A DNA stretch of 64,000 nt, taken from contig MGTX01000004.1 of assembly GCA_001799675.1 (NCBI GenBank), positions 157,591 to 221,590 on the forward strand. The letters run 5' to 3'. Under the pieces are notes generated by a model. The model did not search any database and had not been told where the DNA came from. It saw only the letters and a list, made by a program, of their open reading frames with translations. The position numbers and the translations under genes are program-made. The DNA is from Elusimicrobia bacterium GWA2_66_18. Lineage in GTDB: Bacteria; Elusimicrobiota; Elusimicrobia; UBA1565; UBA9628. This document shows, piece after piece, positions 1-64,000 of this stretch (the stretch's first letter is position 1; each line of letters opens with the position of its first letter).

Positions 1-24
1 GGTAGAGCATGCGCCTTTTAAGCG
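1..24 (+). repeat. Partial copy of tRNA-Lys (D-arm to anticodon loop), truncated by the window edge
   Basis: nt 1-24 (ggtagagcatgcgccttttaagcg) are identical to nt 1257-1280 inside the intact tRNA-Lys. The sequence diverges right after the anticodon loop, so no T-arm or 3' acceptor follows. Confidence 0.6.
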
Positions 25-333
25 TTCCGGGCGCTTCTGCTGATGTCTGCCGCCGTGATCCCCCCTCGACAATCCGACGAGCCCGACCTTATGCCGTCTG
101 CCCCGCCGATACGCTTTGAGATACCGGAGTTGCACCCAGGTTGCACCGCTTCCAATCGGTCGCGCCAGGGCCAGGCGTCCGCGAAAAAAAGCATCCTTTC
201 ACCTGGCCCATGGATTTTTTTCTTGATCGGGTGTCGGGAGCCTCAGCCCCCCATGCGCCGCTATCCTGCACCTATAACTTTGCCGAAAATTCAGCGCCCA
301 GCGCACCTCCTTTCTGGTAAACTTCCAGCTGGA

Positions 334-867
334 ATGTCAACGCGATCCATGATTCCCGTCGAAGGCATCGAGCGGCGCATCTACTTCGTTCGCGGCCACA
401 AGGTCATGCTGGACAGCGATCTGGCCGAGCTTTATCGCGTTACCACGTTCAATCTCAACAAGGCCGTCAAGCGCAACCGGGACAGGTTCCCGCCCGACTT
501 CCTGATCCGGCTTTCAAAGAGCGAGTGGGACAACTTGAGATTCCAGATTGGAATATCAAGTTTGCCCGCCTGGGGCGGACGGCGCTATCCACCGTTTGCG
601 TTCACCGAGCAAGGCGTCGCCATGCTTTCAGGAGTGCTTAACAGCAAGAAGGCCGTGCATGTCAACGTCGCCATCATGCGAGCTTTCGTGCGCATCCAAC
701 AGCTTCTCTCGTCGAACAAAGACCTTGCCCGCCGTATCGAAGAACTTGAAAAGCGGCACATAAAGCATGATGAGGACTTCAAGGTTGTTTTCGCGGCCAT
801 CAGTGAACTGATGGAGCCGAAGGCCAAGCCGAGGCCGCAGATCGGATTTAAGCCGCACAAAGAATAA
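334..867 (+). CDS. ORF6N-domain (KilA-N/Rha-like) DNA-binding protein
   Basis: Internal Met of track ORF 43..867. The string IERRIYFVRGHKVMLDSDLAELYRVTTFNLNKAVKRNRDRFPPDFLIRL...PFAFTEQGVAMLSGVLNSKKAVHVNVAIMRAFV matches the ORF6N family signature. The upstream 97 codons are Pro/Arg-rich and probably non-coding. Confidence 0.7.
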   Translation: MSTRSMIPVEGIERRIYFVRGHKVMLDSDLAELYRVTTFNLNKAVKRNRDRFPPDFLIRLSKSEWDNLRFQIGISSLPAWGGRRYPPFAFTEQGVAMLSGVLNSKKAVHVNVAIMRAFVRIQQLLSSNKDLARRIEELEKRHIKHDEDFKVVFAAISELMEPKAKPRPQIGFKPHKE

Positions 868-955
868 CGGAGGACATCGGGAACAATTTAATCAACTAAC
901 GTTTTGGCTTCACACGGGACCGCGTGTAAGAGCGCGGTAAGCTCACCTCGACACT

Positions 956-1261
956 ATGGAAGGAGCGCACATCGCGGGCTTCCGCTTCCACGATCTTCGC
1001 CATACCTTCGCCAGCCACTTCATCATGCGGACCAACGACCTGCCCGCGCTCCAGCGGCTCTTGGGCCACTCCACACCAGCCATGACGCTCCGCTACGCGC
1101 ATTTGAGCAACGGGCACATGGCGGCGAACATGGCGACCTTCGAGGCGGGAATGCCCGCGAAAGGCTGGAATCCGGTGGCGGAGCGCCCCGGCTTTCGCCA
1201 TCGCGCGAAAAGCATTTTTGCTACAATGACCGGCGTCGACGAGCTCGTAGCTCAGGGGTAG
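956..1261 (+). pseudogene. Tyrosine recombinase (phage integrase) C-terminal fragment
   Basis: FHDLRHTFASHF...LLGHSTPAMTLRYAHL covers the HxxR / H / Y catalytic boxes only. An in-frame stop lies just upstream of 956, so the N-terminal and core-binding domains are missing. The reading frame runs into the tRNA-Lys gene. Confidence 0.7.
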
Positions 1262-1312
1262 AGCATGCGCCTTTTAAGCGCGGGGTCGTGGGTTCGATTC
1301 CCACCGAGCTCA
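1241..1312 (+). tRNA. tRNA-Lys (anticodon UUU)
   Basis: 72-nt cloverleaf with acceptor GAGCTCG/CGAGCTC, anticodon loop CTTTTAA, T-loop GGTTCGATTCC and discriminator A. No encoded CCA. Confidence 0.9.
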
Positions 1313-1327
1313 CAGTTTTCACTTTTA

Positions 1328-1399
1328 GCCTCCATCGTCTAACGGTTAGGACGCGGCCCTTTCAAGGCTGAAACACGAGTTCGATTCTCGTTGGGGGCA
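1328..1399 (+). tRNA. tRNA-Glu (anticodon UUC)
   Basis: 72-nt cloverleaf with acceptor GCCTCCA/TGGGGGC (one G-U pair), anticodon loop CTTTCAA and T-loop GAGTTCGATTCTC. Confidence 0.9.
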
Positions 1400-1424
1400 G
1401 ACTCTAAAACGTCGTGTTTATAGG

Positions 1425-1460
1425 CGGAGACTGTCGAAAGGCGGTCTCCGTCTTTCTTTT
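1425..1460 (+). terminator. Rho-independent terminator after the tRNA pair
   Basis: Stem CGGAGAC (1425-1431) pairs with GTCTCCG (1444-1450) and is followed by TCTTTCTTTT. Confidence 0.55.
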
Positions 1461-1564
1461 GGTCCCTGGCGCTTATGCCCTGACGACTTGACTGCTCGTA
1501 TCTTGAGTTTCAAAAAAATAACTCTTGATATTGATTTAAGTTTCTCGCGCTCAATACGGCTCTC

Positions 1565-1768
1565 ATGACGAGCGGCGCCGAGCATTCATTCTCAACGGCC
1601 CGCGTGAATCCGGAATATTGGGGTCGGCTCGTTGAATCGGCGGTGGGAGCGCATCTGCTCAACGGCCTCTCCGGGACTGGAATCGAGGTTTTATACTGGC
1701 GCGAGGCGAACCGCGAGGTGGACTTCGTCCTCAAAGGCAAAGGCCGCGTGACGGCCCTCGAAGTCACC
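1565..1768 (+). pseudogene. C-terminal fragment of a DUF4143-type AAA ATPase
   Basis: NPEYWGRLVESAVGAHLLN...IEVLYWREANREVDFVLKGKGRVTALEV resembles the DUF4143 C-terminal region. No ATPase domain lies upstream. The rest of track ORF 1565..1921 is antisense to the next gene. Confidence 0.5.
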
Positions 1769-1839
1769 AGACGACGCCCCCTGAGAAATTGGTCGCTCCC
1801 TAGAATCCAGACTCATCGTCGTTCGTATGGCGCAGTTCC

Positions 1840-2394
1840 TCAGAACTTCGGCTTGAAGCCAGCGACGATCCCGCGCCAGACCCGGCGCTGCGCCGCGTCG
1901 ATCGAGCGCGGAGCGCTGTAGACGAGCAGATAGAACCCCGCCGAGGCGTACACCGCAAGATGCTCCTCGCGCACGGCCACCTCCTTGGAGGCCATGCTCT
2001 CGGGCGGGATGAACTCGGTCGTGTCGCGCTCGAGGCGCAGGGCCCGGCGTCCCGCCGCGACGGTCTTCTCCACCGGCCCGTTCTTCCAGCCCTTCATCGG
2101 GATCGACGAGGGCTTGGTCAGCCGCGCCATGTAGGCGTGCGGATCGGCGTACAGCGCATGGCCGGGACGAACATAGCGCAGGATGACGCGCGCCGGCAGG
2201 CCTTCGGCGGCGGGACCGGTGAGAACGGCGCCGCCGGGCTTCTTCTCGACCGACCAGCCCTCCGGCGCGCGGAGCTGGAAAGACGCGTCGACGACCGGCT
2301 TCCCGGGGGGTCCCATCGTCTTGGTTCCAGGTTGGGGCGCGGCGGCGGCGCCGAGCGCCCCGGCAAGAAGAAGAGTCATGAAGAGAAGCGTCAT
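1840..2394 (-). CDS. Exported hypothetical protein
   Basis: Start re-picked at Met61 of track ORF 1840..2574. This gives the signal peptide MTLLFMTLLLAGALGAAAA and an ATGA overlap with the stop of the upstream gene (2391-2394). Confidence 0.6.
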   Translation of the reverse strand: MTLLFMTLLLAGALGAAAAPQPGTKTMGPPGKPVVDASFQLRAPEGWSVEKKPGGAVLTGPAAEGLPARVILRYVRPGHALYADPHAYMARLTKPSSIPMKGWKNGPVEKTVAAGRRALRLERDTTEFIPPESMASKEVAVREEHLAVYASAGFYLLVYSAPRSIDAAQRRVWRGIVAGFKPKF

Positions 2395-4211
2395 GGGGCC
2401 CCCGGGACCGTCAGGATGGGCGGGGGCGCCCTCGCCTTGGCGAGCGTCCCTTCCTCGGCTTGGATTTTCTTGAAGCGCTCCATCGTGATCCGGGCTTCGG
2501 CCTCTTGGCGCCGACGCAGCAGCGCGTAGTGTTGAGCCGCTTCCCCCATCGTCTCGCGAGCCTTGGCCAGCCACTCCCTCAGGGAACCGCTTCCGCAGAC
2601 GAGCACGTCCGCCTTGAACTCCTCCTCGGATTCGTAGTTCTCCTTGAGAAGAGGCGCGAGGTCCAGCTTCCCGCGCTCGGCCTCCCGCAGCGACTCCCGT
2701 CGCGAAAGCTCCGCATTAAGCACGCCGATGACGCGGTTGTGCCAGACGATGCGGCACCAAGCGTGGCCTTCGTTCGAGAGCACCTCCGGATAGTGCGAAT
2801 TGGGCACGGTCCACGCGAAGTAGTCGGGCCCCTCTTCTTCCATGCGCCGCGCGCGCTCGAGCCCCGTCTTGAGGACGTCCGAGCGCTCGCCCTCGGCCTC
2901 GGCGAACGCGCGGAACTTAGGATCGTTCTTCATCTTCTCAAGGAGGAACAAGGCCTGGACCTGGAACGCCTCGACCTCGTCGCCCTGATGATAGAGGCGC
3001 GGCTGCTTGTTGTCGCGCGCCCAGACGTCCTGGCGGTGGTGCTGTGCCTCGTGCACGAAGGTTCCGATGAGGGTCCGCGCGAGGTCGCGCAGGAGCGCGG
3101 GGTCGCGCTTGAGTTCCTCGACCGACGCGCCGCGCGACTTGACGTACTGCTCCACATAACGCTCGTTGAAGAAGAGAGTGTTCCCTCCGTCGTCGTACCA
3201 GCCGAACGCGCTCATGTCCGTCATTGAGAATCTCACCTCCAGAGGGACGCGGGAGTAGAATGCCTCGAGGTCCTTGCCCGCGAAGGTCCCCCCGGTCTCC
3301 TTGAGCAGAGAGGTCTTGAGCAGGTCGCAGACGACTCGGCGAGACTCCCCATCGAAACGCTGGTCGGGGCGGGGCGGGGCGGCCTCCAGGAGCTCGCGGG
3401 GGCGCTCGCCCAGGTTCTCGAAGAACTGGGATAGCGCGCTCAGGCGCGCCGGCGGGTCCGCGGCGCCGGCCGCCTCGGCGAGCAACGCCCTCTGGCGCGC
3501 ATCGACGCCGGCTGCGGCCCGCGCGCGCGCCAAGGCCATCGACGTGGAGGCCTGTTTCGCCAGTTCCCAGCGCCGCCAGGCCTGCGTCATCTCGTCGTAG
3601 CCGAGAGCCTCCTGGATCTGCCCTGCCCGCGACCGGAAATCGGCGACGCCCTTCTCGTCGCCGGGATTGAGCTTGAGCAGGACATCGCGCTCGCCCAGCG
3701 CCCAGCGCCGCATCTGCTCATGGCGATCGAGGAAGGCCATCTTCGCCCAGGGAGCATCCTGCTTCTCTTGGGCAAGCCAGGCCTTCTGCTCCTCGGTGAG
3801 CGTGCCCCAGCTCCACAGAGCGGAGTCGAGTTCCCGCAGCTCCGCGGGGCCGCGCTCGGGCATGTACTCCTTCACCCAGGAGGTCAGCGCGTTGGCGTCG
3901 AGGCAGAAGGTGCAGCCGGTCCGCCGCAGCAGGCCGAGGCGGATGGAGCGCGCGTCGGACGCGCCGCTGACGACGCCCTTGAGATCCTTGAGCTCTGCGG
4001 CCCTCTGAAAGACCTCCCGGAAGAGGTCCGGCTCGGAGACCTTCAGAGCGTCCTGGCGGGGCCCGTCGGCCAGGAAGTTCATCGCCGCGAAGGGATCGTT
4101 GTCGCGCAGGATATACTGGCGGAGGTAGTCCGCGTCCGAAAAGGCGCACACCCTCGCCGCCGCCAGGAGAGCGGCCGCCAGAAGGCCTAGGGCGCGACAA
4201 GAGCGGGTCAT
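2391..4211 (-). CDS. Exported protein with an HExxH zinc-metallopeptidase-like motif
   Basis: Start at Met25 gives the signal peptide MTRSCRALGLLAAALLAAARVCA. The motif FVHEAQHH (HExxH) is present. No closer family was recognised. Confidence 0.6.
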   Translation of the reverse strand: MTRSCRALGLLAAALLAAARVCAFSDADYLRQYILRDNDPFAAMNFLADGPRQDALKVSEPDLFREVFQRAAELKDLKGVVSGASDARSIRLGLLRRTGCTFCLDANALTSWVKEYMPERGPAELRELDSALWSWGTLTEEQKAWLAQEKQDAPWAKMAFLDRHEQMRRWALGERDVLLKLNPGDEKGVADFRSRAGQIQEALGYDEMTQAWRRWELAKQASTSMALARARAAAGVDARQRALLAEAAGAADPPARLSALSQFFENLGERPRELLEAAPPRPDQRFDGESRRVVCDLLKTSLLKETGGTFAGKDLEAFYSRVPLEVRFSMTDMSAFGWYDDGGNTLFFNERYVEQYVKSRGASVEELKRDPALLRDLARTLIGTFVHEAQHHRQDVWARDNKQPRLYHQGDEVEAFQVQALFLLEKMKNDPKFRAFAEAEGERSDVLKTGLERARRMEEEGPDYFAWTVPNSHYPEVLSNEGHAWCRIVWHNRVIGVLNAELSRRESLREAERGKLDLAPLLKENYESEEEFKADVLVCGSGSLREWLAKARETMGEAAQHYALLRRRQEAEARITMERFKKIQAEEGTLAKARAPPPILTVPGAP

Positions 4212-4386
4212 CGGGGTTCTCTCCAACTTGGGAAGAGTAACCCCGGCGCTCCTGAAAATCAAGAGATGATTCTCCATGTTCACGGACTTTTACGGATGAA
4301 CCCCGAAGCGTATCGGCAAGGACAACTGGGATTGGAATGGAACTCCGCGTCGGCGCAGTTCATGACACAAGGGCGAGCAACTCCGG

Positions 4387-6522
4387 CTACCGGATAAGCA
4401 GGCCGTCTCTCGCCTCCTGGATGCGGTGGCGCGTCGTCCCATCGATAGGCGCAGGGGCCTGCTTGAGGGCCTTGTTGTAGACCTCCAGGGCCTCTTGGCG
4501 TCGTCCCGACATGGCATAGAACATACCGAGGCTCTGATAAGCCTGCTCGAACCTGGGATCGAGATCGATGGCCTTGATCCAATCCTCCGCAGCATCATTC
4601 TTCCTCCCGGAGAGGAACCGCACGACTCCCCTGTCGCTGCGCCATCGGGCGCAACGCGGCTGTCGGCGAACCAGACGGTCGAGAATCCCGAGCGCTTTCG
4701 GGTAATCCTTCAGGCCCTGATAGAGGAGTGCTACGCGCCCGAGATCCTCCGGTTCCAGATCGAGACTCAGAGTCCGCTTGATCAATTCCACCGTCAATTC
4801 GAGTTCGCCGTCTTGGAGGGTCGCCTCGGCGGAGTTTAATAATAATTCAGACTCGTGCTCATGGCCGCTGCTTCCGCTCGTCAGGCGGGCGACCAACCAC
4901 GCCGACATCTGACTCTTGCCAAGGCGCCGATAGCGGTCCAGCAGGGCGTGCACGTGGTCCTTGTCTCCTCCCATGATCGCGCTCAGACGGTCGTCAAGCA
5001 AGGGGCGCGGCGTGGATCCATTCCGCCCGGCTTCAGCCAGGCAGCGGCGATGGAGATCCACGCCGTCGGTCGCCTGGTCGTATTTCTTGACGATGTCCGA
5101 CAGAAGATCACAGGAAAGGCTGTAGTCTCGGCCGTAGAAGAGGTCGTGACGGCCCAGCCAGTCGAGGCCTTCCTGATCGCTGAGGATCCGACTGCGTTCC
5201 GCCAGCGCAACCATCTGCATCCCCATCCACGCGGAAAAGTCGTCCGGATCAAGCCTCTGAGCGCGTTGGAAGAGTTCGCGTGCCATTTCCAGACGCTGGC
5301 GGGGATAGGCGTGGCGCGCGGCGACGCTAAAGAGCCACCGGCCGCTCGCGAGGAGGGCTTTCGCCTGGTCACGACGGCTGAGGGATGTGCGTCGGATGCA
5401 GTCCGCCTCATCTGTGAGGGGGCGGCGGATGGGCTCCCCGAAGGTCGTGGATATCTCCTGGGCATAGGCCGCCGCCAGCAGGCGGTAGCCCTCGATATTG
5501 GGATGGTGGCCGTCAGAGAATAATGTGTTGCCCGGAAGAGCGTGCGGGGAGTGGGCCTCGAATATCCTCTCGGCATCCGCGAGAGGTACGCCGTATTCCC
5601 CGGCCAGAGCGCGGATCATTTCGTTCTGTTCGCCGCTTGCGCGCCCGAAATTCCCCGCGTCGCCGGAATCGACCAACTCACGGTAGAAGCGCCTGGCGAG
5701 ATCGTAGTGCGCCAACGCCTGATGGCAGCGCGCGATGCGGTACTTCAGATATCGTCGCAGGGCCGGATGAGACGCAGACTCGGCTTCGTAATGACGAAGA
5801 GCCTCGCCGTAGCGTTTCTGCGTTTCCAAAAGCATCCCGTGTTCCAGGACCGAGCGCGCCTCGTCCTGCTTGACGTTGTCGATGGACAACCCCGGATCTA
5901 TGTCGGCGGTATTGGATACGACCGTCGCGAGAATAGGCGTCAGTCCTTTCCGAAAACTCATCTCGACGACGCGCCGCAGATGATAGTCCCAACTTTCCAT
6001 GCTCCTCAGGCGGAGGAGAGGAAAATAATTCTCGACGAGGTACCACAGGTCTCTCAGCAGCGTGGATCGGGCCGTTGCAGCGCGTCGGAACCGTTCATAG
6101 GCGGGCGGAGGGTCGTGGCGGCCTCCGGTGTCGTTGTGACCTGAATAAACCAGAGTGACGCCGGGGTTGCGTCCGTCTCGGGAGCTCAACTGCCGCTCGA
6201 GCGCCACGGATTGGGGATAGATGCTATGACCTCTTGCGGCCACGGTGATGATCCGGATGCCGCGGCTGCCGATATGGTCCTCGAATTGTTGGGCCACGAG
6301 GCTGGCAGGCGCGAGCTTCTCACCGTAGGGTTCCCCGACGGCTGTGGATTCGCCGACGACGTATATCTCAAAGACGCCGGTCTTGGCTCCCCGTTCCAAG
6401 AGGCGCCGACAGGCCCAGTAGCCTCGGTCGAGCGCCTCCGCAACCGAGAAAAGGACGGCGTAAACGGCCAGAATACGGAGTCGCGAGAAACCCGATCCTA
6501 CATCTCCCTCCTTTCGTTTCAT
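4387..6522 (-). CDS. SGNH/GDSL-like hydrolase domain fused to TPR repeats
   Basis: Start at Met76 (MKRKEG...). Block I-like IYVVGESTAVG, then SGHNDTGG, and block V-like LFSDGHHPNIEGY. The C-terminal third has TPR-like repeats (ALLYQGLKDYPKALGILDRLV, AYQSLGMFYAMSGRRQEALEVYNKALK). Confidence 0.6.
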   Translation of the reverse strand: MKRKEGDVGSGFSRLRILAVYAVLFSVAEALDRGYWACRRLLERGAKTGVFEIYVVGESTAVGEPYGEKLAPASLVAQQFEDHIGSRGIRIITVAARGHSIYPQSVALERQLSSRDGRNPGVTLVYSGHNDTGGRHDPPPAYERFRRAATARSTLLRDLWYLVENYFPLLRLRSMESWDYHLRRVVEMSFRKGLTPILATVVSNTADIDPGLSIDNVKQDEARSVLEHGMLLETQKRYGEALRHYEAESASHPALRRYLKYRIARCHQALAHYDLARRFYRELVDSGDAGNFGRASGEQNEMIRALAGEYGVPLADAERIFEAHSPHALPGNTLFSDGHHPNIEGYRLLAAAYAQEISTTFGEPIRRPLTDEADCIRRTSLSRRDQAKALLASGRWLFSVAARHAYPRQRLEMARELFQRAQRLDPDDFSAWMGMQMVALAERSRILSDQEGLDWLGRHDLFYGRDYSLSCDLLSDIVKKYDQATDGVDLHRRCLAEAGRNGSTPRPLLDDRLSAIMGGDKDHVHALLDRYRRLGKSQMSAWLVARLTSGSSGHEHESELLLNSAEATLQDGELELTVELIKRTLSLDLEPEDLGRVALLYQGLKDYPKALGILDRLVRRQPRCARWRSDRGVVRFLSGRKNDAAEDWIKAIDLDPRFEQAYQSLGMFYAMSGRRQEALEVYNKALKQAPAPIDGTTRHRIQEARDGLLIR

Positions 6523-6736
6523 ATGTTTTCGGTCGAGTATAACACGTAGGCAGGCGCCTCTGAAACCACACGATATAGACTTCAACGCAGGCACGCGCCG
6601 CGAGTACAACGCCGACCAGGCGTCCCGAGGGGTGCGCCCGCCCCGAGCGCGATCAGTTGCAATCGCGGCCAATCGGCTATAATACGCGCTCATTGAACCC
6701 ACATCAGCCACCTTTCGCGCCTTGAGAGGAAACACC

Positions 6737-7108
6737 ATGCCCGGCACACATCAATTCAATCGGATCCCTCTCCTCGTCGGCACGGTCGTCGGCGTCGCCA
6801 TCATCATCCCCCTCGCCTTCATGATCGGCTGCGACTCAAAGGCCGGCGCCCGCACCGGCGAACAACTCGTGCAGGCCACCTGTTTCACCTGCCACGGCGC
6901 CGGTCTAGCCGGCGCGCCCGCCATCGGCGACAAGAGCGCTTGGGAACCGCTCATCGCCAAGGGCCTCGATGGTTTGCTGAAGTCGGCCATTGCCGGCAAG
7001 AACGCCATGCCGCCCCGCGGCGGCGCGAACGCCACCGACGCCGAACTGGCGCGCGCGATCGCCTACATGGCCAACAAATCCGGCGCCAAGTTTACGGAAC
7101 CGAAATAA
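6737..7108 (+). CDS. Class I c-type cytochrome (cytochrome c5-like), membrane-anchored or exported
   Basis: Heme motif CFTCHG and distal ligand region KNAMPPRGG. N-terminal hydrophobic segment. ATG at 6737 is preceded by GAGAGGA. Confidence 0.8.
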   Translation: MPGTHQFNRIPLLVGTVVGVAIIIPLAFMIGCDSKAGARTGEQLVQATCFTCHGAGLAGAPAIGDKSAWEPLIAKGLDGLLKSAIAGKNAMPPRGGANATDAELARAIAYMANKSGAKFTEPK

Positions 7109-7110
7109 AA

Positions 7111-7371
7111 ATGGAGAAAGGCAAACCCGAGGAGCTTAAAACCCTCGCGGGAAAAAACTTCGGCGCGTGGAAATCCGCCGGCCTGCCCGGCGCGCCCGCC
7201 GCCCCGACGCTCTCCCCCTCCGCCTCGCCTTTGCCCGCCACCGCGAATGCCGGCTTAGAGATCGTCGTCATCGCCGGCCCGGCCGACGTCATCGTGCCCC
7301 AGCTCCAAGGCCATGGCGTCGTGCGCGTCTTCGACGCCGAGGGGCGCGCCAAGAGCCTCGGCGCGGGCTGA
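7111..7371 (+). CDS. Small hypothetical protein
   Basis: ATG lies 3 nt after the cytochrome stop (internal Met58 of track ORF 6940..7371). No recognisable domain. Confidence 0.35.
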   Translation: MEKGKPEELKTLAGKNFGAWKSAGLPGAPAAPTLSPSASPLPATANAGLEIVVIAGPADVIVPQLQGHGVVRVFDAEGRAKSLGAG

Positions 7372-7380
7372 TTCCGAGTT

Positions 7381-7716
7381 CTATTTGGCGACGACGAGCT
7401 TGTCGACGACCTGTCTGACCCCCTTGACGCCGCGGGCGACGTTCAGCACCTTGGCCTTCTGCTCGGCGGTGTCGAGCACGCCCTTAAGAGTCGCCTCGCC
7501 CTTGCGCACCTTGATGTCGACCCTGTCCGACGGCACGCCGCTTGCGGCAATCAGCTCGCTTTTGATCTTGGCGTGGATCCACTGGTCGGATACGGTCTCA
7601 CCGGATGAGCGCTTATCCTGCGTGGCGACGTAGCCGGCCTCGGCTCCCGCCCCGCCCACGACCAGCAGGAAGCAGCCGTTGAGCTGGGCCGCAAGGGCGC
7701 CGAACCCCAAAAACAA
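7381..7716 (-). CDS. BON-domain lipoprotein (OsmY-like)
   Basis: A TTG start gives (M)FLGFGALAAQLNGC with lipobox LNGC. The C-terminal part (IKSELIAASGVPSDRVDIKVRKGEATLKGVLDTAEQKAKVLNVARGVKGVRQVVDKL) is a typical BON domain. The start is uncertain by a few codons. Confidence 0.65.
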   Translation of the reverse strand: MFLGFGALAAQLNGCFLLVVGGAGAEAGYVATQDKRSSGETVSDQWIHAKIKSELIAASGVPSDRVDIKVRKGEATLKGVLDTAEQKAKVLNVARGVKGVRQVVDKLVVAK

Positions 7717-7736
7717 CGCCGCAGCGCGTCCGATGA

Positions 7737-9188
7737 CTAGTCCCTCAGCGTCAGCGCGCCGTCCTCGTCCGAGGCGGTCAACTGCGGCGTCTGATCGCGG
7801 TTCTGCTGGCGGGCGGCGTCCTGTACGCGCGGCGTCAGATAATCGTAGAGCTCCTTGAGCGACGCCGCGCCTTTCCGGCCATTGAGGCCCTTGAGGAGGT
7901 GATACGTGAAGAGGCCGTGGCCCTGAGACTCCTCGCTTCCGGATATCTCCGAGGATTCTGAAGCGGAAAGCACGACGACGCGGCCGATGGCGCCGGAACC
8001 CGTGTCGATCTTGCCGACAAGCGGCCGGGTTCCCTTGGGGATCACCGAGCGGCCGCCGGCGCCGGAGAAGCAGGAATCGAGCGCCACGATCACCTTGCGC
8101 GCTTTCAGGGCGTTGAGGCGCGCGTAGAGCCTCTTGAGGGGATAGCCGGTGTTCTCCAGGAACTTCACGTCGCCGTCCCATGGCACAAGATACGCCTCGC
8201 CCGTGCTGATGCCGGGCGAACCGTGGCCGGAAAAGTACACGAACACCTTCGAGTCCTCGGTGACCTTGCCGGGCAGCCAGGACTCGACGTACTTCTCCAT
8301 ATTGCCGCGCGTCACCATGTTCCCCGTCAGATACACGACGTTCCGCCGCGGGTAGCCGAGCGCGTAGAGATGTTCCTTGACCGTGCCGGCGTCGCGCTCG
8401 GCGAAGTCCGCCTGGGCGATGGATGCGTATTTTTCGATGCCCATCACCAGGGCGAAGTTGTCGGCGTTCTCCGGCAAAGCGTACGCGGGCTTGTCGACGT
8501 CGGAGTTGTAGATGGGCTCGGCCTTCTTGGACGCCTCCGCGATGCCGGCCTTGACCAGCGACTGCAGTTCGGCCTTGCTCACCGCGGGAGCGTTATCGGA
8601 ACCGACGGGTACGACGATGTGGTTGAAAGCGTCCTCGTAGGCCGCCTTATAGGCGGCCTGGATCGGGCCGGTGCGAAACATCCCGAAGAAGATGAAAGAG
8701 AACGGCTGGCTGCTCGTCCACGATCTTTGGCTCAGCACCTTTCGCTTCCTCAGCAGCGAGGCGCTCCCGATGACGATGGCCGAGCCCTTGCGCGGGCTGA
8801 TCGAGAAGAGCAGGTAGGCCTGGTACATACCGGCCATGAAGCTGATATCGCCGCCCTCCATGTTGGCCGTAAACTCGGTTTCCAACTTCAGAGCGTCCGG
8901 CGGGACCTGCGCGCCGAAGGTCGCGTCGATGATCTTGCCGAACTTGGCCCCGTCGCGCAAGTATGCGATGAACTGCTCCTTGAGGGCCTCCTCGGCCTCC
9001 TTGGTGTCGACCGAGGCCTTGTTCTTGACCGCGAACTTGGTCAGGTACAACTCCTCGCCGGCATAGCTGTTCTCCTCCTGGATGGCGCCCGGCGCGTCGA
9101 TCTTGACGACGCGCGGGGAGGTGGCGGCGCAGCCGGCAAGCCATAATGCCCCCAGCGCGAGAAGCGCGCGACGCGATATCCACTGCAT
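7737..9188 (-). CDS. Lipoprotein caspase-family (peptidase C14) protein
   Basis: Start at Met18 gives MQWISRRALLALGALWLAGC (lipobox LAGC). Catalytic dyad context is YFSGHGSPG (His) and VALDSCFSGAG (Cys). An N-terminal region of about 230 aa has no recognised domain. Confidence 0.8.
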   Translation of the reverse strand: MQWISRRALLALGALWLAGCAATSPRVVKIDAPGAIQEENSYAGEELYLTKFAVKNKASVDTKEAEEALKEQFIAYLRDGAKFGKIIDATFGAQVPPDALKLETEFTANMEGGDISFMAGMYQAYLLFSISPRKGSAIVIGSASLLRKRKVLSQRSWTSSQPFSFIFFGMFRTGPIQAAYKAAYEDAFNHIVVPVGSDNAPAVSKAELQSLVKAGIAEASKKAEPIYNSDVDKPAYALPENADNFALVMGIEKYASIAQADFAERDAGTVKEHLYALGYPRRNVVYLTGNMVTRGNMEKYVESWLPGKVTEDSKVFVYFSGHGSPGISTGEAYLVPWDGDVKFLENTGYPLKRLYARLNALKARKVIVALDSCFSGAGGRSVIPKGTRPLVGKIDTGSGAIGRVVVLSASESSEISGSEESQGHGLFTYHLLKGLNGRKGAASLKELYDYLTPRVQDAARQQNRDQTPQLTASDEDGALTLRD

Positions 9189-9340
9189 CGGGGCGACTTC
9201 CATCGTGGATAGGCTAGCTTCGTTATGTGCGGCTGTCAAGGAGGCGAACGCCGTGAGGATCGGGACCGCCGACTACGCCCCGTGGAACACGGGCAACGTC
9301 GGCGGCAACTCAAACGCGCCGTCTGGATGTGTGCTAAAAT

Positions 9341-10033
9341 ATGATCACGTCATTAAAGATCGCCGTGTGCGGCGCCTCAGGGCGCACGGGTTCGCGCGTC
9401 GCGGAGCTTGCGGCGGCAGATGAACGCTTCCATCTGCTCGCCCGTGTGGATCGCGCCCAGATGGTCCGGTTCGAAGGCGAGGTCGGCGCCTGCCAAGCCG
9501 TGGTCGATTTCTCCGCGCCCGAAGCGACCGTGCGCTACGCCGCCGCCTGCGGCCGAGCCAAGGTGCCCTTCATCAGCGGCACCACCGGCCTCTCCTCCGG
9601 CCAGCGCGCCCAGGTCGTAGCGGCGGCCAAGCGCATTCCCGTCTTCCTCGCCCCGAATTTCAGCCGGGGCGTGAACCTCCTGATGCACCTCGCCGCCGAG
9701 ACCGCGCGCCAACTTCCCGGTTACGACGCCGCCATTATCGAGATCCACCACAAGACGAAGAAGGACGCTCCTTCGGGCACTGCCCTGCGCCTGGCCCAGG
9801 CCGTCATGGAGGCCCGCGGCACGGGAGAGCGCGTCCCCACCGTCTCCCTGCGCCTGGGCGGCGTGGTCGGCGACCATGAACTGCGCTTCGTCGGCTCTTT
9901 CGAACGCCTGGAGCTCATCCATCGCGCCGAGTCGCGCGACGTCTTCGCGCGAGGCGCTCTGGAAGCCGCGCTCTGGTCCGCCAAGAAGAAACCCGGCCTC
10001 TACGGCATGCTCGACTTGATGGCTCTGAGATGA
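9341..10033 (+). CDS. dapB: 4-hydroxy-tetrahydrodipicolinate reductase
   Basis: KIAVCGASGRTGS (NAD(P) fold), GTTGL, APNFSRGVNLL and EIHHKTKKDAPSGTA are DapB signatures. Confidence 0.9.
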   Translation: MITSLKIAVCGASGRTGSRVAELAAADERFHLLARVDRAQMVRFEGEVGACQAVVDFSAPEATVRYAAACGRAKVPFISGTTGLSSGQRAQVVAAAKRIPVFLAPNFSRGVNLLMHLAAETARQLPGYDAAIIEIHHKTKKDAPSGTALRLAQAVMEARGTGERVPTVSLRLGGVVGDHELRFVGSFERLELIHRAESRDVFARGALEAALWSAKKKPGLYGMLDLMALR

Positions 10034-10398
10034 GCGCGCGCACCCTCTGGAGGCGCTGGGTCGGTCTCTTCGAGGACGTCGAAGGCGCCGACGAGCCGCA
10101 CTACGACCCCGTCCATCTCGCGACCGTCCTGATCTCCTGCATGGTCGTCATCGGCGCGCTCTACTGGCTCCTTTGGACCCTGTTCGTCTACGAAGGAGGC
10201 CTGCCGTCGAAGGTCGGCCCCTTCCTCGCCGTCCTCATCCGCGCCAAGACCCTCAAGGAGTACGGCTGGCTCGGCACGCCCGACCACCAGGGCCTCTTCG
10301 AGGGCTGGCTGGCCAACCTCGTCGCCCTTGTTCTGTGCGCGACCCTCATAGCGCTCCTCTTCAAAGCCGACCGCCGAGCGGTTCGCCGCTCCCGGTGA
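10030..10398 (+). CDS. Small membrane protein, unknown function
   Basis: ATGA overlap with the dapB stop. Hydrophobic helices include LATVLISCMVVIGALYWLLWTLFV and LANLVALVLCATLIALLF. Confidence 0.5.
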   Translation: MSARTLWRRWVGLFEDVEGADEPHYDPVHLATVLISCMVVIGALYWLLWTLFVYEGGLPSKVGPFLAVLIRAKTLKEYGWLGTPDHQGLFEGWLANLVALVLCATLIALLFKADRRAVRRSR

Positions 10399-10438
10399 AG
10401 TTGGAACCCCGACCGACGAATTGTTAGACTCTGGTCCC

Positions 10439-11257
10439 ATGGCCGATAAGAAATTCGTGACGACCGCCACCCTCCTCGATATGAAGAGGAAGGGCCTGAA
10501 AGTCGCCATGATAACCGCCTACGACTTCCCCATGGCGCGCATCGCCGAGGAGGCGGGCGTCGACGTCGTCCTCGTCGGCGACTCGGTGGGCATGACCAAG
10601 CTCGGCTATGAGAGCACCCTTCCCGTCACCGTGTCGGAGATGCTCCACCACACCAAGGCCGTCAAGCGGGGCCTGACCCGCGCGCTCCTGGTCACGGACA
10701 TGCCCTACCTCAGCTACGAACTCGACGTCCGAGAGGCGGCGCGCCATGCCGGCCGCTTTCTCAAGGAGGGCGGCGCGAACGCCGTCAAGCTCGAGGGCGG
10801 CATGGACGTCGCCCCGACCGTCAAGGAACTCGTCAAGATCAACGTCCCGGTCTTCGGGCACCTCGGCCTGACGCCCCAGGCCGTCAACCGCCTCGGCGGC
10901 TACAAGATCCAGGGCCGCCTCCCCGAGGACGCGGAGCGAATCCTGACCGACGCCCACGTGCTCGAGGCCGCCGGTTGCTGCGCCCTGGTCCTCGAGTGCG
11001 TCCCCGCCGATCTCGCCAAGGAGGTCACCAAACGCCTGAGAATCCCGACCATCGGCATCGGCGCCGGCCCCCACTGCGATGGGCAGGTCTTAGTCAGCGA
11101 CGACCTGCTGGGGCTCACCGAGGGCGCCGGCGCCAAGTTCGTCAAGCGCTACGCCGAGCTGCGCGTCCAGGCGGTCAAGGCCGCCTCCGACTACTGCCGC
11201 GAGGTCCGGGACGGGTCGTTCCCGGGACCGGAGCACTCCTTCACCTCCCAGCAATGA
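10439..11257 (+). CDS. panB: 3-methyl-2-oxobutanoate hydroxymethyltransferase
   Basis: MITAYDFPMA, VVLVGDSVGM, VTDMPYLSY, NAVKLEGG, GHLGLTPQ and GGYKIQGR are present. Confidence 0.9.
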   Translation: MADKKFVTTATLLDMKRKGLKVAMITAYDFPMARIAEEAGVDVVLVGDSVGMTKLGYESTLPVTVSEMLHHTKAVKRGLTRALLVTDMPYLSYELDVREAARHAGRFLKEGGANAVKLEGGMDVAPTVKELVKINVPVFGHLGLTPQAVNRLGGYKIQGRLPEDAERILTDAHVLEAAGCCALVLECVPADLAKEVTKRLRIPTIGIGAGPHCDGQVLVSDDLLGLTEGAGAKFVKRYAELRVQAVKAASDYCREVRDGSFPGPEHSFTSQQ

Positions 11258-12141
11258 CCCTCTGGGCCTCCGTCGGGCTCATCGTGGCCGCGGCCGCGGG
11301 CGTCGTCGCCTTCTGCTGGTGGGGCGCGGGCATCATCCTCCACCCGCCCGCAATGTCTCCCATGTGGATATTCCCGGAGCAGTTCGGCCTGCGCTACGAG
11401 CGCCTCTCCTTCAAGACCTCGGACGGCCTCGAACTCAACGGATGGTTCATCCCCTCCCCGTCCGGCGACAAACGCACCATCCTGATGTGCCATGGCTGGG
11501 GCGACAACAAGGGCGAACTCCTCAAGCAGACCTACTTCCTCAACGAAAACGCCGGTTTCAACCTGGTCTATTTCGATTTCCGCTCCCATGGCGAGAGCGC
11601 AGGCGAGATCACCACCATCGGCGGTCTCGAAATGCGGGACTTCGACGCGGCCGTGGCCTGGCTGCGCGCCGCCAAGCCGGCTCTCTGCGACCGCGTCGGC
11701 GTCTTCGGCCTGTCCATGGGCGCGGCCGTCGTCGTCGCCTCCATGATCAACCATCCCGACCTGCGCTGCGCCGTCGTCGAGAGCCCCTTCTCCGACTACC
11801 GCGGCGTGATCCGGCGCTGGGCCTGGAACAACTTCAGGGTCCCGCATTTTCCCCTCATCGACCTAGTGCTCGGGATGCTGCGCCTGCGCGTGGGCGACCC
11901 GAAGATCGACGCCTTCAACCCCGTCGAGGCCGCCGGACGCATCGCCCCCCGTCCTTTGCTTGTCATCGGCGCAGAGCTCGACGACCTGATGCCCGTCGAC
12001 GACGTCACGCGCGTCTTCCACGCCGCGGGCGAGCCCAAACAGCTCTGGATCGTCCCCGGCGCCTGCCACGCCAAGTGCCGCGAAGCCGCGGGCCTGGAGT
12101 ACGAGACGCGCGTGGCTGGCTTCTTCCAGAGGAATCTTTGA
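11254..12141 (+). CDS. Membrane-anchored alpha/beta hydrolase
   Basis: ATGA overlap with the panB stop (Met94 of track ORF 10975..12141). N-terminal TM helix, HGWGDN, nucleophile elbow GLSMG, and a C-terminal CHA... His region. Confidence 0.7.
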   Translation: MTLWASVGLIVAAAAGVVAFCWWGAGIILHPPAMSPMWIFPEQFGLRYERLSFKTSDGLELNGWFIPSPSGDKRTILMCHGWGDNKGELLKQTYFLNENAGFNLVYFDFRSHGESAGEITTIGGLEMRDFDAAVAWLRAAKPALCDRVGVFGLSMGAAVVVASMINHPDLRCAVVESPFSDYRGVIRRWAWNNFRVPHFPLIDLVLGMLRLRVGDPKIDAFNPVEAAGRIAPRPLLVIGAELDDLMPVDDVTRVFHAAGEPKQLWIVPGACHAKCREAAGLEYETRVAGFFQRNL

Positions 12142-12995
12142 CGGCCGCCCCCCTCGCGCGCGGCAAGGCCGCCCTCCGCCGCCGCGTCGCGGCCTGGCGC
12201 GCGAAGGGCCTCTCGGTCGGCTTCGTGCCCACCATGGGCGCGCTCCACCGCGGGCACGCGGCGCTGGTGCGCCGGGCCGCGGCGGAATGCGACCGCGTCG
12301 TCGCCTCCGTTTTCGTCAACCCCCTCCAGTTCGGCCCGAAGGAGGATTATGGCCGCTATCCCCGCGCCCTTCCCGCGGACCGCCGGCTCGTCGCGCAGGC
12401 CGGGGCCGACCTCGTGTACGCCCCTTCGGCGCAAGAGATGTACCCCGAGGGGTTCCAGACGAAAGTCGAGGTCGAGGGAATATCGCAGCTCTACTGCGGA
12501 CGTGACCGGCCGGGCCATTTCCGCGGCGTCGCCACCGTGGTTTTAAAATTGTTTAACCAAGTACGGCCCGACCGAGCGTACTTCGGCGAGAAGGATTTCC
12601 AACAACTGGGAATATTGAAGAAGATGGTCTCGGACCTGGACGTACCCGTGAAGATCGTAGACGTGCCCATCGTCCGGGAAGACGACGGCCTGGCGCTCTC
12701 CAGCCGCAACGCCTATCTCACGGCCCCTCAGAGAGCCGCGGCCCCGGCCCTGCGCTCGGCCCTCCTGGCCGGACGGCGGGAGTCGTCCCGCCGAGGCGCC
12801 ACGCCCCGGACGGTCACGGCCGCCGTGGAACGAGCCCTCTCGCGCGGACCGATGCGGCTGCGGTACGCGGCCGTAGTCGACTCTGACACCCTCAAGCCAT
12901 CCCGGGACCTGCGCGGCCCCCGGCGCCTGCTGGCCGCCGCCTTCCTGGGCCGGACCCGTCTCATTGACAACCTCGCCCTCGAAAAGCGACGATAA
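12138..12995 (+). CDS. panC: Pantoate--beta-alanine ligase
   Basis: TTG start overlaps the hydrolase stop (TTGA). Signatures are VPTMGALHRGHAALV, FVNPLQFGP, GHFRGVATVV, FGEKDFQQL and LALSSRN. Confidence 0.85.
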   Translation: MTAAPLARGKAALRRRVAAWRAKGLSVGFVPTMGALHRGHAALVRRAAAECDRVVASVFVNPLQFGPKEDYGRYPRALPADRRLVAQAGADLVYAPSAQEMYPEGFQTKVEVEGISQLYCGRDRPGHFRGVATVVLKLFNQVRPDRAYFGEKDFQQLGILKKMVSDLDVPVKIVDVPIVREDDGLALSSRNAYLTAPQRAAAPALRSALLAGRRESSRRGATPRTVTAAVERALSRGPMRLRYAAVVDSDTLKPSRDLRGPRRLLAAAFLGRTRLIDNLALEKRR

Positions 12996-13000
12996 GCCCG

Positions 13001-13606
13001 ATGCCCCACGCGAAAGGCCGCGCCCAGGCCCAGACGGAGAAGTCGGCTAATCCCTCCTACAAACGCGAGCAGTACTGGGTGGACGCTCCCCTCCAACTGC
13101 AGATGGTGGGCTTCGTGCTCATCCTGGTCTCGGCAAGCCTCTTGTTGACCGCGTTCAGCGTCTTCCGGGGCATGACGGAGGCCTCCATCCAATCGCGCCA
13201 GATCTTTCACTCCCTGGACTGGATCAAGGGCTCCCTGCGCGCCCCGCTCCTGCTGGCCTCGGCCATCTCGCTCTTGGCCAGCGGGCTGATGACGCTCTTC
13301 TGGTCTCACCGTTTCGCCGGCCCCTTGAGGGTCGTCTCCGCGGGCATCGCCCGAATGCGCCACGCCAACTTCGTCGTGCCGGTGCGCATCCGAGTGACCG
13401 ACGCCCACCAGGACTTCGCGCGCGAGTTCCAGGAGATGCAAGAAGAGCTGCGCAAGATGCTCGAAAGCGACCGGGCCCGCGTCCATGAGGCGAAAGCCCG
13501 CCTCGAGGCCGCCGAGAAGGCCTTCGCCGAGGGCGCCGACGCCCGCGGCGAGGTCGCCAAGGCCCTCTGCGAACTCCGGCACGCCTGCGCCAAATACCAC
13601 GTATGA
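13001..13606 (+). CDS. Membrane protein with a HAMP-like linker
   Basis: Two TM helices followed by SHRFAGPLRVVSAGIARMRHANFVVPVRIRVTDAHQDFAREFQEM and a coiled coil. Confidence 0.55.
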   Translation: MPHAKGRAQAQTEKSANPSYKREQYWVDAPLQLQMVGFVLILVSASLLLTAFSVFRGMTEASIQSRQIFHSLDWIKGSLRAPLLLASAISLLASGLMTLFWSHRFAGPLRVVSAGIARMRHANFVVPVRIRVTDAHQDFAREFQEMQEELRKMLESDRARVHEAKARLEAAEKAFAEGADARGEVAKALCELRHACAKYHV

Positions 13607-15723
13607 GGAGGGCCGCGCTCCTCGCGGCCTCCCTGCTGACCGCCCGCGGCGCAAGCGCCGCCGCCCTCGATGCCTTCGTCGACGCCTTCACGCCGAGCGG
13701 CGTGTCGGTCCTCGCCGACCGCGGCTACCTGGTCGTCCAGGGAGGACGCGGCTCTCGGCGTCTGGCCGCGGTCCACTGGAAGGCTCTCGAGGCGCTGGCC
13801 GAGGCCGCGCCGTCCTGCCGCCGGCTCTCGGAGCCTCCCGCCGAGGGCCCCGACGGCCTGGGTCCCTGCCGGGCCCTGCCGTTCGACGGGGCCATGACGC
13901 CGCGCCTGCACCTCCTGGCCTGCGCCGCGGCGGCCGAGAGCGAGGAACGTTGGTCGCTGAGCGCCTCGAGCTCCGCTCTCGCCGAGCCCGCCGGCCTCAA
14001 GAATCTCTTCGAGACTCCGTGGGGCGTCGACCTGGCCCGCCGGCGGCGCGCGGACCGCCTCGAGGACCCCGCCTCCCTGGTCAAGCCCTTCTTCGCGGAA
14101 CTCCTGGCGGGGCCCAAGCCAGACGCAGAGGCGATCAAGCACTTCCTCGCGGTCACGACCGCGCACGGCGTCTCCGGGGCGAACGCGAAACTCGCCGAGG
14201 ACGCGGCCCGCGGCGCGGCCTCCGAGGAGCTGCGCGCGATGATCCGACGCTACCTGCACGACGAGCGCAGCCGCCGCGGCCTGGCCCTGGCCCGCGAGCG
14301 CGCCGCGGCCCTGCTCGCCGACAAGGAGACCCGCCGGGAGCTCTCCGAGTTGGAGGCCCTGAGCGCGGTCCTCGCCGCCCAGCCCGGACTCATCGCCTCC
14401 CTGGAGGCCGCCGTCTCGGCAGCCCCCGCGCCCGCGGGCGCGCCGCGCCTGCGCTTGGCCCTCCATCTGCAGGAGCCGACGCGCCTGGGGCAGTACGAAC
14501 TCGGCGACCAAGCCGTCGTCTCCGGGGCCTACTGGGTGGACGGCCTCGCGGAGGGCGCCTCCGTCGAGGTCGAGGAGTCCACTTTCCTCGAGACCGCCCG
14601 CGGCTTCTCATCCCTCGAAACCGTGAAGCGCAAACTCTCCAACGGCGGACCCTACTCCTTCGCGCGCCGAATCACCGTGGAGCAATCCCGCGCCTTCTCC
14701 TTGCTCGCCGCGGTCTCGGCCGCCTCCGGCTCGGCGGTGTCCGAACGCGTCGAGATTCCCGTGGCTCCCGACTACGGCTTGGCGGTCGAGAAAGAAGCCG
14801 AAGCCCTCCAGCTCTCGCTCTCCTGCGACCCCAAAGCCGCCGAAGCCGCCTACGCCGCCCTGGAGGCCCTCGTGGCCGAGGCCGCCAAGGTCAAGCCCCA
14901 GTACCAAGACCTCCTCGAACGCTCCCGAAAGGGCCGCGCCCAGGCCGCCGCCGACGTCGAGTCCCTGGTCAAGCTCGAAGAAGCCCTGGACGCCTCGCGC
15001 GCCGACGCCTCGCCCCAGCAATGCCGCTACGAGACGGCGCGAACCGACGCCGCGATCTCGCTCGCCCGCAAGCTTCCTCCCGGCTGCGACCGCGTCCTGC
15101 CCGAGCTCTTCTCCCAGCGCGCGGCCGTCTCCCGGCGCGCCGCCGACCAGGTCTGGTTCCTCAAGGCCTCCTCCGAGGCGCGCGCGCGCCGCCGAGCCTG
15201 CGACCTCCAGGCCGCGGCCGAACGCTGGACCCAGTCCCTGTCCGTGCTCGAGACCGATCCCGCCGCGCGCTGCGGCAAGACCGCCGAGGAAGCCCGCCGG
15301 GCCGAGGATGGGCTGGCCGCGGTCCTGCGCTCCCTCGCCTGGACCGAGGTCTTGGACAAAGCCCTTGACCAGGCCGAAGCCGCGACCGTTCCCGCCAAAC
15401 GCCTGGAAGCCGTCCGACCGGCGCTGGCGCGCCTGGCGTCGCTCGAGGACCGCGAGTGCCGCCGCGAGGCCCTCAAGCGCGCCCGGCGCCTGGCCGCCCA
15501 GGCGGGAGAAGACGAGACCGGCCCGGCCGACGCGGACCTGCCGCGCGAGGCCACGCTGACCGCGGCGCTTGGGGAAGTCCGCCGCGCCCGCTCGCGCCTG
15601 CTTGAGACGTACGACGTCTCGGCCCAACCGGCGGCCGCTCCCGCAAGCCCAACGCCCGCGCCCGAAGCCAAGCCGAAGAGCGCGGCCAAGAAGCAGCCTC
15701 CCGCCAAGAAAGCCCCGCGATGA
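13603..15723 (+). CDS. Exported Ala/Glu/Arg-rich hypothetical protein (706 aa)
   Basis: ATGA overlap with the upstream gene. Signal peptide MRRAALLAASLLTARGASAAA. Long helical Ala-rich stretches and no recognised domain. Confidence 0.55.
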   Translation: MRRAALLAASLLTARGASAAALDAFVDAFTPSGVSVLADRGYLVVQGGRGSRRLAAVHWKALEALAEAAPSCRRLSEPPAEGPDGLGPCRALPFDGAMTPRLHLLACAAAAESEERWSLSASSSALAEPAGLKNLFETPWGVDLARRRRADRLEDPASLVKPFFAELLAGPKPDAEAIKHFLAVTTAHGVSGANAKLAEDAARGAASEELRAMIRRYLHDERSRRGLALARERAAALLADKETRRELSELEALSAVLAAQPGLIASLEAAVSAAPAPAGAPRLRLALHLQEPTRLGQYELGDQAVVSGAYWVDGLAEGASVEVEESTFLETARGFSSLETVKRKLSNGGPYSFARRITVEQSRAFSLLAAVSAASGSAVSERVEIPVAPDYGLAVEKEAEALQLSLSCDPKAAEAAYAALEALVAEAAKVKPQYQDLLERSRKGRAQAAADVESLVKLEEALDASRADASPQQCRYETARTDAAISLARKLPPGCDRVLPELFSQRAAVSRRAADQVWFLKASSEARARRRACDLQAAAERWTQSLSVLETDPAARCGKTAEEARRAEDGLAAVLRSLAWTEVLDKALDQAEAATVPAKRLEAVRPALARLASLEDRECRREALKRARRLAAQAGEDETGPADADLPREATLTAALGEVRRARSRLLETYDVSAQPAAAPASPTPAPEAKPKSAAKKQPPAKKAPR

Positions 15724-16961
15724 AGACCGCACTCTTGTTCGCAGCGCTCTTGGCCGCCGCTCTCGCCCCCGCGTCGGCCGCCGCCGCGCCGCCGCGCGGG
15801 GAGGCGGTCCTCGCGGCCTTCGGCGCGTCCCTCGTCGAGGACGCCGACGGCCTCGCCGCGGCTGGAGTCCGGCCGGACTCGCCCGCCGCAGCCGCGGGTC
15901 TGCGTCCCGCGGACCGCATCCTGCGCGCCGCGCAGGCGGCCGCGCGCACGCGCGCCGAAGCCGCCGCGGCCCTGCGCGCGGTCGGCCCGGAGTCGCGCGA
16001 GTCCCTGGTGGTGCGCCGCGGCCTGGCGGCCCTGCCCCTCATCGACGCGCAGAGCCCCCAGCCTCTCGACTTCTCGCGCGGCGCGCGCGACCTCTCCGCG
16101 CGGGAATGGACGCTGGCCCAGGCCCGGGGCGCTCAAGGCTCCGCCCAGGCCCGCGATGAGGTCGCCGAGGAGGCGCCGCTCGACTGGACCCTGCGCGCCG
16201 ACCAGGCCCTCTGGGTCCGCTTCCCCGCGGGACTGCCCTCCGGCCTCAAGAAGGGGGCCGTCGTCGCGGCCGAGACCGCGGCGGCGCTGACCACCGACGG
16301 CTCGCTCGACTTCCTCGCCGTGCCCTCGAAGAGCCCGGTCTGGGCCCGCGTGGCCGAAGCCGCCGACGACGGCGCGGTGCGCTCCGTGCGCCTCCTCTTT
16401 TTCAAGATGCGCCCGGCCGGCGCCGGGGTCTACCCCATCCTGGGCGCGGCCACGGCGCTGGCGGGCGTCGAAGCCCCGGACCTCTCCCGCGTCAGCGCGG
16501 GCGGCACGCTCGTCGTCGCCGCCCCTCTGCCCTCCTCCGAGGGCGGGAAGCATCGCGGCCCGGACCTCCTCTTGGACGAAGACGCTCGCCTGCGCGTGCG
16601 CCTGCTCGAGCCCATCACGATCGTGGAGCCGCCCTCCTGGTGGCGCGCCGGCCCCGGCCTGTGGATCAAGACCGTGGAGGCCGACGGCCGGCGCCGCTTC
16701 GAGATCACCCACGCCATCGCGGGGCGCGCCGCCGAGGCCGCGGGCCTCAAGCCCGGCGACGTCCTCGACGCCGTCGCCGGCCGTTCCACCGAGAGGCTGA
16801 ACTTCGCGGACGCCCTGGACGCCCTCTACGGCGCGCCGGGCTCGACGGTGAGGGTCTCGGTCCTGCGCGAAGGGAAGTCCGTCGCCCTCGACCTCCAGCG
16901 CGGCGTGAGGTTCGAGAAGGGCGCCGCGACGCCCCTAGCGCCGCCCTTCGAGGCGCGCTAG
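15720..16961 (+). CDS. Exported PDZ-domain protein
   Basis: ATGA overlap with the upstream gene. Signal peptide MKTALLFAALLAAALAPASA. PDZ-like segments are PDSPAAAAGLRPADRIL and AAEAAGLKPGDVLDAVAG...GSTVRVSVLREGKSVAL. Confidence 0.6.
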   Translation: MKTALLFAALLAAALAPASAAAAPPRGEAVLAAFGASLVEDADGLAAAGVRPDSPAAAAGLRPADRILRAAQAAARTRAEAAAALRAVGPESRESLVVRRGLAALPLIDAQSPQPLDFSRGARDLSAREWTLAQARGAQGSAQARDEVAEEAPLDWTLRADQALWVRFPAGLPSGLKKGAVVAAETAAALTTDGSLDFLAVPSKSPVWARVAEAADDGAVRSVRLLFFKMRPAGAGVYPILGAATALAGVEAPDLSRVSAGGTLVVAAPLPSSEGGKHRGPDLLLDEDARLRVRLLEPITIVEPPSWWRAGPGLWIKTVEADGRRRFEITHAIAGRAAEAAGLKPGDVLDAVAGRSTERLNFADALDALYGAPGSTVRVSVLREGKSVALDLQRGVRFEKGAATPLAPPFEAR

Positions 16962-18782
16962 GAGTCTGCGCGCGTCGGCGAGATTCTCCGGGTACTCGGC
17001 GGGATCGGCCGGCTCCTTGACGGCCTCGACCGATCTCAAGATATTGACGGCGTCGGCCTGCCGGCCGAAGTGGAGATACGCCTCGGCCAGAGGTTGATAG
17101 GCGGCCGTGCGGTTGGGCGAGAGGCGCACCGCCGTCTCGAACTCGGCCAGGGCCTTCTTCTTGTCTCCGCCCGCAAACCTCGGAATCTGCCAGAGCATCT
17201 CTCCCAAAATATGGTGCGCGCCCCCATGGTTCGGGTCGAGGCGCAGGGTCTCGAACATCTCGCGGCGGATGGGTTTGACCAGGAACATCGCCTTCAAAAG
17301 CCCCTTCGTCTCGCCCCAGCGCCCCATCGACACGCCGTGCCAGAAGTGGGCCTCGGCGATTGAAGCGGAAAGATCGATGGACTTGCCGCAGTCCTCCCGA
17401 GCCGAGTCATAATCCGCGAGCTTCTCGGCCTTCTGCTCCCGCTTCTCCGCGCGACGGACCTTCGCCCGGCACAAGCGCCACAAGGAATCGGCGGTCGCGG
17501 GGATCGCCTTCAAGGCGGCGATGTTGTCGTCTAGATTCGCGTCTTTGTCCCGCTGGCGATACTGAGCGTCGAGCTTCCCGTAGGAAGGGCTCTGCGCCGC
17601 TCTCGCCCCGACGGCGAGCAGCGCCGCGGCCAGGCCGGCCGCCGCGAGGCTCGCGGCCTTCGCGGCCCACTGCGCGGCCTTCTTCATCGCGTCGGCCTCC
17701 GTGCGCGCCCCCGCCTCGCGGAAGGTGACGATGCGCGCGAGGCCCTCGCGCTTGAGAGGCGCCCGCGCCGAGGGCTCCAGGCCTCCCGTAACCGCGGCGC
17801 AAGGCACGCGGGCCGCTCTCGCCATGCGCGCGAAGGCGAGAGGGGCCTTGCCGTAGAGGCTGGTGAGGTCCAGGCGCCCCTCTCCGGTCAAAGCCAGGTC
17901 CGAGCGCGCGAGGGCCTCCTTGGCGCCGAGCTTCTCGAGCACCCAGTCCGCGCCGGGGACGAGCTCGGCCCGGCAGAAGGCGAGGAGGCCGGCGCCCAGG
18001 CCCCCGGCGGCTCCCGTCCCGGGAACGTCCTCCACGCGCGCGTCCAAGTCGCGCTCCACGACCCAGGCCCAGTTGCGCAGGGCCTCCTCGAGGACGCGGA
18101 CCTGGGCGCGCGTGGCCCCCTTCTGGGGGCCGAAGACGCGCGCGGAGCCCCGCGGACCGCAGAGGGGGTTGGTCACGTCGCAGAGGGCGAGGATGCGCAC
18201 GCCGTGCAGGAGTTCGCGGACCCGGGAGGCGTCCACGCGCGCCAGCAGCCTCAGAGCCGCGGCCCCTTCGGGGACCTCCCGTTCCTTCGCGTCCAGCAAG
18301 CGCGCGCCGAGCGCGCGGGCCATGCCCGCGCCGGCGTCGCTCGCGGCGCTGCCGCCCATGCCGACGGCCACGCTGCGCGCGCCGAGCCGCACCGCCTCCC
18401 GAATGAGATCGCCGGTCCCGCGGGAGGAGGCGCGCAGGACGTCCCGGCGCGAGGGCGGGACCAGGGCCAAGCCCGAGGCCCGCGCCATCTCCACGACGGC
18501 CAGGCCGTCCGGGAGCATCAGCAAGGAGGCGCGGCGCCGCTCGCCCCGCGGCCCGCGCACGGCCGCGACGGCGAGACTGCCTCCCAGCCGGCGGCGCAGG
18601 GCGTCGATGAGGCCGTCGCCGCCGTCGGCGATGGGGAGTTCCTCGCAGACCGCGCCGGGCAGGGCCTCGCGCACGCCGCGGGCCATGGCCCGCGCGGCCG
18701 CGGGACCCGACAGCGTCCCCTTGAAAGCGTTCGGCGCGATCAGGACGCGCAGGCCTCCGCCGCGCCGTCGGCGCGTCGCCAC
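16935..18782 (-). CDS. Glycerate kinase domain fused in frame to a TM segment and a TatT-like TPR domain
   Basis: GTG start 8 nt after the gdh stop. Kinase signatures are LIAPNAFKGTLS, IADGGDG, GMGGSAASDAGAGM, DVTNPLCG and LTGEGRLD. With no intervening stop the frame continues into MKKAAQWAAKAASLAAAGLAAALLAVGARA (ATG at 17687) plus a 220-aa TPR-like domain. Confidence 0.7.
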   Translation of the reverse strand: MATRRRRGGGLRVLIAPNAFKGTLSGPAAARAMARGVREALPGAVCEELPIADGGDGLIDALRRRLGGSLAVAAVRGPRGERRRASLLMLPDGLAVVEMARASGLALVPPSRRDVLRASSRGTGDLIREAVRLGARSVAVGMGGSAASDAGAGMARALGARLLDAKEREVPEGAAALRLLARVDASRVRELLHGVRILALCDVTNPLCGPRGSARVFGPQKGATRAQVRVLEEALRNWAWVVERDLDARVEDVPGTGAAGGLGAGLLAFCRAELVPGADWVLEKLGAKEALARSDLALTGEGRLDLTSLYGKAPLAFARMARAARVPCAAVTGGLEPSARAPLKREGLARIVTFREAGARTEADAMKKAAQWAAKAASLAAAGLAAALLAVGARAAQSPSYGKLDAQYRQRDKDANLDDNIAALKAIPATADSLWRLCRAKVRRAEKREQKAEKLADYDSAREDCGKSIDLSASIAEAHFWHGVSMGRWGETKGLLKAMFLVKPIRREMFETLRLDPNHGGAHHILGEMLWQIPRFAGGDKKKALAEFETAVRLSPNRTAAYQPLAEAYLHFGRQADAVNILRSVEAVKEPADPAEYPENLADARRLLARLEGRR

Positions 18783-18790
18783 TGGAGCGT

Positions 18791-20098
18791 CTAGGGGTAC
18801 ATGCCGCGGATGGACGCGGCCTTGCCGAGGCGCCGGATGCCCACCATGAACGCGGCCAGGCGCATGTCCACCTTCTCCTTTTTGGCGAGGTCGAAGACCT
18901 CGGTGAAGGCGCCGATGATGATCTCCTGCAGGCGGGCGTTGATCTCCTTCTCGCTCCAAAAGTAAGACTGCATGTCCTGAACCCACTCGAAGTAGGAGAC
19001 GGTCACGCCGCCCGCGTTGGCCAGGATGTCCGGAACCACGATGATGCCGCGCTCGTTGAAGATCCGGTCGGCTTCGCCGGAGGTCGGGCCGTTGGCGCCC
19101 TCGATGACGTACTTGGCCTTGATCTTGGGGGCGTTGGCCTTGGTGAGCTGGTTCTCCATGGCGGCGGGAATCAGGATGTCGCAGGGCAGCTCCAGGAAGG
19201 CGTCCACGTCGACATGCTCAGCCTTGGCGTAGCCCGCGATGGTCTCGTTCTTCTCGCGGTAGTGGAAGATGTCGGAGATGTCCAGGCCCTTAGGGTCGTA
19301 GAGGCCTCCGCCGACGTCGGAGATGCCGATGACCTTGCAGCCGTGGTCGGAGAATATCTTCGCCGCGTTGGACCCCACGTTGCCGAAACCCTGGATGACG
19401 ACCGGGGCCTTGCGCAGGTCGAAGCCCTCGCGCGCCGCCAGCTCGCGGGTGACGTAGAAGACGCCGCGGCCGGTCGCTTCGCGGCGTCCTAAAGATCCGC
19501 CCACCTCGATGGGCTTGCCCGTGACGACGCCGGGGCAGGAGTAGCCCACGGTCATGGAGTAGGTGTCCATCATCCACGCCATGATCTGCTCGTTGGTGTT
19601 CACGTCGGGCGCGGGGATGTCCTTCTCCGGCCCGATGATGAGGGAGATCTCCGCGGTATAGCGGCGCGTCATGCGCTCGATCTCGCCCTTGGACATTTTC
19701 TTGGGGTCGCAGATGATGCCGCCCTTGGCGCCGCCGTAAGGGAGGTTGACGACCGCGCACTTCATGGTCATCCAGAATGAGAGGGCCTTCACCTCGTCGA
19801 GGCAGACCAGCGGGTGGTAGCGGATGCCGCCCTTGGCCGGGCCGCGGTCCATGTTGTGCTGGATGCGGTAGCCCTCGAAGACCTTGACCTGGCCGTCGTC
19901 CATCTTGACGGGCACCGAGACGGTCAGGATGCGCTTGCAGTGGCGCAGGCGCTCCAAGACGAACGGCTCCAGTTTCATCTTCAGGGCCGCGCGGTCGAGC
20001 TGCAGCATCGCCTGGTGCCATGCGTTGTCCTCATGAGATTCGGCGCGTTCGAGGGGTTTGACGACGGAGGCGGATTTGACGGTGGTCTTGGTCTCCAT
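18791..20098 (-). CDS. gdhA: Glutamate dehydrogenase (Glu/Leu/Phe/Val dehydrogenase family)
   Basis: GGIRYHP, LPYGGAKGGI and the NAD(P) fold VIQGFGNVGS are present. Confidence 0.9.
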   Translation of the reverse strand: METKTTVKSASVVKPLERAESHEDNAWHQAMLQLDRAALKMKLEPFVLERLRHCKRILTVSVPVKMDDGQVKVFEGYRIQHNMDRGPAKGGIRYHPLVCLDEVKALSFWMTMKCAVVNLPYGGAKGGIICDPKKMSKGEIERMTRRYTAEISLIIGPEKDIPAPDVNTNEQIMAWMMDTYSMTVGYSCPGVVTGKPIEVGGSLGRREATGRGVFYVTRELAAREGFDLRKAPVVIQGFGNVGSNAAKIFSDHGCKVIGISDVGGGLYDPKGLDISDIFHYREKNETIAGYAKAEHVDVDAFLELPCDILIPAAMENQLTKANAPKIKAKYVIEGANGPTSGEADRIFNERGIIVVPDILANAGGVTVSYFEWVQDMQSYFWSEKEINARLQEIIIGAFTEVFDLAKKEKVDMRLAAFMVGIRRLGKAASIRGMYP

Positions 20099-20160
20099 GA
20101 GGCGATTCTACAATATCCGCGCTGATTTCAAGCGTCTCGGCGAATTGATAGAATCGGCGC

Positions 20161-20610
20161 GTGGATTGGAAGAATCGCTGGACGTTTTGGGGGCTGGTGG
20201 CCGTCGTCTTGACGCTCATCAGCATCCCCTCCGCGGAGTTGATCTCTGCCTTCCGCGATTATTCGAGCCTCGCGATCGGCTGGCAACCGGCCCCCCTCAA
20301 GCCCACCACCGTGAGCTTCGTTCCTCATGACGACCGGATGCCCGACGCCCCCGCCCTCAAGCCGGTCGAATTCCGCCTCAAGGCGGCCAAGGCCGAGTCC
20401 GTCGAACTGGTCGGAGACTTCAACGCCTGGAAACCGGGCCTGCTGAAGATGAAGCGGGCCGGCGGCGGGACCTGGACGGTGACCCTGCCCGTGCGCCCGG
20501 GACGGCACAAGTACCTCTTCCTGGTGGACGGAAACCCGCAGGTGGACCCCGGCGTCGAGACCGCGGAGGGCCCGGATGGCCGGCGCGTCTCCCTGAGGCT
20601 CGTCAAGTGA
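20161..20610 (+). CDS. Membrane-anchored CBM48/AMPK-beta glycogen-binding-like domain protein
   Basis: N-terminal TM helix. VELVGDFNAWKPG...MKRAGGGTWTVTLPVRPGRHKYLFLVDG is typical of E-set/CBM48 domains. Confidence 0.65.
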   Translation: MDWKNRWTFWGLVAVVLTLISIPSAELISAFRDYSSLAIGWQPAPLKPTTVSFVPHDDRMPDAPALKPVEFRLKAAKAESVELVGDFNAWKPGLLKMKRAGGGTWTVTLPVRPGRHKYLFLVDGNPQVDPGVETAEGPDGRRVSLRLVK

Positions 20611-20653
20611 TCCTCAAGCCGGACGCGCCCCAGCGCGTGCCCGCCTGCCGCCT

Positions 20654-20671
20654 AGAGCCCTGACGGGCTCT
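20654..20671. terminator. Hairpin between convergent genes (possible bidirectional terminator)
   Basis: AGAGCCC-tgac-GGGCTCT lies between the CBM48-like gene (+) and the rluD-like gene (-). Coordinates are accurate to about 1 nt. No strong U-tract. Confidence 0.35.
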
Positions 20672-20685
20672 CATTTCCCTAGGTT

Positions 20686-21600
20686 TCAGGGCAGGGACTT
20701 CCAGAAACGCTTGAAATCGGCGGGAGGCTCGGCGACGAAGAGGGCCCTGCCGCCGGCGGGATGCGCGAAACCCAGGCGCCAGGCATGGAGCATCATGCGC
20801 GCCGGGACCGCCTTGCCGGGCGCGGGCGGGTCGAACTCCGGATCGCCCATCACGGGGTGTCCGATATAGGCCAAGTGGGCGCGGATCTGGTGCGTGCGGC
20901 CGGTGAGGGGCTTGGCTTCGACGAGGGCCGCGGCCTTCTTCTTCGAGAGAACCTTGAAGGAGGTTTCGGCGTTCCTGCCCATCGGCGTGACGACGATGCG
21001 CCGGTTGCCCGCCACCCGGCCGATGGGGGCCTGCACGCGCGAGGCGCCGGGAGGCACGCCGCGCACCACCGCGCGGTACGTCTTCTCGACGAGCCTCTCC
21101 TTGAACGCGCGGACCAGGGCCTCGTAGGTTGCGGGGTCCTTGGCCACCACGAGGGCGCCGCTCGTCTGCCGGTCGAGACGGTGCACGATGCCGCAGCGGG
21201 GCGTGCCGGCTTTAAGGATGACGGGACGGAATAACTGGAGAAGAGCCGCGAGGGTGGCCCCCGGCTGGATGCGCGCGGCCTCCGGGTTCGTCAGCCACGA
21301 TGTCCCGAGAGGGTGCATGAGCAGGCCCGCGGGCTTCTGGAGGACGAGCAGGCGCTTGTCCTCGAAGAGGACCCAGGATTCGAAGTCCTGCGTCGCGTCG
21401 ATCTCGGACTGGGGCAGATCCACGACGACGCGTTCGCCCTCTCTGACGCGCTCGTCCGGGTCGCGCGGCTCGCCGTTGACGGTCACGAGCCCGCGACCGA
21501 TGATCTTTTGAAGGAAAGAACGGGTGTAGCCTTCCAGGGACTCGGCCAGGAACGCGTCCAGCCGCTGCCCGCCCGACTCCACCGGCAGGGTCTTCTTCAC
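20686..21600 (-). CDS. rluD: RluA/RluD-family 23S rRNA pseudouridine synthase
   Basis: GTG start is preceded by AAGGAG. S4-like N-terminus, and the motifs LLVLQKPAGL, HRLDRQTSG (catalytic Asp) and GRTHQIRAHL. The rest of track ORF 20686..22701 is over-extension through the lgt genes. Confidence 0.85.
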   Translation of the reverse strand: MKKTLPVESGGQRLDAFLAESLEGYTRSFLQKIIGRGLVTVNGEPRDPDERVREGERVVVDLPQSEIDATQDFESWVLFEDKRLLVLQKPAGLLMHPLGTSWLTNPEAARIQPGATLAALLQLFRPVILKAGTPRCGIVHRLDRQTSGALVVAKDPATYEALVRAFKERLVEKTYRAVVRGVPPGASRVQAPIGRVAGNRRIVVTPMGRNAETSFKVLSKKKAAALVEAKPLTGRTHQIRAHLAYIGHPVMGDPEFDPPAPGKAVPARMMLHAWRLGFAHPAGGRALFVAEPPADFKRFWKSLP

Positions 21601-22325
21601 GCTTGTCTCCTTAGACTCAGGACGCCCGCCGCGGCCAGCAGACACAGGGAGGCCAGTTGGGAAGGCGCCAAGCCCAGCCAGGCGGGCCCCCGGTCGTCGC
21701 CGCGGAGAAACTCGACGCCGAATCGCGCAGCCGCGTAGAGCGCGACATAGAGAAGAAACGCCGCGCCCCGCCGCCAGCGCCCGTCCTGGACGCGCGGCAG
21801 GCCGACGCGAAGCACGACCGCCGCGATGGCGGCGTTGGCGAGGGACTCGTAGATCTGGGTCGGGTGGCGCGAGGGGTCGCCGGCCAGGGCCACGCCCCAG
21901 GGCAGGTCCGTGTGACGGCCGTAGCAGCAGCCCGCGGCCAGGCAGCCCAGGCGCCCGATCGCGTGGCCCAGAGGCAAGGCGACGCCGAAGTAGTCGGCGA
22001 GCTTCGCGTAGGAGAAGGACCGCCGTCTCTGGAGGATCCCGCCGGCCAAGAGCGCGCCGATGAGCCCGCCGTAGAAGACGAAGCCGTAGCGCAGGTCGCT
22101 CCAGAGGCGGCCGGGATCGCGCTCGACCGCGGCGTAGGCGAGCTTGCCTCCGATAAGGGCCCCGGCGAAGAGCCAGTAGATGAGCTCCCAGAAGGCGTCC
22201 TCGCCCAGCCCCATCTCCGAGCGTCGGCGGCGCAGCCAGGAGATGCCGGCGAGATAAGCCGCGGCGACCAGGACGCCGTAGGCGGACAGAGAGACGGGAC
22301 CGAGCTTCAGGAGGACCGGCAGCAT
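21597..22325 (-). CDS. lgt: Prolipoprotein diacylglyceryl transferase, copy 2
   Basis: MLPVLLKLGPVSLSAYGVL..., GRLGCLAAGCCYG, LPWGV and RHPTQIYES. Polytopic membrane profile. Confidence 0.8.
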   Translation of the reverse strand: MLPVLLKLGPVSLSAYGVLVAAAYLAGISWLRRRRSEMGLGEDAFWELIYWLFAGALIGGKLAYAAVERDPGRLWSDLRYGFVFYGGLIGALLAGGILQRRRSFSYAKLADYFGVALPLGHAIGRLGCLAAGCCYGRHTDLPWGVALAGDPSRHPTQIYESLANAAIAAVVLRVGLPRVQDGRWRRGAAFLLYVALYAAARFGVEFLRGDDRGPAWLGLAPSQLASLCLLAAAGVLSLRRQA

Positions 22326-23080
22326 CCGGATCTCCACGCCAGGACAACGCCGGACGACGCGATGAGACCCAGCCCCAGCGCCTGAGCCGCGGTGAGACCG
22401 AAGGCCAGCGGCGCCGTGTCGCCTCGCAGGAACTCGACGCCGAAGCGCAGCGCTCCGTATAAAGCGAAGTAGAGCGCGCAGACGAGGCCGGGCTTGCCCC
22501 CGCGCTCGAAGAGGCGGTAGAGGACCGCGGCGATGAAGGCGTCGAGCGCGGCCTCGATGAGCTGGGTCGGGTGGAGCGGCACGCCCAGCCACATCCGCGG
22601 GACCATGGACCCGGGGTCGCGGAAGACGAGGCCCCAGGGCAGCTTCGTCGGACGGCCGTGGCAGCAGCCCGCCAGAAGGCAGCCCAGGCGTCCGAAAACA
22701 TGCCAGAACGGAGCCATGACGCAGATCGCGTCGAGAATACGCGCGAAGGGCGTCTTCGTCCAGCGGCAGAAGATCCACGCGCCGAGGGGCACGCCCACGA
22801 AGGCGCCGAAGACGGAGAATCCCCGCGAGGGCGAGACCAGGGTCCGCCAGAACTCGGGGGAAAAGGGGCGCGTGTACTCGGCGAGATAGAGCAGCCGCCC
22901 GCCCGCGAAGCCGCCGATGAGGACGGCGTTGACGAGGAGCCAGAAATCCTCGTCGCTCTTGAGGCCGACGTCCCTGGCCCGCCGCCGCAGGAACCAGAAC
23001 GACAGGATCCCGCCCAGCGCGATCATGAACCCGTAGCCGTGGACGCGCAGGGGGCCCCACGCGAAGAGGAGGGGCCTCAC
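22307..23080 (-). CDS. lgt: Prolipoprotein diacylglyceryl transferase, copy 1
   Basis: LRVHGYGFMIALGG, GRLGCLLAGCCHG, LPWGL and LHPTQLIEA. GTGA overlap with the ftsB stop. Confidence 0.8.
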   Translation of the reverse strand: MRPLLFAWGPLRVHGYGFMIALGGILSFWFLRRRARDVGLKSDEDFWLLVNAVLIGGFAGGRLLYLAEYTRPFSPEFWRTLVSPSRGFSVFGAFVGVPLGAWIFCRWTKTPFARILDAICVMAPFWHVFGRLGCLLAGCCHGRPTKLPWGLVFRDPGSMVPRMWLGVPLHPTQLIEAALDAFIAAVLYRLFERGGKPGLVCALYFALYGALRFGVEFLRGDTAPLAFGLTAAQALGLGLIASSGVVLAWRSGCCRSS

Positions 23081-23385
23081 TTCTTCTCGGGAGGCGGGAA
23101 GCGGTACTCGATCTCGCCCTTCTTGATGTAGCCCAGTTCCTTGCGCGCCAGGCGCTCGATGCCGCCGTCCCCCGCGCGCAGGCTCTTGAGCTTGGCGTCG
23201 AGTTCACCCTCCTCCGCCTCGAGCCCGACGAACTCGGCGCGCAGGCGCCGCAGTTCGATCCAGTTGCCGACCAGGCTGCGGAAGCCCGCGTTGCCGAAGA
23301 GGACCGCGAGCAGCCCCGCTGCGAGGAGTATCCGGGGCCAGCGCTCGCGCGCATACGCCGCGGCGCGCGCGGCCCCGCCGATCAT
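23077..23385 (-). CDS. ftsB: Septum formation initiator (FtsB/DivIC family)
   Basis: ATGA overlap with the eno stop. One TM helix, a coiled coil and the C-terminal motif IERLARKELGYIKKGEIEYRF. Confidence 0.75.
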   Translation of the reverse strand: MIGGAARAAAYARERWPRILLAAGLLAVLFGNAGFRSLVGNWIELRRLRAEFVGLEAEEGELDAKLKSLRAGDGGIERLARKELGYIKKGEIEYRFPPPEKK

Positions 23386-24677
23386 CGCGCCGTCAAGGCG
23401 ACCCGGAAAGCCGCAGCGCCCGCGTACTCGGCCTTGGCGCCGAGCGCCGTCTCGATCTGGAGGAGGCGGTTGTACTTGGCCAGGCGCTCGGAGCGGCATG
23501 GCGCCCCCGTCTTGATGGCCCCCGCGTTGAGGGCGACGGCTAGGTCCGCGATGAAGGCGTCCTCGGTCTCGCCCGAGCGGTGGGAGATGACGGCCGAGAA
23601 GCCCGACTTCTGGGCCAGGAGAACGGCCTCCACGGTTTCGGTGAGGGTGCCGATCTGGTTGAGTTTGATGAGGACGGCGTTGGCGGACTTCTCCTTGATG
23701 CCCCTGGCCAGGCGCCGCGGATTGGTCACGAAGAGGTCGTCGCCGATGATCCGCACCCGGTCGCCGAGTTTCGCCGTGAGGGCCTTCCAGCCGGCCCAAT
23801 CGTCCTCGGCCAAGGGATCTTCGATGGAGACGACGACGTGCTTGGCGACCCAGGCCGCATAGACCTCGCCGACCTCGGCGCAGGATAGGGGCTGGCCCTC
23901 GAGGACGTACTTGCCGCCCTGGAAGTACTCGCTGGCCGCGCAATCGAGCGCCAGACGCACCTTGCCCGCGTAGCCGGCGTCGGCGATGGCCTGAGCCAGG
24001 ACGTCTAGGACCTCGGAGTGGGTCTTCAGCTTCGGAGCGAAGCCGCCCTCGTCGCCGACGGCGACCGTCATCTTCATCGCGATGAGCGTCTGCTTCAAGA
24101 CCTGATAGACCTCGGCGCCGGCGCGCACGGCCTCCTTGAAAGAGGGCGTCTCGGTCGGGACGACCATGAACTCCTGGACGTCGAGGCCGGAGTCGGCGTG
24201 CCGACCGCCGTTGACCACGTTGAACATCGGAGTCGGCAGGAGCCAACGGGACTCGGGCAGACCGTAGGCCTTGCGCAGGTAGGCGTACAGAGGCAGCTTG
24301 GCCGACGAGGCCTGCGCCCGCGCCGCCGCCATGGAGACCGCCAGGATCGCGTTGGCGCCGAGGCGGCCCTTGTTCGGCGTGTCGTCGAGGTCGAGCATCT
24401 TCTTGTCGAGTTTCGCGGGAGCCGCGGCGTCCATCCCCTTGACGGCCTTGGCGATCTCGTCCTGAACGTTCGCCACGGCCTTCAGCACGCCCTTGCCGAG
24501 GTGGCGCGCCCAGTCGCCGTCGCGCAGTTCCACGGCCTCGTGCTCGCCGGTCGAAGCGCCGCTGGGCACGGCGGCCCAGCCGACGCAGCCGTCGGCGAGC
24601 GCGACCTCCGCGGCGACGGTCGGGATTCCGCGGGAATCGAGGATCTCTTGGGCGCGAACGGACCGGATCTTGGACAT
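23382..24677 (-). CDS. eno: Enolase
   Basis: Start at Met42 (MSKIRSVRAQEILDSRGIPTV). Also SGASTGEHEAVELRD, DDWAGW, LIKLNQIGTLTET and SHRSGETED. Confidence 0.95.
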   Translation of the reverse strand: MSKIRSVRAQEILDSRGIPTVAAEVALADGCVGWAAVPSGASTGEHEAVELRDGDWARHLGKGVLKAVANVQDEIAKAVKGMDAAAPAKLDKKMLDLDDTPNKGRLGANAILAVSMAAARAQASSAKLPLYAYLRKAYGLPESRWLLPTPMFNVVNGGRHADSGLDVQEFMVVPTETPSFKEAVRAGAEVYQVLKQTLIAMKMTVAVGDEGGFAPKLKTHSEVLDVLAQAIADAGYAGKVRLALDCAASEYFQGGKYVLEGQPLSCAEVGEVYAAWVAKHVVVSIEDPLAEDDWAGWKALTAKLGDRVRIIGDDLFVTNPRRLARGIKEKSANAVLIKLNQIGTLTETVEAVLLAQKSGFSAVISHRSGETEDAFIADLAVALNAGAIKTGAPCRSERLAKYNRLLQIETALGAKAEYAGAAAFRVALTAR

Positions 24678-26158
24678 CAGAATTTCCCCTGAAGGAGTTT
24701 TTTTCCGGCGTCGACCATCTCCCGCAGGCGCTGGGCGGTGTGCGCCTCCGCGTAGACGCGAAAGACCGGCTCGGTGCCGGAACCGCGCAGGCCCAGCCAC
24801 GAGCCGTCGCGCAGGATGAACTTGAAGCCGTCGGTCTGGTCGATGCGCCAGACCGAGGCGCCGGCCAGCTCGAGCGGCGGCTTGGCCTTCAATCGTTCCT
24901 CGAGCTCGATAATCTGGCGCAGGCGGTCCATCGTGTAGTTGAGGCGCGCGTTATGGAAGGCGCCGACCTTCTTATGGAGCCTCTCGCGCACCGCGACGAG
25001 AGGCTTGCGCCCGAGGGCCGCCAGTTCGAGCATGAGCACGCAGGCCAGCACGCCGTCCTTCTCCGGGACGTGGCCGCGGATGGACAGGCCTCCGGACTCT
25101 TCGCCCGCAAGGAGGAAGGCCCCGGAGCGCAGGAGCTCCCCCAGGTATTTGAAGCCGACGGGCGTCTCGCGGGTCTCGCTGCCGTGGGCCTTGGCGACGG
25201 CGTCCACGAAGTGGGAGGTCATGACCGAGCGGGCGGCCTTGCCCTTCAGCCCGCGGTGCTCGGCGAGATGCTCGTAGGCCAGAGCGATCACGTCGTTGGC
25301 CGAGATCCAGACCCCGCCCGCGTCCAGGACGCCGAAGCGGTCGCCGTCGCCGTCGCAGGACAGCCCCAGCGACAGCTTTCGCTTCTTGACGATCTCGGCC
25401 ATGGCCGCGAGCGACTCGGGCGTGGGCTCGGGGGAGCGTCCGCCGAAGAGGACGTCTCGGTCCTCGTTGATCGACGCGACCTCCACGCCCAGGCGCTCCT
25501 CCAGGAAGGAGCGCAGGTAGAGGCGCGCCGAGCCGTGCATGACGTCCACGCCGACGCGGAGCTTGGCCTTGCGGATCGACTTGACGTCGAGCAGGCTCTC
25601 GAGTTGGTCGAAGTAGGACTTGCGAAAATCCAGGGTCTCGCTCCAGGACTCCTTGAGCGAGCGCTCGTCGGACATGGTCTTGACCGAATGGTCTCCCAGA
25701 AGCTCGATGCGGCGCTCCAGGTCGTCGGTGACGGCCGGTGAAGCCGCGCCGCCCCAATAGGGCATCCACTTCAAGCCGTTGTATTGCCCGGGGTTGTGGG
25801 AGGCGGTGATCATGACCCCGCCGACGGCCTTGTTGGCCAGGACCGCCCAGGCCGCGGCCGGCGTCGGCAGGTCGGTCTTGGAGAAGAGGGTGCGGATGCC
25901 GTCGCTGGCGAAGACCGCCGCGACCTCGTGGGCGAACTCCTCGGAGAGGAAGCGCGTGTCGTAGCCGACCACCACGGTCGGCACGCGGCTGGGGGCCGCG
26001 CCCGCGAGGAACTGCCGGTACTCGTCGCTGTTGTAGCCCACCTCGGGGCTCTCCTTCACGCTGGCCGAGACGGCGTGCGCGACCTTGCGCACGTTCGAGA
26101 AGGTGAACTCGTCGGAAACGACGCCCCGCCAGCCGGAAGTCCCGAATCGAATCGTCAT
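24677..26158 (-). CDS. alpha-D-phosphohexomutase (phosphoglucomutase/phosphomannomutase family)
   Basis: FGTSGWRG, TASHNPGQYNG (active-site Ser), DGDGDR (Mg site) and GEESGG (sugar loop). Confidence 0.9.
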   Translation of the reverse strand: MTIRFGTSGWRGVVSDEFTFSNVRKVAHAVSASVKESPEVGYNSDEYRQFLAGAAPSRVPTVVVGYDTRFLSEEFAHEVAAVFASDGIRTLFSKTDLPTPAAAWAVLANKAVGGVMITASHNPGQYNGLKWMPYWGGAASPAVTDDLERRIELLGDHSVKTMSDERSLKESWSETLDFRKSYFDQLESLLDVKSIRKAKLRVGVDVMHGSARLYLRSFLEERLGVEVASINEDRDVLFGGRSPEPTPESLAAMAEIVKKRKLSLGLSCDGDGDRFGVLDAGGVWISANDVIALAYEHLAEHRGLKGKAARSVMTSHFVDAVAKAHGSETRETPVGFKYLGELLRSGAFLLAGEESGGLSIRGHVPEKDGVLACVLMLELAALGRKPLVAVRERLHKKVGAFHNARLNYTMDRLRQIIELEERLKAKPPLELAGASVWRIDQTDGFKFILRDGSWLGLRGSGTEPVFRVYAEAHTAQRLREMVDAGKKLLQGKF

Positions 26159-26372
26159 GGTTGCCTCCTAACGGCAATCGATGCAACCATTTCCTCGCTC
26201 TGCTCGGTCATGGTGCGGCATATTAGGAAAAGCCCCCTCCTGTGGTCAACCGATGATTCGGCCGGGGGCCACTGGGCCTTTAGGCCTAGGAGGACCTAGG
26301 ACCTAGAGCCCATGGCGTAATAGTGGCCCGGGAGCTATGCTCCATTGAGGCAGCACGCCAAGGAGCAATGCC

Positions 26373-27263
26373 ATGAAGATCCCCCCGGCCCCATTGACCG
26401 CCCTCTCGCTGGCGATCCTCCTCGCCGGCGCGGCGCGCGCGAGCCGGACCCCCGACGGCCGCGAGATCATCGACGACTCTTACATGGGCCCCCTGAGGCC
26501 CGACCAGTGCCGCGCGAGCCAGTGCGCGTCGACCCCATCGGATCCCGTGACGGAGAGCGCCCTCTTGGCTGTCGGCCGCCGACAGCGGGCCGAGAGCGGG
26601 CTCATCGCGGGCGACCCCGACGTCATCGCCTTCGAGAACCGCATGAAGGCGGACGGAACCCTCAAAGACCTCATCCGCCGGCCCGACGGCGCGATCTACG
26701 TCTTCCCGGACGGGAAAGTCTCCTGGTCCGATTACGTGAGCCAGAACAACACCGTGCCCTGGGATCCGACCGCCTGCGCCGGCAATCCCGGTTGTCCGGC
26801 CCAGCTCAAGACCTATCTGGATAAGCAGGCGCAAGCGGACAAGGAGAAGAAGGACACCGCCGCCCGGGACAAGAATATGTTCCAAGCGAACATGTTCTCC
26901 CCGGACACGGACGCAGACAAGAGCAAGAGCCCGCCCCCCGCCCAAGACCCGTCCGCGGACCCCGATGCGGACGGCTTCTCGCTAGGAGAGGCGTTGGGCG
27001 GCGACCAGAACCTCTTCGCCGGCAACCAGGGCGACCAGAGCTCCGAGGCCGCCGCGTCCGTCGAGGGCGTCAACGAGGCCGGCACGGATCGTCCCGCGGG
27101 CGATTTCACCTACCTAAGGCTCCGTCAGGTCTCCGAGAAAACGAACAGCCTCCGGTCGCTCGATCCGGCGGCCGCCTCGCGCTTCTTCGACGGCAAGACC
27201 GCCGAGCGCGGCTCCCTCGACGAGAAGGACCCGGCGCGCTGGAAGACCGAGACCAACCGCTGA
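26373..27263 (+). CDS. Exported hypothetical protein, acidic low-complexity C-terminal half
   Basis: Signal peptide MKIPPAPLTALSLAILLAGAARA. No recognised domain. Confidence 0.5.
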   Translation: MKIPPAPLTALSLAILLAGAARASRTPDGREIIDDSYMGPLRPDQCRASQCASTPSDPVTESALLAVGRRQRAESGLIAGDPDVIAFENRMKADGTLKDLIRRPDGAIYVFPDGKVSWSDYVSQNNTVPWDPTACAGNPGCPAQLKTYLDKQAQADKEKKDTAARDKNMFQANMFSPDTDADKSKSPPPAQDPSADPDADGFSLGEALGGDQNLFAGNQGDQSSEAAASVEGVNEAGTDRPAGDFTYLRLRQVSEKTNSLRSLDPAAASRFFDGKTAERGSLDEKDPARWKTETNR

Positions 27264-27265
27264 CC

Positions 27266-27286
27266 GGGCAGGTCTAGAGACTGCCC
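27266..27286. terminator. Hairpin between convergent genes
   Basis: GGGCAG-gtctagaga-CTGCCC lies immediately after the stop at 27261-27263 and 17 nt before the stop of the minus-strand operon. Confidence 0.4.
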
Positions 27287-27302
27287 CAGGCCAAGAGAAG
27301 CT

Positions 27303-28547
27303 CTAAGGCTTGTAATAGCTTTCGCTCCAGCTTCCCCGCACCCAGCGTCCGTTGGCGCTCTCACCCGGGATGACGCCGAAATTGACGTCGAAGAAGAAGG
27401 TGGGATAAGCCACGCCGCCGGCGCCGTAGGGGTTGAGTATCCGAACCGTCTGGCCGACCACGCGCCCAAGAACTCGCTGATTGATGATGATGTCGTCCGC
27501 CGGGCAATAGAGGTCGATATAGGTCTTGTTGTCCGTCTTGGAGACCGCGGTGTAGCCGGAAACAGTCATCGTGCCGCCGCCCTGACCGTAGATGTGGACG
27601 TTATAGGCCCTACAGCCGCCGCCGGAGGCGATGCAGTGAAGGCTGCTGTCGATGGAACCTTGTGGACTGACGAAAAGGTTGCCGGCCAGGTAGATGGTGG
27701 CGACATCGGTGGGATTGTTTAAGTCGATCTTGAGGATCGCGCTCGAAACATTGATCCCCTTGAAATAGTAAGTACCCGAGCTCAAAGTGACGTTGCCGAT
27801 GGCCGGATTGACGGTGAGGATCATGGTCGTGGTGTTGTAGGCGGTAAAGGGGCTGATGTGGGCCGCGTTGTTGTCGTTGCTCGCCAGGAAAGCGCTTCCA
27901 TCCTCGATGGCCGCCGTGGAAGTCGTGAGCGCCAGAGAGACGCTCCCCGCGATGGTCGTCGCCGCGGGCGGCGTGCTCGTCTTGGTAGCGTAAATCGCAT
28001 CGCCGTTGATGCGGATCGCGCCGGCCGCCGTGATCACCGCGGTATTGGCGAGGACGTGCGCGCCGAACTGGCAGCCGTTGGAGTCCATAGCCGACAGCTT
28101 GCAGCTCGGCGTGCGGCCGGCGGTGGTGTTGGAATCATAGGCGGTCATGCCCCAGTTGACCGTGAAGGTGCTGGCGGAGAAATTCATGAAACCGCTGCGG
28201 GCCGCCTGAGCCTTGACGGTGCGCGCGGCGCGCCCCATGATGGGGATCGGCACGGAGTAGCCCGTGGAGGTGACCCAGGGCGCCTGGTCGGTGGAAAATG
28301 AAACCGTGTAGGATCCGCCCGCGAAGTTCTTCGAATAGGCGGTCTTCCAATTCGACGTAAGCTTGACTTTGTTCAGCCCGTCATCGAGGCCGGCCTCCGC
28401 GATGGCCTGGGCCTGGGCTTGGCGGGCCTCATAGACGGTCATGCGCACCTGGACGCGCAGCAGCGCGTAGGAGCCCGCGATCACGACGGCGAAGCCGAGG
28501 ACGGCCAGCACGGCGGCGGGCAAGGCGGCGCCGCGGCTTGAGTTCAT
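27303..28547 (-). CDS. PilX-like pilus-associated protein (414 aa)
   Basis: The N-terminus MNSSRGAALPAAVLAVLGFAVVIAGSYALL resembles the PilX N-terminal segment. Last gene of the pilus operon, with an ATGA-type overlap to the upstream pseudopilin. Confidence 0.5.
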   Translation of the reverse strand: MNSSRGAALPAAVLAVLGFAVVIAGSYALLRVQVRMTVYEARQAQAQAIAEAGLDDGLNKVKLTSNWKTAYSKNFAGGSYTVSFSTDQAPWVTSTGYSVPIPIMGRAARTVKAQAARSGFMNFSASTFTVNWGMTAYDSNTTAGRTPSCKLSAMDSNGCQFGAHVLANTAVITAAGAIRINGDAIYATKTSTPPAATTIAGSVSLALTTSTAAIEDGSAFLASNDNNAAHISPFTAYNTTTMILTVNPAIGNVTLSSGTYYFKGINVSSAILKIDLNNPTDVATIYLAGNLFVSPQGSIDSSLHCIASGGGCRAYNVHIYGQGGGTMTVSGYTAVSKTDNKTYIDLYCPADDIIINQRVLGRVVGQTVRILNPYGAGGVAYPTFFFDVNFGVIPGESANGRWVRGSWSESYYKP

Positions 28548-29104
28548 CGATTCCTCAACCAGGCTCCGGAGAGGATGCTGTAAGTCCTATCCTTGGAGGT
28601 CTTGCCCTGGACCGTCAAGACGAACTGGACGAGGGACGCATTGGACGCGGCGGTGGATTGGAAGATGAGGCCGCCGGCGTCGATCTCGAAATAGGAGACC
28701 GTCATGCTGGAGATGCCCGACGCCTGATCGTTGGCGAGGCCGCCCTCGGTCTTGACCAGGACGTTGGATGCGGCCACGCTGAAATCCACGTTCACCGGCC
28801 CCGGTACGACCAGTTCCAGGGTGGAGGTGGACAGCGAGCGCGCCTCCCTCGCCTCCTGGGCGGCCCAGACCATCCCGCGCTCGCCGCCCCAGTTCACCAA
28901 GGCCCGGCGGCTTTGCGCCAGCACCGCGCTTTGACGCGCGGTGTAGAGCGACCCCTTGGCCAGCGCCATGATCATGCGGGCGGCAACCAGGCCGGCCATG
29001 CCGAGGAGCAGCACGCCCACCATCAGCTCGGGGATCGTGAAGCCCCGGCTCAACGATTGGTTATGATGGTGTCGAGGCATATGGACTTTCGCTGCTTGCG
29101 CCAA
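28544..29104 (-). CDS. Minor pilin / pseudopilin with a prepilin N-terminal methylation site
   Basis: SLSRG|FTIPELMVGVLLLGMAGLV has G-1, F+1 and E+5. The start may be Met9 (29080). Confidence 0.7.
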   Translation of the reverse strand: MAQAAKVHMPRHHHNQSLSRGFTIPELMVGVLLLGMAGLVAARMIMALAKGSLYTARQSAVLAQSRRALVNWGGERGMVWAAQEAREARSLSTSTLELVVPGPVNVDFSVAASNVLVKTEGGLANDQASGISSMTVSYFEIDAGGLIFQSTAASNASLVQFVLTVQGKTSKDRTYSILSGAWLRNR

Positions 29105-29553
29105 CTGCAGATGGAGATCGCCTTGAAATCGGTCTTCGTGCCCGGAGACACGGGATCGAGGGTCGTGACGTCGACGTAGCGGACGGTGACGCTCGTGGTA
29201 TAGTCGGCGAACGCGCTCAAGACGTTCATGACCGGGTCGAGCGGCGGGCCCTCGGTCCAGGCTTGGAAGTCATCGATGTCGTCGAAGGTTCTCTTGTCGG
29301 AGGCGCTCTCCCCCGCGTCGAGGCCGACGGCGCTGCGGCTCTTCGTATAGTCGGACGGAGCGGGCGTGTTCTCGTCCCATCGGCGCAGGCGGACCTCTTC
29401 GAGCATCCTCTGGGAGAGATGGGTGGAAACGACCGAGGCCTCGCCGGCGGCGTTGGACTTCACCATCATGATGAGCGCCGCGTTGAGCGCGACCAGGGCG
29501 ACGCCGATGACGATCATCGTCAGCAGGGCTTCCAACAGCAGGAAACCCTTCAC
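29050..29553 (-). CDS. Minor pilin / pseudopilin (PilV/GspI-like)
   Basis: MKG|FLLLEALLTMIVIGVALVAL has G-1, F+1 and E+5. Confidence 0.7.
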   Translation of the reverse strand: MKGFLLLEALLTMIVIGVALVALNAALIMMVKSNAAGEASVVSTHLSQRMLEEVRLRRWDENTPAPSDYTKSRSAVGLDAGESASDKRTFDDIDDFQAWTEGPPLDPVMNVLSAFADYTTSVTVRYVDVTTLDPVSPGTKTDFKAISICSWRKQRKSICLDTIITNR

Positions 29554-29554
29554 G

Positions 29555-30196
29555 TTAGACGGACAAGTCGACGAGGTTATGCTTGATGGCGTAATACACC
29601 ACCTCGGCGTTGTTGCCCATGCCCATCTTCTGCAGGAGCCGGGCGCGGTTGGTGCTGACCGTCTTGACGCTCAGGCCCAGCTTCCGCGCGACCTCGGTCA
29701 CGCTGCGGCCCTGGGCGATGAACAGGAAGACCTGGTGCTCGCGGTTGGAAAGGGACTCGTGCGGCAGGCCCTCGCGCTTGCTCACGTCGGCGGCCAGGAA
29801 GTCGGCCAGCGCCGGGGTGATGTAGCGCGCGCCCGAGGCGACGGTCCTCACCGCTTCGACGAGTTTGGCGGGCGCGCTGTCCTTCGTGAGGTAGCCGGCG
29901 GCCCCCAGGCGCAGGGCGCGGACCGCGTACTGCTCCTCGGAGTATTCCGTCAGCACCAGCACCGGCAGGCGCGGGACATCGGCCTTGATCTGGCGCAGGG
30001 TCTCGAGCCCCCCCTGCCCCGGCATCGCAAGGTCGAGGGTGACGACGTCCCAACGCCGTCCGCCCCGGGACTTCATCATCATCTCCTCGCCCGTCTCGGC
30101 CTCATCGACGACGGCCATGTCCTTGGCGTCCGACAGAATCTGCCGGAGGCCGCAGCGAACGACGGGGTGGTCGTCGACGATGCAGACACGGATCAT
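29555..30196 (-). CDS. NarL/FixJ-type response regulator (REC + LuxR HTH)
   Basis: IVDDHPVV, VTLDLAMPG, GYLTKD, and the C-terminal LSNREHQVFLFIAQGRSVTEVARKLGLSVKTVSTNRARLLQKMG. Confidence 0.9.
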   Translation of the reverse strand: MIRVCIVDDHPVVRCGLRQILSDAKDMAVVDEAETGEEMMMKSRGGRRWDVVTLDLAMPGQGGLETLRQIKADVPRLPVLVLTEYSEEQYAVRALRLGAAGYLTKDSAPAKLVEAVRTVASGARYITPALADFLAADVSKREGLPHESLSNREHQVFLFIAQGRSVTEVARKLGLSVKTVSTNRARLLQKMGMGNNAEVVYYAIKHNLVDLSV

Positions 30197-30214
30197 CAGC
30201 CCTCCTCGCGCCCT

Positions 30215-30580
30215 TTAAGTCGGCACGAGGAGCGCCAACTTCTCCCGGATGACGTCCTTGGTGAAAGGCTTCGTGATAAAAACGTTGGCGCCGGCCTTGA
30301 TGGCTTTCTCCCGGTTATCGATATCGGTCTCGCTGGTCAACATCGCGATGGGGGTCGTCTTGAGCTTCTCGTCGGCGCGCATGGCCACGATAAATTCATA
30401 GCCGTTCATCTCGGGCATGTTCCAGTCCACGAGCACGGCAGTCAGCCCCACCTGGGACTTAGCCACCTCCAGCCCCACCTTGCCGTTGACGGCCTCTATG
30501 ACCTCGTGGCCCAGGTCCTTGAGCGCGGCTCCTATGATCTTCCTCATGGTCATAGAGTCATCAATCACCAATATCTTCAT
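30215..30580 (-). CDS. CheY-like single-domain response regulator
   Basis: Start at Met14 (MKILVIDDSMTMRK). Also VLVDWNMPEMNG, MLTSE and FITKPF. Confidence 0.85.
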   Translation of the reverse strand: MKILVIDDSMTMRKIIGAALKDLGHEVIEAVNGKVGLEVAKSQVGLTAVLVDWNMPEMNGYEFIVAMRADEKLKTTPIAMLTSETDIDNREKAIKAGANVFITKPFTKDVIREKLALLVPT

Positions 30581-30605
30581 TATGAATTCTCCGTTTGAGT
30601 GCGGT

Positions 30606-31823
30606 TCATTGTACCACACCTCCGAGCTGGAAGATGGGGATGAGCATCGAGATGGCGATGCCGCCGATGATGACTCCCAGGAAAACGACGAACATCGGCT
30701 CCAGGGCCGCGAAGAAATTGCGCATGGCCACGTCCACCTCGGCCTGGTAGTAGTCGGCGATGAAGGCGAGGGCCTCCGGCAGGCGCCCGCTCTTCTCCGC
30801 GCCCGCCACGACGTGCGCGACCATCTCCGGAATGTAATCGCTCGCGGCCAGGCTCGGCCATAGATTCTGGCCGGACTCGACCTGCGTGCGCATATGGCGG
30901 ATCACCCGCGCGATGACCTCGTTGCCGGCCGTCGCCTCGCAGAGATCCAGGCTCTTGAGAATGGGCACGTTCGCCCCGAGGAGCTCGCCGAGCGTGCGCA
31001 TGACGCGGGAGAGGACGATGCAGCGCACCAATTTGCCCGCGAAGGGCGCGGTCAGCATGAGCGTGTGGACGAGAAGGCGGTTGCGCTCCGCCTTCAGCCA
31101 CGCCCTCGCGCCGGCGATCGCGACGGCGGCGCCTCCCATCCAGATAACCCAATGGGCGCGCATGGCCCCCGAGAGCCAGATCAGGAACTTCGTCGAGATC
31201 GGGAGGGGCGCGTCGAACTGCTCGAAGACCTCGGCGAAGGTGGGAAGCACGAAGATGATCAGGCCCAGCACGACTAGGAAGGCCGTCCCCAGCACCACCG
31301 CCGGATAGACCATCGCCGAGTGGATGCGGGTGCGCACCCCCACCTTGAACTCGAGGTAACTCCTGATGCGCTCGAGCATCTTGGGGAGGGTCCCGCTGGC
31401 CTCCCCGGCCTCAAGAAGGCTCAGGTAGACGTTGTCGAAGACGTCGGGGTGGCGCCCGAAAGCGGCGGTCAGGCTGCTTCCGCCCCTGACCGCGTCGGCC
31501 ACGCTCTGAAGAGTCTCACGCAGGGCGGGGTTGGACTGCTGGCTGACGACGGTGGTCAGCGCGTCCAAGATCGGTATCGCCGCCCGGATCATCAAGGAGA
31601 GTTGGTTGTTGACGATCGCTACGTCCACGTCGCTCACGGCGTGCCGCCGGCCCATGCGCGCCACCCGGGGAGCTTGCGCGACCGGGGCCTGCGCCGGCTC
31701 CTTCTTATCGGATACGACCGAGACGGAGATCAGGAACTGGTTCTGCAGGCGCAGCATCTCGGTCAGGGCGGCCAGGTTAGCCGCGTTTGCCGAGCCCTCG
31801 CAGGCCTGGCCCCGCTTGTCCAT
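30606..31823 (-). CDS. Type IV pilus / T2SS platform protein (PilC/GspF family)
   Basis: 405 aa from the ATG at 31823. It has duplicated T2SSF domains (LSLMIRAAIPILDALTTV..., LGELLGANVPILKSLDLC...) and three TM segments. The rest of track ORF 30606..33263 is over-extension. Confidence 0.85.
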   Translation of the reverse strand: MDKRGQACEGSANAANLAALTEMLRLQNQFLISVSVVSDKKEPAQAPVAQAPRVARMGRRHAVSDVDVAIVNNQLSLMIRAAIPILDALTTVVSQQSNPALRETLQSVADAVRGGSSLTAAFGRHPDVFDNVYLSLLEAGEASGTLPKMLERIRSYLEFKVGVRTRIHSAMVYPAVVLGTAFLVVLGLIIFVLPTFAEVFEQFDAPLPISTKFLIWLSGAMRAHWVIWMGGAAVAIAGARAWLKAERNRLLVHTLMLTAPFAGKLVRCIVLSRVMRTLGELLGANVPILKSLDLCEATAGNEVIARVIRHMRTQVESGQNLWPSLAASDYIPEMVAHVVAGAEKSGRLPEALAFIADYYQAEVDVAMRNFFAALEPMFVVFLGVIIGGIAISMLIPIFQLGGVVQ

Positions 31824-31846
31824 GGTGCGGAACTTAAAGCGTGGAA

Positions 31847-33550
31847 TTAGCTCACCACCTGCGTCACGCGCAGGATCTCGTCTAGGCTCGTCGCCCCGCT
31901 CTCGGCCAGCGCGAGCGCCGACTCCTGGAGGGTGATCATCTTGTCGGCGCGCGCGGCGGCGCGCAGGTCGTCGAGACTGGCTCCCCGCATGATCCCATCG
32001 CGCGCGAGCGCGCCGAGGGAGAATATCTCGAAGACGGGGACGCGCCCGGCATAGCCGGTCTTGAAGCAGTCCTCGCAGCCGACGGCCGCCTGAAAGCGCT
32101 TGCCGTCGATGGCCGCGCCGAGAAGGGCGCGCTCCTCGGCCGTCGGCTCGGCGAAACGGCGGCAGGACTCGCACAGGCGCCGCAACAGGCGCTGGGCGAC
32201 GACCATGCGCAGGGCGGCCGCCAGCATGAAGGGCTGCACGCCCATGTTGAGCAGGCGGTGCACCGCGGCCACCGAGTCGTTGGTGTGGAGCGTGCTCATC
32301 ACCAGATGGCCGGTCACCGCGGCCTGCACGGCGATCTCCGCCGTCTCGATGTCTCGGATCTCGCCGACGAGCACGATGTTGGGATCCTGGCGCAGGATGG
32401 CCCGCAGACCGACGGCGAAGGTCAAGCCGGTCTTGGCGTTGGTCTCGACCTGGGTCAAACGGTCGATGCGGTACTCGACCGGGTCCTCCAGGGTGATGAT
32501 GTTCACCCTGGGAGTGTTGAGTTCGGACAGCGCGCTGAAGAGAGTGCTCGTCTTGCCGCTGCTCGTGGGGCCCGTGACCAGCACGAGACCGTTGGGCTGG
32601 TGGATGTTGACGCGAAAGCGCTGCGTCTGCTCCTCGGTCATGCCCAAATCGTCCACGCGTTTGAGCTTTCCGCTGAGGAGCAGACGCATCGTGATCTTCT
32701 CGCCGTAGATGGAGGGCAGCGTGGAAACGCGCACATCCATGGAAACCCCCTCTTCGAGTTCCTGGCGGAAGCGCCCATCCTGCGGGACGCGGGTCTCGGT
32801 GATGTCGAGCTTGGACAAAATCTTGATGCGCGCCGCGATCGTCGACTCCGCCTCCTTGGGCAGGGCGTGGGCGTCGAGGAGGACGCCGTCGATGCGATAG
32901 CGAACGCGCACCTTGTCCTTGGCCGACTCGATGTGAATGTCGCTGGCCTTGCGCGCGTAGCCCTCCCGCATGATGGACTCGACGGCGGCGATCGCGCCCT
33001 GATCGTCGACCGTTCCTTCGGGACGATTCTCCAGCTGCAGGACGAAATCCTCGACGGGCAGGTCGGCGACGAGTTGGGCGCCCGTGGCGAAGAGGTGGTC
33101 GAGGGCCTTGTCGAGGGCGGTGCGCGTGGTCAAGAGCGGCAGGACCTGCCCCCCCAGCTTGGCGCGGACCTGCGCCAGGCATTCCTCGTCGAGGGGGTCG
33201 ATCATCGCCAGCATGACCGTGTCGTCGGCCTTGCTCAGCGGGACCACCCCCATGCGCCGGCAATCCTCCTCCGGCAGGAGCTCCTTGACCGCTTGGTCCA
33301 TCACCGATTCGAGGCTGGTGAAATACGGCAGGCCCATCTTGAGGCTGACGACCTTAAGGAAGTCCTCATCGCCGAGCAGTCCGATGATGGACAGCACGGT
33401 GGGGAGATCTTCGCCCGTCTGGGTGCAGCGCTCCAGAGCCCGGGACAGGCCCGACTTGTCGATAACGCCTGACTCCAGCAGGATCGAGCCCAGCCGCGCG
33501 GCGTGCGAACTGGAAGCCTCTTGAGAAGGGGGGACGGACGGCTCGCTCAC
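31847..33550 (-). CDS. Type IV pilus / T2SS assembly ATPase (PilB/GspE family) with a T2SSE_N (MshEN-like) domain
   Basis: GTG start in a GTGA overlap with the upstream stop. Walker A GPTSSGKTST, Asp box/Walker B VGEIRD, His box TGHLVMSTLHTND, and tetracysteine CESC...CEDC. Confidence 0.9.
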   Translation of the reverse strand: MSEPSVPPSQEASSSHAARLGSILLESGVIDKSGLSRALERCTQTGEDLPTVLSIIGLLGDEDFLKVVSLKMGLPYFTSLESVMDQAVKELLPEEDCRRMGVVPLSKADDTVMLAMIDPLDEECLAQVRAKLGGQVLPLLTTRTALDKALDHLFATGAQLVADLPVEDFVLQLENRPEGTVDDQGAIAAVESIMREGYARKASDIHIESAKDKVRVRYRIDGVLLDAHALPKEAESTIAARIKILSKLDITETRVPQDGRFRQELEEGVSMDVRVSTLPSIYGEKITMRLLLSGKLKRVDDLGMTEEQTQRFRVNIHQPNGLVLVTGPTSSGKTSTLFSALSELNTPRVNIITLEDPVEYRIDRLTQVETNAKTGLTFAVGLRAILRQDPNIVLVGEIRDIETAEIAVQAAVTGHLVMSTLHTNDSVAAVHRLLNMGVQPFMLAAALRMVVAQRLLRRLCESCRRFAEPTAEERALLGAAIDGKRFQAAVGCEDCFKTGYAGRVPVFEIFSLGALARDGIMRGASLDDLRAAARADKMITLQESALALAESGATSLDEILRVTQVVS

Positions 33551-34275
33551 CGCTTGACACCCTGGGCGACGCTCCCGCGGATCAAGCGAGCCGCGGCCAC
33601 GAAGTCCACCGGCTTGAGAATGCGCTCCGCGTCGCCGATGCCGGCGCGCACGGCCTCGGCGGTATCCTGCACCAGCACGAAAAGCCTGCCGCCGCGCGCG
33701 AGTTGGACGCGCACGGCGCGGACGATGGCCGTCCCGTCGTTGCCCGTCGCCGCCAGGTCGAGAACCGCGAGGACGGGCGGCCGGCGCGCGGCCAGCGCCG
33801 CCGCGTCGATGCCGTCTGCGCAGCGCTCGGCCTCGAAGCCCCTGGTCTTGAGCATGCTCTCGAAGACGCGGGCCAGGGCTCCGTCGGCCGAGCAGACCAG
33901 CGCGCGGGGACGCGATGCCGCGTCGACGGCGGGAGCGGGGACGGTCCCCGGCCCCGCTCCTTGCAGCGCCGCGGGCGGCGGCCCCGCTACGTCGAGGGCC
34001 GCGCGCGCGACCAGGGCCTGGCGCGTCTCCTCGGCCTGACGCTCGAGGGCGACGAGACGCACGCGCAGCTCCTCCAAATCCTTGATCCGCCGCAAGGAGC
34101 TCTCCTCGCCGTGACGCCGCATCTCGCGCACGGCCGCGAGGCGACGCTCGCGCCAATAAGCGATGGCGGCCACGGTCAACACGAGGAGCAGCGCGGCGGT
34201 CGCCGCCCCTACGATGAAAGCGTCTCCATCCACGCCGAAGCCGGAGAGACGCAGCGCGAGCGCCTCGAAGCTCAC
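33547..34275 (-). CDS. Membrane-anchored coiled-coil protein with a C-terminal receiver (REC) domain
   Basis: TM helix FIVGAATAALLLVLTVAAIAYW and coiled coil IKDLEELRVRLVALERQAEE. The REC-like part is ALVCSADG...VLAVLDLAATGNDG...ILKPVD. Confidence 0.65.
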   Translation of the reverse strand: MSFEALALRLSGFGVDGDAFIVGAATAALLLVLTVAAIAYWRERRLAAVREMRRHGEESSLRRIKDLEELRVRLVALERQAEETRQALVARAALDVAGPPPAALQGAGPGTVPAPAVDAASRPRALVCSADGALARVFESMLKTRGFEAERCADGIDAAALAARRPPVLAVLDLAATGNDGTAIVRAVRVQLARGGRLFVLVQDTAEAVRAGIGDAERILKPVDFVAAARLIRGSVAQGVKR

Positions 34276-36929
34276 GCGATCCTCTGGCGCAAGGCCTCAT
34301 GCGCCGAGTCGTAACGGCAGACGAGTTCTCCGAAGACCACCGGCGCCTCGGCCGCCTGCCCCGCGCGGCCCATCTCCTCGAGATGCAGGCAGGCCTCCGC
34401 GACCAGGCGCGCGCCGACCGCGCGGCTGGAGCCCTTGAGCTTGTGCGCGGCCTTGCGTAGGTCCTCGCAGAGTCCGCCCATCACCGCGGACTCGATGAGG
34501 CGCATGCAGGCCGGAGCCTCGTCGTCAAGGTAGGACTTGACGATGTCCTTGACCAACTCGTCGCCGCCTCCCATCTCCTTGAGATCGGCGAGGACCTTTT
34601 CGTCGATGTCTCCCGTCGGCGCGGCGAAGGCGGGCGGGGCCGCGGCGGCGACCCGGGAGGAGGCCTGCGGCACGGCGCCCGGGACCGCGACGGCGGCCCC
34701 CCCCCCGAGCGCATCGGACTTAAGCCAGCGCGTGAGAGTCGCCAAGAGCTCGTGGGGGTTGACCGGCTTGGACAGATAGCCGTCCATGCCCGCGTCCAGA
34801 CAGCGCTTGCGGTCGCGCTTGAGCGCGTTGGCCGTCAGCGCGATGATGGGAATCCGCGGTCCGGCGCCCTCCAGGCGGCGGATCTCCGCCGTGGCCGTGT
34901 AGCCGTCCATCTCGGGCATATTGCAGTCCATGAGGATCAGGTCGTAGCGGCCGTCCTTGTAACGGCGCACCGCCTCGACCCCGTCGGGAGCGACGTCGGC
35001 GCGCACCCCCATCTTCTTGAGCATGAGCAGGGCGACCTTCTCGTTGACTTTGTCGTCCTCGGCGATGAGGATCCTCGCGCGGGCCCGCACATTCGCGGGC
35101 AAGCCCTCCGGCTTGGCGGCCGGGGCCATCAGGGCGCGCAGCTTCTCCTCGAATTCATCGGGCTTCAGGGGCTTGGAGAGGACCGCGTCGATTCCGGGGA
35201 TCGCCTCGTCCGACGCGTCCTTGTTCCCGCGCAGCATGAAGATCTTGGTCCGGGCAAGGAATGGGTAGGAGCGCGTCTTGCGTATGAGCTCCACGCACTC
35301 GTGCACGGGCAGCTCGTCGTTGAGGAAGACGACGCCGAAGGGACGGCCGCGGTTGGCCGCGTCGCTGAGGGAGACCAGGGCCTGCGCGGGCCCCGCGGCA
35401 CAGTCCGTCGACATCCCGAAGGTGACCAACTGGAGGTGGAGGAGGGACTGGCGCGTCGCATGGTCGCCCACGACCAGCGCGCGCCGGTTCTCGAGCCCCG
35501 TCGCGGCCCTCTTGGCCCCGGATAGGACGGGGAAAACCGTGGAAAACCAGAACGTCGCGCCTTCACCCGGCGTGCTGCGATAACCGATCGATCCGTTCAT
35601 CGTCTCGACCATGCGCTTGGCCACCGGTAGCCCCAGTCCCGCGCCGCCGTACTTGCGCGTGGTCACCCCGGCGCCGTGAGAGAAGGGCTGGAAGAGGTGG
35701 GCCTCCGCCTCAGGGGACACGCCGGTCCCCGAGTCTGAGACCGCAAAAACGAGCGTGACGCAGTCCTCCTTCTGGGACGATTTGGAAACCTGTACGGTGA
35801 TCTCTCCGGAATCCGTGAACTTGATCGCGTTGGAAATGAGGTGCAGGAGGACCCCCAATACGAGCTGGCGGTCGCCTCGAACCATGGGCGGGCAGTCCTC
35901 GCCGATCATGTAGGCGATCTCGAGTCCCTTCTTCTGCGTCGCCGGCGCGGCCGCGCGCACGGCCGCGGACACGACCTCGCGAACGTCCAGATCGCCGGGC
36001 TCGAAGGTCAGCGTACCGGACTGTCCCTCCCAGAACGTCATGATGCTCTGCAGCGTATTGAGAAGGTTCAGGGCGGACTGGCGCGCCGTCTCGACGAAAT
36101 CGCGCTGCTTATCGTCGAGGTCCGTGTCGAGGAGAGCCTCGGACATGCCGAGGACGCCGTTGAGCGGCGTACGGAGCTCGTGGCTCATGTTGACGAGGAA
36201 CTCGGACTTAAACTGCGAGGATATCCGCACCATCTCCTCGGCGGACGCCTTCTCCACCTCTTGGCGCAACCGCGCGCGGTCCGCGTCGTGCCAATCCAGG
36301 ACGCGCCGCTGCTGCTCCGCGAAGAGCCCGGCGCCCAGGACCAGTAAAGGCAGGCTCGAGTTCGGCGGCAGCGTCAGCATCGAGGCCTGCGCGCCCAGCG
36401 CGTCGAGACCCGGCATTCCGCGCAGGGCGGCCAATCCGGCCACGATCATGCCCGTCAAGGTGAGGAACTGCGCCGCCTGGTTGCCCACGGGAAGGGCCAG
36501 CATAAGAAGGGCGCAACCGAAAAGACCGACGGACAGCGCGCCGCTGAGACCCGCTCCGCCATAGGACGCGACCCCGGCCCACGCCAGGGGGCCAGACAGA
36601 TCGCGGCCGAAAACAGCCCCCAAGGACTGCGCCCCGCACCAGGCGACGGCCAGCGAGGCTGCGGCGGCGGCCCAACGGCGCCAGCGGGAGCCCTCCGACT
36701 GGCGAAGCCAAAGGGCGCAGCCGCCGAGGGCGGCGGGCAGCACCGCGGCGCCGTCGGCGTCCGGACCAGGCAGTCCCAGGTGGCGCAGGAAACAGACCGC
36801 TCCCCACAGGACGCACCCCCCTCCCGCCAGACGCACCCACAGAGAGAGCGCGGCCCTTGCCCCAACCGGGCGGGGCGCGCGGGTCGCCGCTCCCTGGCCA
36901 GGATGACGACTGGCGATTGTCTCTCTCAT
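34272..36929 (-). CDS. Hybrid sensor histidine kinase (multi-TM sensor, HisKA, HATPase, pseudo-REC, REC, Hpt)
   Basis: Start at Met16 (TAATG overlap with the pilin stop). H-box MSHELRTPLNG, N-box LISNAIKFT, G-boxes DSGTGV and GGAGLGL. REC is LIAEDDKVN...LILMDCNMPEMDG...LSKPV and Hpt is AAHKLKGSS. Confidence 0.9.
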   Translation of the reverse strand: MRETIASRHPGQGAATRAPRPVGARAALSLWVRLAGGGCVLWGAVCFLRHLGLPGPDADGAAVLPAALGGCALWLRQSEGSRWRRWAAAAASLAVAWCGAQSLGAVFGRDLSGPLAWAGVASYGGAGLSGALSVGLFGCALLMLALPVGNQAAQFLTLTGMIVAGLAALRGMPGLDALGAQASMLTLPPNSSLPLLVLGAGLFAEQQRRVLDWHDADRARLRQEVEKASAEEMVRISSQFKSEFLVNMSHELRTPLNGVLGMSEALLDTDLDDKQRDFVETARQSALNLLNTLQSIMTFWEGQSGTLTFEPGDLDVREVVSAAVRAAAPATQKKGLEIAYMIGEDCPPMVRGDRQLVLGVLLHLISNAIKFTDSGEITVQVSKSSQKEDCVTLVFAVSDSGTGVSPEAEAHLFQPFSHGAGVTTRKYGGAGLGLPVAKRMVETMNGSIGYRSTPGEGATFWFSTVFPVLSGAKRAATGLENRRALVVGDHATRQSLLHLQLVTFGMSTDCAAGPAQALVSLSDAANRGRPFGVVFLNDELPVHECVELIRKTRSYPFLARTKIFMLRGNKDASDEAIPGIDAVLSKPLKPDEFEEKLRALMAPAAKPEGLPANVRARARILIAEDDKVNEKVALLMLKKMGVRADVAPDGVEAVRRYKDGRYDLILMDCNMPEMDGYTATAEIRRLEGAGPRIPIIALTANALKRDRKRCLDAGMDGYLSKPVNPHELLATLTRWLKSDALGGGAAVAVPGAVPQASSRVAAAAPPAFAAPTGDIDEKVLADLKEMGGGDELVKDIVKSYLDDEAPACMRLIESAVMGGLCEDLRKAAHKLKGSSRAVGARLVAEACLHLEEMGRAGQAAEAPVVFGELVCRYDSAHEALRQRIA

Positions 36930-37354
36930 TAGTAATTCGTCCAGACCGAGCCCTTCGCGTCGGTATGCGTGCAATTGACGTGTATCGCTCCGAAAGCCGT
37001 CGTATTTGGAATGTTGTTGTAAACCCAGCCCCCCGTGTCGTCGGAGTCAGCGGCATTGAGCACTGTGCTGGAATCAGAATGATAACCCGGCAACCTGGCC
37101 GGGGCGATGCGCCGCAGGTAACGCGACGACTGCGTCAGCGTGGGGAGATCGTCAGGATACTGCCCCTCCATGTCGCCGTAATATACGCTCAGCGCCTTTC
37201 GAATCGTCCCCAGGCTGCCCTTCGTATATCCTTCGGTGGATAAACGCAGGCTATCGCTGAAATGAGGAATGATGACCGCGGCCAATATCGCAATGATCGC
37301 GACGACCACCATAAGCTCGATGAGGGTAAATCCCGAATTCCTTATTTTAACCAT
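36929..37354 (-). CDS. Type IV (major) pilin / GspG-like pseudopilin
   Basis: MVKIRNSG|FTLIELMVVVAIIAILAAVIIP is a class III signal with G-1, F+1 and E+5. First gene of the operon, with AAGG 6 nt upstream of the ATG. Confidence 0.9.
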   Translation of the reverse strand: MVKIRNSGFTLIELMVVVAIIAILAAVIIPHFSDSLRLSTEGYTKGSLGTIRKALSVYYGDMEGQYPDDLPTLTQSSRYLRRIAPARLPGYHSDSSTVLNAADSDDTGGWVYNNIPNTTAFGAIHVNCTHTDAKGSVWTNY

Positions 37355-37400
37355 GTACCTTAAGTATGCTGGAAAACGAACGGAGAGCGCTATGAGAATT

Positions 37401-37480
37401 TATGGCTAAATAATATAGGCTAAAATAAACAGTAATATAGGCATATTCCTACATGCCGACCTGCATTAGAGCCTAAAGCC
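37401..37480 (-). promoter_or_regulatory. AT-rich repeat-bearing region upstream of the pilin operon
   Basis: TAATATAGGC occurs twice (37411-37420 and 37433-37442, 22 bp apart). GGCTAAA / GCCTAAA-type motifs lie at about 37404, 37418 and 37471. This is a sharply AT-rich island in a GC-rich genome, 50-120 nt upstream of the pilin ATG. Confidence 0.45.
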
Positions 37481-37556
37481 TATCTCAGAACCCCGCCGCG
37501 CGGAAGACGCGGATGAGGTCCGTCTGCGTGGTCGGCATCGCTGTCGATACTGCTCC

Positions 37557-40487
37557 TCATCTCGACGGGGATGCTGAAGCCGCCTCTTTTTTGGCCGCGG
37601 CCGCCATCGCGGTTTTCTTGGCCCCCTGCTTCTGAAGTTTTCCGAATTCAACCTGGTTGTTCTTGAAGTTCTTGACCTGCTCCGGAGAAAGACTCTTGAA
37701 CATCTCCTCTCTCAGGGGCACCCGGACTCCCTCGATCTTCAGTTCCCGGGCGATCTGCTCGTCGATGGCGAAGCTCTCGGGGCGGCCGATCGTCTTTAAA
37801 AAATCATGCGTCCTCGTCTGTAGGTCGTTCGCGCCGAGCTTGATGCCGACATTGTTCATCTCGTTGGCCAAACCCCGCACGGCGGCCTGGGCCGACTTCG
37901 AATCCTCCATATAGAAGCTGGACTTATCCGCGTATTCGCTGAGCATCGCTCCGGCGCGCATCGCAAACGCCCTTTGCTCGGGCGGAAGGTCGCTGATCAT
38001 CTTCTTATACGTCTCGACGGGGGAGGTTTCCTTGTAGCCTGAAGGGCGCGGCTTCGCGTCGAAAGGAAACTCGGTCCTCATGATGATGGTCTTCGCCGTC
38101 TGGAACTGCTCGTCGGTCCAGCCCAAACGCGCCTTGAGGCCGACGTTATTGGCGTCCATCCATTCCAAGGTCGCGGGGACCCGGGCGGGCGTGCCCGGTT
38201 TTCTCGTGGGGTCGACGTCATGCAGCCTGGCGACGTCGCCGAGGAATTTTTCCCGGCCCGGAAACCGGTCTTTTGCCAGTTGTTCCATCATTCTCCCGAC
38301 CTCCAGAGAATGCTCCGCGCTGTGGTATATGTCGGCGCCTTCGAGTTCCGGGTGCAGGTTCTTCCATTCCTCGGCGGTGAAGCTGATATCCTCCGCCGGC
38401 TGCTTTGGGCCGGCCAGGCGTTGCGTCAAGCTGGTCATGGCGCGCGCGACCTGGCTGGTCGTCACCATATCGATCGCAATCGACTTGAAGCTGAGCCCGG
38501 CCGCGCCGGGCTCTGGGGCCCGACCCGTCGGCACCAGCCCAAGGCCGAGAAGCTGGGCGCCCGCGTCGATCATGCCTCGCTCGTCTTTCTTGGCGAGCGC
38601 ATCCATGCCGACGAGGCCTTGCTGGCCGGCCATCGACAAAAGGAAGCCTTTGACGGCTTTCCCGCCGGCGTCCGCGACCACGGCCAGCCTGGTTGCTTCC
38701 GCGCCCTTGGCGAGCAAGCCGGACGCCCCGCCCAGCACCCCGAATCCAAAGCTTTGAATGGTGTAGTCGGCGGCGTATAGGACCGCGGCGCCCAGGCCGT
38801 TGGCGACCTTGCCGCCGGTCGTCGGCGAATTCACGGCCGCGTCCACGAAGCGCTTGGGAGCGCCTGCAAAGCCCTCCTGAAGGCTGCCGTCCATCAGCCG
38901 ACGGCCGAGTTCCTCGTCTGAAAGATCGAGCTTCCGATTCCTAAGAGCGACGGCTTGGGTCGGAGTCGCACTGGCGATCTCATCCTTGCGATACATCTCC
39001 AGCCATTCGCCTTTGCGCCGTTCGAATTTTTCAGGGCCTAGCTTCTCGCGCAATTCGTCGACCGCCGCCGTTCCCGCGCCGCTGAAATAATTGATGGCCT
39101 GATATTTCGAGATGACGCCGTAAACGGCGTGTTCCTCGCTTCCCGTCAGCGCGCCGACGAGCCGGCTCGTGCCGGCGGTCAGCGCGTAGCCGATGGTCTT
39201 TCCCACCCCCGCCACGACGGCGACCGCCCGGCCGGCTTCTTTAAAGCCGTGCACCTTTTCGAACAGAGAGCCCGCCTTCTGCGACGCGTAGGTCAGAACG
39301 CCGTCATCCGGCGGGCGTTTCGAGGCGACCTCCTTCATCTGCTTGCCGTCCCACTCCAGGCGCGTGTAGGCGGTCTCCTCGGCGCTGCGGAAACCCTTGT
39401 CCACGCTGTAACGGGTGACATACGCGGTCTCATAACGCTCGATCCGCATCGGTCGTCCTGTTTTTGGGTCGTCTTGCGATATCTCGACCTTCTCATGCCT
39501 GCGTCCGTCGGGCCATTCGGTGACCGTCGAGTCGATCCAATCCAACCGACCGCCTCTGAAGCCGGAGATGTAAGTCGTCGTCGCGCGGCCGTTCGATATC
39601 TGATAGACCAAAGCAGGCTGCCCATCCGCGCCGCCCGGGATGAGCCTCGGGGGGAGGCTGAAGTCTTTGCCTGCAAGAGCGGCGAGCCGGGATTGAAATC
39701 GCAGGAACTCATTTTTCCGCAGGACGCCGGCGTCCAGCAGGCCCGTGAGATCCGGCGAGAGGAGGCGGTGCCGCTCTTCCCGAGCTTTGCGCTGGAGGGC
39801 TTCCGGCAGGAAAGGCAGCTGCTCGGCCACAGCCCACCCGGCATCTTGAGCCGAAAAGCGCGCCGCCGCAACCGCGGGCTTGGTTTTCGCGGGCATGTCC
39901 AACCTGTTGAGGGCTTCGTTTTTTGATCCCCTGAGATCGTTGATGGAGACGGCCGGCTTCAGCGGCCGGGTGTCGTTCCCGGCGTCCTCACCCGAGCCGG
40001 CCGGAGGAGCGGGCCAATCGGCTGGCGCCGGCGGGCGGGCGCCGTCGAAGATGCGCGAGGCATCGTCGGTCGGCGGGCGGGCGGCGGCGCCGGCCTTCGC
40101 CATCGCCGCGTGGAGCCTGAGATATTTTTCAACCGCGGCGTCCGTTTGCGTTTCGGAAAAACCTAAGCCGGCCGCGACTCCTCTGACCTGGGCGCAGAGG
40201 GCGGGGGGCTCGGCGGCTGGAATATCCGTTAGAAGAGCGTCATAGCGGCGCGCTTTCGCCTGGAATTCGTTCCAGGCTGCATCAATCTCGGTGGTGGACT
40301 TGGAGGCTTTGATCTCCCGCTCAAGAACGGCTGAATCGACCCGCAAAAGAGTCGCCGCCGCGAAATTCTCTTTAAGAGCGTCGCAAGCCCGATTGATCTT
40401 CGCGGATAATTCGGCCCCCGGCTCGGTCGCCATGCCGGGCAGGACGATAAGAAAAACGACAAACGCCCGCAGGGCTTTTCCCAGCAT
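37557..40487 (-). CDS. Exported 976-aa hypothetical protein with a C-terminal HD-like motif
   Basis: Start at Met147 gives MLGKALRAFVVFLIVLPGMA. The central region is Gly/Ala-rich and hydrophobic. The C-terminal part has YHSAEHSLEVGRMM...LGDVARLHDVDP (an H...HD pattern). The tail is Lys/Ala-rich. Confidence 0.6.
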   Translation of the reverse strand: MLGKALRAFVVFLIVLPGMATEPGAELSAKINRACDALKENFAAATLLRVDSAVLEREIKASKSTTEIDAAWNEFQAKARRYDALLTDIPAAEPPALCAQVRGVAAGLGFSETQTDAAVEKYLRLHAAMAKAGAAARPPTDDASRIFDGARPPAPADWPAPPAGSGEDAGNDTRPLKPAVSINDLRGSKNEALNRLDMPAKTKPAVAAARFSAQDAGWAVAEQLPFLPEALQRKAREERHRLLSPDLTGLLDAGVLRKNEFLRFQSRLAALAGKDFSLPPRLIPGGADGQPALVYQISNGRATTTYISGFRGGRLDWIDSTVTEWPDGRRHEKVEISQDDPKTGRPMRIERYETAYVTRYSVDKGFRSAEETAYTRLEWDGKQMKEVASKRPPDDGVLTYASQKAGSLFEKVHGFKEAGRAVAVVAGVGKTIGYALTAGTSRLVGALTGSEEHAVYGVISKYQAINYFSGAGTAAVDELREKLGPEKFERRKGEWLEMYRKDEIASATPTQAVALRNRKLDLSDEELGRRLMDGSLQEGFAGAPKRFVDAAVNSPTTGGKVANGLGAAVLYAADYTIQSFGFGVLGGASGLLAKGAEATRLAVVADAGGKAVKGFLLSMAGQQGLVGMDALAKKDERGMIDAGAQLLGLGLVPTGRAPEPGAAGLSFKSIAIDMVTTSQVARAMTSLTQRLAGPKQPAEDISFTAEEWKNLHPELEGADIYHSAEHSLEVGRMMEQLAKDRFPGREKFLGDVARLHDVDPTRKPGTPARVPATLEWMDANNVGLKARLGWTDEQFQTAKTIIMRTEFPFDAKPRPSGYKETSPVETYKKMISDLPPEQRAFAMRAGAMLSEYADKSSFYMEDSKSAQAAVRGLANEMNNVGIKLGANDLQTRTHDFLKTIGRPESFAIDEQIARELKIEGVRVPLREEMFKSLSPEQVKNFKNNQVEFGKLQKQGAKKTAMAAAAKKEAASASPSR

Positions 40488-40549
40488 AGGGGTCGTTGAG
40501 ATGCGAAGCTCCCTCTTTTTATAACCCCGGTTCCCCTGACTGTCAAGTG

Positions 40550-41506
40550 CTAAAAGCCGGCCTTCATGGAGTACTGCATCACGTCCCCGAGCCTGCCTCC
40601 CGGCATCCACGAGAAATCCCCGTCCAAGCCGCGCCAGGACGCCCCGAAGCCGAATGAGACCCCGCCGAGCCCCCCCGCGTCCCTGCGCTCCGAGCGCCAG
40701 CCGGCGCGCGCCGCCGCGCTCAGACCGGGAGCCGCGCGCACGCGGTACTCCGAGCCGCACGAGAGGATCATCGCGTCCTGACGGGGCAGGTCCGCCTCGG
40801 CTACGGCCAGCCACTGCCCCCGCCTCCAGGACGCCGCGCCGTAGGCGACGAACGGCAGGGAGTCGGCGTAAGAGCCCAGACGCAGGCGCCCGAAGGCGTT
40901 TCGCACGCCGCCGGCCGCCGTCCAATCCCCGAACCGCCAGAGCGCGCCCAGGTCCGCGGTGAGCGCGGTCGCCCGCGCCGAGTCGAGAGAGGACTCCACC
41001 AGCTTCGCTGCGGCCCCCAGGGCCAGCTTGGCGCCCGGAACGGCGACGCCATAGGAGAGAGCGTAGGCTCGGTCGGCGGCGCCGAAGGTCCCGGCCGCCG
41101 CGTCGGTCTCCACGAGGCCCCGGCGTTCGATGCCCGACGCCGAGAGGCTGTAGACCGAGACCGCCGCCGTCCCGTAGTCCGAAACGCGGCGCGTCTTGTC
41201 CGTCCAGGCCAGCACGGGCGCCGAGAGGACGGCGTAGTCGTAGGAGAGGCCCTCGAAGCGAGCCTCGTGACCGCCCGCCGCCTCCACGCGGTCCAGCAGC
41301 CCCAGCCCGGCCGGGTTGTAGTGCGTGGCCAGGGAGTCGCCCTCCACCGCGCCGTAGGCGCCTCCCAGGGCCGACGCGCGCGCGCCCGGGGTCAGGCGCA
41401 GGAAGGCCGCCGCGGCCGTGCCCTTGCCCGAGGAAGAAGATGAGGCGGGAGCGGCGGCCAGAGCCGCCAGGACGAGGGAGAACGGCGCGATCAGGGCGCG
41501 CCTCAT
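40550..41506 (-). CDS. PorV-like outer-membrane beta-barrel protein
   Basis: ATGA overlap with the stop of the giant gene. Signal peptide MRRALIAPFSLVLAALAAAPA. The N-terminal motif AAAFLRLTPGARASALGGAYGAVEGDSLATHYNPAGLG resembles the PorV/LptO family. Alternating beta-strand pattern, C-terminal residue Phe. Confidence 0.65.
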   Translation of the reverse strand: MRRALIAPFSLVLAALAAAPASSSSSGKGTAAAAFLRLTPGARASALGGAYGAVEGDSLATHYNPAGLGLLDRVEAAGGHEARFEGLSYDYAVLSAPVLAWTDKTRRVSDYGTAAVSVYSLSASGIERRGLVETDAAAGTFGAADRAYALSYGVAVPGAKLALGAAAKLVESSLDSARATALTADLGALWRFGDWTAAGGVRNAFGRLRLGSYADSLPFVAYGAASWRRGQWLAVAEADLPRQDAMILSCGSEYRVRAAPGLSAAARAGWRSERRDAGGLGGVSFGFGASWRGLDGDFSWMPGGRLGDVMQYSMKAGF

Positions 41507-44500
41507 TTGAGCACAGCCATCTTGAAGGTCCTGCGCCGCCCGCCGACCTCGACGAGGCCGATATAGAGGCCGCTGGCCGCGTCGCGCCCGTCGTCGCCGC
41601 GCCCGTCCCAAGCCTGGTAATAGGTCTGGCCGCCGGACAGCAAGCCCAGATCCACGGTCCGCACCAAACGACCCGCCACGTCGAAGACGCGCAAGGTTCC
41701 GCCGCCGGAGACCGCCGGGGGCACGGACACCCGGATCAGCGTGCCCCGGACCGAGGCTAGGCCGCCGCCGTGCACCGTGGTCACGGTCTTGACGGAGAGG
41801 TCGAAGGGATTGGGGAAGTTGTAGGCCTCCAGGTCTGCGCCCCCGAAGGAGGAACCGCCGATGTATCCCACCGAGGCGTCGAGGAGGACGTAGGTGGAGA
41901 AGTGGTCCACATGAATGGCGACGGTGCGCTCCGCGGCGTCCACGACGGGCGGCGCCCCCGTCACGTCGGGCTGGCGCACGTAAATGCGAGCCGCCGGGTT
42001 GTACCAATACACGGCCAGCCGCCCCGCGTCGGCCACGGCGCTCGAGTAGGAGAGGGTCAGCTCCGCCGGGCGGGCTAGGCGCGTGGGCACGCCCGCCGGC
42101 AGAGCCACGTCGAAGAACGCGCCGGCGGGAGTCACTCCCGCGGGGAGCGCCCCAGCTTGGAGCGGAGCCGCGGAACGCGCGAAGTCCACCATCACGGTCG
42201 CAGACGCGTCCACGGCCAGAGCTCCGCGCGGCAGGACCACGCGCGCGGCGTCGCCCTCCAGGGACAGCGTACCGCCCATCGCGTTGGCGACGGCGCGGCG
42301 GTGCAGGCCGTCGGCGGCAAGCGAGATCGTCGCGGTCGCGTCGACGGTCAGCTCGCGCGCGGACGGGTCCGTCGAGGACCAGTCCTCGGCCGCCAGCGCC
42401 GCGCGCGCGCGTAAGACGAGGGAAGTCTCGCCGGGAACGGAGTCGTAGTAGGCGGACACCGAGCGGCGATCCGAGGACAAGGCGGCTGCGTAGAGCGGCG
42501 CCAAAGCCGTGGTCGTGCTCAGGGCCAGGGCCGGGTCGTCGTCGGAAGTCAAACGCGACCGCAGCGGCCTTGGAAACATCGCCTCCACGCGCCAGCGCGC
42601 GCCCTCGCGGCGGGCCCGGAAGGAAACCGGACCCGCCGACGGGCGCAGGACCAGGTCCAGGACTCGCGCGTCGGAGGTGCTCGTCAAGACGACGGCCGCG
42701 CCCTCGGGCGGCGTCAGGGCCCATCCCGCCGGCCCCGAAACGATCAGGCGATAGGTCCGGCCCGGGGTCAATCCCCCGAAGCGATAGCCGGTCACGGCGC
42801 GCGCGGCCGCGTCTCGCGTCAGCGCCGCATAGTAGAACTCGGATGAGTCCGGCGCGGCCGCGACGAGAGCGTTCACCTCGTCCTCGCCGGGAGCCGAGCC
42901 GTCCGGCAGGCGCAGGGTCCCGCCGAGGGCGGCGCCCTCCCCGAGAGTCACCACCCCCAGGTCGACTTCGGCGGCGTTAACGATCACGGCGCGAGCGGCC
43001 CCCGCCAGTCCCAAGGCGGAGGCGGTCAGGCGGTAGGCCCCCGTGGCGACGGCCGGAATGGCGAAGGTCCCATCCGGCTGCGTGCGGAAGATGAGGTCGG
43101 CCAGCGGGTCCTCGGCCGGGGGCAAGCCAGCCTTCTGGAGGGAGAGCGCGGCTCCCAGCCCCAGGGCCGAACGAAGAACGCTGCCGTCGGCGGAGACGAC
43201 GCGGCCCGAAACGGTCGATGCGGCCGCAAAGAGAGAAAAATCCCGGACGGCTCCGCTCGAAACGTCCACGCAGAGCGCGCGGCGAGCCTCGTAGGGCGGC
43301 AAAGGGTCTCCACCGGACAGTTCCCCGCGGGGCGCTGCGGTCAGGTCGTACCAGCGAACCGTCGGGTCAAGTCCGCGCAGAATATAGAGGCCCGAGGCAT
43401 CGCTCAAAGCCGAGCGTTCGCCCAAAGCCTGCGCCGTGCGCGCTCCGGCGTCGCGGCAGGCGCGCGCCATCACGCGCACTCCTGAGATGGGCGCCCCCGC
43501 CGCGTCCGTGACGCGGCCCGAGACGAAGGCCCCCGCAAAGAGAGGGACAACCCCTAGGTCCACGGCCTGCCCGGCGTAGAGGGATACTCCGGAAACGCGC
43601 GCCGGCGAGAGGGCAAGGCCGCCGGCGGCCAAGGCCGGAGTGTCCACCGGAACGCGGAACTCCACGTCGTAGACGCCCGCAGGCAGTCCGTCTATGACCA
43701 CCCTGCCCGAGGAGTCCAGCAACGAGCCATCCGGCGCCGGACGCAGGTCGAAGTATCCTCCCGCGCGCGCGGGTACCGCCGTCGCGCGTGCCGCAAATCC
43801 GCGCGGCAGGAGCGCCGCGTTGTCGCGCCCGATGAGTTCGTGCTCTTCGGCGCCGTCGGATTTGAGACGGGCTGCGGAAAGTCGGGCGCGAATCGTCCCC
43901 GAAGGAGCCAGAGAGAGAACCAGCCCGGAGAGGTCGGCTCCCGCGACCACGACGGGACGAGGAACCGCCGCGAAGGCCCGCGGCGCGCTCAGGTCCTCCG
44001 CGAACAGGGAGTAGCGGCCGTCGGCCGTCCCGTCGAAGGAGAAGGTCGCCGATCCTCCTGGCGGAGGGGCGATCTCGACGGAACGCACGGTCCGGCCGCC
44101 CTCGTCGACTAGGAAGACGCGGATGCGGCGGCCCGACGGAAGGTTAGGAGGCGCGCCCAGCAGCCCCGACACGCGCGAGCCGCGCGTCAGTCGCGGGGAA
44201 AGCATGACCGGAGACGTTCCCACGCTGACCAACTCCGTGTATTCGACGGCCTCCGGACCGTTGGAAGGATCGTCGTCGAGGTCCCCGGACACGCGCAGGA
44301 TGTAGAGCCCCGATCCGACTCCGGGTTGGAAGTTGAAGGATCCGTCCGGCGACACCGCCGCGACCAAGCCCAGGGAGGTCGCGGTCGCCGAGGAAGGAGC
44401 CAACACCGCGCAGGATCCCGCGCCTGCCGAGGAGCGGCGCAAGGAGATCGCGCCTTCTCGCGGATCGAAGGCGACAAGCTCAACGCGCAGGGCCGAGCGA

Positions 44501-47500
44501 GGCTGGGGGTCTCTAGAGCCGAGCAGGCAAAAGGAGACGCCGGGCGCCGCGGAGAGTATCCCGGCCGGCGAGCTGGCCGCCACGCTGAAAGGCGCTCCGG
44601 AAGCGGCGCGGGTGGAGAGGCTTAGTTCGCCCGAGACGATGACGGTCCCCGAGACCGAGACCGTGGAGCCCGAGAGGTCCAGCGTGAGCGCGACGGTCGC
44701 GCCCTCGACGAGCAGAACGCGTCCGGCGGCCCAACCCCCGGTGCCGGAAAAGAGCGCGGCGGCGCGGACCGGGCCCGGGGGCAGAGCGGCAGTGAAGAGC
44801 GTCGCGCTCGAGCAGTAAGCGGCGACGAAAGCCCCCGACGAGGTCATGGCCGTCGCGTCGCCGAAGACGCGCGAAAGACCGTCCGAGGCGCTCACGGCCA
44901 GACCCAAGGCCTGGTACGCGGAAGTCGCGCGGCAAGCGCCCCCCGGCAGGGTCGGCAGACGAACATCCACGCGAAGGCGAGCGTCCTCAGCCGCCAGGCC
45001 CAGTGCCGCGGTAGAGACCGCCGCCGCGGCGACCGTGAGCGTCAGCCCGCCTGCCGGCTGGAGCGTGAAGCCCGGCAGAGAGGAGCGCAGGGTCCAGACG
45101 CCCGGGCTGAGCCCCGAAAGCGTGAAGGCGGCCGTGCTCGTGACGGCCGCCGTGGATAAGCGCACGCGCGATGCCGCCCGCTCGAGGCGGCCGACGGCGA
45201 GTGCCTCGACCTCCAACTCGAAGACGCCGGCGGGACAGGCCCCCGGGACCCCGCTCGGGCCCGCGAAGCACGAGGAAACGCCGCGGCTGTCCCCCGTTAC
45301 GGTCACGGTTCCGGTGACTACGCCGCCCATCCCCAGAGCCAGGTCCGCGACGCTCAGGTCCGCGGCATCCAGGAGCACGACCGTCGTGGAATCCGAGGTG
45401 AAGCCAGGCGCGGCGGCCAGGATGGTCCAGGTTCCCGGATCCAAGCCGTAGAGGGAGTAGGCTGCGCTCGAAGGCCCGACCGCGGGCGCAATCGACGAGA
45501 CGAAGACCCCGCCGAAGGCCGACGGCGCAATCTCGCCCGCCTTGCGCGCCTGCACGCTCACGAAGGTCCCGAAGGCGGTCGTGGAGGGCAGGACGGCCCA
45601 ACCGAAGGCATTGGCGCGCTTGTCGAGCGGGATCACCAGGTCCAAGCCCCCGGCGCCCAGGCTCACGCCCGGCGCCCGCGTCGACAGGCGCAGGTCCACA
45701 ACCTCCAGGTCCAGGTCGTAGACCCCCGGGGCGGCGATGACGACGCTCCAGGTGCTCGCCGCGCGGCCGAAGAGCGGCCCCGCGTCATCCGAGGTCGCCG
45801 CGCCCGTCGAGAAACGCAGCGGCCCCGAGAAGACGGCCGAGCCGTCGGCGGCGCGGGCCACGAAGCCTCCCAGTGCGTCCCGCGGCGAGGCCACGGGGAT
45901 GATCACGGCCACGCGCAGTTGGGCCGTGGCCGGAAGGGCGAGAGATCCCAAATCCGTCAAGGGCGCCGCCGCCGCGACGGCGGCGACCTCCGTCGACAGA
46001 TTCACGTACCGGCCGCCCACGTTGACGGCCGTGGTCACGCTCAGACGATAGTCCGCTCCCGCGCGCAGGCCGAAAAGCTGGAAATAACCGGTGGAGGAGG
46101 CCAAGGCGAAGGCTCCCTCTCCAGCGCCCGGACCGGTCGCGCGCACCCAGGCGCCCGCCCCACGTAAACCGAGGCGGCCGACATAGGACGCTCCCACCGG
46201 CGCCACGACCTCGAGCGCACGGTTCTCGGCCGCGCCGCCGCCGGCGCGCAGACGCGCCCGATAGCGGCCGGGAGGCGCGGCGCGCGGCGGACTAAGAATA
46301 CGGTTGACCCCATCCCAGGACGCGACCACGGGCCGGTCCGGGTCGCCGAAACCCGCGGCGCGCATGACCGGCCCGCCGAAGTCGACGGCGTCGGTGGAGA
46401 GGACCAAATCCCAAGCCAGGGCCGGGTCCGGCAGGGAGAATACGATCCTCGCCTCGTAAGCCGAGGGGTCCGTCGAAGAAAGGGAAACGCTCGTGGTCCC
46501 GGCGCAGAGGGTTCCCGAGTCGACCGAGACCGCGGTGAAGGCCACCGTGGAACCGACCAACCTCACTGGGCGCATGGCCTCGGCGTTAACGGCGCCCGCA
46601 GTCCCCGTGAAATTGGCCGCGGCGCGGATATAAGCCAGGCTGGGCCCGACCGTGGAGATCTTGAGGAAGAAACTGGGCGAGACTGCGAATCCCGTGGAGA
46701 GGAAGACCGAGGAGATCGGGGAGCCGGTGAGGGAGGTGAACTTCGCCGTGGCGTCGGGAATGTAGCCGCCGCCGGAAGGCACGAGCAGGGAGAGACTCAC
46801 CGTGCCCGAGGAAGCGCCGAGCTTATCGTTGCCGCAAAGGTCGGTCACGCGGAGTTGGAGGGTGGACGAGGACTGGAGGGGTCCCAGGACGAGAGTGGAA
46901 GCATTCGTGAAGACCAACTGGCTGGTGGTCCCCGCGCCGAGGCTTAGGACCGGCTGGGTGGAGATGGGCGCCAGCGTCCCGGAAGCGTCGGCCTGGGTCC
47001 AGACCGCGAAGGTCTGAGCGCCGCGCCCTGCGGGACTCAGCGGCGGCATGCCGGCATAGGTAAGAACGATCTTCTCGCCGGGCCTAAACGACTCGGCGGC
47101 CCCGCTCTTGACCGAGACCACGATCCATCCCGCCCCCAAGGCCTGAGCGCCTCGGGCCGCCGGGTTGACCTCCGTCGAGGTCGAGCCTAAGGTCGACGCC
47201 AGGGAGGTGGAGATCACGTTCCAATATCCGGCCTGAGGCGGGAATTGTGTCGTGACGCCGACCGGCACGCTCCATCCGTCCGGGACGCGCACGGCCAAAG
47301 CGCCGCCGGCGGAAAGGCCCGACCCTCCCACGGTGAAGGTCACGGTGGCCGCGACTGCCTGACAACCCGCCGTGGAGTCCGCCGCGACGAAGGCGCTGCC
47401 CTGGCCGTCGCGCGCGCCATAGGAGAGGGCGGACCGGTCCACCGTGAAGGTGCTCGCCGTCGTTCCGATCAATCCCGTGGGGTCGTCCACGAACGCCGTC

Positions 47501-50500
47501 GCGCAGTAGCGGCGTCCGTCGGTGAGCGCCGCGTCGGGGATGGGGCTGGCCCAGGATGTGGAGGGCGTCAAGGGCGAGGCCAGCGTCGTCGTGGCATAGA
47601 TGGGGACTGCGGAAGCAAAGGAGCCTGCGAGCCAGTTGAAGTGGAGCCCCGTCTCCACCTCGCGAACGTCCACGCGCACGCGCTCAACGGCGGAGCCGTC
47701 CGCCGCGGTGCCGGAGATGGCGCCGCCCAGGGTCGCGACCGCTGCGCCGGTGGGCACATGAAAGGAAGCGGTGGGGCTGGAAAGGCTGGGCGGCGAGACT
47801 CCGAACACCGAACTCGTATCGGAAGCCACGAAGGGCTGGGTCAGGTCCGTGGCGGAGAGGGTGAAATAACCGGTGACCTGGAAAATCAGGCCGGAGAACG
47901 CAAACTGCCCCGCCGCGAGCGCCCGCGGCGCGGGAAGGGTCGCCGAGGAAGTCAAAGCGCCCAGTGCGACCGTATCGGTGATCGTCGAGACCTCGTTGCC
48001 GTAGGGGTCAACGGCGCGCACCGTCGCGCTGAAGGGCACGCCCTTGACCCGGGCGAAAGGAGATCCGGCCTTACCCGTGACGGAGCCCGGCCATGCCGCC
48101 TGCCCGGGCAGAATAACCTGCAGGCGCGCCAGCCCGGCCGGGATCACCGAAATCGTGGAATACCCCAGCCCGAAGGCGGTCGCGGCCGAGACGACGGTGA
48201 CTCGCGGGCTCGGCTCGGCGGTGCGCGGCGTGAACTGAAGCGTCGCCATGCTGGCCGAAAGAGGCTGGGACGAACCCAGGACCGCGTTAGGGTCGTCGCT
48301 GGCCAAGGTCACAGTCCCAGAAACCTGCCAGGCCAAGTCGAAGCGGGAAGACACCGCCAGGACCGTCACCGTGATGACGGCGCCCGCGGTGGAGACGGAG
48401 GGTGTTCCGGTCTTGCCGGGGCCGACGGCGGGGGTGAAGGTCTCGCCCGGCAGGAGGACCACGAGGTTCGGAAAGAAATCCCAGTTGAGATCGCCGCCGG
48501 CGTCGACGTTGCGCCCGTCGTCGGCCAGGATGGTCTGCCCGGAGGAGGCGTCGCAGTCCGAGACCATGACCGCGGTCACGCTCGAGACCGCGGTCACGCG
48601 CAGAGACCACGGCAGGCCCGCGGTCCTGGAGCGCACCCGCATGACGGCCCCCCCGCCCGCGCCAAGACGCAGATCGGCCACGCTCAGAAGCGTGCCCGGG
48701 GCGAAGGCCAAGGTGCTTCCCGCCACGGCGTCGCTCAGCACCGCGACGGTCGCGGAGGTCAGGAAGGCGGCGCTCGTGACCGCGATGGAAAGTCCGTTGA
48801 AGACCGCTCCTCCGTAGACGGCCACGGACTCGTAGCTTCGACCGGCGGCGGCGCCGGCGAGGCTCACGGTGCTCGTCTGCCCGTCGAAGTAGGCGCCCGT
48901 AGACACGAGGAGGCTGCCGGCCAGCGTCAGGTTCCCCGTCCCGGCCGAGAAGGTTCCGGCGTAGACGCTGAAATCGCCGAACAAGACGAGGTCGGAGGCG
49001 GCCTGCACCGGGCCCGTGCCCACGCTCACGAGGTTCCACAGCGTCGAGCCGGGCAACAGGCTCAAGGTCTGGGTCGAGGCTCCCGTCATCGTCAGGCTCG
49101 CCGACGTGGACGCGGAAAAGTCCACGATGCCGCCGGTCTGGAACACGCCGCCGGCAACCGAGACGGTGCTGGCCGCGATCGGGCGCAAGACTCCTCCCGA
49201 TACGACCAGCGGGCCGGAGAGATTCAGCGTCGGAGCGCGGAACACCTCTGCGCCCCCCGCCAAGTTCACGCGCAGCCCGCCGAAAGTGTTCGTCGAAATC
49301 CCGGCGCCGCGGGCGGCGCCCGTGCCCTCGAAGAGGAGCCAGGAATTGGCGACGTCGCCCGCGTAGGACCAATTGGCTCCCGAGGATGGGATCAGATCGG
49401 CGCTTCCGCGCAGGGTGATGGTGGAACCGCCCGGCGCATTGACCACGGTCGAGCCCTGGCGCGGGTCGAAGGAGTTGCCGTAGCCCTCCACGATGAGGTC
49501 TCCCTGGAGGACCGCGGTCTTGTTGGCGGCCAGGGCGAGCTTGGCGTTGACGACGCTTCCCGAGGCCACTTGGATGGAGGAGACGGGAGACCAGATCACC
49601 GTGTGCGACGGATTGACGGCGAGGTAGGTGGAGAAGGCCGTGTCCCAGACGGGGCCCGCGACCGTCAACATCGAGCTCCCGCCGTCGAAGACCGCTCCGG
49701 GCAAGATTCGAAACGAAGAGACGAACCCGTTGATGTTGAGACGCGCGCCCGCGGCGCTCCGGTTGGCCACGACTAGGTCACCGAAAGTCGCGAAGTTGAT
49801 GTTCTGGGGCGTGACTCCCGCCAGTATCGTCGTAGATCCCGTCACGGTGATCGTCTCAAAGGTGGATTGGGTCATGTCTCCGCGGATGGTCAGGAGGGCT
49901 CCTGGGTAGTAGAGGGCGCCGCTGCGCCATTCAAAGCCGGCCAGCGTAGAGACCGTGCTCGAGATGGTAACGCCTGCGGTGGTGGCGACGCGGAAAGTCC
50001 CAAAGGAGCCCGTGGCGAGTTGGCGCACCGTCCGGCTCGAGGCCCCGTCGAAGACGGCCACGCTGGCGCCTCCCAGGACCGCCGTGCCGGATTGCTCCGT
50101 CCAGGACCCTCTCACCGAGATGGTCGAAGCCGCCAAGTCGAGGGTGCCGCTGACCACGATGACGTTTCCCTCGGCCACCGTCGCCGTCGACAGAATCAGA
50201 GCGCCTGCGCCGGCGTCGATGAATAGATTGTCGAAGGAGGCTCCCGCCAATACGCTCGCCGCGCCGGACAGGGCGTTAAAGACCGCGGTCGAACGACTCA
50301 CGACAGCCGCGCCGTAAACCGTCCAGTCACCTCCGATTTGAAGAAGCGTCGTGCTCGCCATCAGCAAGGTCCCGGTGTCCACCGACACGCCCCCCGCCAA
50401 GATGAAACTGGCGCCCGCGGAAGGACTCAGCCGGAGCCCTCCGGGGTTGATATTGGAAACGCGCAGGCCCCCGATGCGCCCCGGCCAGGCCGTCCAGGTC

Positions 50501-52131
50501 TGCGAGGAGGAGCCGGCGGCCACGGCGACGGCGCCGGGGGCGCCGTCGACCGAACCTGCCCCGGTAAACGGACCGTCGCCGTCGAATGTCACCGTTCCGG
50601 TCGAAAGGACGAGCAGCGCGCCGGCTGAGAGATGGGCGCGAGAGACGACCTCGAGTATCCCGGTGACCGTCGCCGTAGCCGCCGTGGGCCCTCCCACGAC
50701 GAGTCTCGCTACCTTGGCATCGTAAAAGGACGCTGCGTATGCGCCTCCGAATCCCGCGAGGGTCAAGGTCGAAGCGCCTAAGTCGATGAGTCCTCCCGTC
50801 TGGGCCAGGTCGCCGCCTAGGGTGAGCAGGAGCCCCGCCCCGGCTACGACCGTACCGCCCGCCATCTCGAAAGCCCCGGTCACGGTCAAAGACGACGCCA
50901 GGACCACCGTCGTCGACAAGGCGGTGGTCAGCGTCATCGAGCCCACGGACACGGAGGGCATGTTCCAGAGACACCCCTTCACGGTCTGAGAAGCTCCGAA
51001 GACCAGGCGTTCGCCGCCCGATGGAGACAAGCCCTCGCTCCAGTTCGCCGGCGTGGAGGCCAGGGCATCGGCGCCCAGGCCCGTCCAATGGCGCGGATCC
51101 ATGAAGGCGGCGCCGCCCGATCCGCCGCCGCCGGAAGCGACGCCCGCGCCGAAGCTGCCCCCATTGACAAGGATGTTAAGGGCTGAGTGAAAGATGGAAT
51201 AGCCCGAGCTTTCCTGGATCCATACCCGGCCTCCGCCGCCCCCCCCGCCTCCGAAATTGGCGCCGGCGCCGCCGTCGCCGCCGCGCGCGCTGAGCGTGCC
51301 GGATCCCGTGATCACCTGAGCCAAGACCACGATGGAACCGCCGGCGCCCCCGCCGCCGCCCTGCAAACCGAGAGTCACACCCGGATCGCCGTCGGCCTCG
51401 AGCAGACCGTCGAGAGAGGCGGTGGCTGCGTCCACCTGGAAGAAACCGCCGCCCCCGCCGCCGTCGGCCGAGGGCGTGCCTCCTCCCCCCGAACCCGAGT
51501 CCACGGCAGGCATGGCGTCGCCGGCCGGCCCGCCGCCGGAGCCGCCCCCGCCGGAGCCGCCGGCGCCCCCGTGCCCGCCCCCGCCGCCGCCCATGACGAC
51601 CGACCCTGCGCCGCCGCCGCCGGGTCCCGATCCGGCGGCCGCACCCGCGCCCCCCGCATAGCCGCGGCCCTTGATGGTCACGGTGGAGCCCGCGCGCAGA
51701 TCGAAGAAGCCCGCCGAGATGAAGACGGCCCCCGGACTCATCGTGCCGGCGGGGCCGTAGAAGGTCATGCTGGAACCGGGATGGAGAGTAAAGATCCCGG
51801 CCGTGATCGTTAGAGGGGTGGAGACCTGGATGGCGGCGCCGCCCAGGACGTCGAGTCCGGAGGACACGGCCAATCCCGTCGAGATCCTCAGCACCGCGCC
51901 CGCTCCGCCCAAGCTCAGGGATCGGACCGAGACGAGAGGGTCCGTCGAATAGACGACCACTAATTCCGAGGCGATGGTCGCGTCGTCTAGAGGGCCCGGC
52001 GCCGCCGCGCCCGACCAGTTAGCCGGCTGGTTCCAGTCGCCGACGGCGCCACCCACCCAGGAGATCGAAGCCGCCCGCGCCGCCGTCGCGGCCAGAAGGA
52101 CGAGGCACGTCGCGGGGAGCAGTCGCGCCAT
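41503..52131 (-). CDS. Giant (3,542 aa) surface protein with a T9SS-type C-terminal sorting domain
   Basis: Start at Met209 (TGATG overlap with the upstream stop) gives the signal peptide MARLLPATCLVLLAATAARA. N-terminal ISWVGGAVGDWNQPANWSG (autotransporter-associated beta-strand-repeat-like), then poly-Gly runs, then kilobases of Ala/Gly/Ser/Thr/Val-rich beta-type sequence and CarboxypepD_reg-like units (SGRVTDAAGAPISGVRVMA). The C-terminus is YNFPNPFD...LRVFDVAGRLVRTV...WDGRGDDGRDAASGLYIGLVEVGGRRRTFKMAVLK. Confidence 0.85.
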   Translation of the reverse strand: MARLLPATCLVLLAATAARAASISWVGGAVGDWNQPANWSGAAAPGPLDDATIASELVVVYSTDPLVSVRSLSLGGAGAVLRISTGLAVSSGLDVLGGAAIQVSTPLTITAGIFTLHPGSSMTFYGPAGTMSPGAVFISAGFFDLRAGSTVTIKGRGYAGGAGAAAGSGPGGGGAGSVVMGGGGGGHGGAGGSGGGGSGGGPAGDAMPAVDSGSGGGGTPSADGGGGGGFFQVDAATASLDGLLEADGDPGVTLGLQGGGGGAGGSIVVLAQVITGSGTLSARGGDGGAGANFGGGGGGGGRVWIQESSGYSIFHSALNILVNGGSFGAGVASGGGGSGGAAFMDPRHWTGLGADALASTPANWSEGLSPSGGERLVFGASQTVKGCLWNMPSVSVGSMTLTTALSTTVVLASSLTVTGAFEMAGGTVVAGAGLLLTLGGDLAQTGGLIDLGASTLTLAGFGGAYAASFYDAKVARLVVGGPTAATATVTGILEVVSRAHLSAGALLVLSTGTVTFDGDGPFTGAGSVDGAPGAVAVAAGSSSQTWTAWPGRIGGLRVSNINPGGLRLSPSAGASFILAGGVSVDTGTLLMASTTLLQIGGDWTVYGAAVVSRSTAVFNALSGAASVLAGASFDNLFIDAGAGALILSTATVAEGNVIVVSGTLDLAASTISVRGSWTEQSGTAVLGGASVAVFDGASSRTVRQLATGSFGTFRVATTAGVTISSTVSTLAGFEWRSGALYYPGALLTIRGDMTQSTFETITVTGSTTILAGVTPQNINFATFGDLVVANRSAAGARLNINGFVSSFRILPGAVFDGGSSMLTVAGPVWDTAFSTYLAVNPSHTVIWSPVSSIQVASGSVVNAKLALAANKTAVLQGDLIVEGYGNSFDPRQGSTVVNAPGGSTITLRGSADLIPSSGANWSYAGDVANSWLLFEGTGAARGAGISTNTFGGLRVNLAGGAEVFRAPTLNLSGPLVVSGGVLRPIAASTVSVAGGVFQTGGIVDFSASTSASLTMTGASTQTLSLLPGSTLWNLVSVGTGPVQAASDLVLFGDFSVYAGTFSAGTGNLTLAGSLLVSTGAYFDGQTSTVSLAGAAAGRSYESVAVYGGAVFNGLSIAVTSAAFLTSATVAVLSDAVAGSTLAFAPGTLLSVADLRLGAGGGAVMRVRSRTAGLPWSLRVTAVSSVTAVMVSDCDASSGQTILADDGRNVDAGGDLNWDFFPNLVVLLPGETFTPAVGPGKTGTPSVSTAGAVITVTVLAVSSRFDLAWQVSGTVTLASDDPNAVLGSSQPLSASMATLQFTPRTAEPSPRVTVVSAATAFGLGYSTISVIPAGLARLQVILPGQAAWPGSVTGKAGSPFARVKGVPFSATVRAVDPYGNEVSTITDTVALGALTSSATLPAPRALAAGQFAFSGLIFQVTGYFTLSATDLTQPFVASDTSSVFGVSPPSLSSPTASFHVPTGAAVATLGGAISGTAADGSAVERVRVDVREVETGLHFNWLAGSFASAVPIYATTTLASPLTPSTSWASPIPDAALTDGRRYCATAFVDDPTGLIGTTASTFTVDRSALSYGARDGQGSAFVAADSTAGCQAVAATVTFTVGGSGLSAGGALAVRVPDGWSVPVGVTTQFPPQAGYWNVISTSLASTLGSTSTEVNPAARGAQALGAGWIVVSVKSGAAESFRPGEKIVLTYAGMPPLSPAGRGAQTFAVWTQADASGTLAPISTQPVLSLGAGTTSQLVFTNASTLVLGPLQSSSTLQLRVTDLCGNDKLGASSGTVSLSLLVPSGGGYIPDATAKFTSLTGSPISSVFLSTGFAVSPSFFLKISTVGPSLAYIRAAANFTGTAGAVNAEAMRPVRLVGSTVAFTAVSVDSGTLCAGTTSVSLSSTDPSAYEARIVFSLPDPALAWDLVLSTDAVDFGGPVMRAAGFGDPDRPVVASWDGVNRILSPPRAAPPGRYRARLRAGGGAAENRALEVVAPVGASYVGRLGLRGAGAWVRATGPGAGEGAFALASSTGYFQLFGLRAGADYRLSVTTAVNVGGRYVNLSTEVAAVAAAAPLTDLGSLALPATAQLRVAVIIPVASPRDALGGFVARAADGSAVFSGPLRFSTGAATSDDAGPLFGRAASTWSVVIAAPGVYDLDLEVVDLRLSTRAPGVSLGAGGLDLVIPLDKRANAFGWAVLPSTTAFGTFVSVQARKAGEIAPSAFGGVFVSSIAPAVGPSSAAYSLYGLDPGTWTILAAAPGFTSDSTTVVLLDAADLSVADLALGMGGVVTGTVTVTGDSRGVSSCFAGPSGVPGACPAGVFELEVEALAVGRLERAASRVRLSTAAVTSTAAFTLSGLSPGVWTLRSSLPGFTLQPAGGLTLTVAAAAVSTAALGLAAEDARLRVDVRLPTLPGGACRATSAYQALGLAVSASDGLSRVFGDATAMTSSGAFVAAYCSSATLFTAALPPGPVRAAALFSGTGGWAAGRVLLVEGATVALTLDLSGSTVSVSGTVIVSGELSLSTRAASGAPFSVAASSPAGILSAAPGVSFCLLGSRDPQPRSALRVELVAFDPREGAISLRRSSAGAGSCAVLAPSSATATSLGLVAAVSPDGSFNFQPGVGSGLYILRVSGDLDDDPSNGPEAVEYTELVSVGTSPVMLSPRLTRGSRVSGLLGAPPNLPSGRRIRVFLVDEGGRTVRSVEIAPPPGGSATFSFDGTADGRYSLFAEDLSAPRAFAAVPRPVVVAGADLSGLVLSLAPSGTIRARLSAARLKSDGAEEHELIGRDNAALLPRGFAARATAVPARAGGYFDLRPAPDGSLLDSSGRVVIDGLPAGVYDVEFRVPVDTPALAAGGLALSPARVSGVSLYAGQAVDLGVVPLFAGAFVSGRVTDAAGAPISGVRVMARACRDAGARTAQALGERSALSDASGLYILRGLDPTVRWYDLTAAPRGELSGGDPLPPYEARRALCVDVSSGAVRDFSLFAAASTVSGRVVSADGSVLRSALGLGAALSLQKAGLPPAEDPLADLIFRTQPDGTFAIPAVATGAYRLTASALGLAGAARAVIVNAAEVDLGVVTLGEGAALGGTLRLPDGSAPGEDEVNALVAAAPDSSEFYYAALTRDAAARAVTGYRFGGLTPGRTYRLIVSGPAGWALTPPEGAAVVLTSTSDARVLDLVLRPSAGPVSFRARREGARWRVEAMFPRPLRSRLTSDDDPALALSTTTALAPLYAAALSSDRRSVSAYYDSVPGETSLVLRARAALAAEDWSSTDPSARELTVDATATISLAADGLHRRAVANAMGGTLSLEGDAARVVLPRGALAVDASATVMVDFARSAAPLQAGALPAGVTPAGAFFDVALPAGVPTRLARPAELTLSYSSAVADAGRLAVYWYNPAARIYVRQPDVTGAPPVVDAAERTVAIHVDHFSTYVLLDASVGYIGGSSFGGADLEAYNFPNPFDLSVKTVTTVHGGGLASVRGTLIRVSVPPAVSGGGTLRVFDVAGRLVRTVDLGLLSGGQTYYQAWDGRGDDGRDAASGLYIGLVEVGGRRRTFKMAVLK

Positions 52132-53354
52132 CACCAATCCCACCTCAATCCCGCCAGAGCCGTCGCGGCCTCGTAGGCATAGCGGTAGTAGCGTTGGTAG
52201 CGCTGGTTGGAGGAGGCGCTGACGCGCTCCACGCTGAACAGCAGACTCAAGCGCCGGGCCATCGGGTAGTCCAGCGACGCGCCGAACGTCCACTCGATCG
52301 TCGTAAGAGAGCCCGAGCCGTAGGCCCCTGTTTCGCCCTGCGGGGGACGCCGCGTATAATGACGCTGCCGCCGCCCCAGCTTCAACTGGGCGGTGACGGG
52401 GCGGCGCGGCGGACCGATCACGACGCTGGCCGAGGGCGCGACGCGCCATTCGACGTAGTCGTAGAAACCGGCAAGGAAGCGTCCGCGAGTCGCATCGTAG
52501 CCGTTCTGGTCGGAGGTATTGGCGTTTACGCCCAGTTCCAAGCCCGCGCGCGCGCGCAGATCCGCGTTCCAGTCGTGGGGCATGCGCAGGGCGAACGCCG
52601 CTGACGTCAGGAAGTCCTGACGGGTCCGTCCGGAGAGTTGCCCTCCCTCGTCGACGAGAGGCTGGGAGGGAAAGCGCGACCAGACGCCCAGCAGCGAGCC
52701 CTCCGCCACGGCGCGTGATCCCAGGGAAGCATCGCCGCCGACACGGAACTGCCAACCCGTGCGGTCCAGCACGCGGTCGCCGACGAGTTCGCGCGCCAGG
52801 GATTGTCCCGAGAACTGGAAGACCGCCTGGGATTCGAGGGTGGTGTAGTTCGGGTAGGCAACCTGGAACCAGTCCACAGCCAAGCGCAGACTATGCGGTG
52901 CAACGGTCATAAGTTCGGCCTCGGCTCCGGCCGTCCAGCGGACCTGATCGTAGAGGCCCAGGCCCCAGGTCTCATCCTTGGTTTCCTTGAGCATCTCGCG
53001 GGCATAGGCGACGGCGGGCTTGAAACGCCAGCGCGAGGACGGCTGCGACCATACCGCGCGGATTGCGAGTCGACTCTCGAAGCGCTCCTGGGCGCTCGTC
53101 GCGGTCCCGAGGACGTCGTTTACGCGGCGAGTGCCCTCATACTCGGCGCGGACGGAGGGCAGCAGCGACAAGCGATCGTCGAGGCGCATCGCCGGCGCAA
53201 AGGAAGCGTCCGCGTTGCCCGAAAGGGAGCCGCGCTCGCCCGCGAAGGATTGCATCCCTCCCAAGACGGTGATCCCGCCGACCGGAGTCCACTCGACAGC
53301 CCCCGCGAAAGACGCGCTCAAAACAAGGATGGCGCTCAGAAAGGAGTGTCTCAC
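52131..53354 (-). CDS. Putative outer-membrane beta-barrel protein
   Basis: GTG start in a GTGA overlap with the upstream stop. Signal-like (V)RHSFLSAILVLSASFAGA. Alternating hydrophobic pattern throughout, and a C-terminal ...GLRWDW aromatic end. Confidence 0.55.
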   Translation of the reverse strand: MRHSFLSAILVLSASFAGAVEWTPVGGITVLGGMQSFAGERGSLSGNADASFAPAMRLDDRLSLLPSVRAEYEGTRRVNDVLGTATSAQERFESRLAIRAVWSQPSSRWRFKPAVAYAREMLKETKDETWGLGLYDQVRWTAGAEAELMTVAPHSLRLAVDWFQVAYPNYTTLESQAVFQFSGQSLARELVGDRVLDRTGWQFRVGGDASLGSRAVAEGSLLGVWSRFPSQPLVDEGGQLSGRTRQDFLTSAAFALRMPHDWNADLRARAGLELGVNANTSDQNGYDATRGRFLAGFYDYVEWRVAPSASVVIGPPRRPVTAQLKLGRRQRHYTRRPPQGETGAYGSGSLTTIEWTFGASLDYPMARRLSLLFSVERVSASSNQRYQRYYRYAYEAATALAGLRWDW

Positions 53355-54769
53355 GGAATATCCCCGGTCTCGGCCAGGATGCGCGGCGAGAAGAGCACCT
53401 GGATGGAGCGTCCGTTGAACTCGGTCGCCGTCTGGGTCTGTTGGAAGCCGTCTGCGACCCGGCGCGTTTCCAGGCCCAAGGCCGAGCCGTCGGCGTAAGA
53501 TTCCAAGTCCAAACGACGCGTCGCAGAGCCGTCCGGGAAGGTGGAGTTCGCGGTGAAGGCCGGCAGGGGAGCGGCCAGCGCCGCGCCGGTGAGCGGGTCG
53601 TTGAGCGAGGAGGGCAGGGCGTCGGCCTGGGCTGAGAGGTTCACGCCGGTCCAACCGCGCTTGAGCACGCCGTCGGCGTAGAGACCCGAGCGGTCGAAGA
53701 GCGTGCGGAAGACCGGGCGCCCCGCTACGCTGACATATGCGTCGGTCGCGGGGTCGAAGAGGCTCGAGACGTCGTCCGTCGGGTCCGCATTGGAATTAAG
53801 GTCCACTTGATGTCCGCCGGCTCCGCGCATGATGAGCGAATCGGAGAAGCTCCCCCGGACCGCTTCGTAGGAGACGAGCGTCCATGCGGCGGGCGCGTCC
53901 GCATGGCCCGAAAGCGATGAGAACACGTCCGAAAGATCGCGAGGAAGAGCGCGGTCGAAGACCCCCGTCCAGGTCAACCAGGACAGCCCTCCCTCGCGGC
54001 GTCCGTTGAGCGCGACGAATGAGAAGCTGTCGGCCGACGACCTCACCAGATACTCCTCGGCCCGCACGCGGCGCCCGTCGGCGTCGGTCAGCACATGCCC
54101 CAGTTCGTGGTCCGCGCGCCTCGTCTCGGCGGCGACCAGCCGCTGGGGTTCGTCGCGAGCCAACTCCAAGGCGAACTCTCGACGCATGCTTGCGGCGAAT
54201 TCGTCGCGGCGTGTCTGGTCGACGGTGGGCGCCTCGATCGGCTCGTGGAATCCCCCGGCGTCGGCTTGCAACCGCTGTCCTTGGCGCAGGAGCATGCCGC
54301 GGCCGCGCTCGTCCTCGACTCCGATGAGGCCCTTGTCGACCTGAAGCACCGTGTTGCCGCCGCCGAATACCGAAGCCATCCAGGAGACCGTCTCACCGCG
54401 GGCCCGCACGGTCGCCGTGGGCGTACGCAGCACCAGCTCTCGGCCCTTGAGCGCCTGCGCCGAGAGACGCATCGAGCCGAAGAGCAGGTTGACGACGCTT
54501 CCCACGCCCGAGCTCTCGACGAGGAGAAGATGGGAGTTCCCCGCGAGGGCGAGCGTCTCTCCCGCCTCGAGAACCACGACCGCCCGGGCGCCAAACCCGG
54601 TCCTCACCGCGTCCCCGACGGCGAGGGAACGCGCCGCCTGGCCCGCCGGACGCCAGCGGGCGTCGCCCGCGGCCCGGATCTGCACGAGGCCCACGGTATC
54701 GCTAACAACGGCGGCGCCCGCTGACCTCGATAGGGCCGCGAGCACGACTATGAGGAAAGTACGACGCAT
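53351..54769 (-). CDS. Exported FecR-domain protein
   Basis: Signal peptide MRRTFLIVVLAALSRSAGA. The N-terminal region GLVQIRAAGDARWRPAGQAARSLAVGDAVRTGFGARAVVVLEAGETLALAGNSHLLL is FecR-like. A C-terminal region of about 300 aa is unassigned. Confidence 0.6.
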   Translation of the reverse strand: MRRTFLIVVLAALSRSAGAAVVSDTVGLVQIRAAGDARWRPAGQAARSLAVGDAVRTGFGARAVVVLEAGETLALAGNSHLLLVESSGVGSVVNLLFGSMRLSAQALKGRELVLRTPTATVRARGETVSWMASVFGGGNTVLQVDKGLIGVEDERGRGMLLRQGQRLQADAGGFHEPIEAPTVDQTRRDEFAASMRREFALELARDEPQRLVAAETRRADHELGHVLTDADGRRVRAEEYLVRSSADSFSFVALNGRREGGLSWLTWTGVFDRALPRDLSDVFSSLSGHADAPAAWTLVSYEAVRGSFSDSLIMRGAGGHQVDLNSNADPTDDVSSLFDPATDAYVSVAGRPVFRTLFDRSGLYADGVLKRGWTGVNLSAQADALPSSLNDPLTGAALAAPLPAFTANSTFPDGSATRRLDLESYADGSALGLETRRVADGFQQTQTATEFNGRSIQVLFSPRILAETGDIP

Positions 54770-54775
54770 CCCCCC

Positions 54776-54819
54776 AGTGTAACAGGCCGAGGAACGGCGT
54801 CAACCACGCTTTTGTTACA
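54776..54819 (-). promoter_or_regulatory. Candidate sigma70-type promoter bracketed by an inverted repeat, upstream of the FecR-like operon
   Basis: On the minus strand, TTGACG (54803-54798), a 16-nt spacer, then TACACT (54781-54776), only 6 nt from the ATG. The inverted repeat TGTAACA (54778-54784) / TGTTACA (54813-54819) flanks it. Confidence 0.3.
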
Positions 54820-55013
54820 AGGATCGGGGATCTACGCGGCTTGCGACAGACATTACCAATTATTTACTGGCTTTCCCAAGGCCGCCCAACTATACTACCG
54901 ACAGACCAAAATCTCAATCTTTGGGCTCCCTCGGAAGCACGGTATCCGGGGTTATGGCACTCATAGGTGCCGCCTCCGACAACGTCACCGATGTCGGAAA
55001 AAGGATCGATGGT

Positions 55014-57560
55014 ATGAAATTTGCGCTCATGACGGCGGTCTTCTTTTTTATGTCTTCTCCGCGGCTTTCGGCGCTGGATTGGAGCGTTTGCTATTCCACC
55101 CAAGCCCAGGTTCTAGACGCCATCTGGGCTAATCGCAAGCTTTCCCTGGCCCGCAACCTACAGGTGAGCCTGTCCATCGGAAACCCCTACATCCTCTATG
55201 AGTTCGAGAACTTGACCGCCAATCTTTTGCGCTCAGCCCAGCTTTGCGGAGATTACGGCAAGATCGGCGATCTCGCCCAGCTCTTGTCCGGCGCCACCGA
55301 CTATCTCCAGGTCACCTCCAAATTCAACCACGCGACGGGATCGACGGCTACCTACCGCGAATGGCACTGCGACAGCCCGCTCTGCCCGAATTTCGCCGGC
55401 GCTCCCCACGCCGAAGTCCCACTTGTCAGCTCGCAGTTCCTCTACCTCGCGGCCGCCGCCGTGCACGCCGTGGCCGGGCTCGCCCCCCGGCAGCGGACCG
55501 CCGCGATGCAGCCTATGGCCCAAGCCTATGTCCCCGTCCTGCTTCAGGATCACTACAATAAATGGATTTATGAGACGCGGCAATTCGGATATTGGAGCGT
55601 ATGCGGCGGCCATATCTACGACCATTACGACTATCTCGCTGCGTTACTGAGCGGAGCTTTGCCTTCCAAACCTTCCTATTGCAGGGCGGTCACGGACACC
55701 GACCTGTGGATCATCTCGGGAGTCGTGGAGCTTTTGGCCGCCAACCAGGCCGATCCCGCCCTCGTTCCTATCCCAGCCGACCAGAGGAGGCGGCTCCTGG
55801 CGTACGTGAACCTCGGCACCCGATTAATCCAAAGCCGGATGACGCGGACGGCGCTCAAGGACTTCCAGGGAAACGCCGTTCAGGGCGCCGATTTCTTCGC
55901 CGGCCAATGGTTCGACCACCCCGATTTTTCCTACGCCGGTTACACGGGCGCCGCATTTCCCGGCGCGATCACGCGAAAGACGTCGTTTATTTTCACGACG
56001 TCGACCCCAGGTTACAGCGGCAATTTCCAGGTCATTGACCGCGGGAGCCTGCTCGCATCCCAAGACTCCTCCGTCTCCGCCCCGATCGACCTTCTGATCC
56101 TCAATAACCTGTCTTCGACGACGGTGACGTTTTCCGCATCGAGTCTGCCCCCCGGCACGACGGCGGCCTTCAATCCCCTCGCCTGGAACACGGCGTCCTG
56201 CGGCAAGGCCTGCTCCACGGTTTTAACTTTATCGATCGGCAGCTCGACGCCGACCGGCCATCGTCACGTTACCGTGATGGGAACGGCGGCCAACGGCGTC
56301 CAACGAGCGACTTCTCTTCACCTGCTCGTCGCAAAGCGGCTCCCGCCCGCGCCCCTGTTCGATTTCTCGCTATCGGCGGCGAAAAGCCGTCAGACCAAGG
56401 TCTCGGCCGCTTACACGGTCACGGCCGCGCTCACGGCCGGAGCCGGGGAGTCTGCGCGTTTTTTCCCCGCGCTCTTGCCGCCTGGAGTCGACGCCTCATT
56501 GAGCCCAGGCCGCTGCGCGCCGCCGTGCTCCGCCGATCTGACCCTGACCGTTTCCTCGATAGCCCCCGCCGGGGAAAGCGCCGTCGTCGTCGCCGCCGAC
56601 GACACGCTGCCGGCCGACGGAATCGGCTGGGACATCAGCCACGCGCGGCGCTTTGTCCACGCGCTCGGCACCCTGTACGACAACCGCGCCGTCACGTGGG
56701 AAACCTTCCCCGACGACGCCGCCATGACAGGGGTCGCCAACCAAGTCCTATACAAGATCTTCAACGGCGATTTCAAATATCCGCTGTTCTCGAATTTCAT
56801 GGACGGCAGCAACGGCTGGTACCGCGTCAATTATTCCCAGCGCATCGGATTCGCCCATGCCCCCTATGACCTCTCCAATTCCATCGCCACGGGCGGCTGG
56901 GGCCTTTGGAGCCGGTTCAACCCCGATTTGGGCAGGCTCATGCATTCGCAATGGGACATGTTCGAGTCTACGAATCCGGCGGTGACGGCGTTCTGGAAGC
57001 AGCATTACGGGCTCCACTACATGAATTTCCAAAGAACCGATCCCCTCGTCATCGACCACACGCAATCGCCCACCTACTTGGAGATGCTCCCGGCCCTGGT
57101 GGCGGCCGACGTCTACGGCGCGACCGGCAGCCTTGCGCCGGTCATCACCAGCGTTCTGACCTCGACCGGCACGATAGGAACCGCGTTGAGCTATCAGATC
57201 ACGGCCACCAACAGCCCCACGAGCTTCAACGCCGCGGGCCTGCCTGCGGGCTTGTCGGTCGACACCGTCACGGGCCTCATTTCCGGAACGCCCACGATCT
57301 CCGGGATATCCAACGTAACCATCAGCGCCGCCAACGCGGGCGGAACGGACGCCAAGACCCTGACGTTGAGCGTGTATTCAGCCTGCGACGTCAACCGGGA
57401 TGGGGCGACCAACGCGGTGGATGTGCAATTACTGGTCAATGAGACTCTGGGCGCGGCGGCCTGCACGTCGGATTTAAACCGCGACGGCTTGTGCAATGTG
57501 ATCGATGTCCAAAGGGATGTGAATGCCGGCTTGGGAGGACCGTGTATCCTCGGCCCGTAG
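55014..57560 (+). CDS. Exported protein with Ig-like inserts and a C-terminal putative-Ig (He_PIG-like) + dockerin module
   Basis: Start at Met32 (MKFALMTAVFFFMSSPRLSA). The C-terminus has TGTIGTALSYQITATNSPTSFNAAGLPAGLSVD..GLISGTP followed by a duplicated dockerin-type repeat DVNRDGATNAVDVQLLVN / DLNRDGLCNVIDVQRDVN. The N-terminal catalytic region is unassigned. Confidence 0.7.
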   Translation: MKFALMTAVFFFMSSPRLSALDWSVCYSTQAQVLDAIWANRKLSLARNLQVSLSIGNPYILYEFENLTANLLRSAQLCGDYGKIGDLAQLLSGATDYLQVTSKFNHATGSTATYREWHCDSPLCPNFAGAPHAEVPLVSSQFLYLAAAAVHAVAGLAPRQRTAAMQPMAQAYVPVLLQDHYNKWIYETRQFGYWSVCGGHIYDHYDYLAALLSGALPSKPSYCRAVTDTDLWIISGVVELLAANQADPALVPIPADQRRRLLAYVNLGTRLIQSRMTRTALKDFQGNAVQGADFFAGQWFDHPDFSYAGYTGAAFPGAITRKTSFIFTTSTPGYSGNFQVIDRGSLLASQDSSVSAPIDLLILNNLSSTTVTFSASSLPPGTTAAFNPLAWNTASCGKACSTVLTLSIGSSTPTGHRHVTVMGTAANGVQRATSLHLLVAKRLPPAPLFDFSLSAAKSRQTKVSAAYTVTAALTAGAGESARFFPALLPPGVDASLSPGRCAPPCSADLTLTVSSIAPAGESAVVVAADDTLPADGIGWDISHARRFVHALGTLYDNRAVTWETFPDDAAMTGVANQVLYKIFNGDFKYPLFSNFMDGSNGWYRVNYSQRIGFAHAPYDLSNSIATGGWGLWSRFNPDLGRLMHSQWDMFESTNPAVTAFWKQHYGLHYMNFQRTDPLVIDHTQSPTYLEMLPALVAADVYGATGSLAPVITSVLTSTGTIGTALSYQITATNSPTSFNAAGLPAGLSVDTVTGLISGTPTISGISNVTISAANAGGTDAKTLTLSVYSACDVNRDGATNAVDVQLLVNETLGAAACTSDLNRDGLCNVIDVQRDVNAGLGGPCILGP
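57138..57560 (+). repeat. Putative-Ig + dockerin coding module, copy 1
   Basis: The 423-nt segment aligns colinearly with 59243-59662. By eye more than four-fifths of positions are identical, with one codon indel. Confidence 0.85.
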
Positions 57561-57586
57561 CCGCTGATTCGGCAAAGGAAAAACCA

Positions 57587-59662
57587 ATGATCATATCAAC
57601 AAGGTCTGTTTGCCCGGTTTTATTGGCGGCGCTCGCGGTGTTTTCTTGCGCCGGAGGCTTGTCTTTGGCAAATACAGCCAAGGCCGGGGAATTGGAAGGG
57701 CCGATCCCGCAAGAACTGCCTTTGGGAGTGAGCAATCCTTATGGTCAGGACGATTTTAAAACAAAAGCCGAATTACCGGCAATATTAAAGGATCTCGGTT
57801 TAAGCAAAGGCGAGGATGGCGTCGCCGGGTTTATTGTTGACGAGATAGCCAGGAGACATATGGAGGCGGCTTGCGATGCGACTACTTGCCAGAAATACGA
57901 TTTTTCCTTGGCTAAAGATTTAATAGATCTTGTTGTTGGTCAAGGGAAAGCCAACTTATGGGTAGTGCTGGGCCCGCCTTCAAACTATAAATTCACTGAT
58001 GGGAAAAAAAGGGAAAATGGGACAACCTATTTGCCGAATGGGCCCATTTCACGGCAGGCGCATAAAGATTATCTGACCGCTTTGGTTAACTACGCAACCG
58101 CTTATGGACGTCAGGTCTCTGGCGATTCCGGTTGGCATGTCGCCAGCTGGAATCTGTACAATGAGGTGAGCTCGGAATATAAAAGTACTTTCAATAATGA
58201 TATTGATAAGGCAACTACCGCTTATGCTGATTTCGTGATCGATTCATCAAAAATATTAAGAAAATTAACGCCTCAATCTGAAATTGTCCTGGCTGGCACG
58301 GGATCGGGAACAGACTTGAAAGGAGGACACGGCGAATTTTATAAGCTGGTTTTTTCAAAACTTAAACAAGCCAATCTTGATTATAGTCCGTTCGATTATT
58401 GGGAGTCCCACTGGTTTGGGGAATTTGATAATTATCAGACAAATGAGAAGGATTATAGCGCAAAATATTTCATCAAGTTCTTGCAGGAGAACGGATACGG
58501 CGATAAAAAGTTTCTGATAAGGGCTGGAGGGACTTATTCCGGACAAGACCTTCAGGAAAGGAAAGGGTTGATGGATAATGAGCAGAGCGAGCGAGATCAG
58601 GCGGAATTCTTAGTCAAGAGATTCGTCTACAATCTGGCCAATGGCGTTAAAAAAATACCATGGTCAACTATTTATGAGCGCGCGGAATACCAGGGAGAGA
58701 ACCATGTGCAGTTTCAATATGTGAGCCTGATATATGATGGAACTCCTGATGGTGTTTCAAAAAATCAAAAATGCGTGGACGGATGGCTTCCATGTCCTGA
58801 TCCAGGAAGAGGCGTGAAGAAATTGTCATATTTCGCCTATAAAAAACTGATTGAAGTCTCAAAGGGAAAAGATTGGAGCAAGATTGAAGCCCTAGCGACG
58901 GGAGTGAACGATGTCTACTCCTATAAAATAGTTAATGGCGGCAAAACGAATTATTTCACCTGGTGGGACTGGTGGAATAAATGCCCGCGCCCCAATCTCG
59001 CTAAACCGGGAATGGATACGGCCTGCATAAATAAGTATAGTCCAACCCTATCCATTGCCGTTGACGATAACACGCCTGAAGTCAAAATAACCGAGGCGAT
59101 CCCTGATTTCGCTACCGGACAAGAGGTGGATAATGCCGGCTATGCCAAAGCCTTTAAGACATACACTATCAGTGCGCTTAATGGCAAGGCGGAAATCCCT
59201 CTGGGCATAGTTCCACTGTATGTAACCTACACCGGCAACCCCCCGGTCATCACCAGTGCGCTGACCTCGACCGGCACTATAGGGACCGCTTTTAGCTACC
59301 AGATCACGGCCACCAACAGCCCCACCAGCTTCAACGCCGCGGGCCTGCCGGCGGGATTGTCGGTGAGCACCGGGGGCCTCATCTCCGGAACGCCCTCGAC
59401 GATTGGGACATCCAGCGTGACCATCAGCGCCACGAACGCGGGCGGCACGGGCTCTGCCGGCCTGACCTTGAGCGTCTATTCCGCCTGCGACGTCAACCGG
59501 GACGGGTCGACCAACGTGGTGGACGTGCAATTGCAGGTCAATCAGGCTTTGGGCGTGGCGGCGTGCACGTCGGATTTGAACCGCGACGGCTTCTGCAACG
59601 TCATCGACGTTCAAAGGGGCGTCAATGCCGGTTTGGGAGGGCAATGTGTCCTGGGCCCGTAA
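57587..59662 (+). CDS. Clan GH-A-like glycoside hydrolase with a C-terminal putative-Ig + dockerin module
   Basis: Start at Met33, preceded by AAAGGAAAAA. Signal peptide MIISTRSVCPVLLAALAVFSCAGG. WNLYNEVSSEY has an NE acid/base-type motif. The C-terminal 139 aa are nearly identical to the end of the upstream gene. Confidence 0.65.
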   Translation: MIISTRSVCPVLLAALAVFSCAGGLSLANTAKAGELEGPIPQELPLGVSNPYGQDDFKTKAELPAILKDLGLSKGEDGVAGFIVDEIARRHMEAACDATTCQKYDFSLAKDLIDLVVGQGKANLWVVLGPPSNYKFTDGKKRENGTTYLPNGPISRQAHKDYLTALVNYATAYGRQVSGDSGWHVASWNLYNEVSSEYKSTFNNDIDKATTAYADFVIDSSKILRKLTPQSEIVLAGTGSGTDLKGGHGEFYKLVFSKLKQANLDYSPFDYWESHWFGEFDNYQTNEKDYSAKYFIKFLQENGYGDKKFLIRAGGTYSGQDLQERKGLMDNEQSERDQAEFLVKRFVYNLANGVKKIPWSTIYERAEYQGENHVQFQYVSLIYDGTPDGVSKNQKCVDGWLPCPDPGRGVKKLSYFAYKKLIEVSKGKDWSKIEALATGVNDVYSYKIVNGGKTNYFTWWDWWNKCPRPNLAKPGMDTACINKYSPTLSIAVDDNTPEVKITEAIPDFATGQEVDNAGYAKAFKTYTISALNGKAEIPLGIVPLYVTYTGNPPVITSALTSTGTIGTAFSYQITATNSPTSFNAAGLPAGLSVSTGGLISGTPSTIGTSSVTISATNAGGTGSAGLTLSVYSACDVNRDGSTNVVDVQLQVNQALGVAACTSDLNRDGFCNVIDVQRGVNAGLGGQCVLGP
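59243..59662 (+). repeat. Putative-Ig + dockerin coding module, copy 2
   Basis: See copy 1. This high-GC module is attached to a low-GC gene body. Confidence 0.85.
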
Positions 59663-62600
59663 ACGCAGGCCTGACTATTATTGGGCATATTCTAAAATCC
59701 TCTTGAGTTTTCTAGCCGCTCTATTTTTATTATCCAGCGATATCATCTTTGCGCAGGAAACTTCCCAAATATCAACGACCTCGCTATTTATGCATATCGG
59801 CATCAGCACCCGCCAGTTTTCAGCCGAGGAAATGGTAAGGATCGCCAATAATTACAGCATCTTGAATATCGCAAAATTTCATGCCCAGTGGGACAGCGCC
59901 AGACAGCAGGAAGATGCACGATACATAAAGAATAAAAATAATAGCATAAAGATAAATGTTTATTACAGTTCCTCTTTGATGTTCTGGATGGATAAGTCCA
60001 CCACTTCAAATGATAATTTTAAAAAATATTATAACAGGGAGAGGGCTGGGTTTAAAGATGATTGGCTGTTGCGGGACAAGAAAGGCAACGTTATATATCT
60101 TGATGACGCCAATACTGCTTTCGTCGATCTTTCCAATGCCCAATACCGGGAGTGGGCCATCGGCGTCATAAGTCATTGGAAGCAGAATACGCCTTATGAC
60201 GGCGTTTTCTTCGATAATTCCAGGCCTTTGGGCGATTACGGAAAAATCACGACGACCTCAACCATCAGCGGCTGGAACGTCGATTGGAATGTTTTAATAA
60301 GCACCAATAAAGTCTCTGATTATAATTTGGGATTGAATCAGTTGTTTATCGAATCGAAGAGAGCGTTTGAGAGTATTATTTATAATGGGATCGGTCGTAG
60401 AAATTATACGCCCAGCAGGAATACGGATCTTCTTGAATACTCCGATGGAACAATGAACGAAGGTTTCTGCATGTGGAGACAAGATGCGAGCGATGGAACC
60501 GGGAAAGACTATAGACTGTGGGCCCCTGAAGAGATGCTGAATGATATTGGCATCATGCTTAGTTCAAGTGGGGCTCCGCACAATAAAACTATTCTACAAA
60601 AGGTCAATCACAGCGGCTCGACAGCTCTCTATAACAGCGATCAGGCCGCTATTATTAATGCAAAGCAAATCAAAAGATATTGCCTTGGCAGTTTCCTGCT
60701 CGGTCATAGACCCGGTTACACTTTTTTTAAATACGGCCCGGATTATGGTCCGAGAGAACTTAGTTCAGATCCGAAGGAAATTGCGTTGGATTTGGGAAGT
60801 CCTATTGATAACAAATATGCCGGTGTTGCGAGTGATGCCTATAAACGTGAATTTGAGAATGGTATTGTGTATGTCAATTTGTCGAATGACGCAACCGCGT
60901 TCATATCAGCTCCTTATCCAATGACTTTAATGAACGGAGCCACGGAGACCGCACAATACGACCAGGGAGCGAGCGTATCGGTGCCGCCTAAGGACGCATT
61001 CTTCTTTAATTGGTCGCATTCAGCGCTCTTCCTTAAAAATGGATCGATGGGAGCGTGGACATCTAATGTTCCATTTAATAATATTGTCAACGACCCCATG
61101 TTTGGCTGGCAAGTGTTTAAATCCACGGATTTTATAGCGTACAGCGCTCAGTATCCGTCTGAACTGGCGAACCCAGCTAGGCCAATTATCATCAACTTCA
61201 GCCGCGCTGAAGATATCAGCGATAACGGACTCGATATTCGAGTGGAAGCGATCAAGAAAGAAATGGACGCATTACTTGCTAATCCAGCCTACAAACAAAA
61301 GATACGAGGCGTTAATTGGGATTGGGAAAATGACACAGGTGTCTCCATAAGCACTGGGCTCGCCGCTTCGACATTGAAGAAAATTTATGGTTACAGCCAC
61401 AGAAGGGGATTAATCTTTGGCATCACCGTCCAGCCTGGAGATATATCTCTATCGCGCGTTGGTATTATCGATTTGGCTCAGGTTAAATCTTTTTCCGACT
61501 TCTTTATGCCCATGGAGTACGCTCAGTGGTTCGGGGGCAATGCATGCGACAAGGATGCGGAGGGCAATTTTTTGACGGAGCAGGAGTGCTTCAATCGAAG
61601 AAAAATAAGAATTAACAAGGATTTGACTAAATTCAGCGCGCTGAGAACCTCCGGCGTTCCCGTCATTGTTGCTGCAAATATTAAAACACTTAATTCGCCC
61701 ATCGAAAAGCTTAGTCCTTGTCAAATATATGATCTTTATAAAAACGTTCTATACTCCACATTTACCCCGACCGTCGATGGTTTTGCAATCTGGAAGCTTA
61801 AAGAATTGGATAAAGACTATATGACCGTCTTTAATAGCATCAAGGACGGCAATCCAATCAAGAGTTCAGCTTGCCCGCTGCCGACCGTGTCCTTGACCGC
61901 GCCTACGGCGGGCGTCTCGGTTTCGGGCTCGGCGGTCGCGGTCTCGGCCGATGCCGCAGACGACGTGGGCGTGACGGGCGTGCAGTTCAAGCTCGACGGC
62001 GCCAATCTCGGCTCGGAGGACAAGGTTGCCCCGTATGGCGTGAGTTGGAACACGAGGTCGGCCGCCGCCGGCGCCCATGTCCTGACGGCCGTGGCGCGAG
62101 ATGCCGCCGGCAACGCTTCGACTTCGACCGCGGTGAGCGTCACGGTCGACAATACGCCGCCCGCCATCAGTTCCGCGGTTGCCACGGAGATCACCAGCAA
62201 CGGGGCGAGCGTCGGTTGGACGACGAGCGAGCCGGGAGATACGCAGGTGGAGTACGGCACCTCGACGGCCTATGGAACGATGACGACGCTCAACGCGACG
62301 CCGGTGACGGCGCACAGCCAGGCCCTGTCGGGCCTGAGCGCGGGCACGCTCTATCATTTCCGCGCCCGGACGCGCGACGCGGCGGGCAATCTCGCGGTTT
62401 CAGAGGACCAGACGCTATTTCTTAAATCAATCGGAATTTGGCCGGGTCCGGCTTTTAAAGACAACAATCCCTTAATCAACGATTTGGTTTTTGGCTGGCA
62501 GGTTTTGGGAAGTTCAACGTTTATATCTTATTGCGGGCAATATCCCAGCGAATGCTCCAAGACCAGGCCCGTGATGATCTCGTATGCCCCTGTCGCGAGG

Positions 62601-64000
62601 AACGATGCATATGTTTTGAGCACACAAACAACTACGATTAAGGCGAATATCGATTCATTGCTGGCAAATAATACATATAAGCAAAAGATATCCGGCATAA
62701 CTTGGGATTGGGAATACAGTGATACCAATGCTATCGACAATGTTCTGGCATCGGCAGTGCTCAAGGATGTTTATGAATACGCCCATAGCAAGGGCTTGCT
62801 CTTCGGTTTGACCGTCCAATCAGGAAACAGGAGTCTCTACAATGCCGGCTTAGTCAAGGGAATTTACACCAATAGCACGGATATGCAAGAAGACTTGGCA
62901 AAGATTAAAAACTATTCGGATTTTTTTATGCCGATGGAGTATGCCCAGTGGTTTGGAGGAGACCCCGGCAATTCCTGCCTTACGGATCCCAATGGGCCGG
63001 AGGCCTGCTGGAATCAAAGAAAAATAAGAATAAATAATGATCTGGCAAAATTCGAAAACATGGGCATCCCCGTTATTGCTTTATCGACCATAAAAACGAC
63101 AGCCACCGAGCCGGTCGAAAGATTATCCGCCTGCCAGATGTATGATGCCTACAAGAACGTTCTTTACTCCACCTATACCGCCACCGCCCGCGGTTTCGCC
63201 GTCTGGAATCCAAAATACTTAAATAATTATTATATGGCCGTTTTTAATGAAATAAATAACAGCAATCCTTATAAGAGCTCAACTTGCCCAGTCGACAACG
63301 CGGCGCCCGTCATCAACTCCGCGGCCGCCGCGGCGATCTCGAGCAGCGCGGCGAGCGTCGGCTGGACGACGAACGAGCCGGGCGATACGCAGGTGGAGTA
63401 CGGGACCTCGTCGGCCTACGCGACGATGTACTCATCGATGACGGCGCTCAACGAGACGCTGGCGACGGCGCACAGCCAGGTCCTGTCGGGCCTGAGCGCG
63501 TCGACGCTCTATCATTTCCGTGTCCGGTCGTACGACGCGGCGGGCAATCTCGCGGTTTCGGAGGATTCGACTTTCACGACCGCGGCCGCGACCGATGTGA
63601 CGGCGCCGACGATGTCCTTGACCACGCCGACGGCGGGCGCCTTGGTTGCGGGCCCGGCGGTCGCGATCTCGGCCGAGGCCGCGGACGATATCGGCGTGAC
63701 GGGCGTGCAGTTTAAGCTTGACGGGGCCAATCTCGGCTTGGAAGATACGGCCCCCCCATACGGCGTCAACTGGAACACGAGGTCGGTCGCCGCCGGGGTC
63801 CATGTCCTGGCGGCCGTGGCGCGAGACGCCGCCGGCAACGCTTCGACTTCGACCGTGGTGAGCGTCACGGTCGATAACGCGCCGCCCATCATCAGCGCCG
63901 TGGCCGCCGCGGAGGTCTCGAGCGGCGCGGCGACGATTAGCTGGATCACCGATGAGGCCTCCAGTTCCCGGGTCGAATACGGAACCTCGACGGCTTATGG
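59625..64000 (+). CDS. 3'-open multidomain glycosidase-like surface protein (>1,450 aa), absent from the supplied ORF track
   Basis: Hand translation in the frame with codon starts divisible by 3 found no stop in the stretches I translated. The track lists no ORF in that frame after 59.6 kb, as expected for one ORF lacking a stop in the window. Candidate starts are ATG 59625, GTG 59646 and TTG 59703. Signal-like KILLSFLAALFLLSSDIIFAQE. Domain order is a GH114/GHL-like TIM barrel (PYDGVFFDNS), module A (..GVNWDWEN..FFMPMEYAQWFGG), Ig-like, FN3-like, module B (..GITWDWEY..FFMPMEYAQWFGG), FN3-like, Ig-like, FN3-like. Confidence 0.75.
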   Translation, partial: MPVWEGNVSWARKRRPDYYWAYSKILLSFLAALFLLSSDIIFAQETSQISTTSLFMHIGISTRQFSAEEMVRIANNYSILNIAKFHAQWDSARQQEDARYIKNKNNSIKINVYYSSSLMFWMDKSTTSNDNFKKYYNRERAGFKDDWLLRDKKGNVIYLDDANTAFVDLSNAQYREWAIGVISHWKQNTPYDGVFFDNSRPLGDYGKITTTSTISGWNVDWNVLISTNKVSDYNLGLNQLFIESKRAFESIIYNGIGRRNYTPSRNTDLLEYSDGTMNEGFCMWRQDASDGTGKDYRLWAPEEMLNDIGIMLSSSGAPHNKTILQKVNHSGSTALYNSDQAAIINAKQIKRYCLGSFLLGHRPGYTFFKYGPDYGPRELSSDPKEIALDLGSPIDNKYAGVASDAYKREFENGIVYVNLSNDATAFISAPYPMTLMNGATETAQYDQGASVSVPPKDAFFFNWSHSALFLKNGSMGAWTSNVPFNNIVNDPMFGWQVFKSTDFIAYSAQYPSELANPARPIIINFSRAEDISDNGLDIRVEAIKKEMDALLANPAYKQKIRGVNWDWENDTGVSISTGLAASTLKKIYGYSHRRGLIFGITVQPGDISLSRVGIIDLAQVKSFSDFFMPMEYAQWFGGNACDKDAEGNFLTEQECFNRRKIRINKDLTKFSALRTSGVPVIVAANIKTLNSPIEKLSPCQIYDLYKNVLYSTFTPTVDGFAIWKLKELDKDYMTVFNSIKDGNPIKSSACPLPTVSLTAPTAGVSVSGSAVAVSADAADDVGVTGVQFKLDGANLGSEDKVAPYGVSWNTRSAAAGAHVLTAVARDAAGNASTSTAVSVTVDNTPPAISSAVATEITSNGASVGWTTSEPGDTQVEYGTSTAYGTMTTLNATPVTAHSQALSGLSAGTLYHFRARTRDAAGNLAVSEDQTLFLKSIGIWPGPAFKDNNPLINDLVFGWQVLGSSTFISYCGQYPSECSKTRPVMISYAPVARNDAYVLSTQTTTIKANIDSLLANNTYKQKISGITWDWEYSDTNAIDNVLASAVLKDVYEYAHSKGLLFGLTVQSGNRSLYNAGLVKGIYTNSTDMQEDLAKIKNYSDFFMPMEYAQWFGGDPGNSCLTDPNGPEACWNQRKIRINNDLAKFENMGIPVIALSTIKTTATEPVERLSACQMYDAYKNVLYSTYTATARGFAVWNPKYLNNYYMAVFNEINNSNPYKSSTCPVDNAAPVINSAAAAAISSSAASVGWTTNEPGDTQVEYGTSSAYATMYSSMTALNETLATAHSQVLSGLSASTLYHFRVRSYDAAGNLAVSEDSTFTTAAATDVTAPTMSLTTPTAGALVAGPAVAISAEAADDIGVTGVQFKLDGANLGLEDTAPPYGVNWNTRSVAAGVHVLAAVARDAAGNASTSTVVSVTVDNAPPIISAVAAAEVSSGAATISWITDEASSSRVEYGTSTAY
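61881..62415 (+). repeat. High-GC Ig-like + FN3-like coding module, copy 1
   Basis: VGVTGVQFKLDGANLGSEDKVAPYGVSWNTRSAAAGAHVLTAVARDAAGNASTSTAVSVTVDN followed by ASVGWTTSEPGDTQVEYGTSTAYG...LYHFRARTRDAAGNLAVSED. It is colinear with 63599-64000 at high nucleotide identity. Confidence 0.8.
63296..64000 (+). repeat. High-GC FN3-like, Ig-like, FN3-like coding modules (copies 2/3), cut by the window end
   Basis: ASVGWTTNEPGDTQVEYGTSSAYA...LYHFRVRSYDAAGNLAVSED, then IGVTGVQFKLDGANLGLEDTAPPYGVNWNTRSVAAGVHVLAAVARDAAGNASTSTVVSVTVDN, then ATISWITDEASSSRVEYGTSTAYG. Confidence 0.8.

Follow-up and report, generated by a model that had tools for sequence, protein, structure and literature searches.

Type IVa pilus (T4aP) genes are normally spread over several loci, and 884 "generic" clusters of ATPase, platform and pilin fall outside any named type of filament (Denise et al. 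2019, PMC6668835). ComZ has a GspK-like pilin fold with a beta-solenoid, and a position at the pilus tip has been proposed for it (PMC6561018). In Pseudomonas, the receiver-domain (REC) regulators PilG and PilH of the Pil-Chp system control the place and timing of the extension ATPase, and no direct contact of either with PilB is reported (PMC11656802). In Synechocystis, PATAN-REC/CheY-like regulators bind PilB1 (bioRxiv 10.1101/2021.06.11.447907). A survey of the phylum reports PilT, PilD, PilQ and PilM from free-living Elusimicrobiota (bioRxiv 10.1101/2022.07.08.499144). When and where bacteria run the pilus extension motor is an open question, on which the locus described here may bear. To our knowledge, response regulators are known to bind PilB in cyanobacteria only.

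The window, that is, the whole stretch of DNA analysed, comprises 64,000 nt of Elusimicrobia bacterium GWA2_66_18 (GCA_001799675.1, contig MGTX01000004.1, 157,591-221,590). Judged by gene content and junctions, ten genes on its minus strand, from 27303 to 37354, are a real operon (Table 1). They follow one another in the order prepilin, hybrid kinase, membrane REC, PilB, PilC, CheY-like REC, NarL/GacA-type regulator, pp1, pp2 and g10. Neighbouring genes either overlap by 1-31 nt or are separated by no more than 25 nt: the junctions, 5' to 3' along the operon, are -1, -4, -4, +23, +25, +18, +1, -31 and -4 nt. This range, -31 to +25 nt, bears out the sequence-only reading, which had described ten genes chained by overlaps or gaps of 25 nt or less. 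Independent gene calls in public assemblies of the same sequence gave the identical ten genes. The clustering of ATPase, platform and major pilin, judged from gene content rather than with MacSyFinder, places the operon among the "generic" type IV filament clusters, and the PilC platform, the class III major pilin and the minor pilins are found as in T4aP.

Table 1. Features of the type IV filament operon in the window, in the order of transcription
Feature	Position	Strand	Basis
Putative promoter and leader, AT-rich 5' region	37355..37556	-	Sequence read; function inferred only
Major prepilin, 141 aa	36929..37354	-	Pfam N_methyl, 36 bits
Unorthodox hybrid histidine kinase, 885 aa	34272..36929	-	Pfam HisKA, HATPase_c, Response_reg (two stretches), Hpt
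Membrane-anchored receiver (REC), 242 aa	33547..34275	-	Pfam Response_reg, 18 bits only
Extension ATPase PilB, 567 aa, GTG start	31847..33550	-	Pfam T2SSE, 387 bits, and MshEN
Inner-membrane platform PilC/GspF, 405 aa	30606..31823	-	Pfam T2SSF, two stretches, 177 bits
Single-domain CheY-like receiver, 121 aa	30215..30580	-	Pfam Response_reg, 87 bits
NarL/GacA-type response regulator, 213 aa	29555..30196	-	Response_reg, 99 bits, and GerE, 54 bits
Minor prepilin pp1, 167 aa	29050..29553	-	NCBIfam PilV, weak, 25 bits
Minor prepilin pp2, 178 aa	28544..29080	-	N_methyl; TIGR02532, 19 bits
Large tip-type minor pilin g10, 414 aa	27303..28547	-	AlphaFold2/Foldseek; weak DUF7305 match

Within the 5' region, GCCTATATTA is present twice and a GCATACT(T) element lies just ahead of the prepilin start codon. 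The stretch CCTATATTAT is common to the related locus L004, and GCATACT to both L004 and L005. A consensus sigma-70 scan and a sigma-54 pattern search of this region returned nothing beyond chance.

The motor has an MshEN-type N-domain with a partial c-di-GMP motif, an ATPase core and a CxxC...CxxC motif. Its best NCBIfam model is PilB (TIGR02538, 520 bits, cut-off 675.65), followed by GspE (TIGR02533, 492 bits, cut-off 630); both scores are below their cut-offs, and the GspE model covers the protein from residue 97 onward only, the N-terminus being MshEN. The MshEN domain itself scores 56 bits, the c-di-GMP motif model 24.6 bits against a cut-off of 38, and the closing glutamine of motif 1 is replaced by cysteine. 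Among PDB entries, it is matched best by PilF of Thermus and PilB of Geobacter. For the platform, GspF is the best NCBIfam model (310 bits, cut-off 424), the PilC models reach 272 and 264 bits (cut-off 700), and the best PDB match is Myxococcus xanthus PilC. PilB and PilC are each monophyletic for Elusimicrobiota in neighbour-joining (NJ) trees (bootstrap 100 and 95), neither lying firmly within a sampled T4aP or T2SS clade; the PilB clade does not join the sampled PilB-PilT-PilC groups, the deep node having 34% support. The Com pilus of monoderms is not recovered (ComGA 245 bits against a cut-off of 300, ComGB 113 against 240), nor is Tad/Flp (TadA-family model 41 bits against 373; the pilin leader is GFxxxE, not Flp), and no Msh genes were seen besides the MshEN domain of PilB.

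Canonical G|FxxxE leaders are found in the major pilin, pp1 and pp2, with N_methyl in the first and last of these; they are the only prepilin motifs in the window, all three inside the operon. The leader of the major prepilin is MVKIRNSG|FTLIE and its N-terminal half is GspG-like (YxxDxxGxYP): the NCBIfam GspG model matches residues 7-69 only, at 39.6 bits and below its cut-off of 88.85, and hhalign aligns it with E. coli GspG residues 6-68 at 97% probability. Orthologues occur in L004, L005 and L014. The pp1 protein (leader KG|FLLLE, conserved WDE...FDDIDDF motif) is conserved in all sister loci at 32-70% identity and belongs to a family of about 1000 clusters at 50% identity, in which 27 of the 50 members scanned have N_methyl and none of the 50 has a Pfam model for the globular part. 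In the sister loci, too, it is directly followed by pp2 (leader RG|FTIPE).

The last gene, g10, has the leader RG|AALP and, as in GspK and PilX, no Glu5. Its AlphaFold2 model (mean pLDDT 78) consists of a long N-terminal helix, a pilin-like sheet and then a beta-solenoid-like domain, and the sole significant Foldseek match in the PDB is ComZ of Thermus (6qvi; E = 8e-5, probability 1.0, TM-score 0.29), with which it shares 10% sequence identity. A GspK-like fold of g10 is thus implied through ComZ. The sequence-only reading had called this protein PilX-like; judged by the AlphaFold2 model and the Foldseek match, a tip pilin of the GspK/ComZ type, bearing a beta-solenoid-like domain, is the better description. 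Profiles of E. coli GspI, GspJ and GspK align with pp1, pp2 and g10 in the N-terminal helices only; gene order and size suggest GspI- and GspJ-like roles for pp1 and pp2.

The signalling genes include a complete H1-D1-H2 layout. In the kinase, the motif positions are H250 (HisKA), D668 (REC) and H829 (Hpt), with a degenerate REC between HATPase and REC. The N-terminal region, approximately residues 1-220, is hydrophobic, with two to three membrane segments in a simple 19-residue hydropathy scan. Among NCBIfam models, BarA scores best for the kinase (356 bits, under the cut-off of 890) and UvrY/SirA/GacA for the NarL-type regulator (187 bits, below the cut-off of 280). The level of BarA/UvrY orthologues is not reached, and the pair, as far as its sequences tell, resembles BarA/UvrY (GacS/GacA) in layout only. 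Kinase orthologues are found in L004, L005, L013, L014 and L017. The CheY-like receiver, with orthologues in L005, L006 and L013, has the canonical DD, D, T and K residues and an aromatic switch residue; CheY is its best NCBIfam model (85 bits, below cut-off). It is the only component of a Pil-Chp system in the window, a CheA-type kinase, an MCP, CheW and PilG/PilH not being seen there. Two CheX genes lie just beyond the window edge.

In the membrane-anchored REC protein, a transmembrane helix and a long helix are followed by a Pro/Ala linker and a (beta-alpha)5 REC fold, modelled by AlphaFold2 with five strands and five helices at a pLDDT of about 88 (residues 124-236). Its gene shares 4 nt with the end of the kinase gene and another 4 nt with the start of pilB. 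It aligns with the canonical REC proteins that precede pilB in L014-L017; in this alignment D173 and K221 are kept, and the acidic, Mg-binding DD pair and the Thr/Ser are lost. Full-length homologues number only 11 among 5.8 billion proteins. The sequence-only reading had counted three candidate D2 acceptors in the operon. The CheY-like receiver retains the canonical residues, whereas the membrane REC is, from its lost DD pair and Thr/Ser, a doubtful phospho-acceptor.

The insertion of sensory genes among structural ones, to which the sequence-only reading had drawn attention, is a retained feature. Among GTDB relatives, the three closest, whose PilB is 71-82% identical, have pilin, hybrid kinase, membrane REC, PilB and PilC in the same succession, with the kinase and REC genes retained in their orthologous operons, and L004, L005 and L006 conserve the block as a whole. 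The block from pilin to g10 is kept as a unit, while its flanks vary. Over a PilB identity range of 45-82%, the conserved core is REC, PilB, PilC, pp1, pp2 and g10. In 10 of the 11 clade loci sampled via PilB, the gene that runs up to the pilB start encodes a REC domain, and in the eleventh it is that of the hybrid kinase itself; among 80 PilB/GspE loci of other phyla (mostly T4aP clusters, for example of Myxococcus, Geobacter and Acidobacteria), one has a REC gene in this position. The window, L004, L005, L013, L014, L016, L017, L102 and the P0016 locus have a neighbouring hybrid kinase or Hpt gene, and two sister loci, L014 and the P0016 locus, are flanked by Che genes.

Secretin, PilM/N/O/P, peptidase and PilT had been reported as absent from the 64 kb, and the searches agree. 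Among Pfam hits for all called genes of the window and approximately 7.6 kb past its left edge there is no Secretin, PilM/N/O/P or Peptidase_A24. A second T2SSE-family gene (PilT) is found neither there nor in any clade locus examined. Searches of the window by phmmer gave no match to E. coli GspC, D, L, M or O, nor to Elusimicrobiota PilM, secretin and PilD queries. As regards a T2SS, the GspL-binding N1 domain, GspL, GspM, GspC and the GspD secretin were not found in the window. An A24 peptidase is needed to process the canonical prepilin leaders and, as the window has none, must be encoded elsewhere; the operon is therefore not self-sufficient, and absence from the window cannot be equated with absence from the genome. 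PilT, secretin or peptidase genes occur within 10 kb in none of the 11 clade loci sampled via PilB, versus 52 of 80 loci in other phyla.

Further loci of the same PilB clade show what may complement the operon. PilM and secretin genes directly follow the same core in L106/L109, L107/L115 and L112, and L110 and L111, which are cut upstream, carry the same PilM-secretin tail (PilM_2 up to 112 bits, Secretin about 155 bits). L107 has in addition an A24 peptidase, PilD (A24_N_bact, 118 bits), and two pilins upstream of the core. The order in such fuller loci is (PilD, pilins), a 417-aa protein, REC, PilB, PilC, pp1, pp2, g10, PilM, secretin and a YfhO-like protein. One bin, binchicken_co186_163, holds both a window-type operon (L005) and a fuller locus (L106), the latter with its own motor paralogue. 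They have G+C contents of 66.4% and 67.2% and a tetranucleotide correlation of 0.98, within the 0.97-0.99 seen among all high-G+C Elusimicrobiota loci; the shared bin could reflect a binning error. The secretin scan hit seven other contigs only, and no second locus was found for the two closest bins, those of L004 and L006.

These loci bear on the proposal that the operon represents a distinct filament subtype. The separate PilB and PilC clades (bootstrap 100 and 95) and the REC gene at the pilB start in 10 of 11 loci uphold it in part; the PilM and secretin genes of the sister loci, and the PilD of one of them, do not. The sequence-only reading had itself held that missing components in a second locus would count against it, and L005 and L106, in one bin, provide such a case in a close relative. 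The sister loci and the prepilin leaders speak against a stripped-down new machine that works without secretin, alignment protein and peptidase. There is a caution here for genome mining: a motor-pilin cluster without these three parts mimicked a new minimal subtype, and it was the sampling of paralogous loci that placed the missing parts elsewhere in the clade and in the bin holding a copy of the operon.

The operon is best explained as a paralogue of the type IVa-like pilus cluster of Elusimicrobiota. With moderate confidence, it may be viewed as a regulator-rich paralogous cassette of pilin, motor and tip that borrows PilD, and probably PilM and a secretin, from elsewhere. As the fuller loci come with a PilB and PilC of their own, the partner of the window operon might be something else, or there might be none. 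An alternative is a self-contained minimal filament, a short periplasmic or envelope-embedded pseudopilus built by pilin, PilB, PilC and the three minor pilins, which would do without a dedicated secretin, alignment complex or retraction ATPase, borrow the peptidase only and be switched by the phosphorelay. Such a structure would agree with the lack of PilT, secretin and peptidase within 10 kb (0/11 clade loci against 52/80 elsewhere), with a major pilin that is GspG-like, as in pseudopili, with the conservation of the pilin-to-g10 block but not of its flanks, and with the recognition of "generic" clusters as such (n = 884; Denise et al. 2019, PMC6668835). We regard it as unlikely, given that PilM and secretin follow the same core in sister loci, that one bin contains both types of locus and that PilQ, PilM and PilT are reported in Elusimicrobiota. 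Moreover, a purely periplasmic filament would hardly be expected to carry a tip pilin of 414 aa with a solenoid receptor domain, and the requirement for PilD is already a dependence on unlinked genes.

More doubtful still is a dedicated DNA-uptake (competence) pilus, with the ComZ-like tip as DNA receptor and the phosphorelay inducing competence. The only significant structural match of g10 is indeed a DNA-binding competence pilin, that of Thermus thermophilus, and retraction independent of PilT is documented in other systems (PMC6668835); however, a TM-score of 0.29 and 10% identity indicate shared architecture, not shared function, ComEA, ComEC and DprA were not found in the window, and the same tip pilin family is present in every clade locus, the fuller ones included. 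The neighbourhood of the operon prompts yet another reading, a T2SS-like pseudopilus exporting the giant surface proteins next to it (a 3542-aa protein upstream and Ig/dockerin-like proteins beyond), which we consider very improbable. These large secreted proteins are encoded directly upstream on the same strand, and loci of this kind precede giant genes in Omnitrophota, but the Omnitrophota loci include gspD (bioRxiv 10.1101/2023.11.21.568195) and GspC, D, L and M were not found in the window. The giant-gene cluster is not conserved beside the operon in L004 or L005, and another export route is indicated by the FlgD_ig-type domain at the end of the giant protein and by the weak PorV-like barrel that comes after it. 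The GspG-like half of the pilin, the order and sizes of the minor pilins, suggestive of a GspI/J/K-like trio, and GspF as best NCBIfam model of the platform fit a T2SS, whereas the N-domain of the ATPase is of the PilB/MshE type, not GspE N1, and the PilB model outscores the GspE model.

If the operon is a paralogous cassette with borrowed parts, its filament would be formed from the major pilin with the GspG-like N-terminal half and primed by a tip complex of pp1, pp2 and the ComZ/GspK-like g10, whose beta-solenoid-like domain may act as a receptor. Assembly would use its own motor, PilB, and its own platform, PilC. Prepilin peptidase would necessarily be supplied from elsewhere and, to judge from the sister loci, a PilM-type alignment protein and a secretin most likely also, as would a retraction ATPase, if one is used. 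We infer that the kinase, with its polytopic membrane region, autophosphorylates on H250 and that the phosphate is relayed to D668 and then to H829 of the Hpt domain. The latter could serve both the NarL/GacA-type regulator, thereby acting on transcription of the operon or of other genes, and the canonical CheY-like receiver. The receiver encoded in overlap with pilB would act on the motor, by recruitment of PilB or by gating it at the membrane. The membrane-anchored REC of this subclade, with its degenerate active site, may serve as an adaptor and not as a phospho-switch; the loss of its Mg-binding acidic residues and Thr/Ser weakens the case for direct phospho-gating in the window operon.

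A broader proposal, which we advance only tentatively and think rather less probable than its contrary, is that this is a phylum-wide design. Pilus assembly would be gated by phosphotransfer through a phosphorelay-fed REC protein translationally coupled to PilB, some genomes would alternate two paralogous cassettes on one PilM-secretin conduit, and the window operon would encode a signal-selected alternative filament. With a receiver gene translationally coupled to pilB, and kinase and Hpt alongside, the lineage offers a candidate for direct phospho-control of the extension motor that is compact and genetically defined.

Compared with T4aP clusters of the pilB-pilT-pilC-pilS-pilR-pilA arrangement (Myxococcus, Geobacter, Acidobacteria), the operon shares a PilB-type ATPase with an MshEN-type N-domain and a tetracysteine motif, a PilC platform, a major pilin with class III signal peptide, priming minor pilins and the presence of two-component genes, there PilS/PilR, amid structural ones. 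It differs in having no PilT beside PilB, in regulators that are a BarA-like kinase with Hpt, a NarL-type protein and single-domain receivers, not PilS and a sigma-54 PilR, in the translational coupling of a REC gene to pilB, and in PilB and PilC proteins that form clades specific to the phylum and do not reach the NCBIfam equivalog cut-offs. With the T2SS pseudopilus it has in common the GspG-like pilin half, three minor pilins of which the last, like GspK, has no Glu5, and a platform for which GspF is the top model. GspC, D, L, M and H are not present in the window, the N-domain of the ATPase is of the PilB/MshE type, and where GspK has a helical insert, the tip pilin has a beta-solenoid-like domain. 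The tip protein recalls ComZ/PilA2 of Thermus (PMC6561018), a large pilin of GspK-like fold with a beta-solenoid, encoded beside small minor pilins and proposed to cap the pilus; the likeness is limited to 10% identity and a TM-score of 0.29, and the Thermus locus has no motor or signalling genes.

As for signalling, the H1-D1-H2 kinase and its NarL/GacA-family partner are like BarA/UvrY (GacS/GacA), their best-scoring NCBIfam models. However, the window kinase has an extra degenerate receiver between kinase core and REC, its input is a hydrophobic membrane region with no HAMP match or large periplasmic loop, and the operon adds two further receivers. Pil-Chp and PATAN-REC systems have phosphorelay-fed REC regulators that control the extension ATPase, a role that receivers of the operon may share. 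In the Elusimicrobiota the receiver gene overlaps pilB, a position conserved across the phylum, and the input in the window is a hybrid kinase with Hpt, not a CheA/MCP array. A close system within the phylum is the fuller locus of the Elusimicrobiota themselves, which has the same REC-PilB-PilC-pp1-pp2-g10 core, made of proteins of the same clades. Relative to it, the window operon is without PilM, secretin and PilD, and adds a major pilin at its head, the hybrid kinase, the membrane anchor of the REC protein, the CheY-like REC and the NarL-type regulator.

What stands out as new is that a phosphorelay is wired into a pilus motor operon and that this arrangement is conserved: across a phylum, pilB is coupled to the gene for a receiver. 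At 10 of the 11 loci sampled through PilB, a set that includes the window and its three close relatives, a gene with a REC domain stops no more than a few bases from the pilB start; in L013, a more distant locus of the clade, a hybrid kinase fills the position upstream of pilB instead. In other phyla, such a gene was present at 1 of 80 PilB/GspE loci. This reference panel, labelled by gene context, was a by-product of an alignment-driven genome scan with the PilB clade, which picked universal Walker and Asp-box patterns and was therefore of no use as a finder of relatives. PilB homologues fall into bands of 63-82% identity (same subclade), 45-53% (other Elusimicrobiota) and about 40% (PilB of Firmicutes and Acidobacteria, GspE of Omnitrophota). 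Genomic context was inspected for seven proteins of the middle band, and six of the seven contexts carry the core of REC, PilB, PilC, the minor prepilins pp1 and pp2 and the large tip-type minor pilin g10. In L014 the minor pilins lie on the opposite strand, together with the pilin and the kinase; L013 holds the kinase, PilB and PilC, with no minor pilins within the locus. The input to the core is of several types: a hybrid kinase with Hpt (the window, L004, L005, L013 and L102), an Hpt-REC fusion (L016) or a kinase with separate Hpt and REC (the P0016 locus). The kinase is downstream in L017 and on the other strand in L014, and Che genes accompany the core in L014 and the P0016 locus.

The pilB-linked receiver can be aligned across the clade, and the distant loci keep the full DD, D, S/T and K set. 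The receiver of the window subclade has acquired a transmembrane helix plus a long helix; its two Mg-binding acidic residues and the Thr/Ser are gone, while the phospho-acceptor Asp173 and Lys221 are kept. The AlphaFold2 model of the membrane REC shows a (beta-alpha)5 fold behind the long helix and a disordered linker. The kinase has an H-box His250, a receiver Asp668 and an Hpt His829. Of the three D2 acceptors proposed from the sequence alone, the CheY-like and NarL-type receivers are canonical and, judged by their residues, credible candidates; the membrane REC, having lost the residues named above, is a doubtful acceptor and in this subclade more likely an adaptor. In the sister loci the equivalent receiver is canonical, and the signal of the neighbouring kinase or Hpt genes would most obviously end there.

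The closest GTDB genomes are three Elusimicrobiota bins whose PilB is 71-82% identical. The block is intact from pilin to g10 in L004 and L005. In L006 the 5' end is truncated within the membrane-REC gene, and the block is kept from that point to g10. The L005 genes for CheY and NarL follow g10, whereas they precede pp1 in the window. Because the block is kept in all three, the genes for the kinase and the receivers are no recent addition. Absence of these genes from the relatives' operons was checked for directly; they are present, and the embedding of the signalling genes stands. L004 and L013 also carry a REC-HisKA_3-HATPase kinase between PilC or CheY and the NarL-type regulator, an arrangement that forms a kinase-to-kinase cascade. 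The window is without this gene, and its NarL-type regulator has therefore lost the usual HisKA_3 partner.

Domain searches, N-termini and junctions showed the earlier gene-by-gene description of the operon to be correct (see table). The ten genes have high third-position G+C and are joined, in gene order, at junctions of -1, -4, -4, +23, +25, +18, +1, -31 and -4 nt; start codons were set by inspection and match independent gene calls in three public assemblies with identical proteins. The sequence belongs to an uncultured bacterium of the ANAN16-1 metagenomes, in which scaffold_479 of ERZ28564302 and contigs of 111 kb and 224 kb hold these genes. Scans of the operon for sigma-70 promoters and terminators gave counts at or below those of shuffled sequences, and the sigma-54 pattern matched 32 times against 50 expected, with no match upstream of the pilin. 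The AT-rich pilin 5' region contains GCCTATATTA twice. It shares CCTATATTAT with L004, and a GCATACT(T) element 8-18 nt 5' of the pilin start codon with L004 and L005; CCTATATTAT and GCATACT(T) may be a promoter element or regulator site.

Features of the window and of related loci (window coordinates unless a locus is named; operon genes in gene order)
Feature	Coordinates	Strand	Domains and remarks
Two adjacent tRNA genes	1241-1399		beside phage-integrase fragment and ORF6N gene
Ten-gene operon	27303-37354	-	
Prepilin		-	N_methyl (Pfam, NCBIfam)
Hybrid kinase		-	HisKA, HATPase_c, two receiver stretches, Hpt (Pfam, NCBIfam)
Membrane REC		-	weak receiver, 18 bits (Pfam)
PilB		-	T2SSE 387 bits, MshEN (Pfam)
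PilC		-	two T2SSF stretches (Pfam)
CheY-like receiver		-	(Pfam, NCBIfam)
NarL-type regulator		-	REC, GerE (Pfam, NCBIfam)
pp1	29050-29553	-	without Pfam family; pilin-type N-terminus KG|FLLLE
pp2		-	second prepilin (Pfam, NCBIfam)
g10		-	without Pfam family; pilin-type N-terminus RG|AALP, no Glu5
Pilin 5' region	37355-37480	-	
976-aa protein	37557-40487	-	signal peptide; between giant-gene cluster and pilin gene
Envelope-protein genes	40550-54769	-	upstream of operon, one strand
318-aa protein	40550-41506	-	weak UPF0164 (PorV-like barrel) match
3542-aa Gly-rich giant protein	41503-52131	-	CarboxypepD_reg domains, C-terminal FlgD_ig
407-aa protein	52131-53354	-	signal peptide
FecR-domain protein	53351-54769	-	
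Three large surface proteins	54954-64000	+	He_PIG and dockerin-like domain; weak dockerin-like match; GHL15, Big_7, fn3, Big_3_3 (>1403 aa, runs off window)
REC-HisKA_3-HATPase kinase, L004	12926-14299		
REC-HisKA_3-HATPase kinase, L013	7953-9362		
PilM, L106	6865-8463		
PilM, L107	about 13290-14861		

Classification of the motor and platform does not single out a new subtype. PilB scores 520 bits against the NCBIfam PilB equivalog (cut-off 676) and 492 bits against GspE (cut-off 630), and PilC scores 310 bits against GspF (cut-off 424) and about 270 bits against the PilC models (cut-off 700). Among solved structures, PilB is closest to Thermus PilF and to the PilB proteins of Geobacter and Myxococcus, with GspE almost as close for the ATPase core alone; the N-domain has the MshEN c-di-GMP motif only in part. 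In a neighbour-joining tree of 126 ATPases (530 columns, 100 bootstraps, PilT outgroup), the only tree built for them, the Elusimicrobiota proteins form one clade with 100% support, placed outside the PilB-PilT-PilC and secretin-linked groups by a deep node with only 34%. PilC likewise gives an Elusimicrobiota clade (95% support), nearest by distance to proteins from T4aP contexts. Other phyla also form their own clades in the ATPase tree, so that a separate clade is expected of a deep phylum and, alone, is no evidence for a new subtype.

The sequence-only reading had reported that secretin, PilM/N/O/P, peptidase and PilT are absent from the window, and this was borne out: none is annotated there or in about 7.6 kb past the left edge, E. 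coli Gsp queries found none in the window, and Elusimicrobiota PilM, secretin and PilD queries gave no match in the window or in any window-type locus. The three operon prepilins have canonical leaders and the window has no peptidase, so a gene for the peptidase, at least, must lie outside the window. Scanning with P0021, a PilB from a sister subclade, found two fuller loci, L106 and L107, in which the REC-PilB-PilC-pp1-pp2-g10 core leads straight into a 530-aa PilM (PilM_2, up to 112 bits) and a 471-aa secretin (Secretin 155 bits, Secretin_N, N0); L107 also has two pilins ahead of the core, with an A24 peptidase between them. The whole layout recurs in L112, and its downstream part in L110 and L111, which are cut upstream. 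In this PilM of about 530 aa, PilM_2 covers about 350 aa and an unassigned C-terminal extension of about 170 aa follows, which may stand in for separate PilN and PilO. In L106, L107 and L112 the secretin is followed by a YfhO-like membrane protein, matched by Pfam only weakly and at its C-terminus; fragments of it occur in the shorter loci. L108 (PilB-PilC-pp1-pp2-g10 core) is labelled Candidatus Endomicrobium trichonymphae; its 64% G+C is far above the low G+C of this organism, and the contig is probably mis-binned, so the label was not relied on.

These loci bear on the view that the operon builds a self-contained, secretin-less filament, which we now regard as improbable. The embedded relay of that earlier interpretation holds and is conserved in relatives; a system devoid of secretin, PilM and peptidase is not supported, as sister loci carry such genes. 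L106 and the window-type L005 share one bin (binchicken_co186_163); their contigs have 67.2% and 66.4% G+C, respectively, and correlate at 0.98 in tetranucleotide composition, a pairing that rests on bin membership, which can be wrong. A scan with the L106 and L107 secretins reached seven Elusimicrobiota contigs, none from the bins of L004 or L006, and the second locus is thus unproven for these two closest relatives. A phylum survey reported PilTABCDQM in free-living Elusimicrobiota, which also have Che genes and lack flagella (bioRxiv 10.1101/2022.07.08.499144).

DNA uptake is a possible function, suggested only by a fold match of g10. The AlphaFold2 model of g10 (17 homologues, mean pLDDT 78) combines a long helix at the N-terminus with a small sheet and a C-terminal domain rich in beta structure. 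In the PDB it significantly matches only Thermus thermophilus ComZ (E = 8e-5, probability 1.0, TM-score 0.29), a GspK-like pilin with an inserted beta-solenoid that is argued to cap the competence pilus (PMC6561018). Their order and sizes, taken with this fold match, make a GspI/J/K-like or PilV/W/X-like complex for priming and the tip, bearing a receptor domain, the best reading of pp1, pp2 and g10. In profile comparisons with E. coli GspG-K and PpdD only their N-terminal helices aligned, and this method therefore gives no GspI or GspJ assignment for pp1 or pp2; the alignment of the major pilin with GspG, which it resembles in its N-terminal half, extends past this helix. The pilin has a single Cys. 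The pp1 family (about 1000 clusters at 50% identity in 1.84 billion representatives) has a WDE...FDD(V/I)DDF(N)GW motif, and its globular part has no Pfam model beyond the leader. It is unlikely that the operon secretes the neighbouring giant proteins. The giant protein and the PorV-like protein look like cargo with an outer-membrane shuttle, but this neighbourhood is not conserved beside the operon: a link was rejected, since neither L004 nor L005 has the cluster upstream of its pilin, and the only tie is a 27% match of the 407-aa protein over 134 residues in L017.

Elsewhere in the window, the 976-aa protein has no Pfam match and no homologue in the related loci examined. At 58-62 kb the G+C falls to 46-48%, from about 68% in the rest, a drop suggestive of foreign or atypical DNA, and Rfam identifies two tRNAs only. 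Just outside the left edge (L100/L101) are two CheX genes together with a single REC gene and a gene for an S8 peptidase that has a FlgD_ig tail; the CheX and REC genes place chemotaxis-type signalling parts in an organism whose available sequence shows no flagellar genes.

In the simplest account, Elusimicrobiota possess a T4aP-like machine with genes linked to varying degrees, and the window operon is one of its cassettes, a paralogous one. Such a cassette would bring its own motor and platform along with a major pilin and a tip complex, would have gathered a full phosphorelay, and would rely on an unlinked PilD and probably also on PilM and secretin from elsewhere. Two motor-filament cassettes in one genome are likely. 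Parallels to receiver-on-motor wiring are known: Pseudomonas has PilG and PilH, for which no direct PilB contact is known (PMC11656802), and in Synechocystis REC proteins bind PilB1.

What the first reader, a model, noticed from the sequence alone, without database searches (positions are those of the whole stretch)
37557..54769. Self-contained operon: FecR-like, OM barrel, 3,542-aa CTD-bearing surface protein, PorV-like barrel and HD-motif protein, with no T9SS core nearby
Five co-directional genes lie here. The first four are chained by 1-4 nt start/stop overlaps (GTGA at 53351-53354, TGATG at 52129-52133, ATGA at 41503-41506), which implies co-translation.

The giant protein ends in a domain that looks like the type IX secretion C-terminal sorting domain (NFPNPFD...VFDVAGRLV...WDGRGDDGR..ASGLY). 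The next gene has the N-terminal motif of the T9SS shuttle protein PorV (FLRLTPGARASALGGAYGAV...YNPAGL). No PorK/L/M/N, SprA/Sov or PorU homologue lies within 17 kb on either side. Instead the cargo is preceded by a second unassigned barrel and a periplasmic FecR-domain protein that has no partner ECF sigma factor.

A dedicated cargo-plus-PorV-like-plus-barrel-plus-FecR cassette is not a described T9SS layout. It could be a minimal or divergent surface-attachment route for giant adhesins.
Basis: partly seen in the sequence, partly recalled or inferred. Interest (0 to 1): 0.75.

Follow-up and report, generated by a model that had tools for sequence, protein, structure and literature searches.

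The report
Giant adhesin with private PorV-like anchor
An uncultured Elusimicrobia bacterium carries a conserved four-gene module: a giant surface protein with a type-IX-like tail, its own PorV-like outer-membrane barrel, a new barrel family and a secreted FecR-domain protein; this layout is not the described type IX secretion system and the phylum is not known to have one.

Summary
Five co-directional minus-strand genes lie at 37557-54769, and the first four have the stated 1-4 nt overlaps.

- The 318-aa protein is a true PorV-family barrel (profile vs PDB PorV E=9e-29; best fold match PorV, TM 0.71).
- The giant's tail is a FlgD_ig-type β-sandwich. It is weakly but consistently related to T9SS type A sorting domains and to the retained tails of PorU and PorZ.
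- The 407-aa protein is a 16-strand barrel of a new family, named only in Elusimicrobiota.
- The 472-aa protein is a secreted FecR-domain protein with no anti-sigma part.

The order FecR–barrel–giant–PorV-like recurs in 43 loci from representative genomes, all but one titled Elusimicrobia/Elusimicrobiota. Every testable Elusimicrobia-type tail (43/43) is followed by its own PorV-like gene. Weaker, canonical-looking tails never are (0/46).

The fifth ("HD") gene is found only in this species' contigs, has no profile support, and is not part of the module.

Best reading: a cognate tail/PorV-like surface-anchoring pair, like PorZ–PorQ or type-B-tail/PorP pairs. The new barrel and the FecR protein are candidate export or assembly partners. 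I could not test whether a SprA/PorKLMN core exists elsewhere in these genomes. This is a new variant of a known kind.

The parts
54776..54917 (-). Two sigma-70-like promoter matches upstream of gene A: 54917-54889 (TTGAGA-17-TATAGT) and 54803-54776 (TTGACG-16-TACACT)
   Evidence: 2 found against 0.1 expected in shuffles. These are consensus matches only, not shown to function.
53351..54769 (-). Gene A: secreted 472-aa protein with an N-terminal FecR domain (residues 53-128) and about 340 uncharacterised residues. It has no TM or anti-sigma domain.
   Evidence: FecR is found in 14/14 orthologues (best 5.7e-18). No PDB relative beyond a weak anti-sigma FecR-like hit. Always directly upstream of B.
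52131..53354 (-). Gene B: 407-aa outer-membrane β-barrel of a new family (about 16 strands, ends ...RWDW). Its GTG start overlaps the stop of A (GTGA).
   Evidence: AlphaFold2 model pLDDT 86.7. Foldseek finds only generic barrels, TM <= 0.45. 433 relatives among 1.84 billion representatives; every named one sampled (4 of 10 looked up) is from Elusimicrobiota/Endomicrobiia. Unrelated to D.
41503..52131 (-). Gene C: 3542-aa giant secreted protein. It has a signal peptide, a Gly-rich β-helix-like N-terminus, CarboxypepD_reg/Ig-like repeats and a C-terminal sorting-type domain. Its ATG overlaps the stop of B by 1 nt.
   Evidence: Orthologues follow B in every locus long enough to show it.
41506..41844 (-). 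C-terminal domain (CTD) of C (last 113 aa): a FlgD_ig-type β-sandwich with the motifs NFPNPFD, LRVFDVAGRLVRTV and SGLYIG...FKMAVLK
   Evidence: FlgD_ig 2e-9. TIGR04183 16.2 bits (cutoff 23). Weak hits to the tail regions of PorU and PorZ.
40550..41506 (-). Gene D: 318-aa, 14-strand PorV-family (FadL-superfamily) outer-membrane barrel. Its ATG overlaps the stop of C (ATGA).
   Evidence: Profile vs PDB PorV 6h3i_F E=9e-29. AlphaFold2 pLDDT 88.2. Best fold hits are PorV 8gl6_F (TM 0.71) and 6h3i_F (0.68).
37557..40487 (-). Gene E: 976-aa exported protein of unknown function, 62 nt downstream of D. It is adjacent and possibly co-transcribed, but it is not part of the conserved module.
   Evidence: No Pfam, NCBIfam or PDB hit. 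Found only in same-species contigs L001-L006. No terminator-like site between D and E.

Best explanation
This is a conserved surface-protein module, found here only in Elusimicrobiota.

Shown or read from sequence:
- The giant protein C has a Sec-type signal peptide (by inspection), so it is expected to enter the periplasm.
- Its C-terminal β-sandwich belongs to the same superfamily as T9SS sorting domains.
- D is a PorV-family 14-strand barrel encoded immediately downstream and overlapping C's stop by 4 nt.

Inferred:
- The tail of C docks on D, and D holds the giant on the cell surface with the tail retained.
- This would work like PorZ on PorQ, PorU on PorV, and type-B-tail proteins on PorP/SprF barrels in Bacteroidota.

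Genes A (periplasmic FecR-domain protein) and B (a new, highly conserved 16-strand barrel) always precede a giant gene. They are the best candidates for a dedicated partner that helps the giant cross or assemble at the outer membrane. This step is inferred only. Gene E is a lineage-specific neighbour.
For: - D is PorV-like by sequence profile (9e-29 to PDB PorV) and by fold (TM 0.71 to PorV in the substrate-tail-bound complex 8gl6).
- All 14 tail orthologues hit FlgD_ig and, below threshold, TIGR04183 (best 7e-6), the PorU tail region (4e-7) and the PorZ tail region (1e-6). The profile also hits the PorZ tail in PDB 5m11 at 0.017.
- Start/stop overlaps are present in the window, and the same 4-nt overlaps appear in the gene calls of CP096137.
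- The order A-B-C-D is seen in every locus long enough, among 43 loci from representative genomes, all but one titled Elusimicrobia/Elusimicrobiota.
- In a metagenome sample chosen through the tail alone, 43/43 testable Elusimicrobia-type tails are followed by a PorV-like gene. Among weaker, canonical-looking tails the count is 0/46.
- At least 12 loci carry a second giant + tail + PorV-like pair next to A-B.
- The tails fall into two classes (no Cys; or 2 Cys with a GSGL end). Tail and barrel identities co-vary, r=0.81 over 57 pairs, not corrected for phylogeny.
- Reviews propose that cognate PorV-like barrels protect and hold tails (PMC10202324). A barrel + periplasmic protein + type-B-tail complex (PorP-PorE-PG1035) is documented (PMC9143113).
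- Divergent A-B paralogues are also followed by ORFs of more than 3000 aa.
Against: - No binding, localisation or secretion data exist. No complex model could be run.
- D scores just below the NCBIfam PorV/PorQ family cutoff (81.6 vs 90) and far below the PorV and PorQ equivalog cutoffs.
- The window's tail is below the TIGR04183 cutoff and has no Pfam Por_Secre_tail hit.
- The co-variation is not corrected for shared phylogeny.
- Tail-PorV-like pairs also occur without a detectable A-B nearby (L054, L056, L060). A-B is therefore not needed for every such pair.
- One small Elusimicrobiales tail protein is not followed by a PorV-like gene.
- The roles of A and B rest on synteny alone.
Confidence: 0.6

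Rival explanations
1. This is an ordinary T9SS. A SprA/PorKLMN/PorU core lies elsewhere in the genome and exports the giant. D is an extra PorV paralogue used as shuttle or anchor, and A-B do something unrelated to export.
For: - Elusimicrobia contigs encode proteins that pass the curated T9SS type A tail threshold (29.1 vs 23 bits) and a PorV/PorQ family protein well above threshold (212 vs 90 bits).
- Homology of both D and the tail to T9SS parts makes a shared machinery plausible.
- Genome-wide absence of the core was not tested.
Against: - Reviews state that T9SS is confined to Bacteroidota or the FCB (Fibrobacteres-Chlorobi-Bacteroidetes) superphylum (abstracts listed).
- No paper in the library links T9SS to Elusimicrobia.
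- No core family hit in the window ORFs scanned, nor in the precomputed Pfam lists of the fetched neighbourhoods.
- One-to-one tail/PorV-like pairing (43/43) is unlike the one-PorV-many-cargo layout, which shows 0/46 in canonical-looking loci.
Confidence: 0.25
2. A and B form a sensing or uptake pair (a FecR-like periplasmic sensor with an outer-membrane channel) that regulates or feeds the cell. They are not a partner of the giant protein.
For: FecR domains are best known from cell-surface signalling with outer-membrane receptors (established knowledge). A carries a bona fide FecR domain.
Against: - A has only a cleavable signal peptide, with no transmembrane or cytoplasmic anti-sigma part.
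- No ECF sigma gene is adjacent.
- B has no TonB-dependent-receptor plug or signalling domain and no Pfam hit.
- A-B are overlapped with, and always followed by, a giant gene, including the 30%-identical paralogues.
Confidence: 0.1
3. D is a FadL/TodX-type channel for hydrophobic compounds, and its position after the giant gene has no functional meaning.
For: D shares the FadL-superfamily fold and the NPA-type N-terminal motif. It gives weak TodX hits and FadL TM about 0.6.
Against: - PorV is the clear best match by sequence (9e-29 vs 0.0065 for TodX) and by fold.
- There is a 4-nt overlap with the cargo stop, and 43/43 conserved adjacency to one particular tail type.
Confidence: 0.05

Closest known systems
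PorZ-PorQ and PorU-PorV pairs of the T9SS attachment complex (Porphyromonas gingivalis)
   Same: A T9SS-type C-terminal β-sandwich is retained and bound by a PorV/PorQ-family 14-strand barrel, which holds the protein at the surface. The Elusimicrobia tails hit the tail regions of the PorU and PorZ models, and D is PorV/PorQ-like.
   Different: - Here the partners are adjacent, overlapping genes.
- The cargo is a 3500-aa adhesin-like protein, not a sortase or LPS-delivery subunit.
- D is about 50-80 aa shorter than PorV and is below the equivalog cutoffs.
- The phylum is outside the FCB group, and no SprA/PorKLMN is known there.
Type B tail proteins with cognate PorP/SprF-like barrels (SprB-SprF; the PG1035-PorP-PorE complex)
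   Same: The logic is one cargo, one barrel, and the genes are typically neighbours. The barrel anchors a very large adhesin through its tail. A periplasmic partner (PorE) joins the barrel-cargo complex independently of PorU/PorV (PMC9143113). This parallels A + barrel + C.
   Different: - The barrel here is PorV-family, not PorP/SprF (no PF11751 hit).
- The tail is closer to FlgD_ig/type A than to type B (CHU_C only 0.0014 at best).
- A is a FecR-domain protein, not PorE-like.
- B has no counterpart.
Canonical type A tail cargo of the T9SS (TIGR04183)
   Same: C-terminal position, size, β-sandwich superfamily and motif pattern (PNP..., V.D..GR.V, GxY...K at the end).
   Different: - The score is below the curated cutoff (16.2 vs 23 bits).
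- Canonical-looking tail genes in the same metagenome sample are never followed by a PorV-like gene (0/46).
- Canonical cargo share a single PorV and are cleaved by PorU.
Two-partner secretion (type Vb: FhaC/FHA)
   Same: A giant β-helix-like adhesin is encoded next to a dedicated 16-strand outer-membrane barrel. This is an analogy for what B might do.
   Different: B has no POTRA domains and no Omp85/ShlB profile hit. C has no TPS domain hit. This is a functional analogy only.
Treponema UPF0164 family (PF03687), a PorV/FadL-like family known from spirochaetes
   Same: By my own recollection (not checked here), it is a PorV/FadL-like barrel family present in a lineage without a T9SS. D hits PF03687 weakly (5e-4), and several homologues carry that Pfam assignment.
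   Different: No paired tail-bearing cargo is known to me for the spirochaete proteins.

Membership tests
PorV/PorQ family (NCBIfam NF033709; Pfam PF19572) | Score at or above the curated family cutoff | tested here: not met
   81.6 bits against a cutoff of 90; only the N-terminal half of the model aligns well. Homologues in other Elusimicrobia are named PorV/PorQ family by NCBI, and one reaches 212 bits.
PorV/PorQ family (NCBIfam NF033709; Pfam PF19572) | Homology and fold: a 14-strand FadL-superfamily barrel closest to PorV | tested here: met
   Profile of 34 homologues vs PDB: PorV 6h3i_F E=9e-29, next TodX at 0.0065. AlphaFold2 model with 14 long strands. Best Foldseek hits are PorV 8gl6_F (TM 0.71) and 6h3i_F (0.68), then FadL at about 0.6.
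PorV proper or PorQ proper (equivalogs NF033710, NF033711) | Equivalog-level score | tested here: not met
   PorV 28 bits against 250; PorQ 47.9 against 220; PorV2 37.9 against 325.
PorV proper or PorQ proper (equivalogs NF033710, NF033711) | Works with the SprA translocon or the PorU/PorZ attachment complex | not testable with these tools
   No whole genome and no SprA/PorU query were available. None was seen in the window or the fetched neighbourhoods.
T9SS type A sorting domain (TIGR04183 / PF18962) | Score at or above the curated cutoff | tested here: not met
   Window tail: TIGR04183 16.2 bits against 23; no PF18962 hit even at E<=10. Orthologues: 14/14 hit TIGR04183 at E<=1 (best 7e-6) and 9/14 hit PF18962 (best 0.003). 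FlgD_ig passes (45 vs 27 bits).
T9SS type A sorting domain (TIGR04183 / PF18962) | Extreme C-terminal β-sandwich of about 70-110 aa with the conserved motif pattern | tested here: met
   The domain ends at the last residue. Alignment A3 shows invariant FPNP, G, Y, W, SG.Y and the terminal FK.A..K. The motif correspondence to T9SS tails is from my own knowledge of the family.
T9SS type A sorting domain (TIGR04183 / PF18962) | Tail removed by PorU and cargo linked to anionic LPS | not testable with these tools
   Needs proteomics.
Canonical type IX secretion system (as a system) | SprA/Sov translocon, PorK/L/M/N, PorU present | tested here: inconclusive
   Absent from all window ORFs scanned and from the fetched neighbourhoods. 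The rest of the genome was not searchable.
Canonical type IX secretion system (as a system) | Many tail-bearing cargos share one PorV | tested here: not met
   Each Elusimicrobia-type tail has its own PorV-like gene (43/43). There are two pairs side by side in at least 12 loci. Canonical-looking tails show 0/46.
FecR-type anti-sigma factor | FecR periplasmic domain (PF04773) | tested here: met
   35.8 bits against 24; 14/14 orthologues hit.
FecR-type anti-sigma factor | Cytoplasmic anti-sigma domain, a transmembrane helix, and an adjacent ECF sigma gene | tested here: not met
   A starts with a cleavable-type signal peptide and the FecR domain begins at residue 53. Neighbours are B and a divergent He_PIG/dockerin gene.
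PorP/SprF family (type B tail anchor barrels) | Profile match for B or D | tested here: not met
   No PF11751 or related hit at E<=0.1 for B or D. B matches only generic barrels by fold.
HD-domain phosphohydrolase (gene E) | HD domain profile match | tested here: not met
   No Pfam or NCBIfam hit at E<=0.1 and no PDB relative. An H...HD string is visible in the sequence, but E also starts with a signal-peptide-like segment.

The most novel reading that the evidence does not exclude
Elusimicrobiota lack the SprA/PorKLMN/PorU core altogether, and this module is a self-sufficient outer-membrane export-and-anchoring system. The new 16-strand barrel B, with the periplasmic FecR-domain protein A, would move or assemble the giant adhesin across the outer membrane, and the PorV-like barrel D would capture its tail. 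That would make it a previously undescribed secretion route. It would also suggest that the tail/PorV recognition pair is older and more widespread than the T9SS motor and translocon.
Probability: 0.3. Interest if true: 0.85.

Novelty: new variant of a known kind. Interest (0 to 1): 0.6.

Why it matters
T9SS sorting tails and PorV are treated in the reviews I read as parts of a machine specific to the Bacteroidota/FCB group (abstracts).

Here both parts appear as a strictly paired, overlapping gene couple in another phylum. They sit with a new barrel family and a secreted FecR-domain protein, next to the largest protein in the neighbourhood.

If the T9SS core is absent, the recognition pair can work without the known translocon. 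Elusimicrobia would then use an undescribed way to put 3500-residue adhesins on their surface.

Even if a core exists, the one-cargo-one-PorV rule extends the cognate-barrel idea from type B tails to type-A-like tails. It also gives clean sequence pairs for studying tail-barrel specificity.

Tried and rejected
- T9SS core in the genome: I had no SprA/PorU/GldKLMN query sequence and no whole-genome access. The one attempt to extend the contig beyond the window failed because the gene call did not match.
- B as a PorV/FadL relative: rejected (hhalign probability 1.9%).
- B as a known barrel family: no Pfam, NCBIfam or PDB sequence hit. Foldseek gave only generic barrels with TM <= 0.45.
- A beyond its FecR domain: no further domain by Pfam or PDB profile search.
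- E as an HD hydrolase, or as part of the module: no profile or PDB support, and no orthologue in any other species' locus.
- The type IV pilus/T2SS-like genes downstream as the export route: not conserved next to the cassette in other genomes, so set aside.
- Paralogues of A-E elsewhere in the window: none.
- The tail-profile protein search returned only short fragments, so it could not give a census of cargo per genome.
- Literature searches for T9SS in Elusimicrobia or for FlgD-type tails found nothing relevant.

Full report
**Observation.** The window is GC-rich (about 0.68). Five co-directional minus-strand genes occupy 37557-54769:
- A: 53351-54769, 472 aa.
- B: 52131-53354, 407 aa, GTG start.
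- C: 41503-52131, 3542 aa.
- D: 40550-41506, 318 aa.
- E: 37557-40487, 976 aa.

Two promoter-like sites lie upstream of A. All five products start with Sec-type signal sequences; this is by inspection.

**Source.** The same D protein is encoded on contigs from groundwater and sediment metagenomes and in the NCBI bin GCA_001799875.1. Its homologues that carry a source name are from Elusimicrobia, except one labelled only 'bacterium'.

**The parts.**
- A has a FecR domain at residues 53-128, and so do all 14 orthologues tested. There is nothing recognisable in the remaining ~340 residues. It has no transmembrane or cytoplasmic anti-sigma part, so it is a secreted FecR-domain protein, not an anti-sigma factor.
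- B has no Pfam, NCBIfam or PDB sequence match.
  - A confident AlphaFold2 model (pLDDT 86.7) shows about 16 long strands, and the protein ends in RWDW.
  - Foldseek finds only generic barrels with TM <= 0.45.
  - The family is unusually well conserved (66% mean column identity).
  - It has 433 relatives among 1.84 billion representatives. Of ten looked up, the four that carry a name are all Elusimicrobiota/Endomicrobiia hypothetical proteins.
  - It is unrelated to D.
- C has CarboxypepD_reg/Ig-like repeats and a C-terminal FlgD_ig domain.
- D scores 81.6 bits on the NCBIfam PorV/PorQ family model (cutoff 90).
  - A profile of 34 homologues hits Flavobacterium PorV in the PDB at 9e-29.
  - The AlphaFold2 model (pLDDT 88.2, 14 strands) is closest to PorV in 8gl6 and 6h3i (TM 0.71 and 0.68), ahead of FadL.
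- E has no hit anywhere.

**The tail.** On its own, the last 113 aa of C match only FlgD_ig and FlgD in the PDB. An alignment of 14 orthologous and paralogous tails gives more:
- All 14 hit FlgD_ig.
- All 14 also hit TIGR04183 at E<=1 (best 7e-6; the window's own tail scores 16.2 bits against a cutoff of 23).
- All 14 hit the tail region of the PorU model (best 4e-7) and of the PorZ model (best 1e-6).
- Nine of 14 hit Pfam Por_Secre_tail, and nine hit CHU_C.
- The profile touches the PorZ tail in PDB 5m11 at 0.017.

So the tail is a member of the T9SS-tail/FlgD_ig superfamily. It is not a member of TIGR04183 by the curated threshold.

**Conservation.**
- A scan of 185,579 representative genomes with the B alignment returned 43 loci. 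All but one are titled Elusimicrobia/Elusimicrobiota (one of them as Candidatus Endomicrobium trichonymphae); the exception is titled only 'bacterium'.
- tblastn with the window proteins shows A directly before B in essentially every locus. C follows B, and the tail plus D follow C wherever the contig reaches that far, for example in L037, L039, L040 and L044.
- E was found only in contigs of the same species (L001-L006).
- In at least 12 loci, a second giant (25-27% identical) with its own tail and its own PorV-like gene (30-37% identical) lies immediately upstream of A.
- Divergent A-B paralogues (about 30% identity) are also followed by ORFs of more than 3000 aa.

**Is the pairing special?** I fetched 80 metagenome loci through the tail alone and scored them with HMMs for the tail, D, A and B. 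The loci split cleanly.
- Strong Elusimicrobia-type tails (E <= 1e-29) sit on very large ORFs. In 43 of 43 cases with room to judge, a PorV-like gene follows immediately.
- Weak tail matches (E 1e-9 to 1e-17) sit on 130-1600-aa proteins, often in tandem, as canonical T9SS cargo do. None of 46 is followed by a PorV-like gene.

Further points:
- Among 57 unique pairs there are two tail classes: 29 with no cysteine and no GSGL end, and 26 with two cysteines and a GSGL end.
- Tail identity and barrel identity co-vary (r = 0.81, not corrected for phylogeny).
- Tail-PorV-like adjacency also occurs without A-B, in another Elusimicrobia contig (L060, where the PorV protein scores 212 bits) and in two contigs of unnamed bacteria (L054, L056).
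- One small Elusimicrobiales tail protein is not followed by a PorV-like gene.

**Mechanism.** The pairing, the overlap, the PorV fold and the resemblance of the tail to the retained tails of PorU and PorZ point to one reading. D is the cognate outer-membrane dock of the giant's tail and keeps it on the surface. A T9SS review proposes exactly this role for cognate PorV-like barrels, naming PorZ/PorQ and type B tails with PorP/SprF (PMC10202324). A PorP barrel + periplasmic PorE + type-B-tail cargo complex that forms independently of PorU and PorV is documented (PMC9143113).

How the giant crosses the outer membrane is not shown. A and B are the obvious candidates because they are conserved, overlapped with the giant, and always found with a giant. 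That is inference from synteny.

**What I could not do.** The key open point is whether these genomes encode SprA, PorK/L/M/N or PorU.
- None is in the window ORFs I scanned, nor in the precomputed Pfam lists of the fetched neighbourhoods.
- Reviews place T9SS only in Bacteroidota or the FCB superphylum (abstracts).
- No paper in the library links it to Elusimicrobia.
- I had no way to search a whole Elusimicrobia genome.

**Verdict.** The real unit is four genes, not five. The HD reading of E fails. The tail and D are homologous to T9SS parts but fall below the curated membership thresholds. The layout is conserved across the phylum and differs from the canonical one. I class it as a new variant of a known kind: a cognate tail-barrel anchoring pair, here with a PorV-family barrel, a new accessory barrel and a FecR-domain protein, outside the FCB group. 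There is roughly a 0.3 chance that it is a self-sufficient new export route.

Noticed in passing
window 58000-62000: GC drops to 0.46-0.48 against about 0.68 elsewhere. The ORFs there (57491-59662 +, 59048-59644 -, 60541-60924 +, 61817-62260 -) have no Pfam hits. This is possibly a foreign island.
   Followed up: partly
window 28544-37354 (minus strand): A type IV pilus / T2SS-like cluster lies directly downstream of E. It holds a pilin with an N_methyl motif (36929-37354), a hybrid histidine kinase with Hpt (34272-36974), a T2SSE/MshEN ATPase, T2SSF (30606-31823), a LuxR-type response regulator (29555-30214) and another N_methyl protein (28544-29269). It is not conserved next to the cassette in other genomes.
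   Followed up: partly
window 54921-57560 (+): An 879-aa protein with a He_PIG Ig domain and a weak, sub-threshold match to a type I dockerin domain (21.8 bits against a cutoff of 22.9) is transcribed divergently from gene A.
   Followed up: no
window 43-867 and 1241-1399: An ORF6N/Rha-like phage regulatory protein sits next to tRNA-Lys and tRNA-Glu. This may be a remnant of an integrated element.
   Followed up: no
window 4387-9239: A caspase-domain (Peptidase_C14) protein (7737-9239) and a GDSL-lipase + TPR protein (4387-6747) lie here.
   Followed up: no
L007/L008/L027 (CP096137.1, 906-940 kb): In this complete Elusimicrobiota genome, the A orthologue is split into two ORFs and the giant orthologue into at least four ORFs in different frames. 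These are frameshifts, a pseudogene or assembly errors. A second, intact 3633-aa giant + PorV pair lies just upstream.
   Followed up: partly
L014, L016, L018, L026, L030, L034, L035, L037, L038, L041, L051, L084, L085, L095, L103: A second giant + tail + PorV-like pair lies immediately upstream of A. Its tails have two conserved cysteines and end in ...IIKGSGL. The window's genome has a different gene at that position.
   Followed up: yes
L056 17258-18775: In an unnamed bacterium, a PorV-like barrel is fused to an OmpA C-terminal domain (492 aa) directly after a 1044-aa protein with a faint Por_Secre_tail hit. A 173-aa tail protein + PorV-like pair lies nearby.
   Followed up: no
L038 and L048 (contig JACRNU010000082.1): One 44-kb contig carries two different A-B cassettes (about 30% identical to each other's type). 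At least the one in L048 is followed by a giant ORF.
   Followed up: partly
L058/L059 10569-14243: In Elusimicrobiales, a 180-aa protein that passes the TIGR04183 cutoff is followed not by a PorV-like gene but by a 1224-aa protein. That protein's only PDB relative is the Bdellovibrio protein bd2133 (E=2.8e-7).
   Followed up: partly
window 13603-18794 (+): This is a very GC-rich stretch (0.73-0.75). It holds a 706-aa ORF and a 419-aa ORF without Pfam hits, flanking a double-PDZ protein (15720-16961).
   Followed up: no

What the first reader, a model, noticed from the sequence alone, without database searches (positions are those of the whole stretch)
57561..64000. Intragenic GC mosaic: about 33-40% GC catalytic modules spliced in frame to about 65% GC Ig/FN3/dockerin modules
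Composition switches abruptly at domain boundaries inside continuous ORFs.
- Low GC: 57.59-59.23 kb, 59.66-61.87 kb and 62.42-63.29 kb.
- High GC: 59.24-59.66 kb, 61.88-62.41 kb and 63.30-64.0 kb.

Hand counts give 20/60 G+C at 60301-60360 and 39/60 at 63841-63900. The high-GC pieces match host composition and are repeated within and between genes. The low-GC pieces encode the putative glycosidase domains.

This pattern suggests recent acquisition of foreign catalytic cassettes that were fused, without amelioration, to resident anchoring or spacer modules. Such sharp compositional chimerism within single ORFs is unusual. An alternative explanation is an assembly chimera.
Basis: partly seen in the sequence, partly recalled or inferred. 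Interest (0 to 1): 0.7.

Follow-up and report, generated by a model that had tools for sequence, protein, structure and literature searches.

The report
Low-GC enzyme modules on high-GC anchors
A GC-rich groundwater Elusimicrobia bacterium encodes secreted multi-domain enzymes whose catalytic parts look borrowed from GC-poor bacteria and are joined in frame to its own repeated anchor modules; the pattern is real and recurs across many genes.

Summary
Inside two continuous ORFs, GC switches within a few bases between about 44% (GC3 0.46-0.52) and 65-70% (GC3 0.84-0.87). The host background is 68% (GC3 0.83-0.93).

It is not a misassembly. Four assemblies agree, and two other MAGs carry orthologues about 79-83% identical in DNA with the same junction.

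The host is an Elusimicrobiota bacterium from an aquifer metagenome. Every high-GC block is a repeated Big_7/FN3 or Ig-He_PIG-dockerin-like module. These modules evolve in concert within each genome, and their homology ends exactly at the GC switches.

The low-GC blocks are carbohydrate-active-type bodies:
- a clan GH-A barrel resembling PslG
- GHL15
- a GH20-like module
- an unassigned barrel-like module

The nearest non-mosaic relatives of gene 1's body sit in uniformly 39-45% GC genomes, including a Parcubacteria MAG, and they lack the anchor.

The pattern is systemic. In this clade, 19 of 23 anchor-bearing genes have low-GC bodies. In 46 loci from other organisms the difference is about zero.

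The best reading is domain-level transfer fused to resident anchors and then shuffled through the repeats. "Recent and unameliorated" is only partly right: the gene-2 fusion predates a divergence of dS about 1, and the relatives are partly ameliorated.

The parts
55014..57560 (+). Gene 0. A secreted protein with a high-GC body of unknown family (GC 0.616, GC3 0.775) and the same C-terminal He_PIG plus dockerin-like anchor (57114-57557). It shows that the anchor also sits on a host-like gene.
   Evidence: ORF found. The gene call as 848 aa is. Pfam He_PIG scores 35.4 bits and Dockerin_1 scores 21.8 bits. The anchor is 83% identical in DNA to gene 1's anchor.
57584..57715 (+). Gene 1 leader with signal-peptide-like sequence (MIISTRSVCPVLLAALAVFSCAGG...). 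GC is intermediate at 0.545. It has no counterpart in the low-GC homologues.
57716..59230 (+). Gene 1 catalytic body, low GC (0.444, GC3 about 0.46). It is a (beta/alpha)8 barrel plus beta-sandwich of clan GH-A type and belongs to no Pfam family. Its closest relatives are in low-GC genomes, including a Parcubacteria MAG.
   Evidence: Composition. Homologues are 55-69% identical. The AlphaFold model has pLDDT 86. The best Foldseek match is PslG 5bx9 at E 8e-17, followed by GH51, GH30 and GH39-like structures. There is no PDB sequence hit.
59231..59662 (+). Gene 1 anchor: He_PIG-type Ig domain plus dockerin-like module with two DxNxDGxxNxxD loops, followed by the stop codon. High GC (0.65, GC3 0.84). 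It is a repeated unit.
   Evidence: The four positions at which two assemblies differ within the window all lie here, at 59465-59482.
59625..61016 (+). Gene 2 start, signal peptide and GHL15 (PF14885) putative glycoside hydrolase module. Low GC. The true start is probably ATG 59625 or TTG 59703. Gene callers used ATG 59790, which cuts off the signal peptide that the orthologues retain.
   Evidence: Pfam GHL15 scores 55.7 bits against a cut-off of 27.
61017..61877 (+). Gene 2 'domX' copy 1. A low-GC module of about 287 aa with no family assignment and an alternating beta/alpha pattern. It ends ...KSSACP just before the GC switch.
   Evidence: The AlphaFold model is poor (pLDDT 63). GH18-like TIM-barrel matches are only weak, at E about 1e-5.
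61878..62411 (+). Gene 2 high-GC linker block 1: Big_7 Ig domain plus FN3. GC 0.695, GC3 0.85. It is repeated at 63605-64132 with 83% DNA identity.
62412..63290 (+). Gene 2 'domX' copy 2. Low GC (0.442). It is 52% identical in protein to copy 1 and ends ...KSSTCP.
63291..64000 (+). Gene 2 high-GC linker block 2: FN3, Big_7 and FN3. GC 0.686, GC3 0.87. It runs past the window end to about 64154. Beyond that lie a low-GC GH20-like module (about 64155-65828) and a high-GC Ig-Ig-He_PIG-dockerin-like anchor ending at 66833.

Best explanation
**What it is**
- The window comes from the chromosome of a GC-rich (about 68%) groundwater Elusimicrobiota bacterium.
- Genes 1 and 2 belong to a large set of secreted, cellulosome-style enzymes.
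- Each consists of one or more catalytic bodies of carbohydrate-active type followed by resident non-catalytic modules. These are Big_7/FN3 spacers and a C-terminal Ig-He_PIG-dockerin-like anchor.

**How it arose (inferred)**
- The catalytic bodies were acquired at domain level from GC-poor bacteria. For gene 1 the donor was a Parcubacteria-like lineage.
- They were fused in frame, at inter-domain linkers, to host modules that already exist in many copies.

**How it is maintained**
- The repeated host modules keep exchanging sequence by gene conversion within each genome. This keeps them at host composition and makes the composition step coincide exactly with the limit of homology.
- The repeats also serve as crossover sites through which the low-GC cassettes are reordered and moved between genes.
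- The unique catalytic bodies can change composition only by point mutation, so they ameliorate slowly and to different extents in different lineages.

**Shown versus inferred**
- Shown: the composition steps, the repeat structure, concerted evolution of the anchors, orthologous junctions, the low-GC affinity of the gene 1 body, and the recurrence of the pattern.
- Inferred: the direction and number of transfers for the other bodies, the fusion mechanism (illegitimate recombination followed by selection), and the surface-anchoring role of the dockerin-like module.
For: **1. Host identity and composition**
- The closest named enolase relatives are all Elusimicrobia, with 88% identity to 'Elusimicrobia bacterium RBG_16_66_12'.
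- Housekeeping genes fill the window. Their GC3 is 0.83-0.93.

**2. Foreign character of the low-GC bodies**
- GC3 is 0.46-0.52.
- The FYMINK/GARP amino-acid fractions are 0.29-0.345 / 0.21-0.23. Low-GC relatives show 0.33-0.36 / 0.20-0.225, and host proteins show 0.18 / 0.34.
- The GC-normalised tetranucleotide signature correlates at 0.64-0.74 with non-homologous flanks of the low-GC relatives' contigs. It correlates at 0.57 with the host.

**3. Gene 1 body**
- Its 40 relatives (42-69% identity for most) all have low-GC-type composition.
- Five of five relatives with DNA lie in uniformly 39-45% GC contigs with housekeeping flanks: L005, L006, L088 (= Parcubacteria GW2011_GWA2_38_13b), L090 and L092.
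- The window sequence is nested inside them in a neighbour-joining tree.
- Their proteins stop (...PVFVEEK*) exactly where gene 1's anchor starts.

**4. Gene 2 body**
- The closest non-mosaic relative, L008, is 54-57% identical in protein and lies in a 40% GC contig. Its Ig modules are also low-GC and of a different type.

**5. High-GC blocks are repeats**
- Homology blocks begin and end at the GC switches.
- The 26 anchors cluster by genome, not by orthology.
- L007's Big_7 module is closer to the window's second copy (88.5%) than to the positional one.

**6. Shuffling**
- The orthologous gene in L009 has the domX' and GH20 cassettes in the opposite order.

**7. Recurrence and specificity**
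- 19 of 23 evaluable anchor-bearing genes in this clade have low-GC bodies. The minimum 600-base window is 0.37-0.48 GC.
- One locus, L014, is an array of eight such genes.
- In 46 loci carrying more distant anchors from other organisms, anchor GC minus body GC ranges from -0.06 to +0.085.

**8. Amelioration in progress**
- Orthologues L007 and L009 have GC3 0.605 against 0.487 in the window.
- Their polarised third-position changes are AT>GC 45-46 against GC>AT 21-23.

**9. Not an artefact**
- Four assemblies made with different assemblers agree at 99.97-100% identity.
- The junction ...SSACP|LPTVSLTAP... is conserved in L007 and L009, which come from another study.
Against: - Donor identity is documented only for gene 1. 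The GHL15 family is spread over organisms with both low-GC-type and high-GC-type protein composition (27 against 20 of 58). No taxon names could be obtained for its nearer members.
- Nineteen separate in-frame fusions is a lot to ask of illegitimate recombination, and no mechanism was seen.
- No integrase, transposase, phage or plasmid link was found next to the islands.
- In the window's own lineage, polarised substitutions show no clear AT>GC excess (30-37 against 24-30 at first and second codon positions). Taken alone, this would also fit a stable low-GC state. The outgroup is saturated at third positions, so that part of the test is uninformative.
- The neighbour-joining tree has no support values.
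- The dockerin-like module scores just below Pfam's cut-off (16.7-21.8 bits against 22.9).
- No cohesin partner was seen in the window.
Confidence: 0.68

Rival explanations
1. **Differential GC evolution in place.**
- The genes, or whole arrays, are of one origin.
- The repeated modules have been driven to high GC because they recombine constantly with their paralogues, through GC-biased gene conversion or faster homogenisation to host composition.
- The unique bodies, which rarely recombine, sit at or drift toward an AT-biased mutational equilibrium.
For: - Every high-GC segment is a repeated module, and every low-GC segment is unique or deeply diverged.
- The composition steps coincide with the limits of homology.
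- The anchors evolve in concert.
- No net AT>GC flux is detectable in the window's own lineage.
- Whole arrays such as L014 are low-GC except for the anchors.
Against: - Anchor GC3 (0.81-0.87) equals the host genome value and does not exceed it.
- The same anchor sits on high-GC bodies: gene 0, L012_2557, L019 and L022.
- The low-GC homologues of gene 1 have no anchor at all.
- In the low-GC relative L008, the Ig modules are of a different type (He_PIG/Big_9 rather than Big_7/FN3).
- The gene 1 body is 55-69% identical to proteins of a different phylum-level lineage, which requires transfer in any case.
- L007 and L009 show net AT>GC flux in the bodies.
Confidence: 0.12
2. **Import of ready-made mosaics.**
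- The fusions happened in some other lineage.
- The finished mosaic genes or gene arrays were then passed horizontally among GC-rich Elusimicrobiota.
- On this view the window's organism is only a recipient, and the different degrees of amelioration reflect different residence times.
For: - The orthologous mosaic genes in the window and in L009 lie in unrelated genomic neighbourhoods with no synteny.
- The window copy is less ameliorated than L007 and L009, although they share the same junction.
Against: - The anchors cluster by genome.
- The islands sit between core genes with no mobility genes nearby: mutS, mutL and msrAB on one side and a CDF transporter and PFOR on the other in L017.
- The window itself has FecR and a giant gene upstream.
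- This rival moves the fusion event elsewhere but does not change its nature.
Confidence: 0.12
3. **Selection keeps the catalytic modules AT-rich.** Possible reasons would be translation kinetics, secretion, or mRNA structure. No transfer is involved.
For: - The closest relatives, L007 and L009, show the same pattern in both segment classes.
- dN/dS of about 0.15 shows the bodies are under purifying selection.
Against: - The amino-acid composition, not only codon choice, is donor-like.
- The relatives have moved from GC3 0.49 to 0.61 with a directional flux.
- Other secreted proteins with the same anchor are GC-rich.
- Forty-six loci from other organisms show no such contrast.
Confidence: 0.04
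4. **Assembly chimera.** Reads of a GC-rich genome and of co-occurring GC-poor (candidate phyla radiation) genomes were joined by the assembler.
For: - The sample comes from an aquifer metagenome, and one close relative of gene 1's body is from a Parcubacteria MAG named GW2011.
- Contigs break inside the anchor repeats.
- The only differences between assemblies lie inside the anchors.
Against: - There are six alternations in one open frame of 2347 codons.
- Identical junctions appear in four assemblies: megahit k127, megahit k141, JGI, and the ANAN16 scaffold.
- The same junction appears in orthologues 79-83% identical in DNA from a different study.
- No sequence is shared across the joins that could mislead a de Bruijn graph.
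- Nineteen further genes have the same layout.
Confidence: 0.01

Closest known systems
Cellulosomes of anaerobic gut fungi (Neocallimastigomycota): bacterial-derived catalytic domains joined to fungal dockerins
   Same: - Catalytic CAZyme domains are acquired by horizontal transfer and made to work in the recipient by fusion to the recipient's own non-catalytic docking module.
- The assembly is thus chimeric at domain level. This is summarised in PMC6690862, citing Haitjema et al. 2017.
   Different: - Here both partners are bacteria, with an Elusimicrobiota recipient and a Parcubacteria-like donor for gene 1.
- The anchor is a bacterial type-I-like dockerin preceded by He_PIG/Ig modules.
- The fusion is still visible as a razor-sharp 25-point GC step.
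- No scaffoldin or cohesin partner has been identified.
Bacterial cellulosomal enzymes (Clostridia, Ruminococcus): signal peptide, catalytic module and type I dockerin
   Same: - The layout is signal peptide, glycoside-hydrolase-type body, spacers, and a C-terminal module with two DxNxDGxxNxxD calcium-loop repeats.
- There are many paralogous genes, some in tandem arrays.
   Different: - The phylum differs (Elusimicrobiota).
- Dockerin scores fall just under Pfam's cut-off.
- A He_PIG Ig domain is always attached to the dockerin-like module.
- No cohesin was found.
- The bodies resemble hydrolases of exopolysaccharide or amino-sugar polymers (PslG-like, GHL15, GH20-like) rather than classical cellulases.
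- From my own knowledge, body and dockerin of classical cellulosomal genes do not differ in base composition.
Rhs / CdiA polymorphic toxins: conserved core with displaced C-terminal tips of different GC
   Same: - A conserved, recombining scaffold is joined in frame to variable cassettes of discordant composition.
- The cassette boundary is marked by a GC change together with the end of homology (PMC2935791).
- Exchange takes place through the conserved part.
   Different: - The polarity is reversed: here the variable body is N-terminal and the conserved anchor is C-terminal.
- The cassettes are large glycosidase-type enzymes, not toxins.
- There are no immunity genes.
- Several cassettes can be strung within one ORF, separated by repeated Ig/FN3 spacers.
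Mosaic genes made by interspecies recombination (for example pneumococcal or neisserial penicillin-binding protein genes; own knowledge)
   Same: In both cases there are intragenic blocks of foreign sequence with sharp borders.
   Different: - In those genes, homologous segments of the same gene replace each other.
- Here non-homologous domains from unrelated lineages are concatenated.

Membership tests
Horizontally acquired DNA (domain-level transfer) | Composition (GC, GC3, oligonucleotide signature, amino-acid usage) departs from the host and matches that of putative donors. | tested here: met
   GC3 is 0.46-0.52 against 0.83-0.93 in the host. FYMINK/GARP amino-acid usage is donor-like. The tetranucleotide correlation is 0.64-0.74 with donor-like flanks and 0.57 with the host.
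Horizontally acquired DNA (domain-level transfer) | Closest relatives outside the lineage belong to a distant taxon, and the sequence is nested among them. | tested here: met
   This applies to the gene 1 body. Its relatives are 55-69% identical and all 40 are of low-GC type. One is a named Parcubacteria genome. The sequence is nested among them in a neighbour-joining tree, though without support values.
Horizontally acquired DNA (domain-level transfer) | The same criterion (distant-taxon relatives and nesting) applied to the gene 2 bodies: GHL15, domX and GH20-like. | tested here: inconclusive
   The nearest non-mosaic relative, L008, is in a 40% GC contig. No taxon names were obtainable. The wider GHL15 family is compositionally mixed. 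The GH20-like module was not searched.
Horizontally acquired DNA (domain-level transfer) | Mobility genes or a vector are found next to the acquired DNA. | tested here: not met
   There is no integrase or transposase in the flanks of the window island or of L017. There are no phage or plasmid matches. This feature is supportive when present but is not required.
Dockerin-bearing (cellulosome-type) enzymes | A type I dockerin: two tandem segments of about 22 residues, each with a calcium-binding loop. | tested here: inconclusive
   Both DxNxDGxxNxxD loops are present and invariant in five anchors. Pfam Dockerin_1 scores are 16.7, 19.2 and 21.8 bits, all below the cut-off of 22.9.
Dockerin-bearing (cellulosome-type) enzymes | A carbohydrate-active catalytic module and an N-terminal signal peptide. 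| tested here: met
   GHL15 scores 55.7 bits against a cut-off of 27. Glyco_hydro_20 scores 29.0 bits against 22.3. The gene 1 model has a clan GH-A fold resembling PslG. Hydrophobic leaders are read directly from the sequence. No signal-peptide predictor was run.
Dockerin-bearing (cellulosome-type) enzymes | A cohesin-bearing scaffoldin or anchoring partner in the same genome. | not tested
   No Cohesin hit appeared among the window proteins that were scanned. The rest of the genome was not available for scanning.
Polymorphic toxin systems (Rhs/CdiA type) | A toxin tip with an adjacent immunity gene and a delivery core (YD repeats or filamentous haemagglutinin). | tested here: not met
   Pfam finds no YD, Rhs or toxin domains. 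The next genes downstream are further enzymes, separated by 15-130 bases. This system is an analogy only.
Assembly chimera | Junctions that are not reproducible across assemblies or samples, or that break the reading frame. | tested here: not met
   Four assemblies are identical across all junctions. The junction is conserved in L007 and L009. The frame stays open for 2347 codons.

The most novel reading that the evidence does not exclude
A clade of GC-rich groundwater Elusimicrobiota has built most of its secreted, anchor-bearing enzyme arsenal by repeatedly capturing catalytic domains from co-resident GC-poor ultra-small bacteria (Parcubacteria and other candidate phyla radiation lineages). 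At least 19 genes are involved.

On this reading:
- The captured domains are domesticated on a concertedly evolving Ig-He_PIG-dockerin cassette.
- That cassette also serves as the recombination site for cassette exchange. It would act as a domain-level, in-frame analogue of a gene-cassette capture system.
- The pattern would imply intimate physical contact between these Elusimicrobiota and candidate phyla radiation cells, either as host and episymbiont or as predator and prey.
- It would also imply that the enzymes (PslG-like, GHL15, GH20-like) target bacterial surface or biofilm polysaccharides.
Probability: 0.22. Interest if true: 0.8.

Novelty: new variant of a known kind. Interest (0 to 1): 0.6.

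Why it matters
**Evolutionary mechanism**
- If the reading holds, these genes are an unusually clean natural record of domain-level horizontal transfer. Donor and recipient parts of single proteins can still be told apart base by base.
- The same fusion can be followed through three lineages at different stages of amelioration.
- The case shows how repeated non-catalytic modules can do two jobs. They give foreign enzymes the recipient's secretion and anchoring context, and they provide homology for shuffling the foreign cassettes.
- It points to gene flow from candidate phyla radiation bacteria into a free-living phylum. Such flow is rarely documented and bears on who these ultra-small cells live with.

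**Practical consequences**
- Such contigs are prone to breaking at the anchor repeats. The window's contigs end inside an anchor.
- They are also prone to mis-binning. The 2.8 kb contig L007 was binned as Thermodesulfobacteriota.
- Enzyme repertoires of these organisms are therefore likely under-counted in metagenome-assembled genomes.

Tried and rejected
1. **High-GC signal peptide idea.** I first thought the 5' leaders of the mosaic genes were also high-GC resident pieces, because the first 150-450 bases of the ORFs read 0.6-0.7 GC. Aligning the ends of the anchors showed this was an artefact. Mechanical ORFs extend upstream, in another frame, into the preceding anchor. Real homology stops 10-40 bases after the stop codon, and the next gene is low-GC from its start. 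Rejected.
2. **Polarising the window branch with L008.** Third positions are saturated (dS above 4), so the apparent GC>AT excess on the window branch is uninformative. Only first and second positions, and the window-as-outgroup test for L007 and L009, were used.
3. **Looking up gene 1 with my own start codon.** It is not on record. The deposited gene call is 600 aa. P0046, the NCBI member on a 224 kb contig, could not be fetched.
4. **Phage or plasmid vector.** No tblastn match was found for either body.
5. **Taxon names for GHL15 relatives.** The full HMMER scan gave 187 relatives, but the cluster look-up returned a single name, Egibacteraceae.
6. **Structure of domX.** Only four sequences were available. 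The model has pLDDT 63, and the weak GH18-like hits were not relied on.
7. **Literature.** Searches found nothing on dockerins in Elusimicrobia, candidate phyla radiation to Elusimicrobia transfer, or GC-mosaic dockerin genes.
8. **Tandem repeats.** None were found in the window.
9. **Large GC3 steps in panC, the glycerate kinase gene, rluD and T2SSF**. These are artefacts of over-extended mechanical ORFs, not real intragenic mosaics.

Full report
**1. Checking the observation**

A 200-base sliding profile over 54-64 kb shows plateaus of 0.40-0.48 GC alternating with plateaus of 0.64-0.72. The rest of the window is 0.62-0.77, and the first 54 kb average 0.677.

The segment values are as follows:

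| Segment | GC |
|---|---|
| 57590-59230 | 0.452 |
| 59660-61870 | 0.434 |
| 62420-63290 | 0.442 |
| 59240-59660 | 0.648 |
| 61880-62410 | 0.695 |
| 63300-64000 | 0.686 |

The class figure of 33-40% is too low; the true value is about 44%.
- The contrast is strongest at third codon positions: 0.46-0.52 in the low segments against 0.84-0.87 in the high segments.
- Well-delimited host genes in the window (enolase, GDH, glmM, histidine kinase) have GC3 0.87-0.93. Their largest step between adjacent 80-codon windows is 0.06-0.17. Gene 1 reaches 0.38 and gene 2 reaches 0.45.
- Both genes are uninterrupted reading frames.

**2. Anatomy**

- **Gene 0 (55014-57560).** It has a GC-rich body with no family match. 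It ends in a He_PIG Ig domain plus a dockerin-like module.
- **Gene 1 (57584-59662).** It has a leader, a low-GC body of about 505 aa, and the same anchor.
- **Gene 2.** It starts at 59625 or 59703 and runs off the window. In the fuller contig L004 it is 2347 aa. Its layout, is:
  - GHL15 + domX (low GC)
  - Big_7 + FN3 (high GC)
  - second domX (low GC)
  - FN3 + Big_7 + FN3 (high GC)
  - GH20-like + Ig (low GC)
  - Ig + Ig + He_PIG + dockerin-like (high GC)
- **Repeats.** A self-comparison shows that every high-GC block is a DNA-level repeat (76-91% identity). The blocks start and stop at 59231, 61880, 62407, 63291 and 64132-64147, which are the GC switch points.
- **Sharpness.** At single-base resolution the switches take a few bases and lie in inter-domain linkers. 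An example is ...AGC TCA ACT TGC CCA | GTC GAC AAC GCG GCG CCC... at 63290/63291.

**3. What the bodies are**

- The gene 1 body matches no Pfam family and no PDB sequence.
- A model built from 30 homologues (pLDDT 86) is a (beta/alpha)8 barrel plus beta-sandwich. Its best structural matches are the exopolysaccharide hydrolase PslG (E 8e-17), followed by GH51, GH30 and GH39-type enzymes.
- GHL15 and Glyco_hydro_20 pass Pfam's cut-offs.
- domX gave only a poor model with weak GH18-like matches.
- 'Putative glycosidase domains' is therefore fair for three of the four body types and open for domX.

**4. Provenance and the chimera question**

- The window is part of a 118 kb contig from an aquifer metagenome (SRR1658344, PRJNA268031).
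- The same 18.8 kb appears in a JGI assembly, in a k141 megahit assembly at 100% identity, and in the ANAN16 scaffold at 99.97% identity.
- The five differing bases all lie inside anchors. The shorter contigs end inside gene 2's anchor. This is what repeats do to assemblies.
- Independent support comes from orthologues of gene 2's first 870 residues in two MAG contigs from another study, L007 and L009. They are 79-83% identical in DNA to the window and to each other. They have the same low-to-high switch at the identical junction ...SSACP|LPTVSLTAP....
- A chimera is therefore not tenable.

**5. Host**

- The window carries enolase, glmM, GDH, panC, a glycerate kinase gene, rluD, lgt and type IV pilus genes.
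- The enolase's named relatives are all Elusimicrobia/Elusimicrobiota. The best is 88% identical to a MAG named RBG_16_66_12.
- L009 is also labelled Elusimicrobiota. Its flanks are GC-rich (0.65-0.72) and carry housekeeping genes.
- L007, a 2.8 kb contig, is labelled Thermodesulfobacteriota. This is probably a binning error.

**6. Affinities of the low-GC bodies**

*Gene 1 body*
- The search returned 43 relatives besides the window's own protein. Most cover only the catalytic 73% of the query at 42-69% identity.
- The named ones are a Parcubacteria genome (GW2011_GWA2_38_13b, 60% identity) and, more distantly, a Patescibacteria bacterium.
- All five relatives whose DNA I fetched lie in uniformly low-GC contigs, where the gene matches its neighbours and housekeeping genes flank it: L005 at 0.39, L006 at 0.447, L088 at 0.395, L090 at 0.39, and the sister L092 at 0.44.
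- All 40 family members examined have low-GC-type amino-acid composition (mean FYMINK 0.342, GARP 0.198).
- The window protein is nested within them in a neighbour-joining tree.
- Their proteins end where gene 1's anchor begins.

*Gene 2 body*
- The nearest non-mosaic relative, L008, is 54-57% identical in protein. It sits in a 40% GC contig, and there the intervening Ig modules are low-GC and of another type.
- Wider GHL15 relatives could not be placed taxonomically.

*All low-GC bodies of genes 1 and 2 together*
- Their amino-acid usage is donor-like.
- Their GC-normalised tetranucleotide signature is closer to non-homologous flanks of the low-GC contigs (0.64-0.74) than to the host (0.57).

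**7. Behaviour of the high-GC modules**

- An alignment of five anchors is 85% identical on average, with both calcium-loop motifs invariant.
- A tree of 26 anchor copies groups them by genome or array rather than by gene. The anchor of L009's gene-2 orthologue groups with L009's other anchor, not with the window's gene-2 anchor.
- L007's Big_7 is 88.5% identical to the window's second Big_7 copy, but only about 79-83% identical to the positional copy.
- This is concerted evolution by gene conversion.
- The order of the cassettes also differs between genomes. L009 has the GH20-like cassette before the second domX. This is as expected if crossovers occur in the repeated spacers.

**8. Generality**

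- Scanning metagenome contigs with the anchor alignment returned 76 loci.
- Among copies 84-90% identical to the window's anchors, from the same sample and a related genome set, the bodies are low-GC. One locus, L014, is an array of eight consecutive genes. Each has a low-GC body (BNR/sortilin-type propellers, an NPCBM-containing enzyme, right-handed beta-helices, and unknowns) followed by a high-GC Ig-He_PIG-dockerin-like anchor.
- Counting all 23 evaluable genes of this clade, 19 have a low-GC body and 4 have a GC-rich one.
- In 46 loci with more distant anchors from other organisms, anchor GC minus body GC is -0.06 to +0.085.
- The islands sit between core genes, without mobility genes.

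**9. Age**

| Comparison (window against L007 and L009) | dS | dN |
|---|---|---|
| Low-GC part | 0.96-0.98 | 0.14-0.15 |
| High-GC part | 0.34-0.35 | 0.13-0.19 |

- The similar dN in the two parts argues that the fused gene descended as one piece.
- GC3 of the low part is 0.487 in the window and 0.605 in both relatives.
- On the L007 and L009 branches, third-position changes are AT>GC 45-46 against GC>AT 21-23 (p = 0.01 and 0.003). The high part shows no bias.
- Gene 2's fusion is therefore old relative to synonymous turnover, and its bodies are ameliorating. The window copy is the least changed.
- Gene 1 has no mosaic orthologue outside its own population and may be younger.

**10. Interpretation**

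- The best-supported account is domain-level acquisition of catalytic bodies from GC-poor bacteria, fused in frame to resident repeated modules. The repeats are kept at host composition by gene conversion and are used as recombination sites. The unique bodies ameliorate slowly.
- The main rival is in-place differential evolution, with biased gene conversion raising the GC of the repeats. It explains why the steps coincide with the limits of homology. It does not explain four things:
  - the anchor-less low-GC homologues;
  - the different Ig types in L008;
  - the presence of the same anchors on GC-rich bodies;
  - anchor GC3 that equals rather than exceeds the host value.
- Selection for AT-rich bodies and misassembly are poorly supported.
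- The scale of the phenomenon and the lack of a visible fusion mechanism are the main weaknesses of the favoured account.

**11. Comparison with known systems**

- In logic it is closest to the cellulosomes of anaerobic fungi, where bacterial catalytic domains are joined to fungal dockerins (PMC6690862).
- In layout it resembles bacterial cellulosomal enzymes.
- In genetics it resembles Rhs/CdiA systems, where a recombining conserved part carries GC-discordant cassettes and the boundary is marked by a GC change (PMC2935791).
- It is not a member of the toxin systems: there is no toxin, no immunity gene and no YD core.
- Its membership of true cohesin-dockerin systems is unproven. The dockerin scores are just below the Pfam cut-off and no cohesin was found.
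- I found no paper describing this pattern in Elusimicrobiota, or gene flow from candidate phyla radiation bacteria to them.

**12. Verdict**

This is a real, non-artefactual and recurrent intragenic GC mosaic. I class it as a new variant of a known kind (domain-level transfer plus fusion to a host anchor). It is notable for its sharpness, its scale and the probable donor-recipient pair. Interest is 0.6.

Noticed in passing
window 43-867 (+), 1241-1313 and 1328-1399 (+): An ORF6N (KilA-N-type antirepressor-like) gene lies next to tRNA-Lys(ttt) and tRNA-Glu(ttc). The first 2 kb of the window have lower GC (0.565-0.59). This may be a remnant of a mobile element or prophage at a tRNA site.
   Followed up: partly
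window 41503-52755 (-): A giant ORF of 3750 aa carries CarboxypepD_reg, FlgD_ig and fn3_3 hits. The + strand shows a strong AT skew of 0.17-0.35 across 41-49 kb. It lies directly upstream of a 407-aa gene with no family match, a FecR-like gene and the anchor-bearing genes. Its function is unknown.
   Followed up: partly
window 36929-37354 (-): A type IV pilin or pseudopilin gene (MVKIRNSGFTLIELMVV...) sits next to an AT-rich intergenic stretch. Together they explain the GC dip to 0.549 at 37-38 kb. A T2SS-F/PilC-type gene lies at 30606-33263.
   Followed up: partly
window 59465-59482; L001/L004 18721 (= 66580): All five differences between the megahit contig and the ANAN16 scaffold lie inside anchor repeats. 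The shorter contigs end inside gene 2's anchor. The exact anchor sequence may be a blend of paralogues or may be polymorphic through gene conversion.
   Followed up: partly
window 59625-59790: Public gene calls start gene 2 at ATG 59790, and some start gene 1 at 57860 (giving 600 aa). Both calls cut off signal-peptide-like leaders that the orthologues keep. Gene 2's likely start at ATG 59625 overlaps the end of gene 1 by 38 bases.
   Followed up: partly
L007 (whole, 2775 bases): This contig carries the gene 2 orthologue and is deposited in a MAG labelled Thermodesulfobacteriota. The longer orthologous contig L009 and the window's housekeeping genes point to Elusimicrobiota. The mosaic composition probably misleads binning.
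   Followed up: partly
L014 584-19245: This locus is an array of eight same-strand genes with intergenic gaps of 15-25 bases. Each has a low-GC body and a high-GC Ig-He_PIG-dockerin-like anchor. Five of them share a short conserved start (MKRIF...). The array comes from a related genome set (Ga0154316) and is not identical to the window's organism.
   Followed up: partly
L009 16503-19571: This is a second mosaic gene in the related Elusimicrobiota MAG. It has a very low-GC (0.37-0.44) N-terminal region of about 560 aa with no family match. Calx-beta, Laminin_G_3 and the anchor follow. The window has no counterpart.
   Followed up: no
L008 3094-4566: In the low-GC relative, the next gene encodes BNR/sialidase-like repeats and a long Ser-rich linker. 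It ends with the start of another GHL15 module. This suggests that multi-module strings of these bodies already exist in the donor-like lineage.
   Followed up: no
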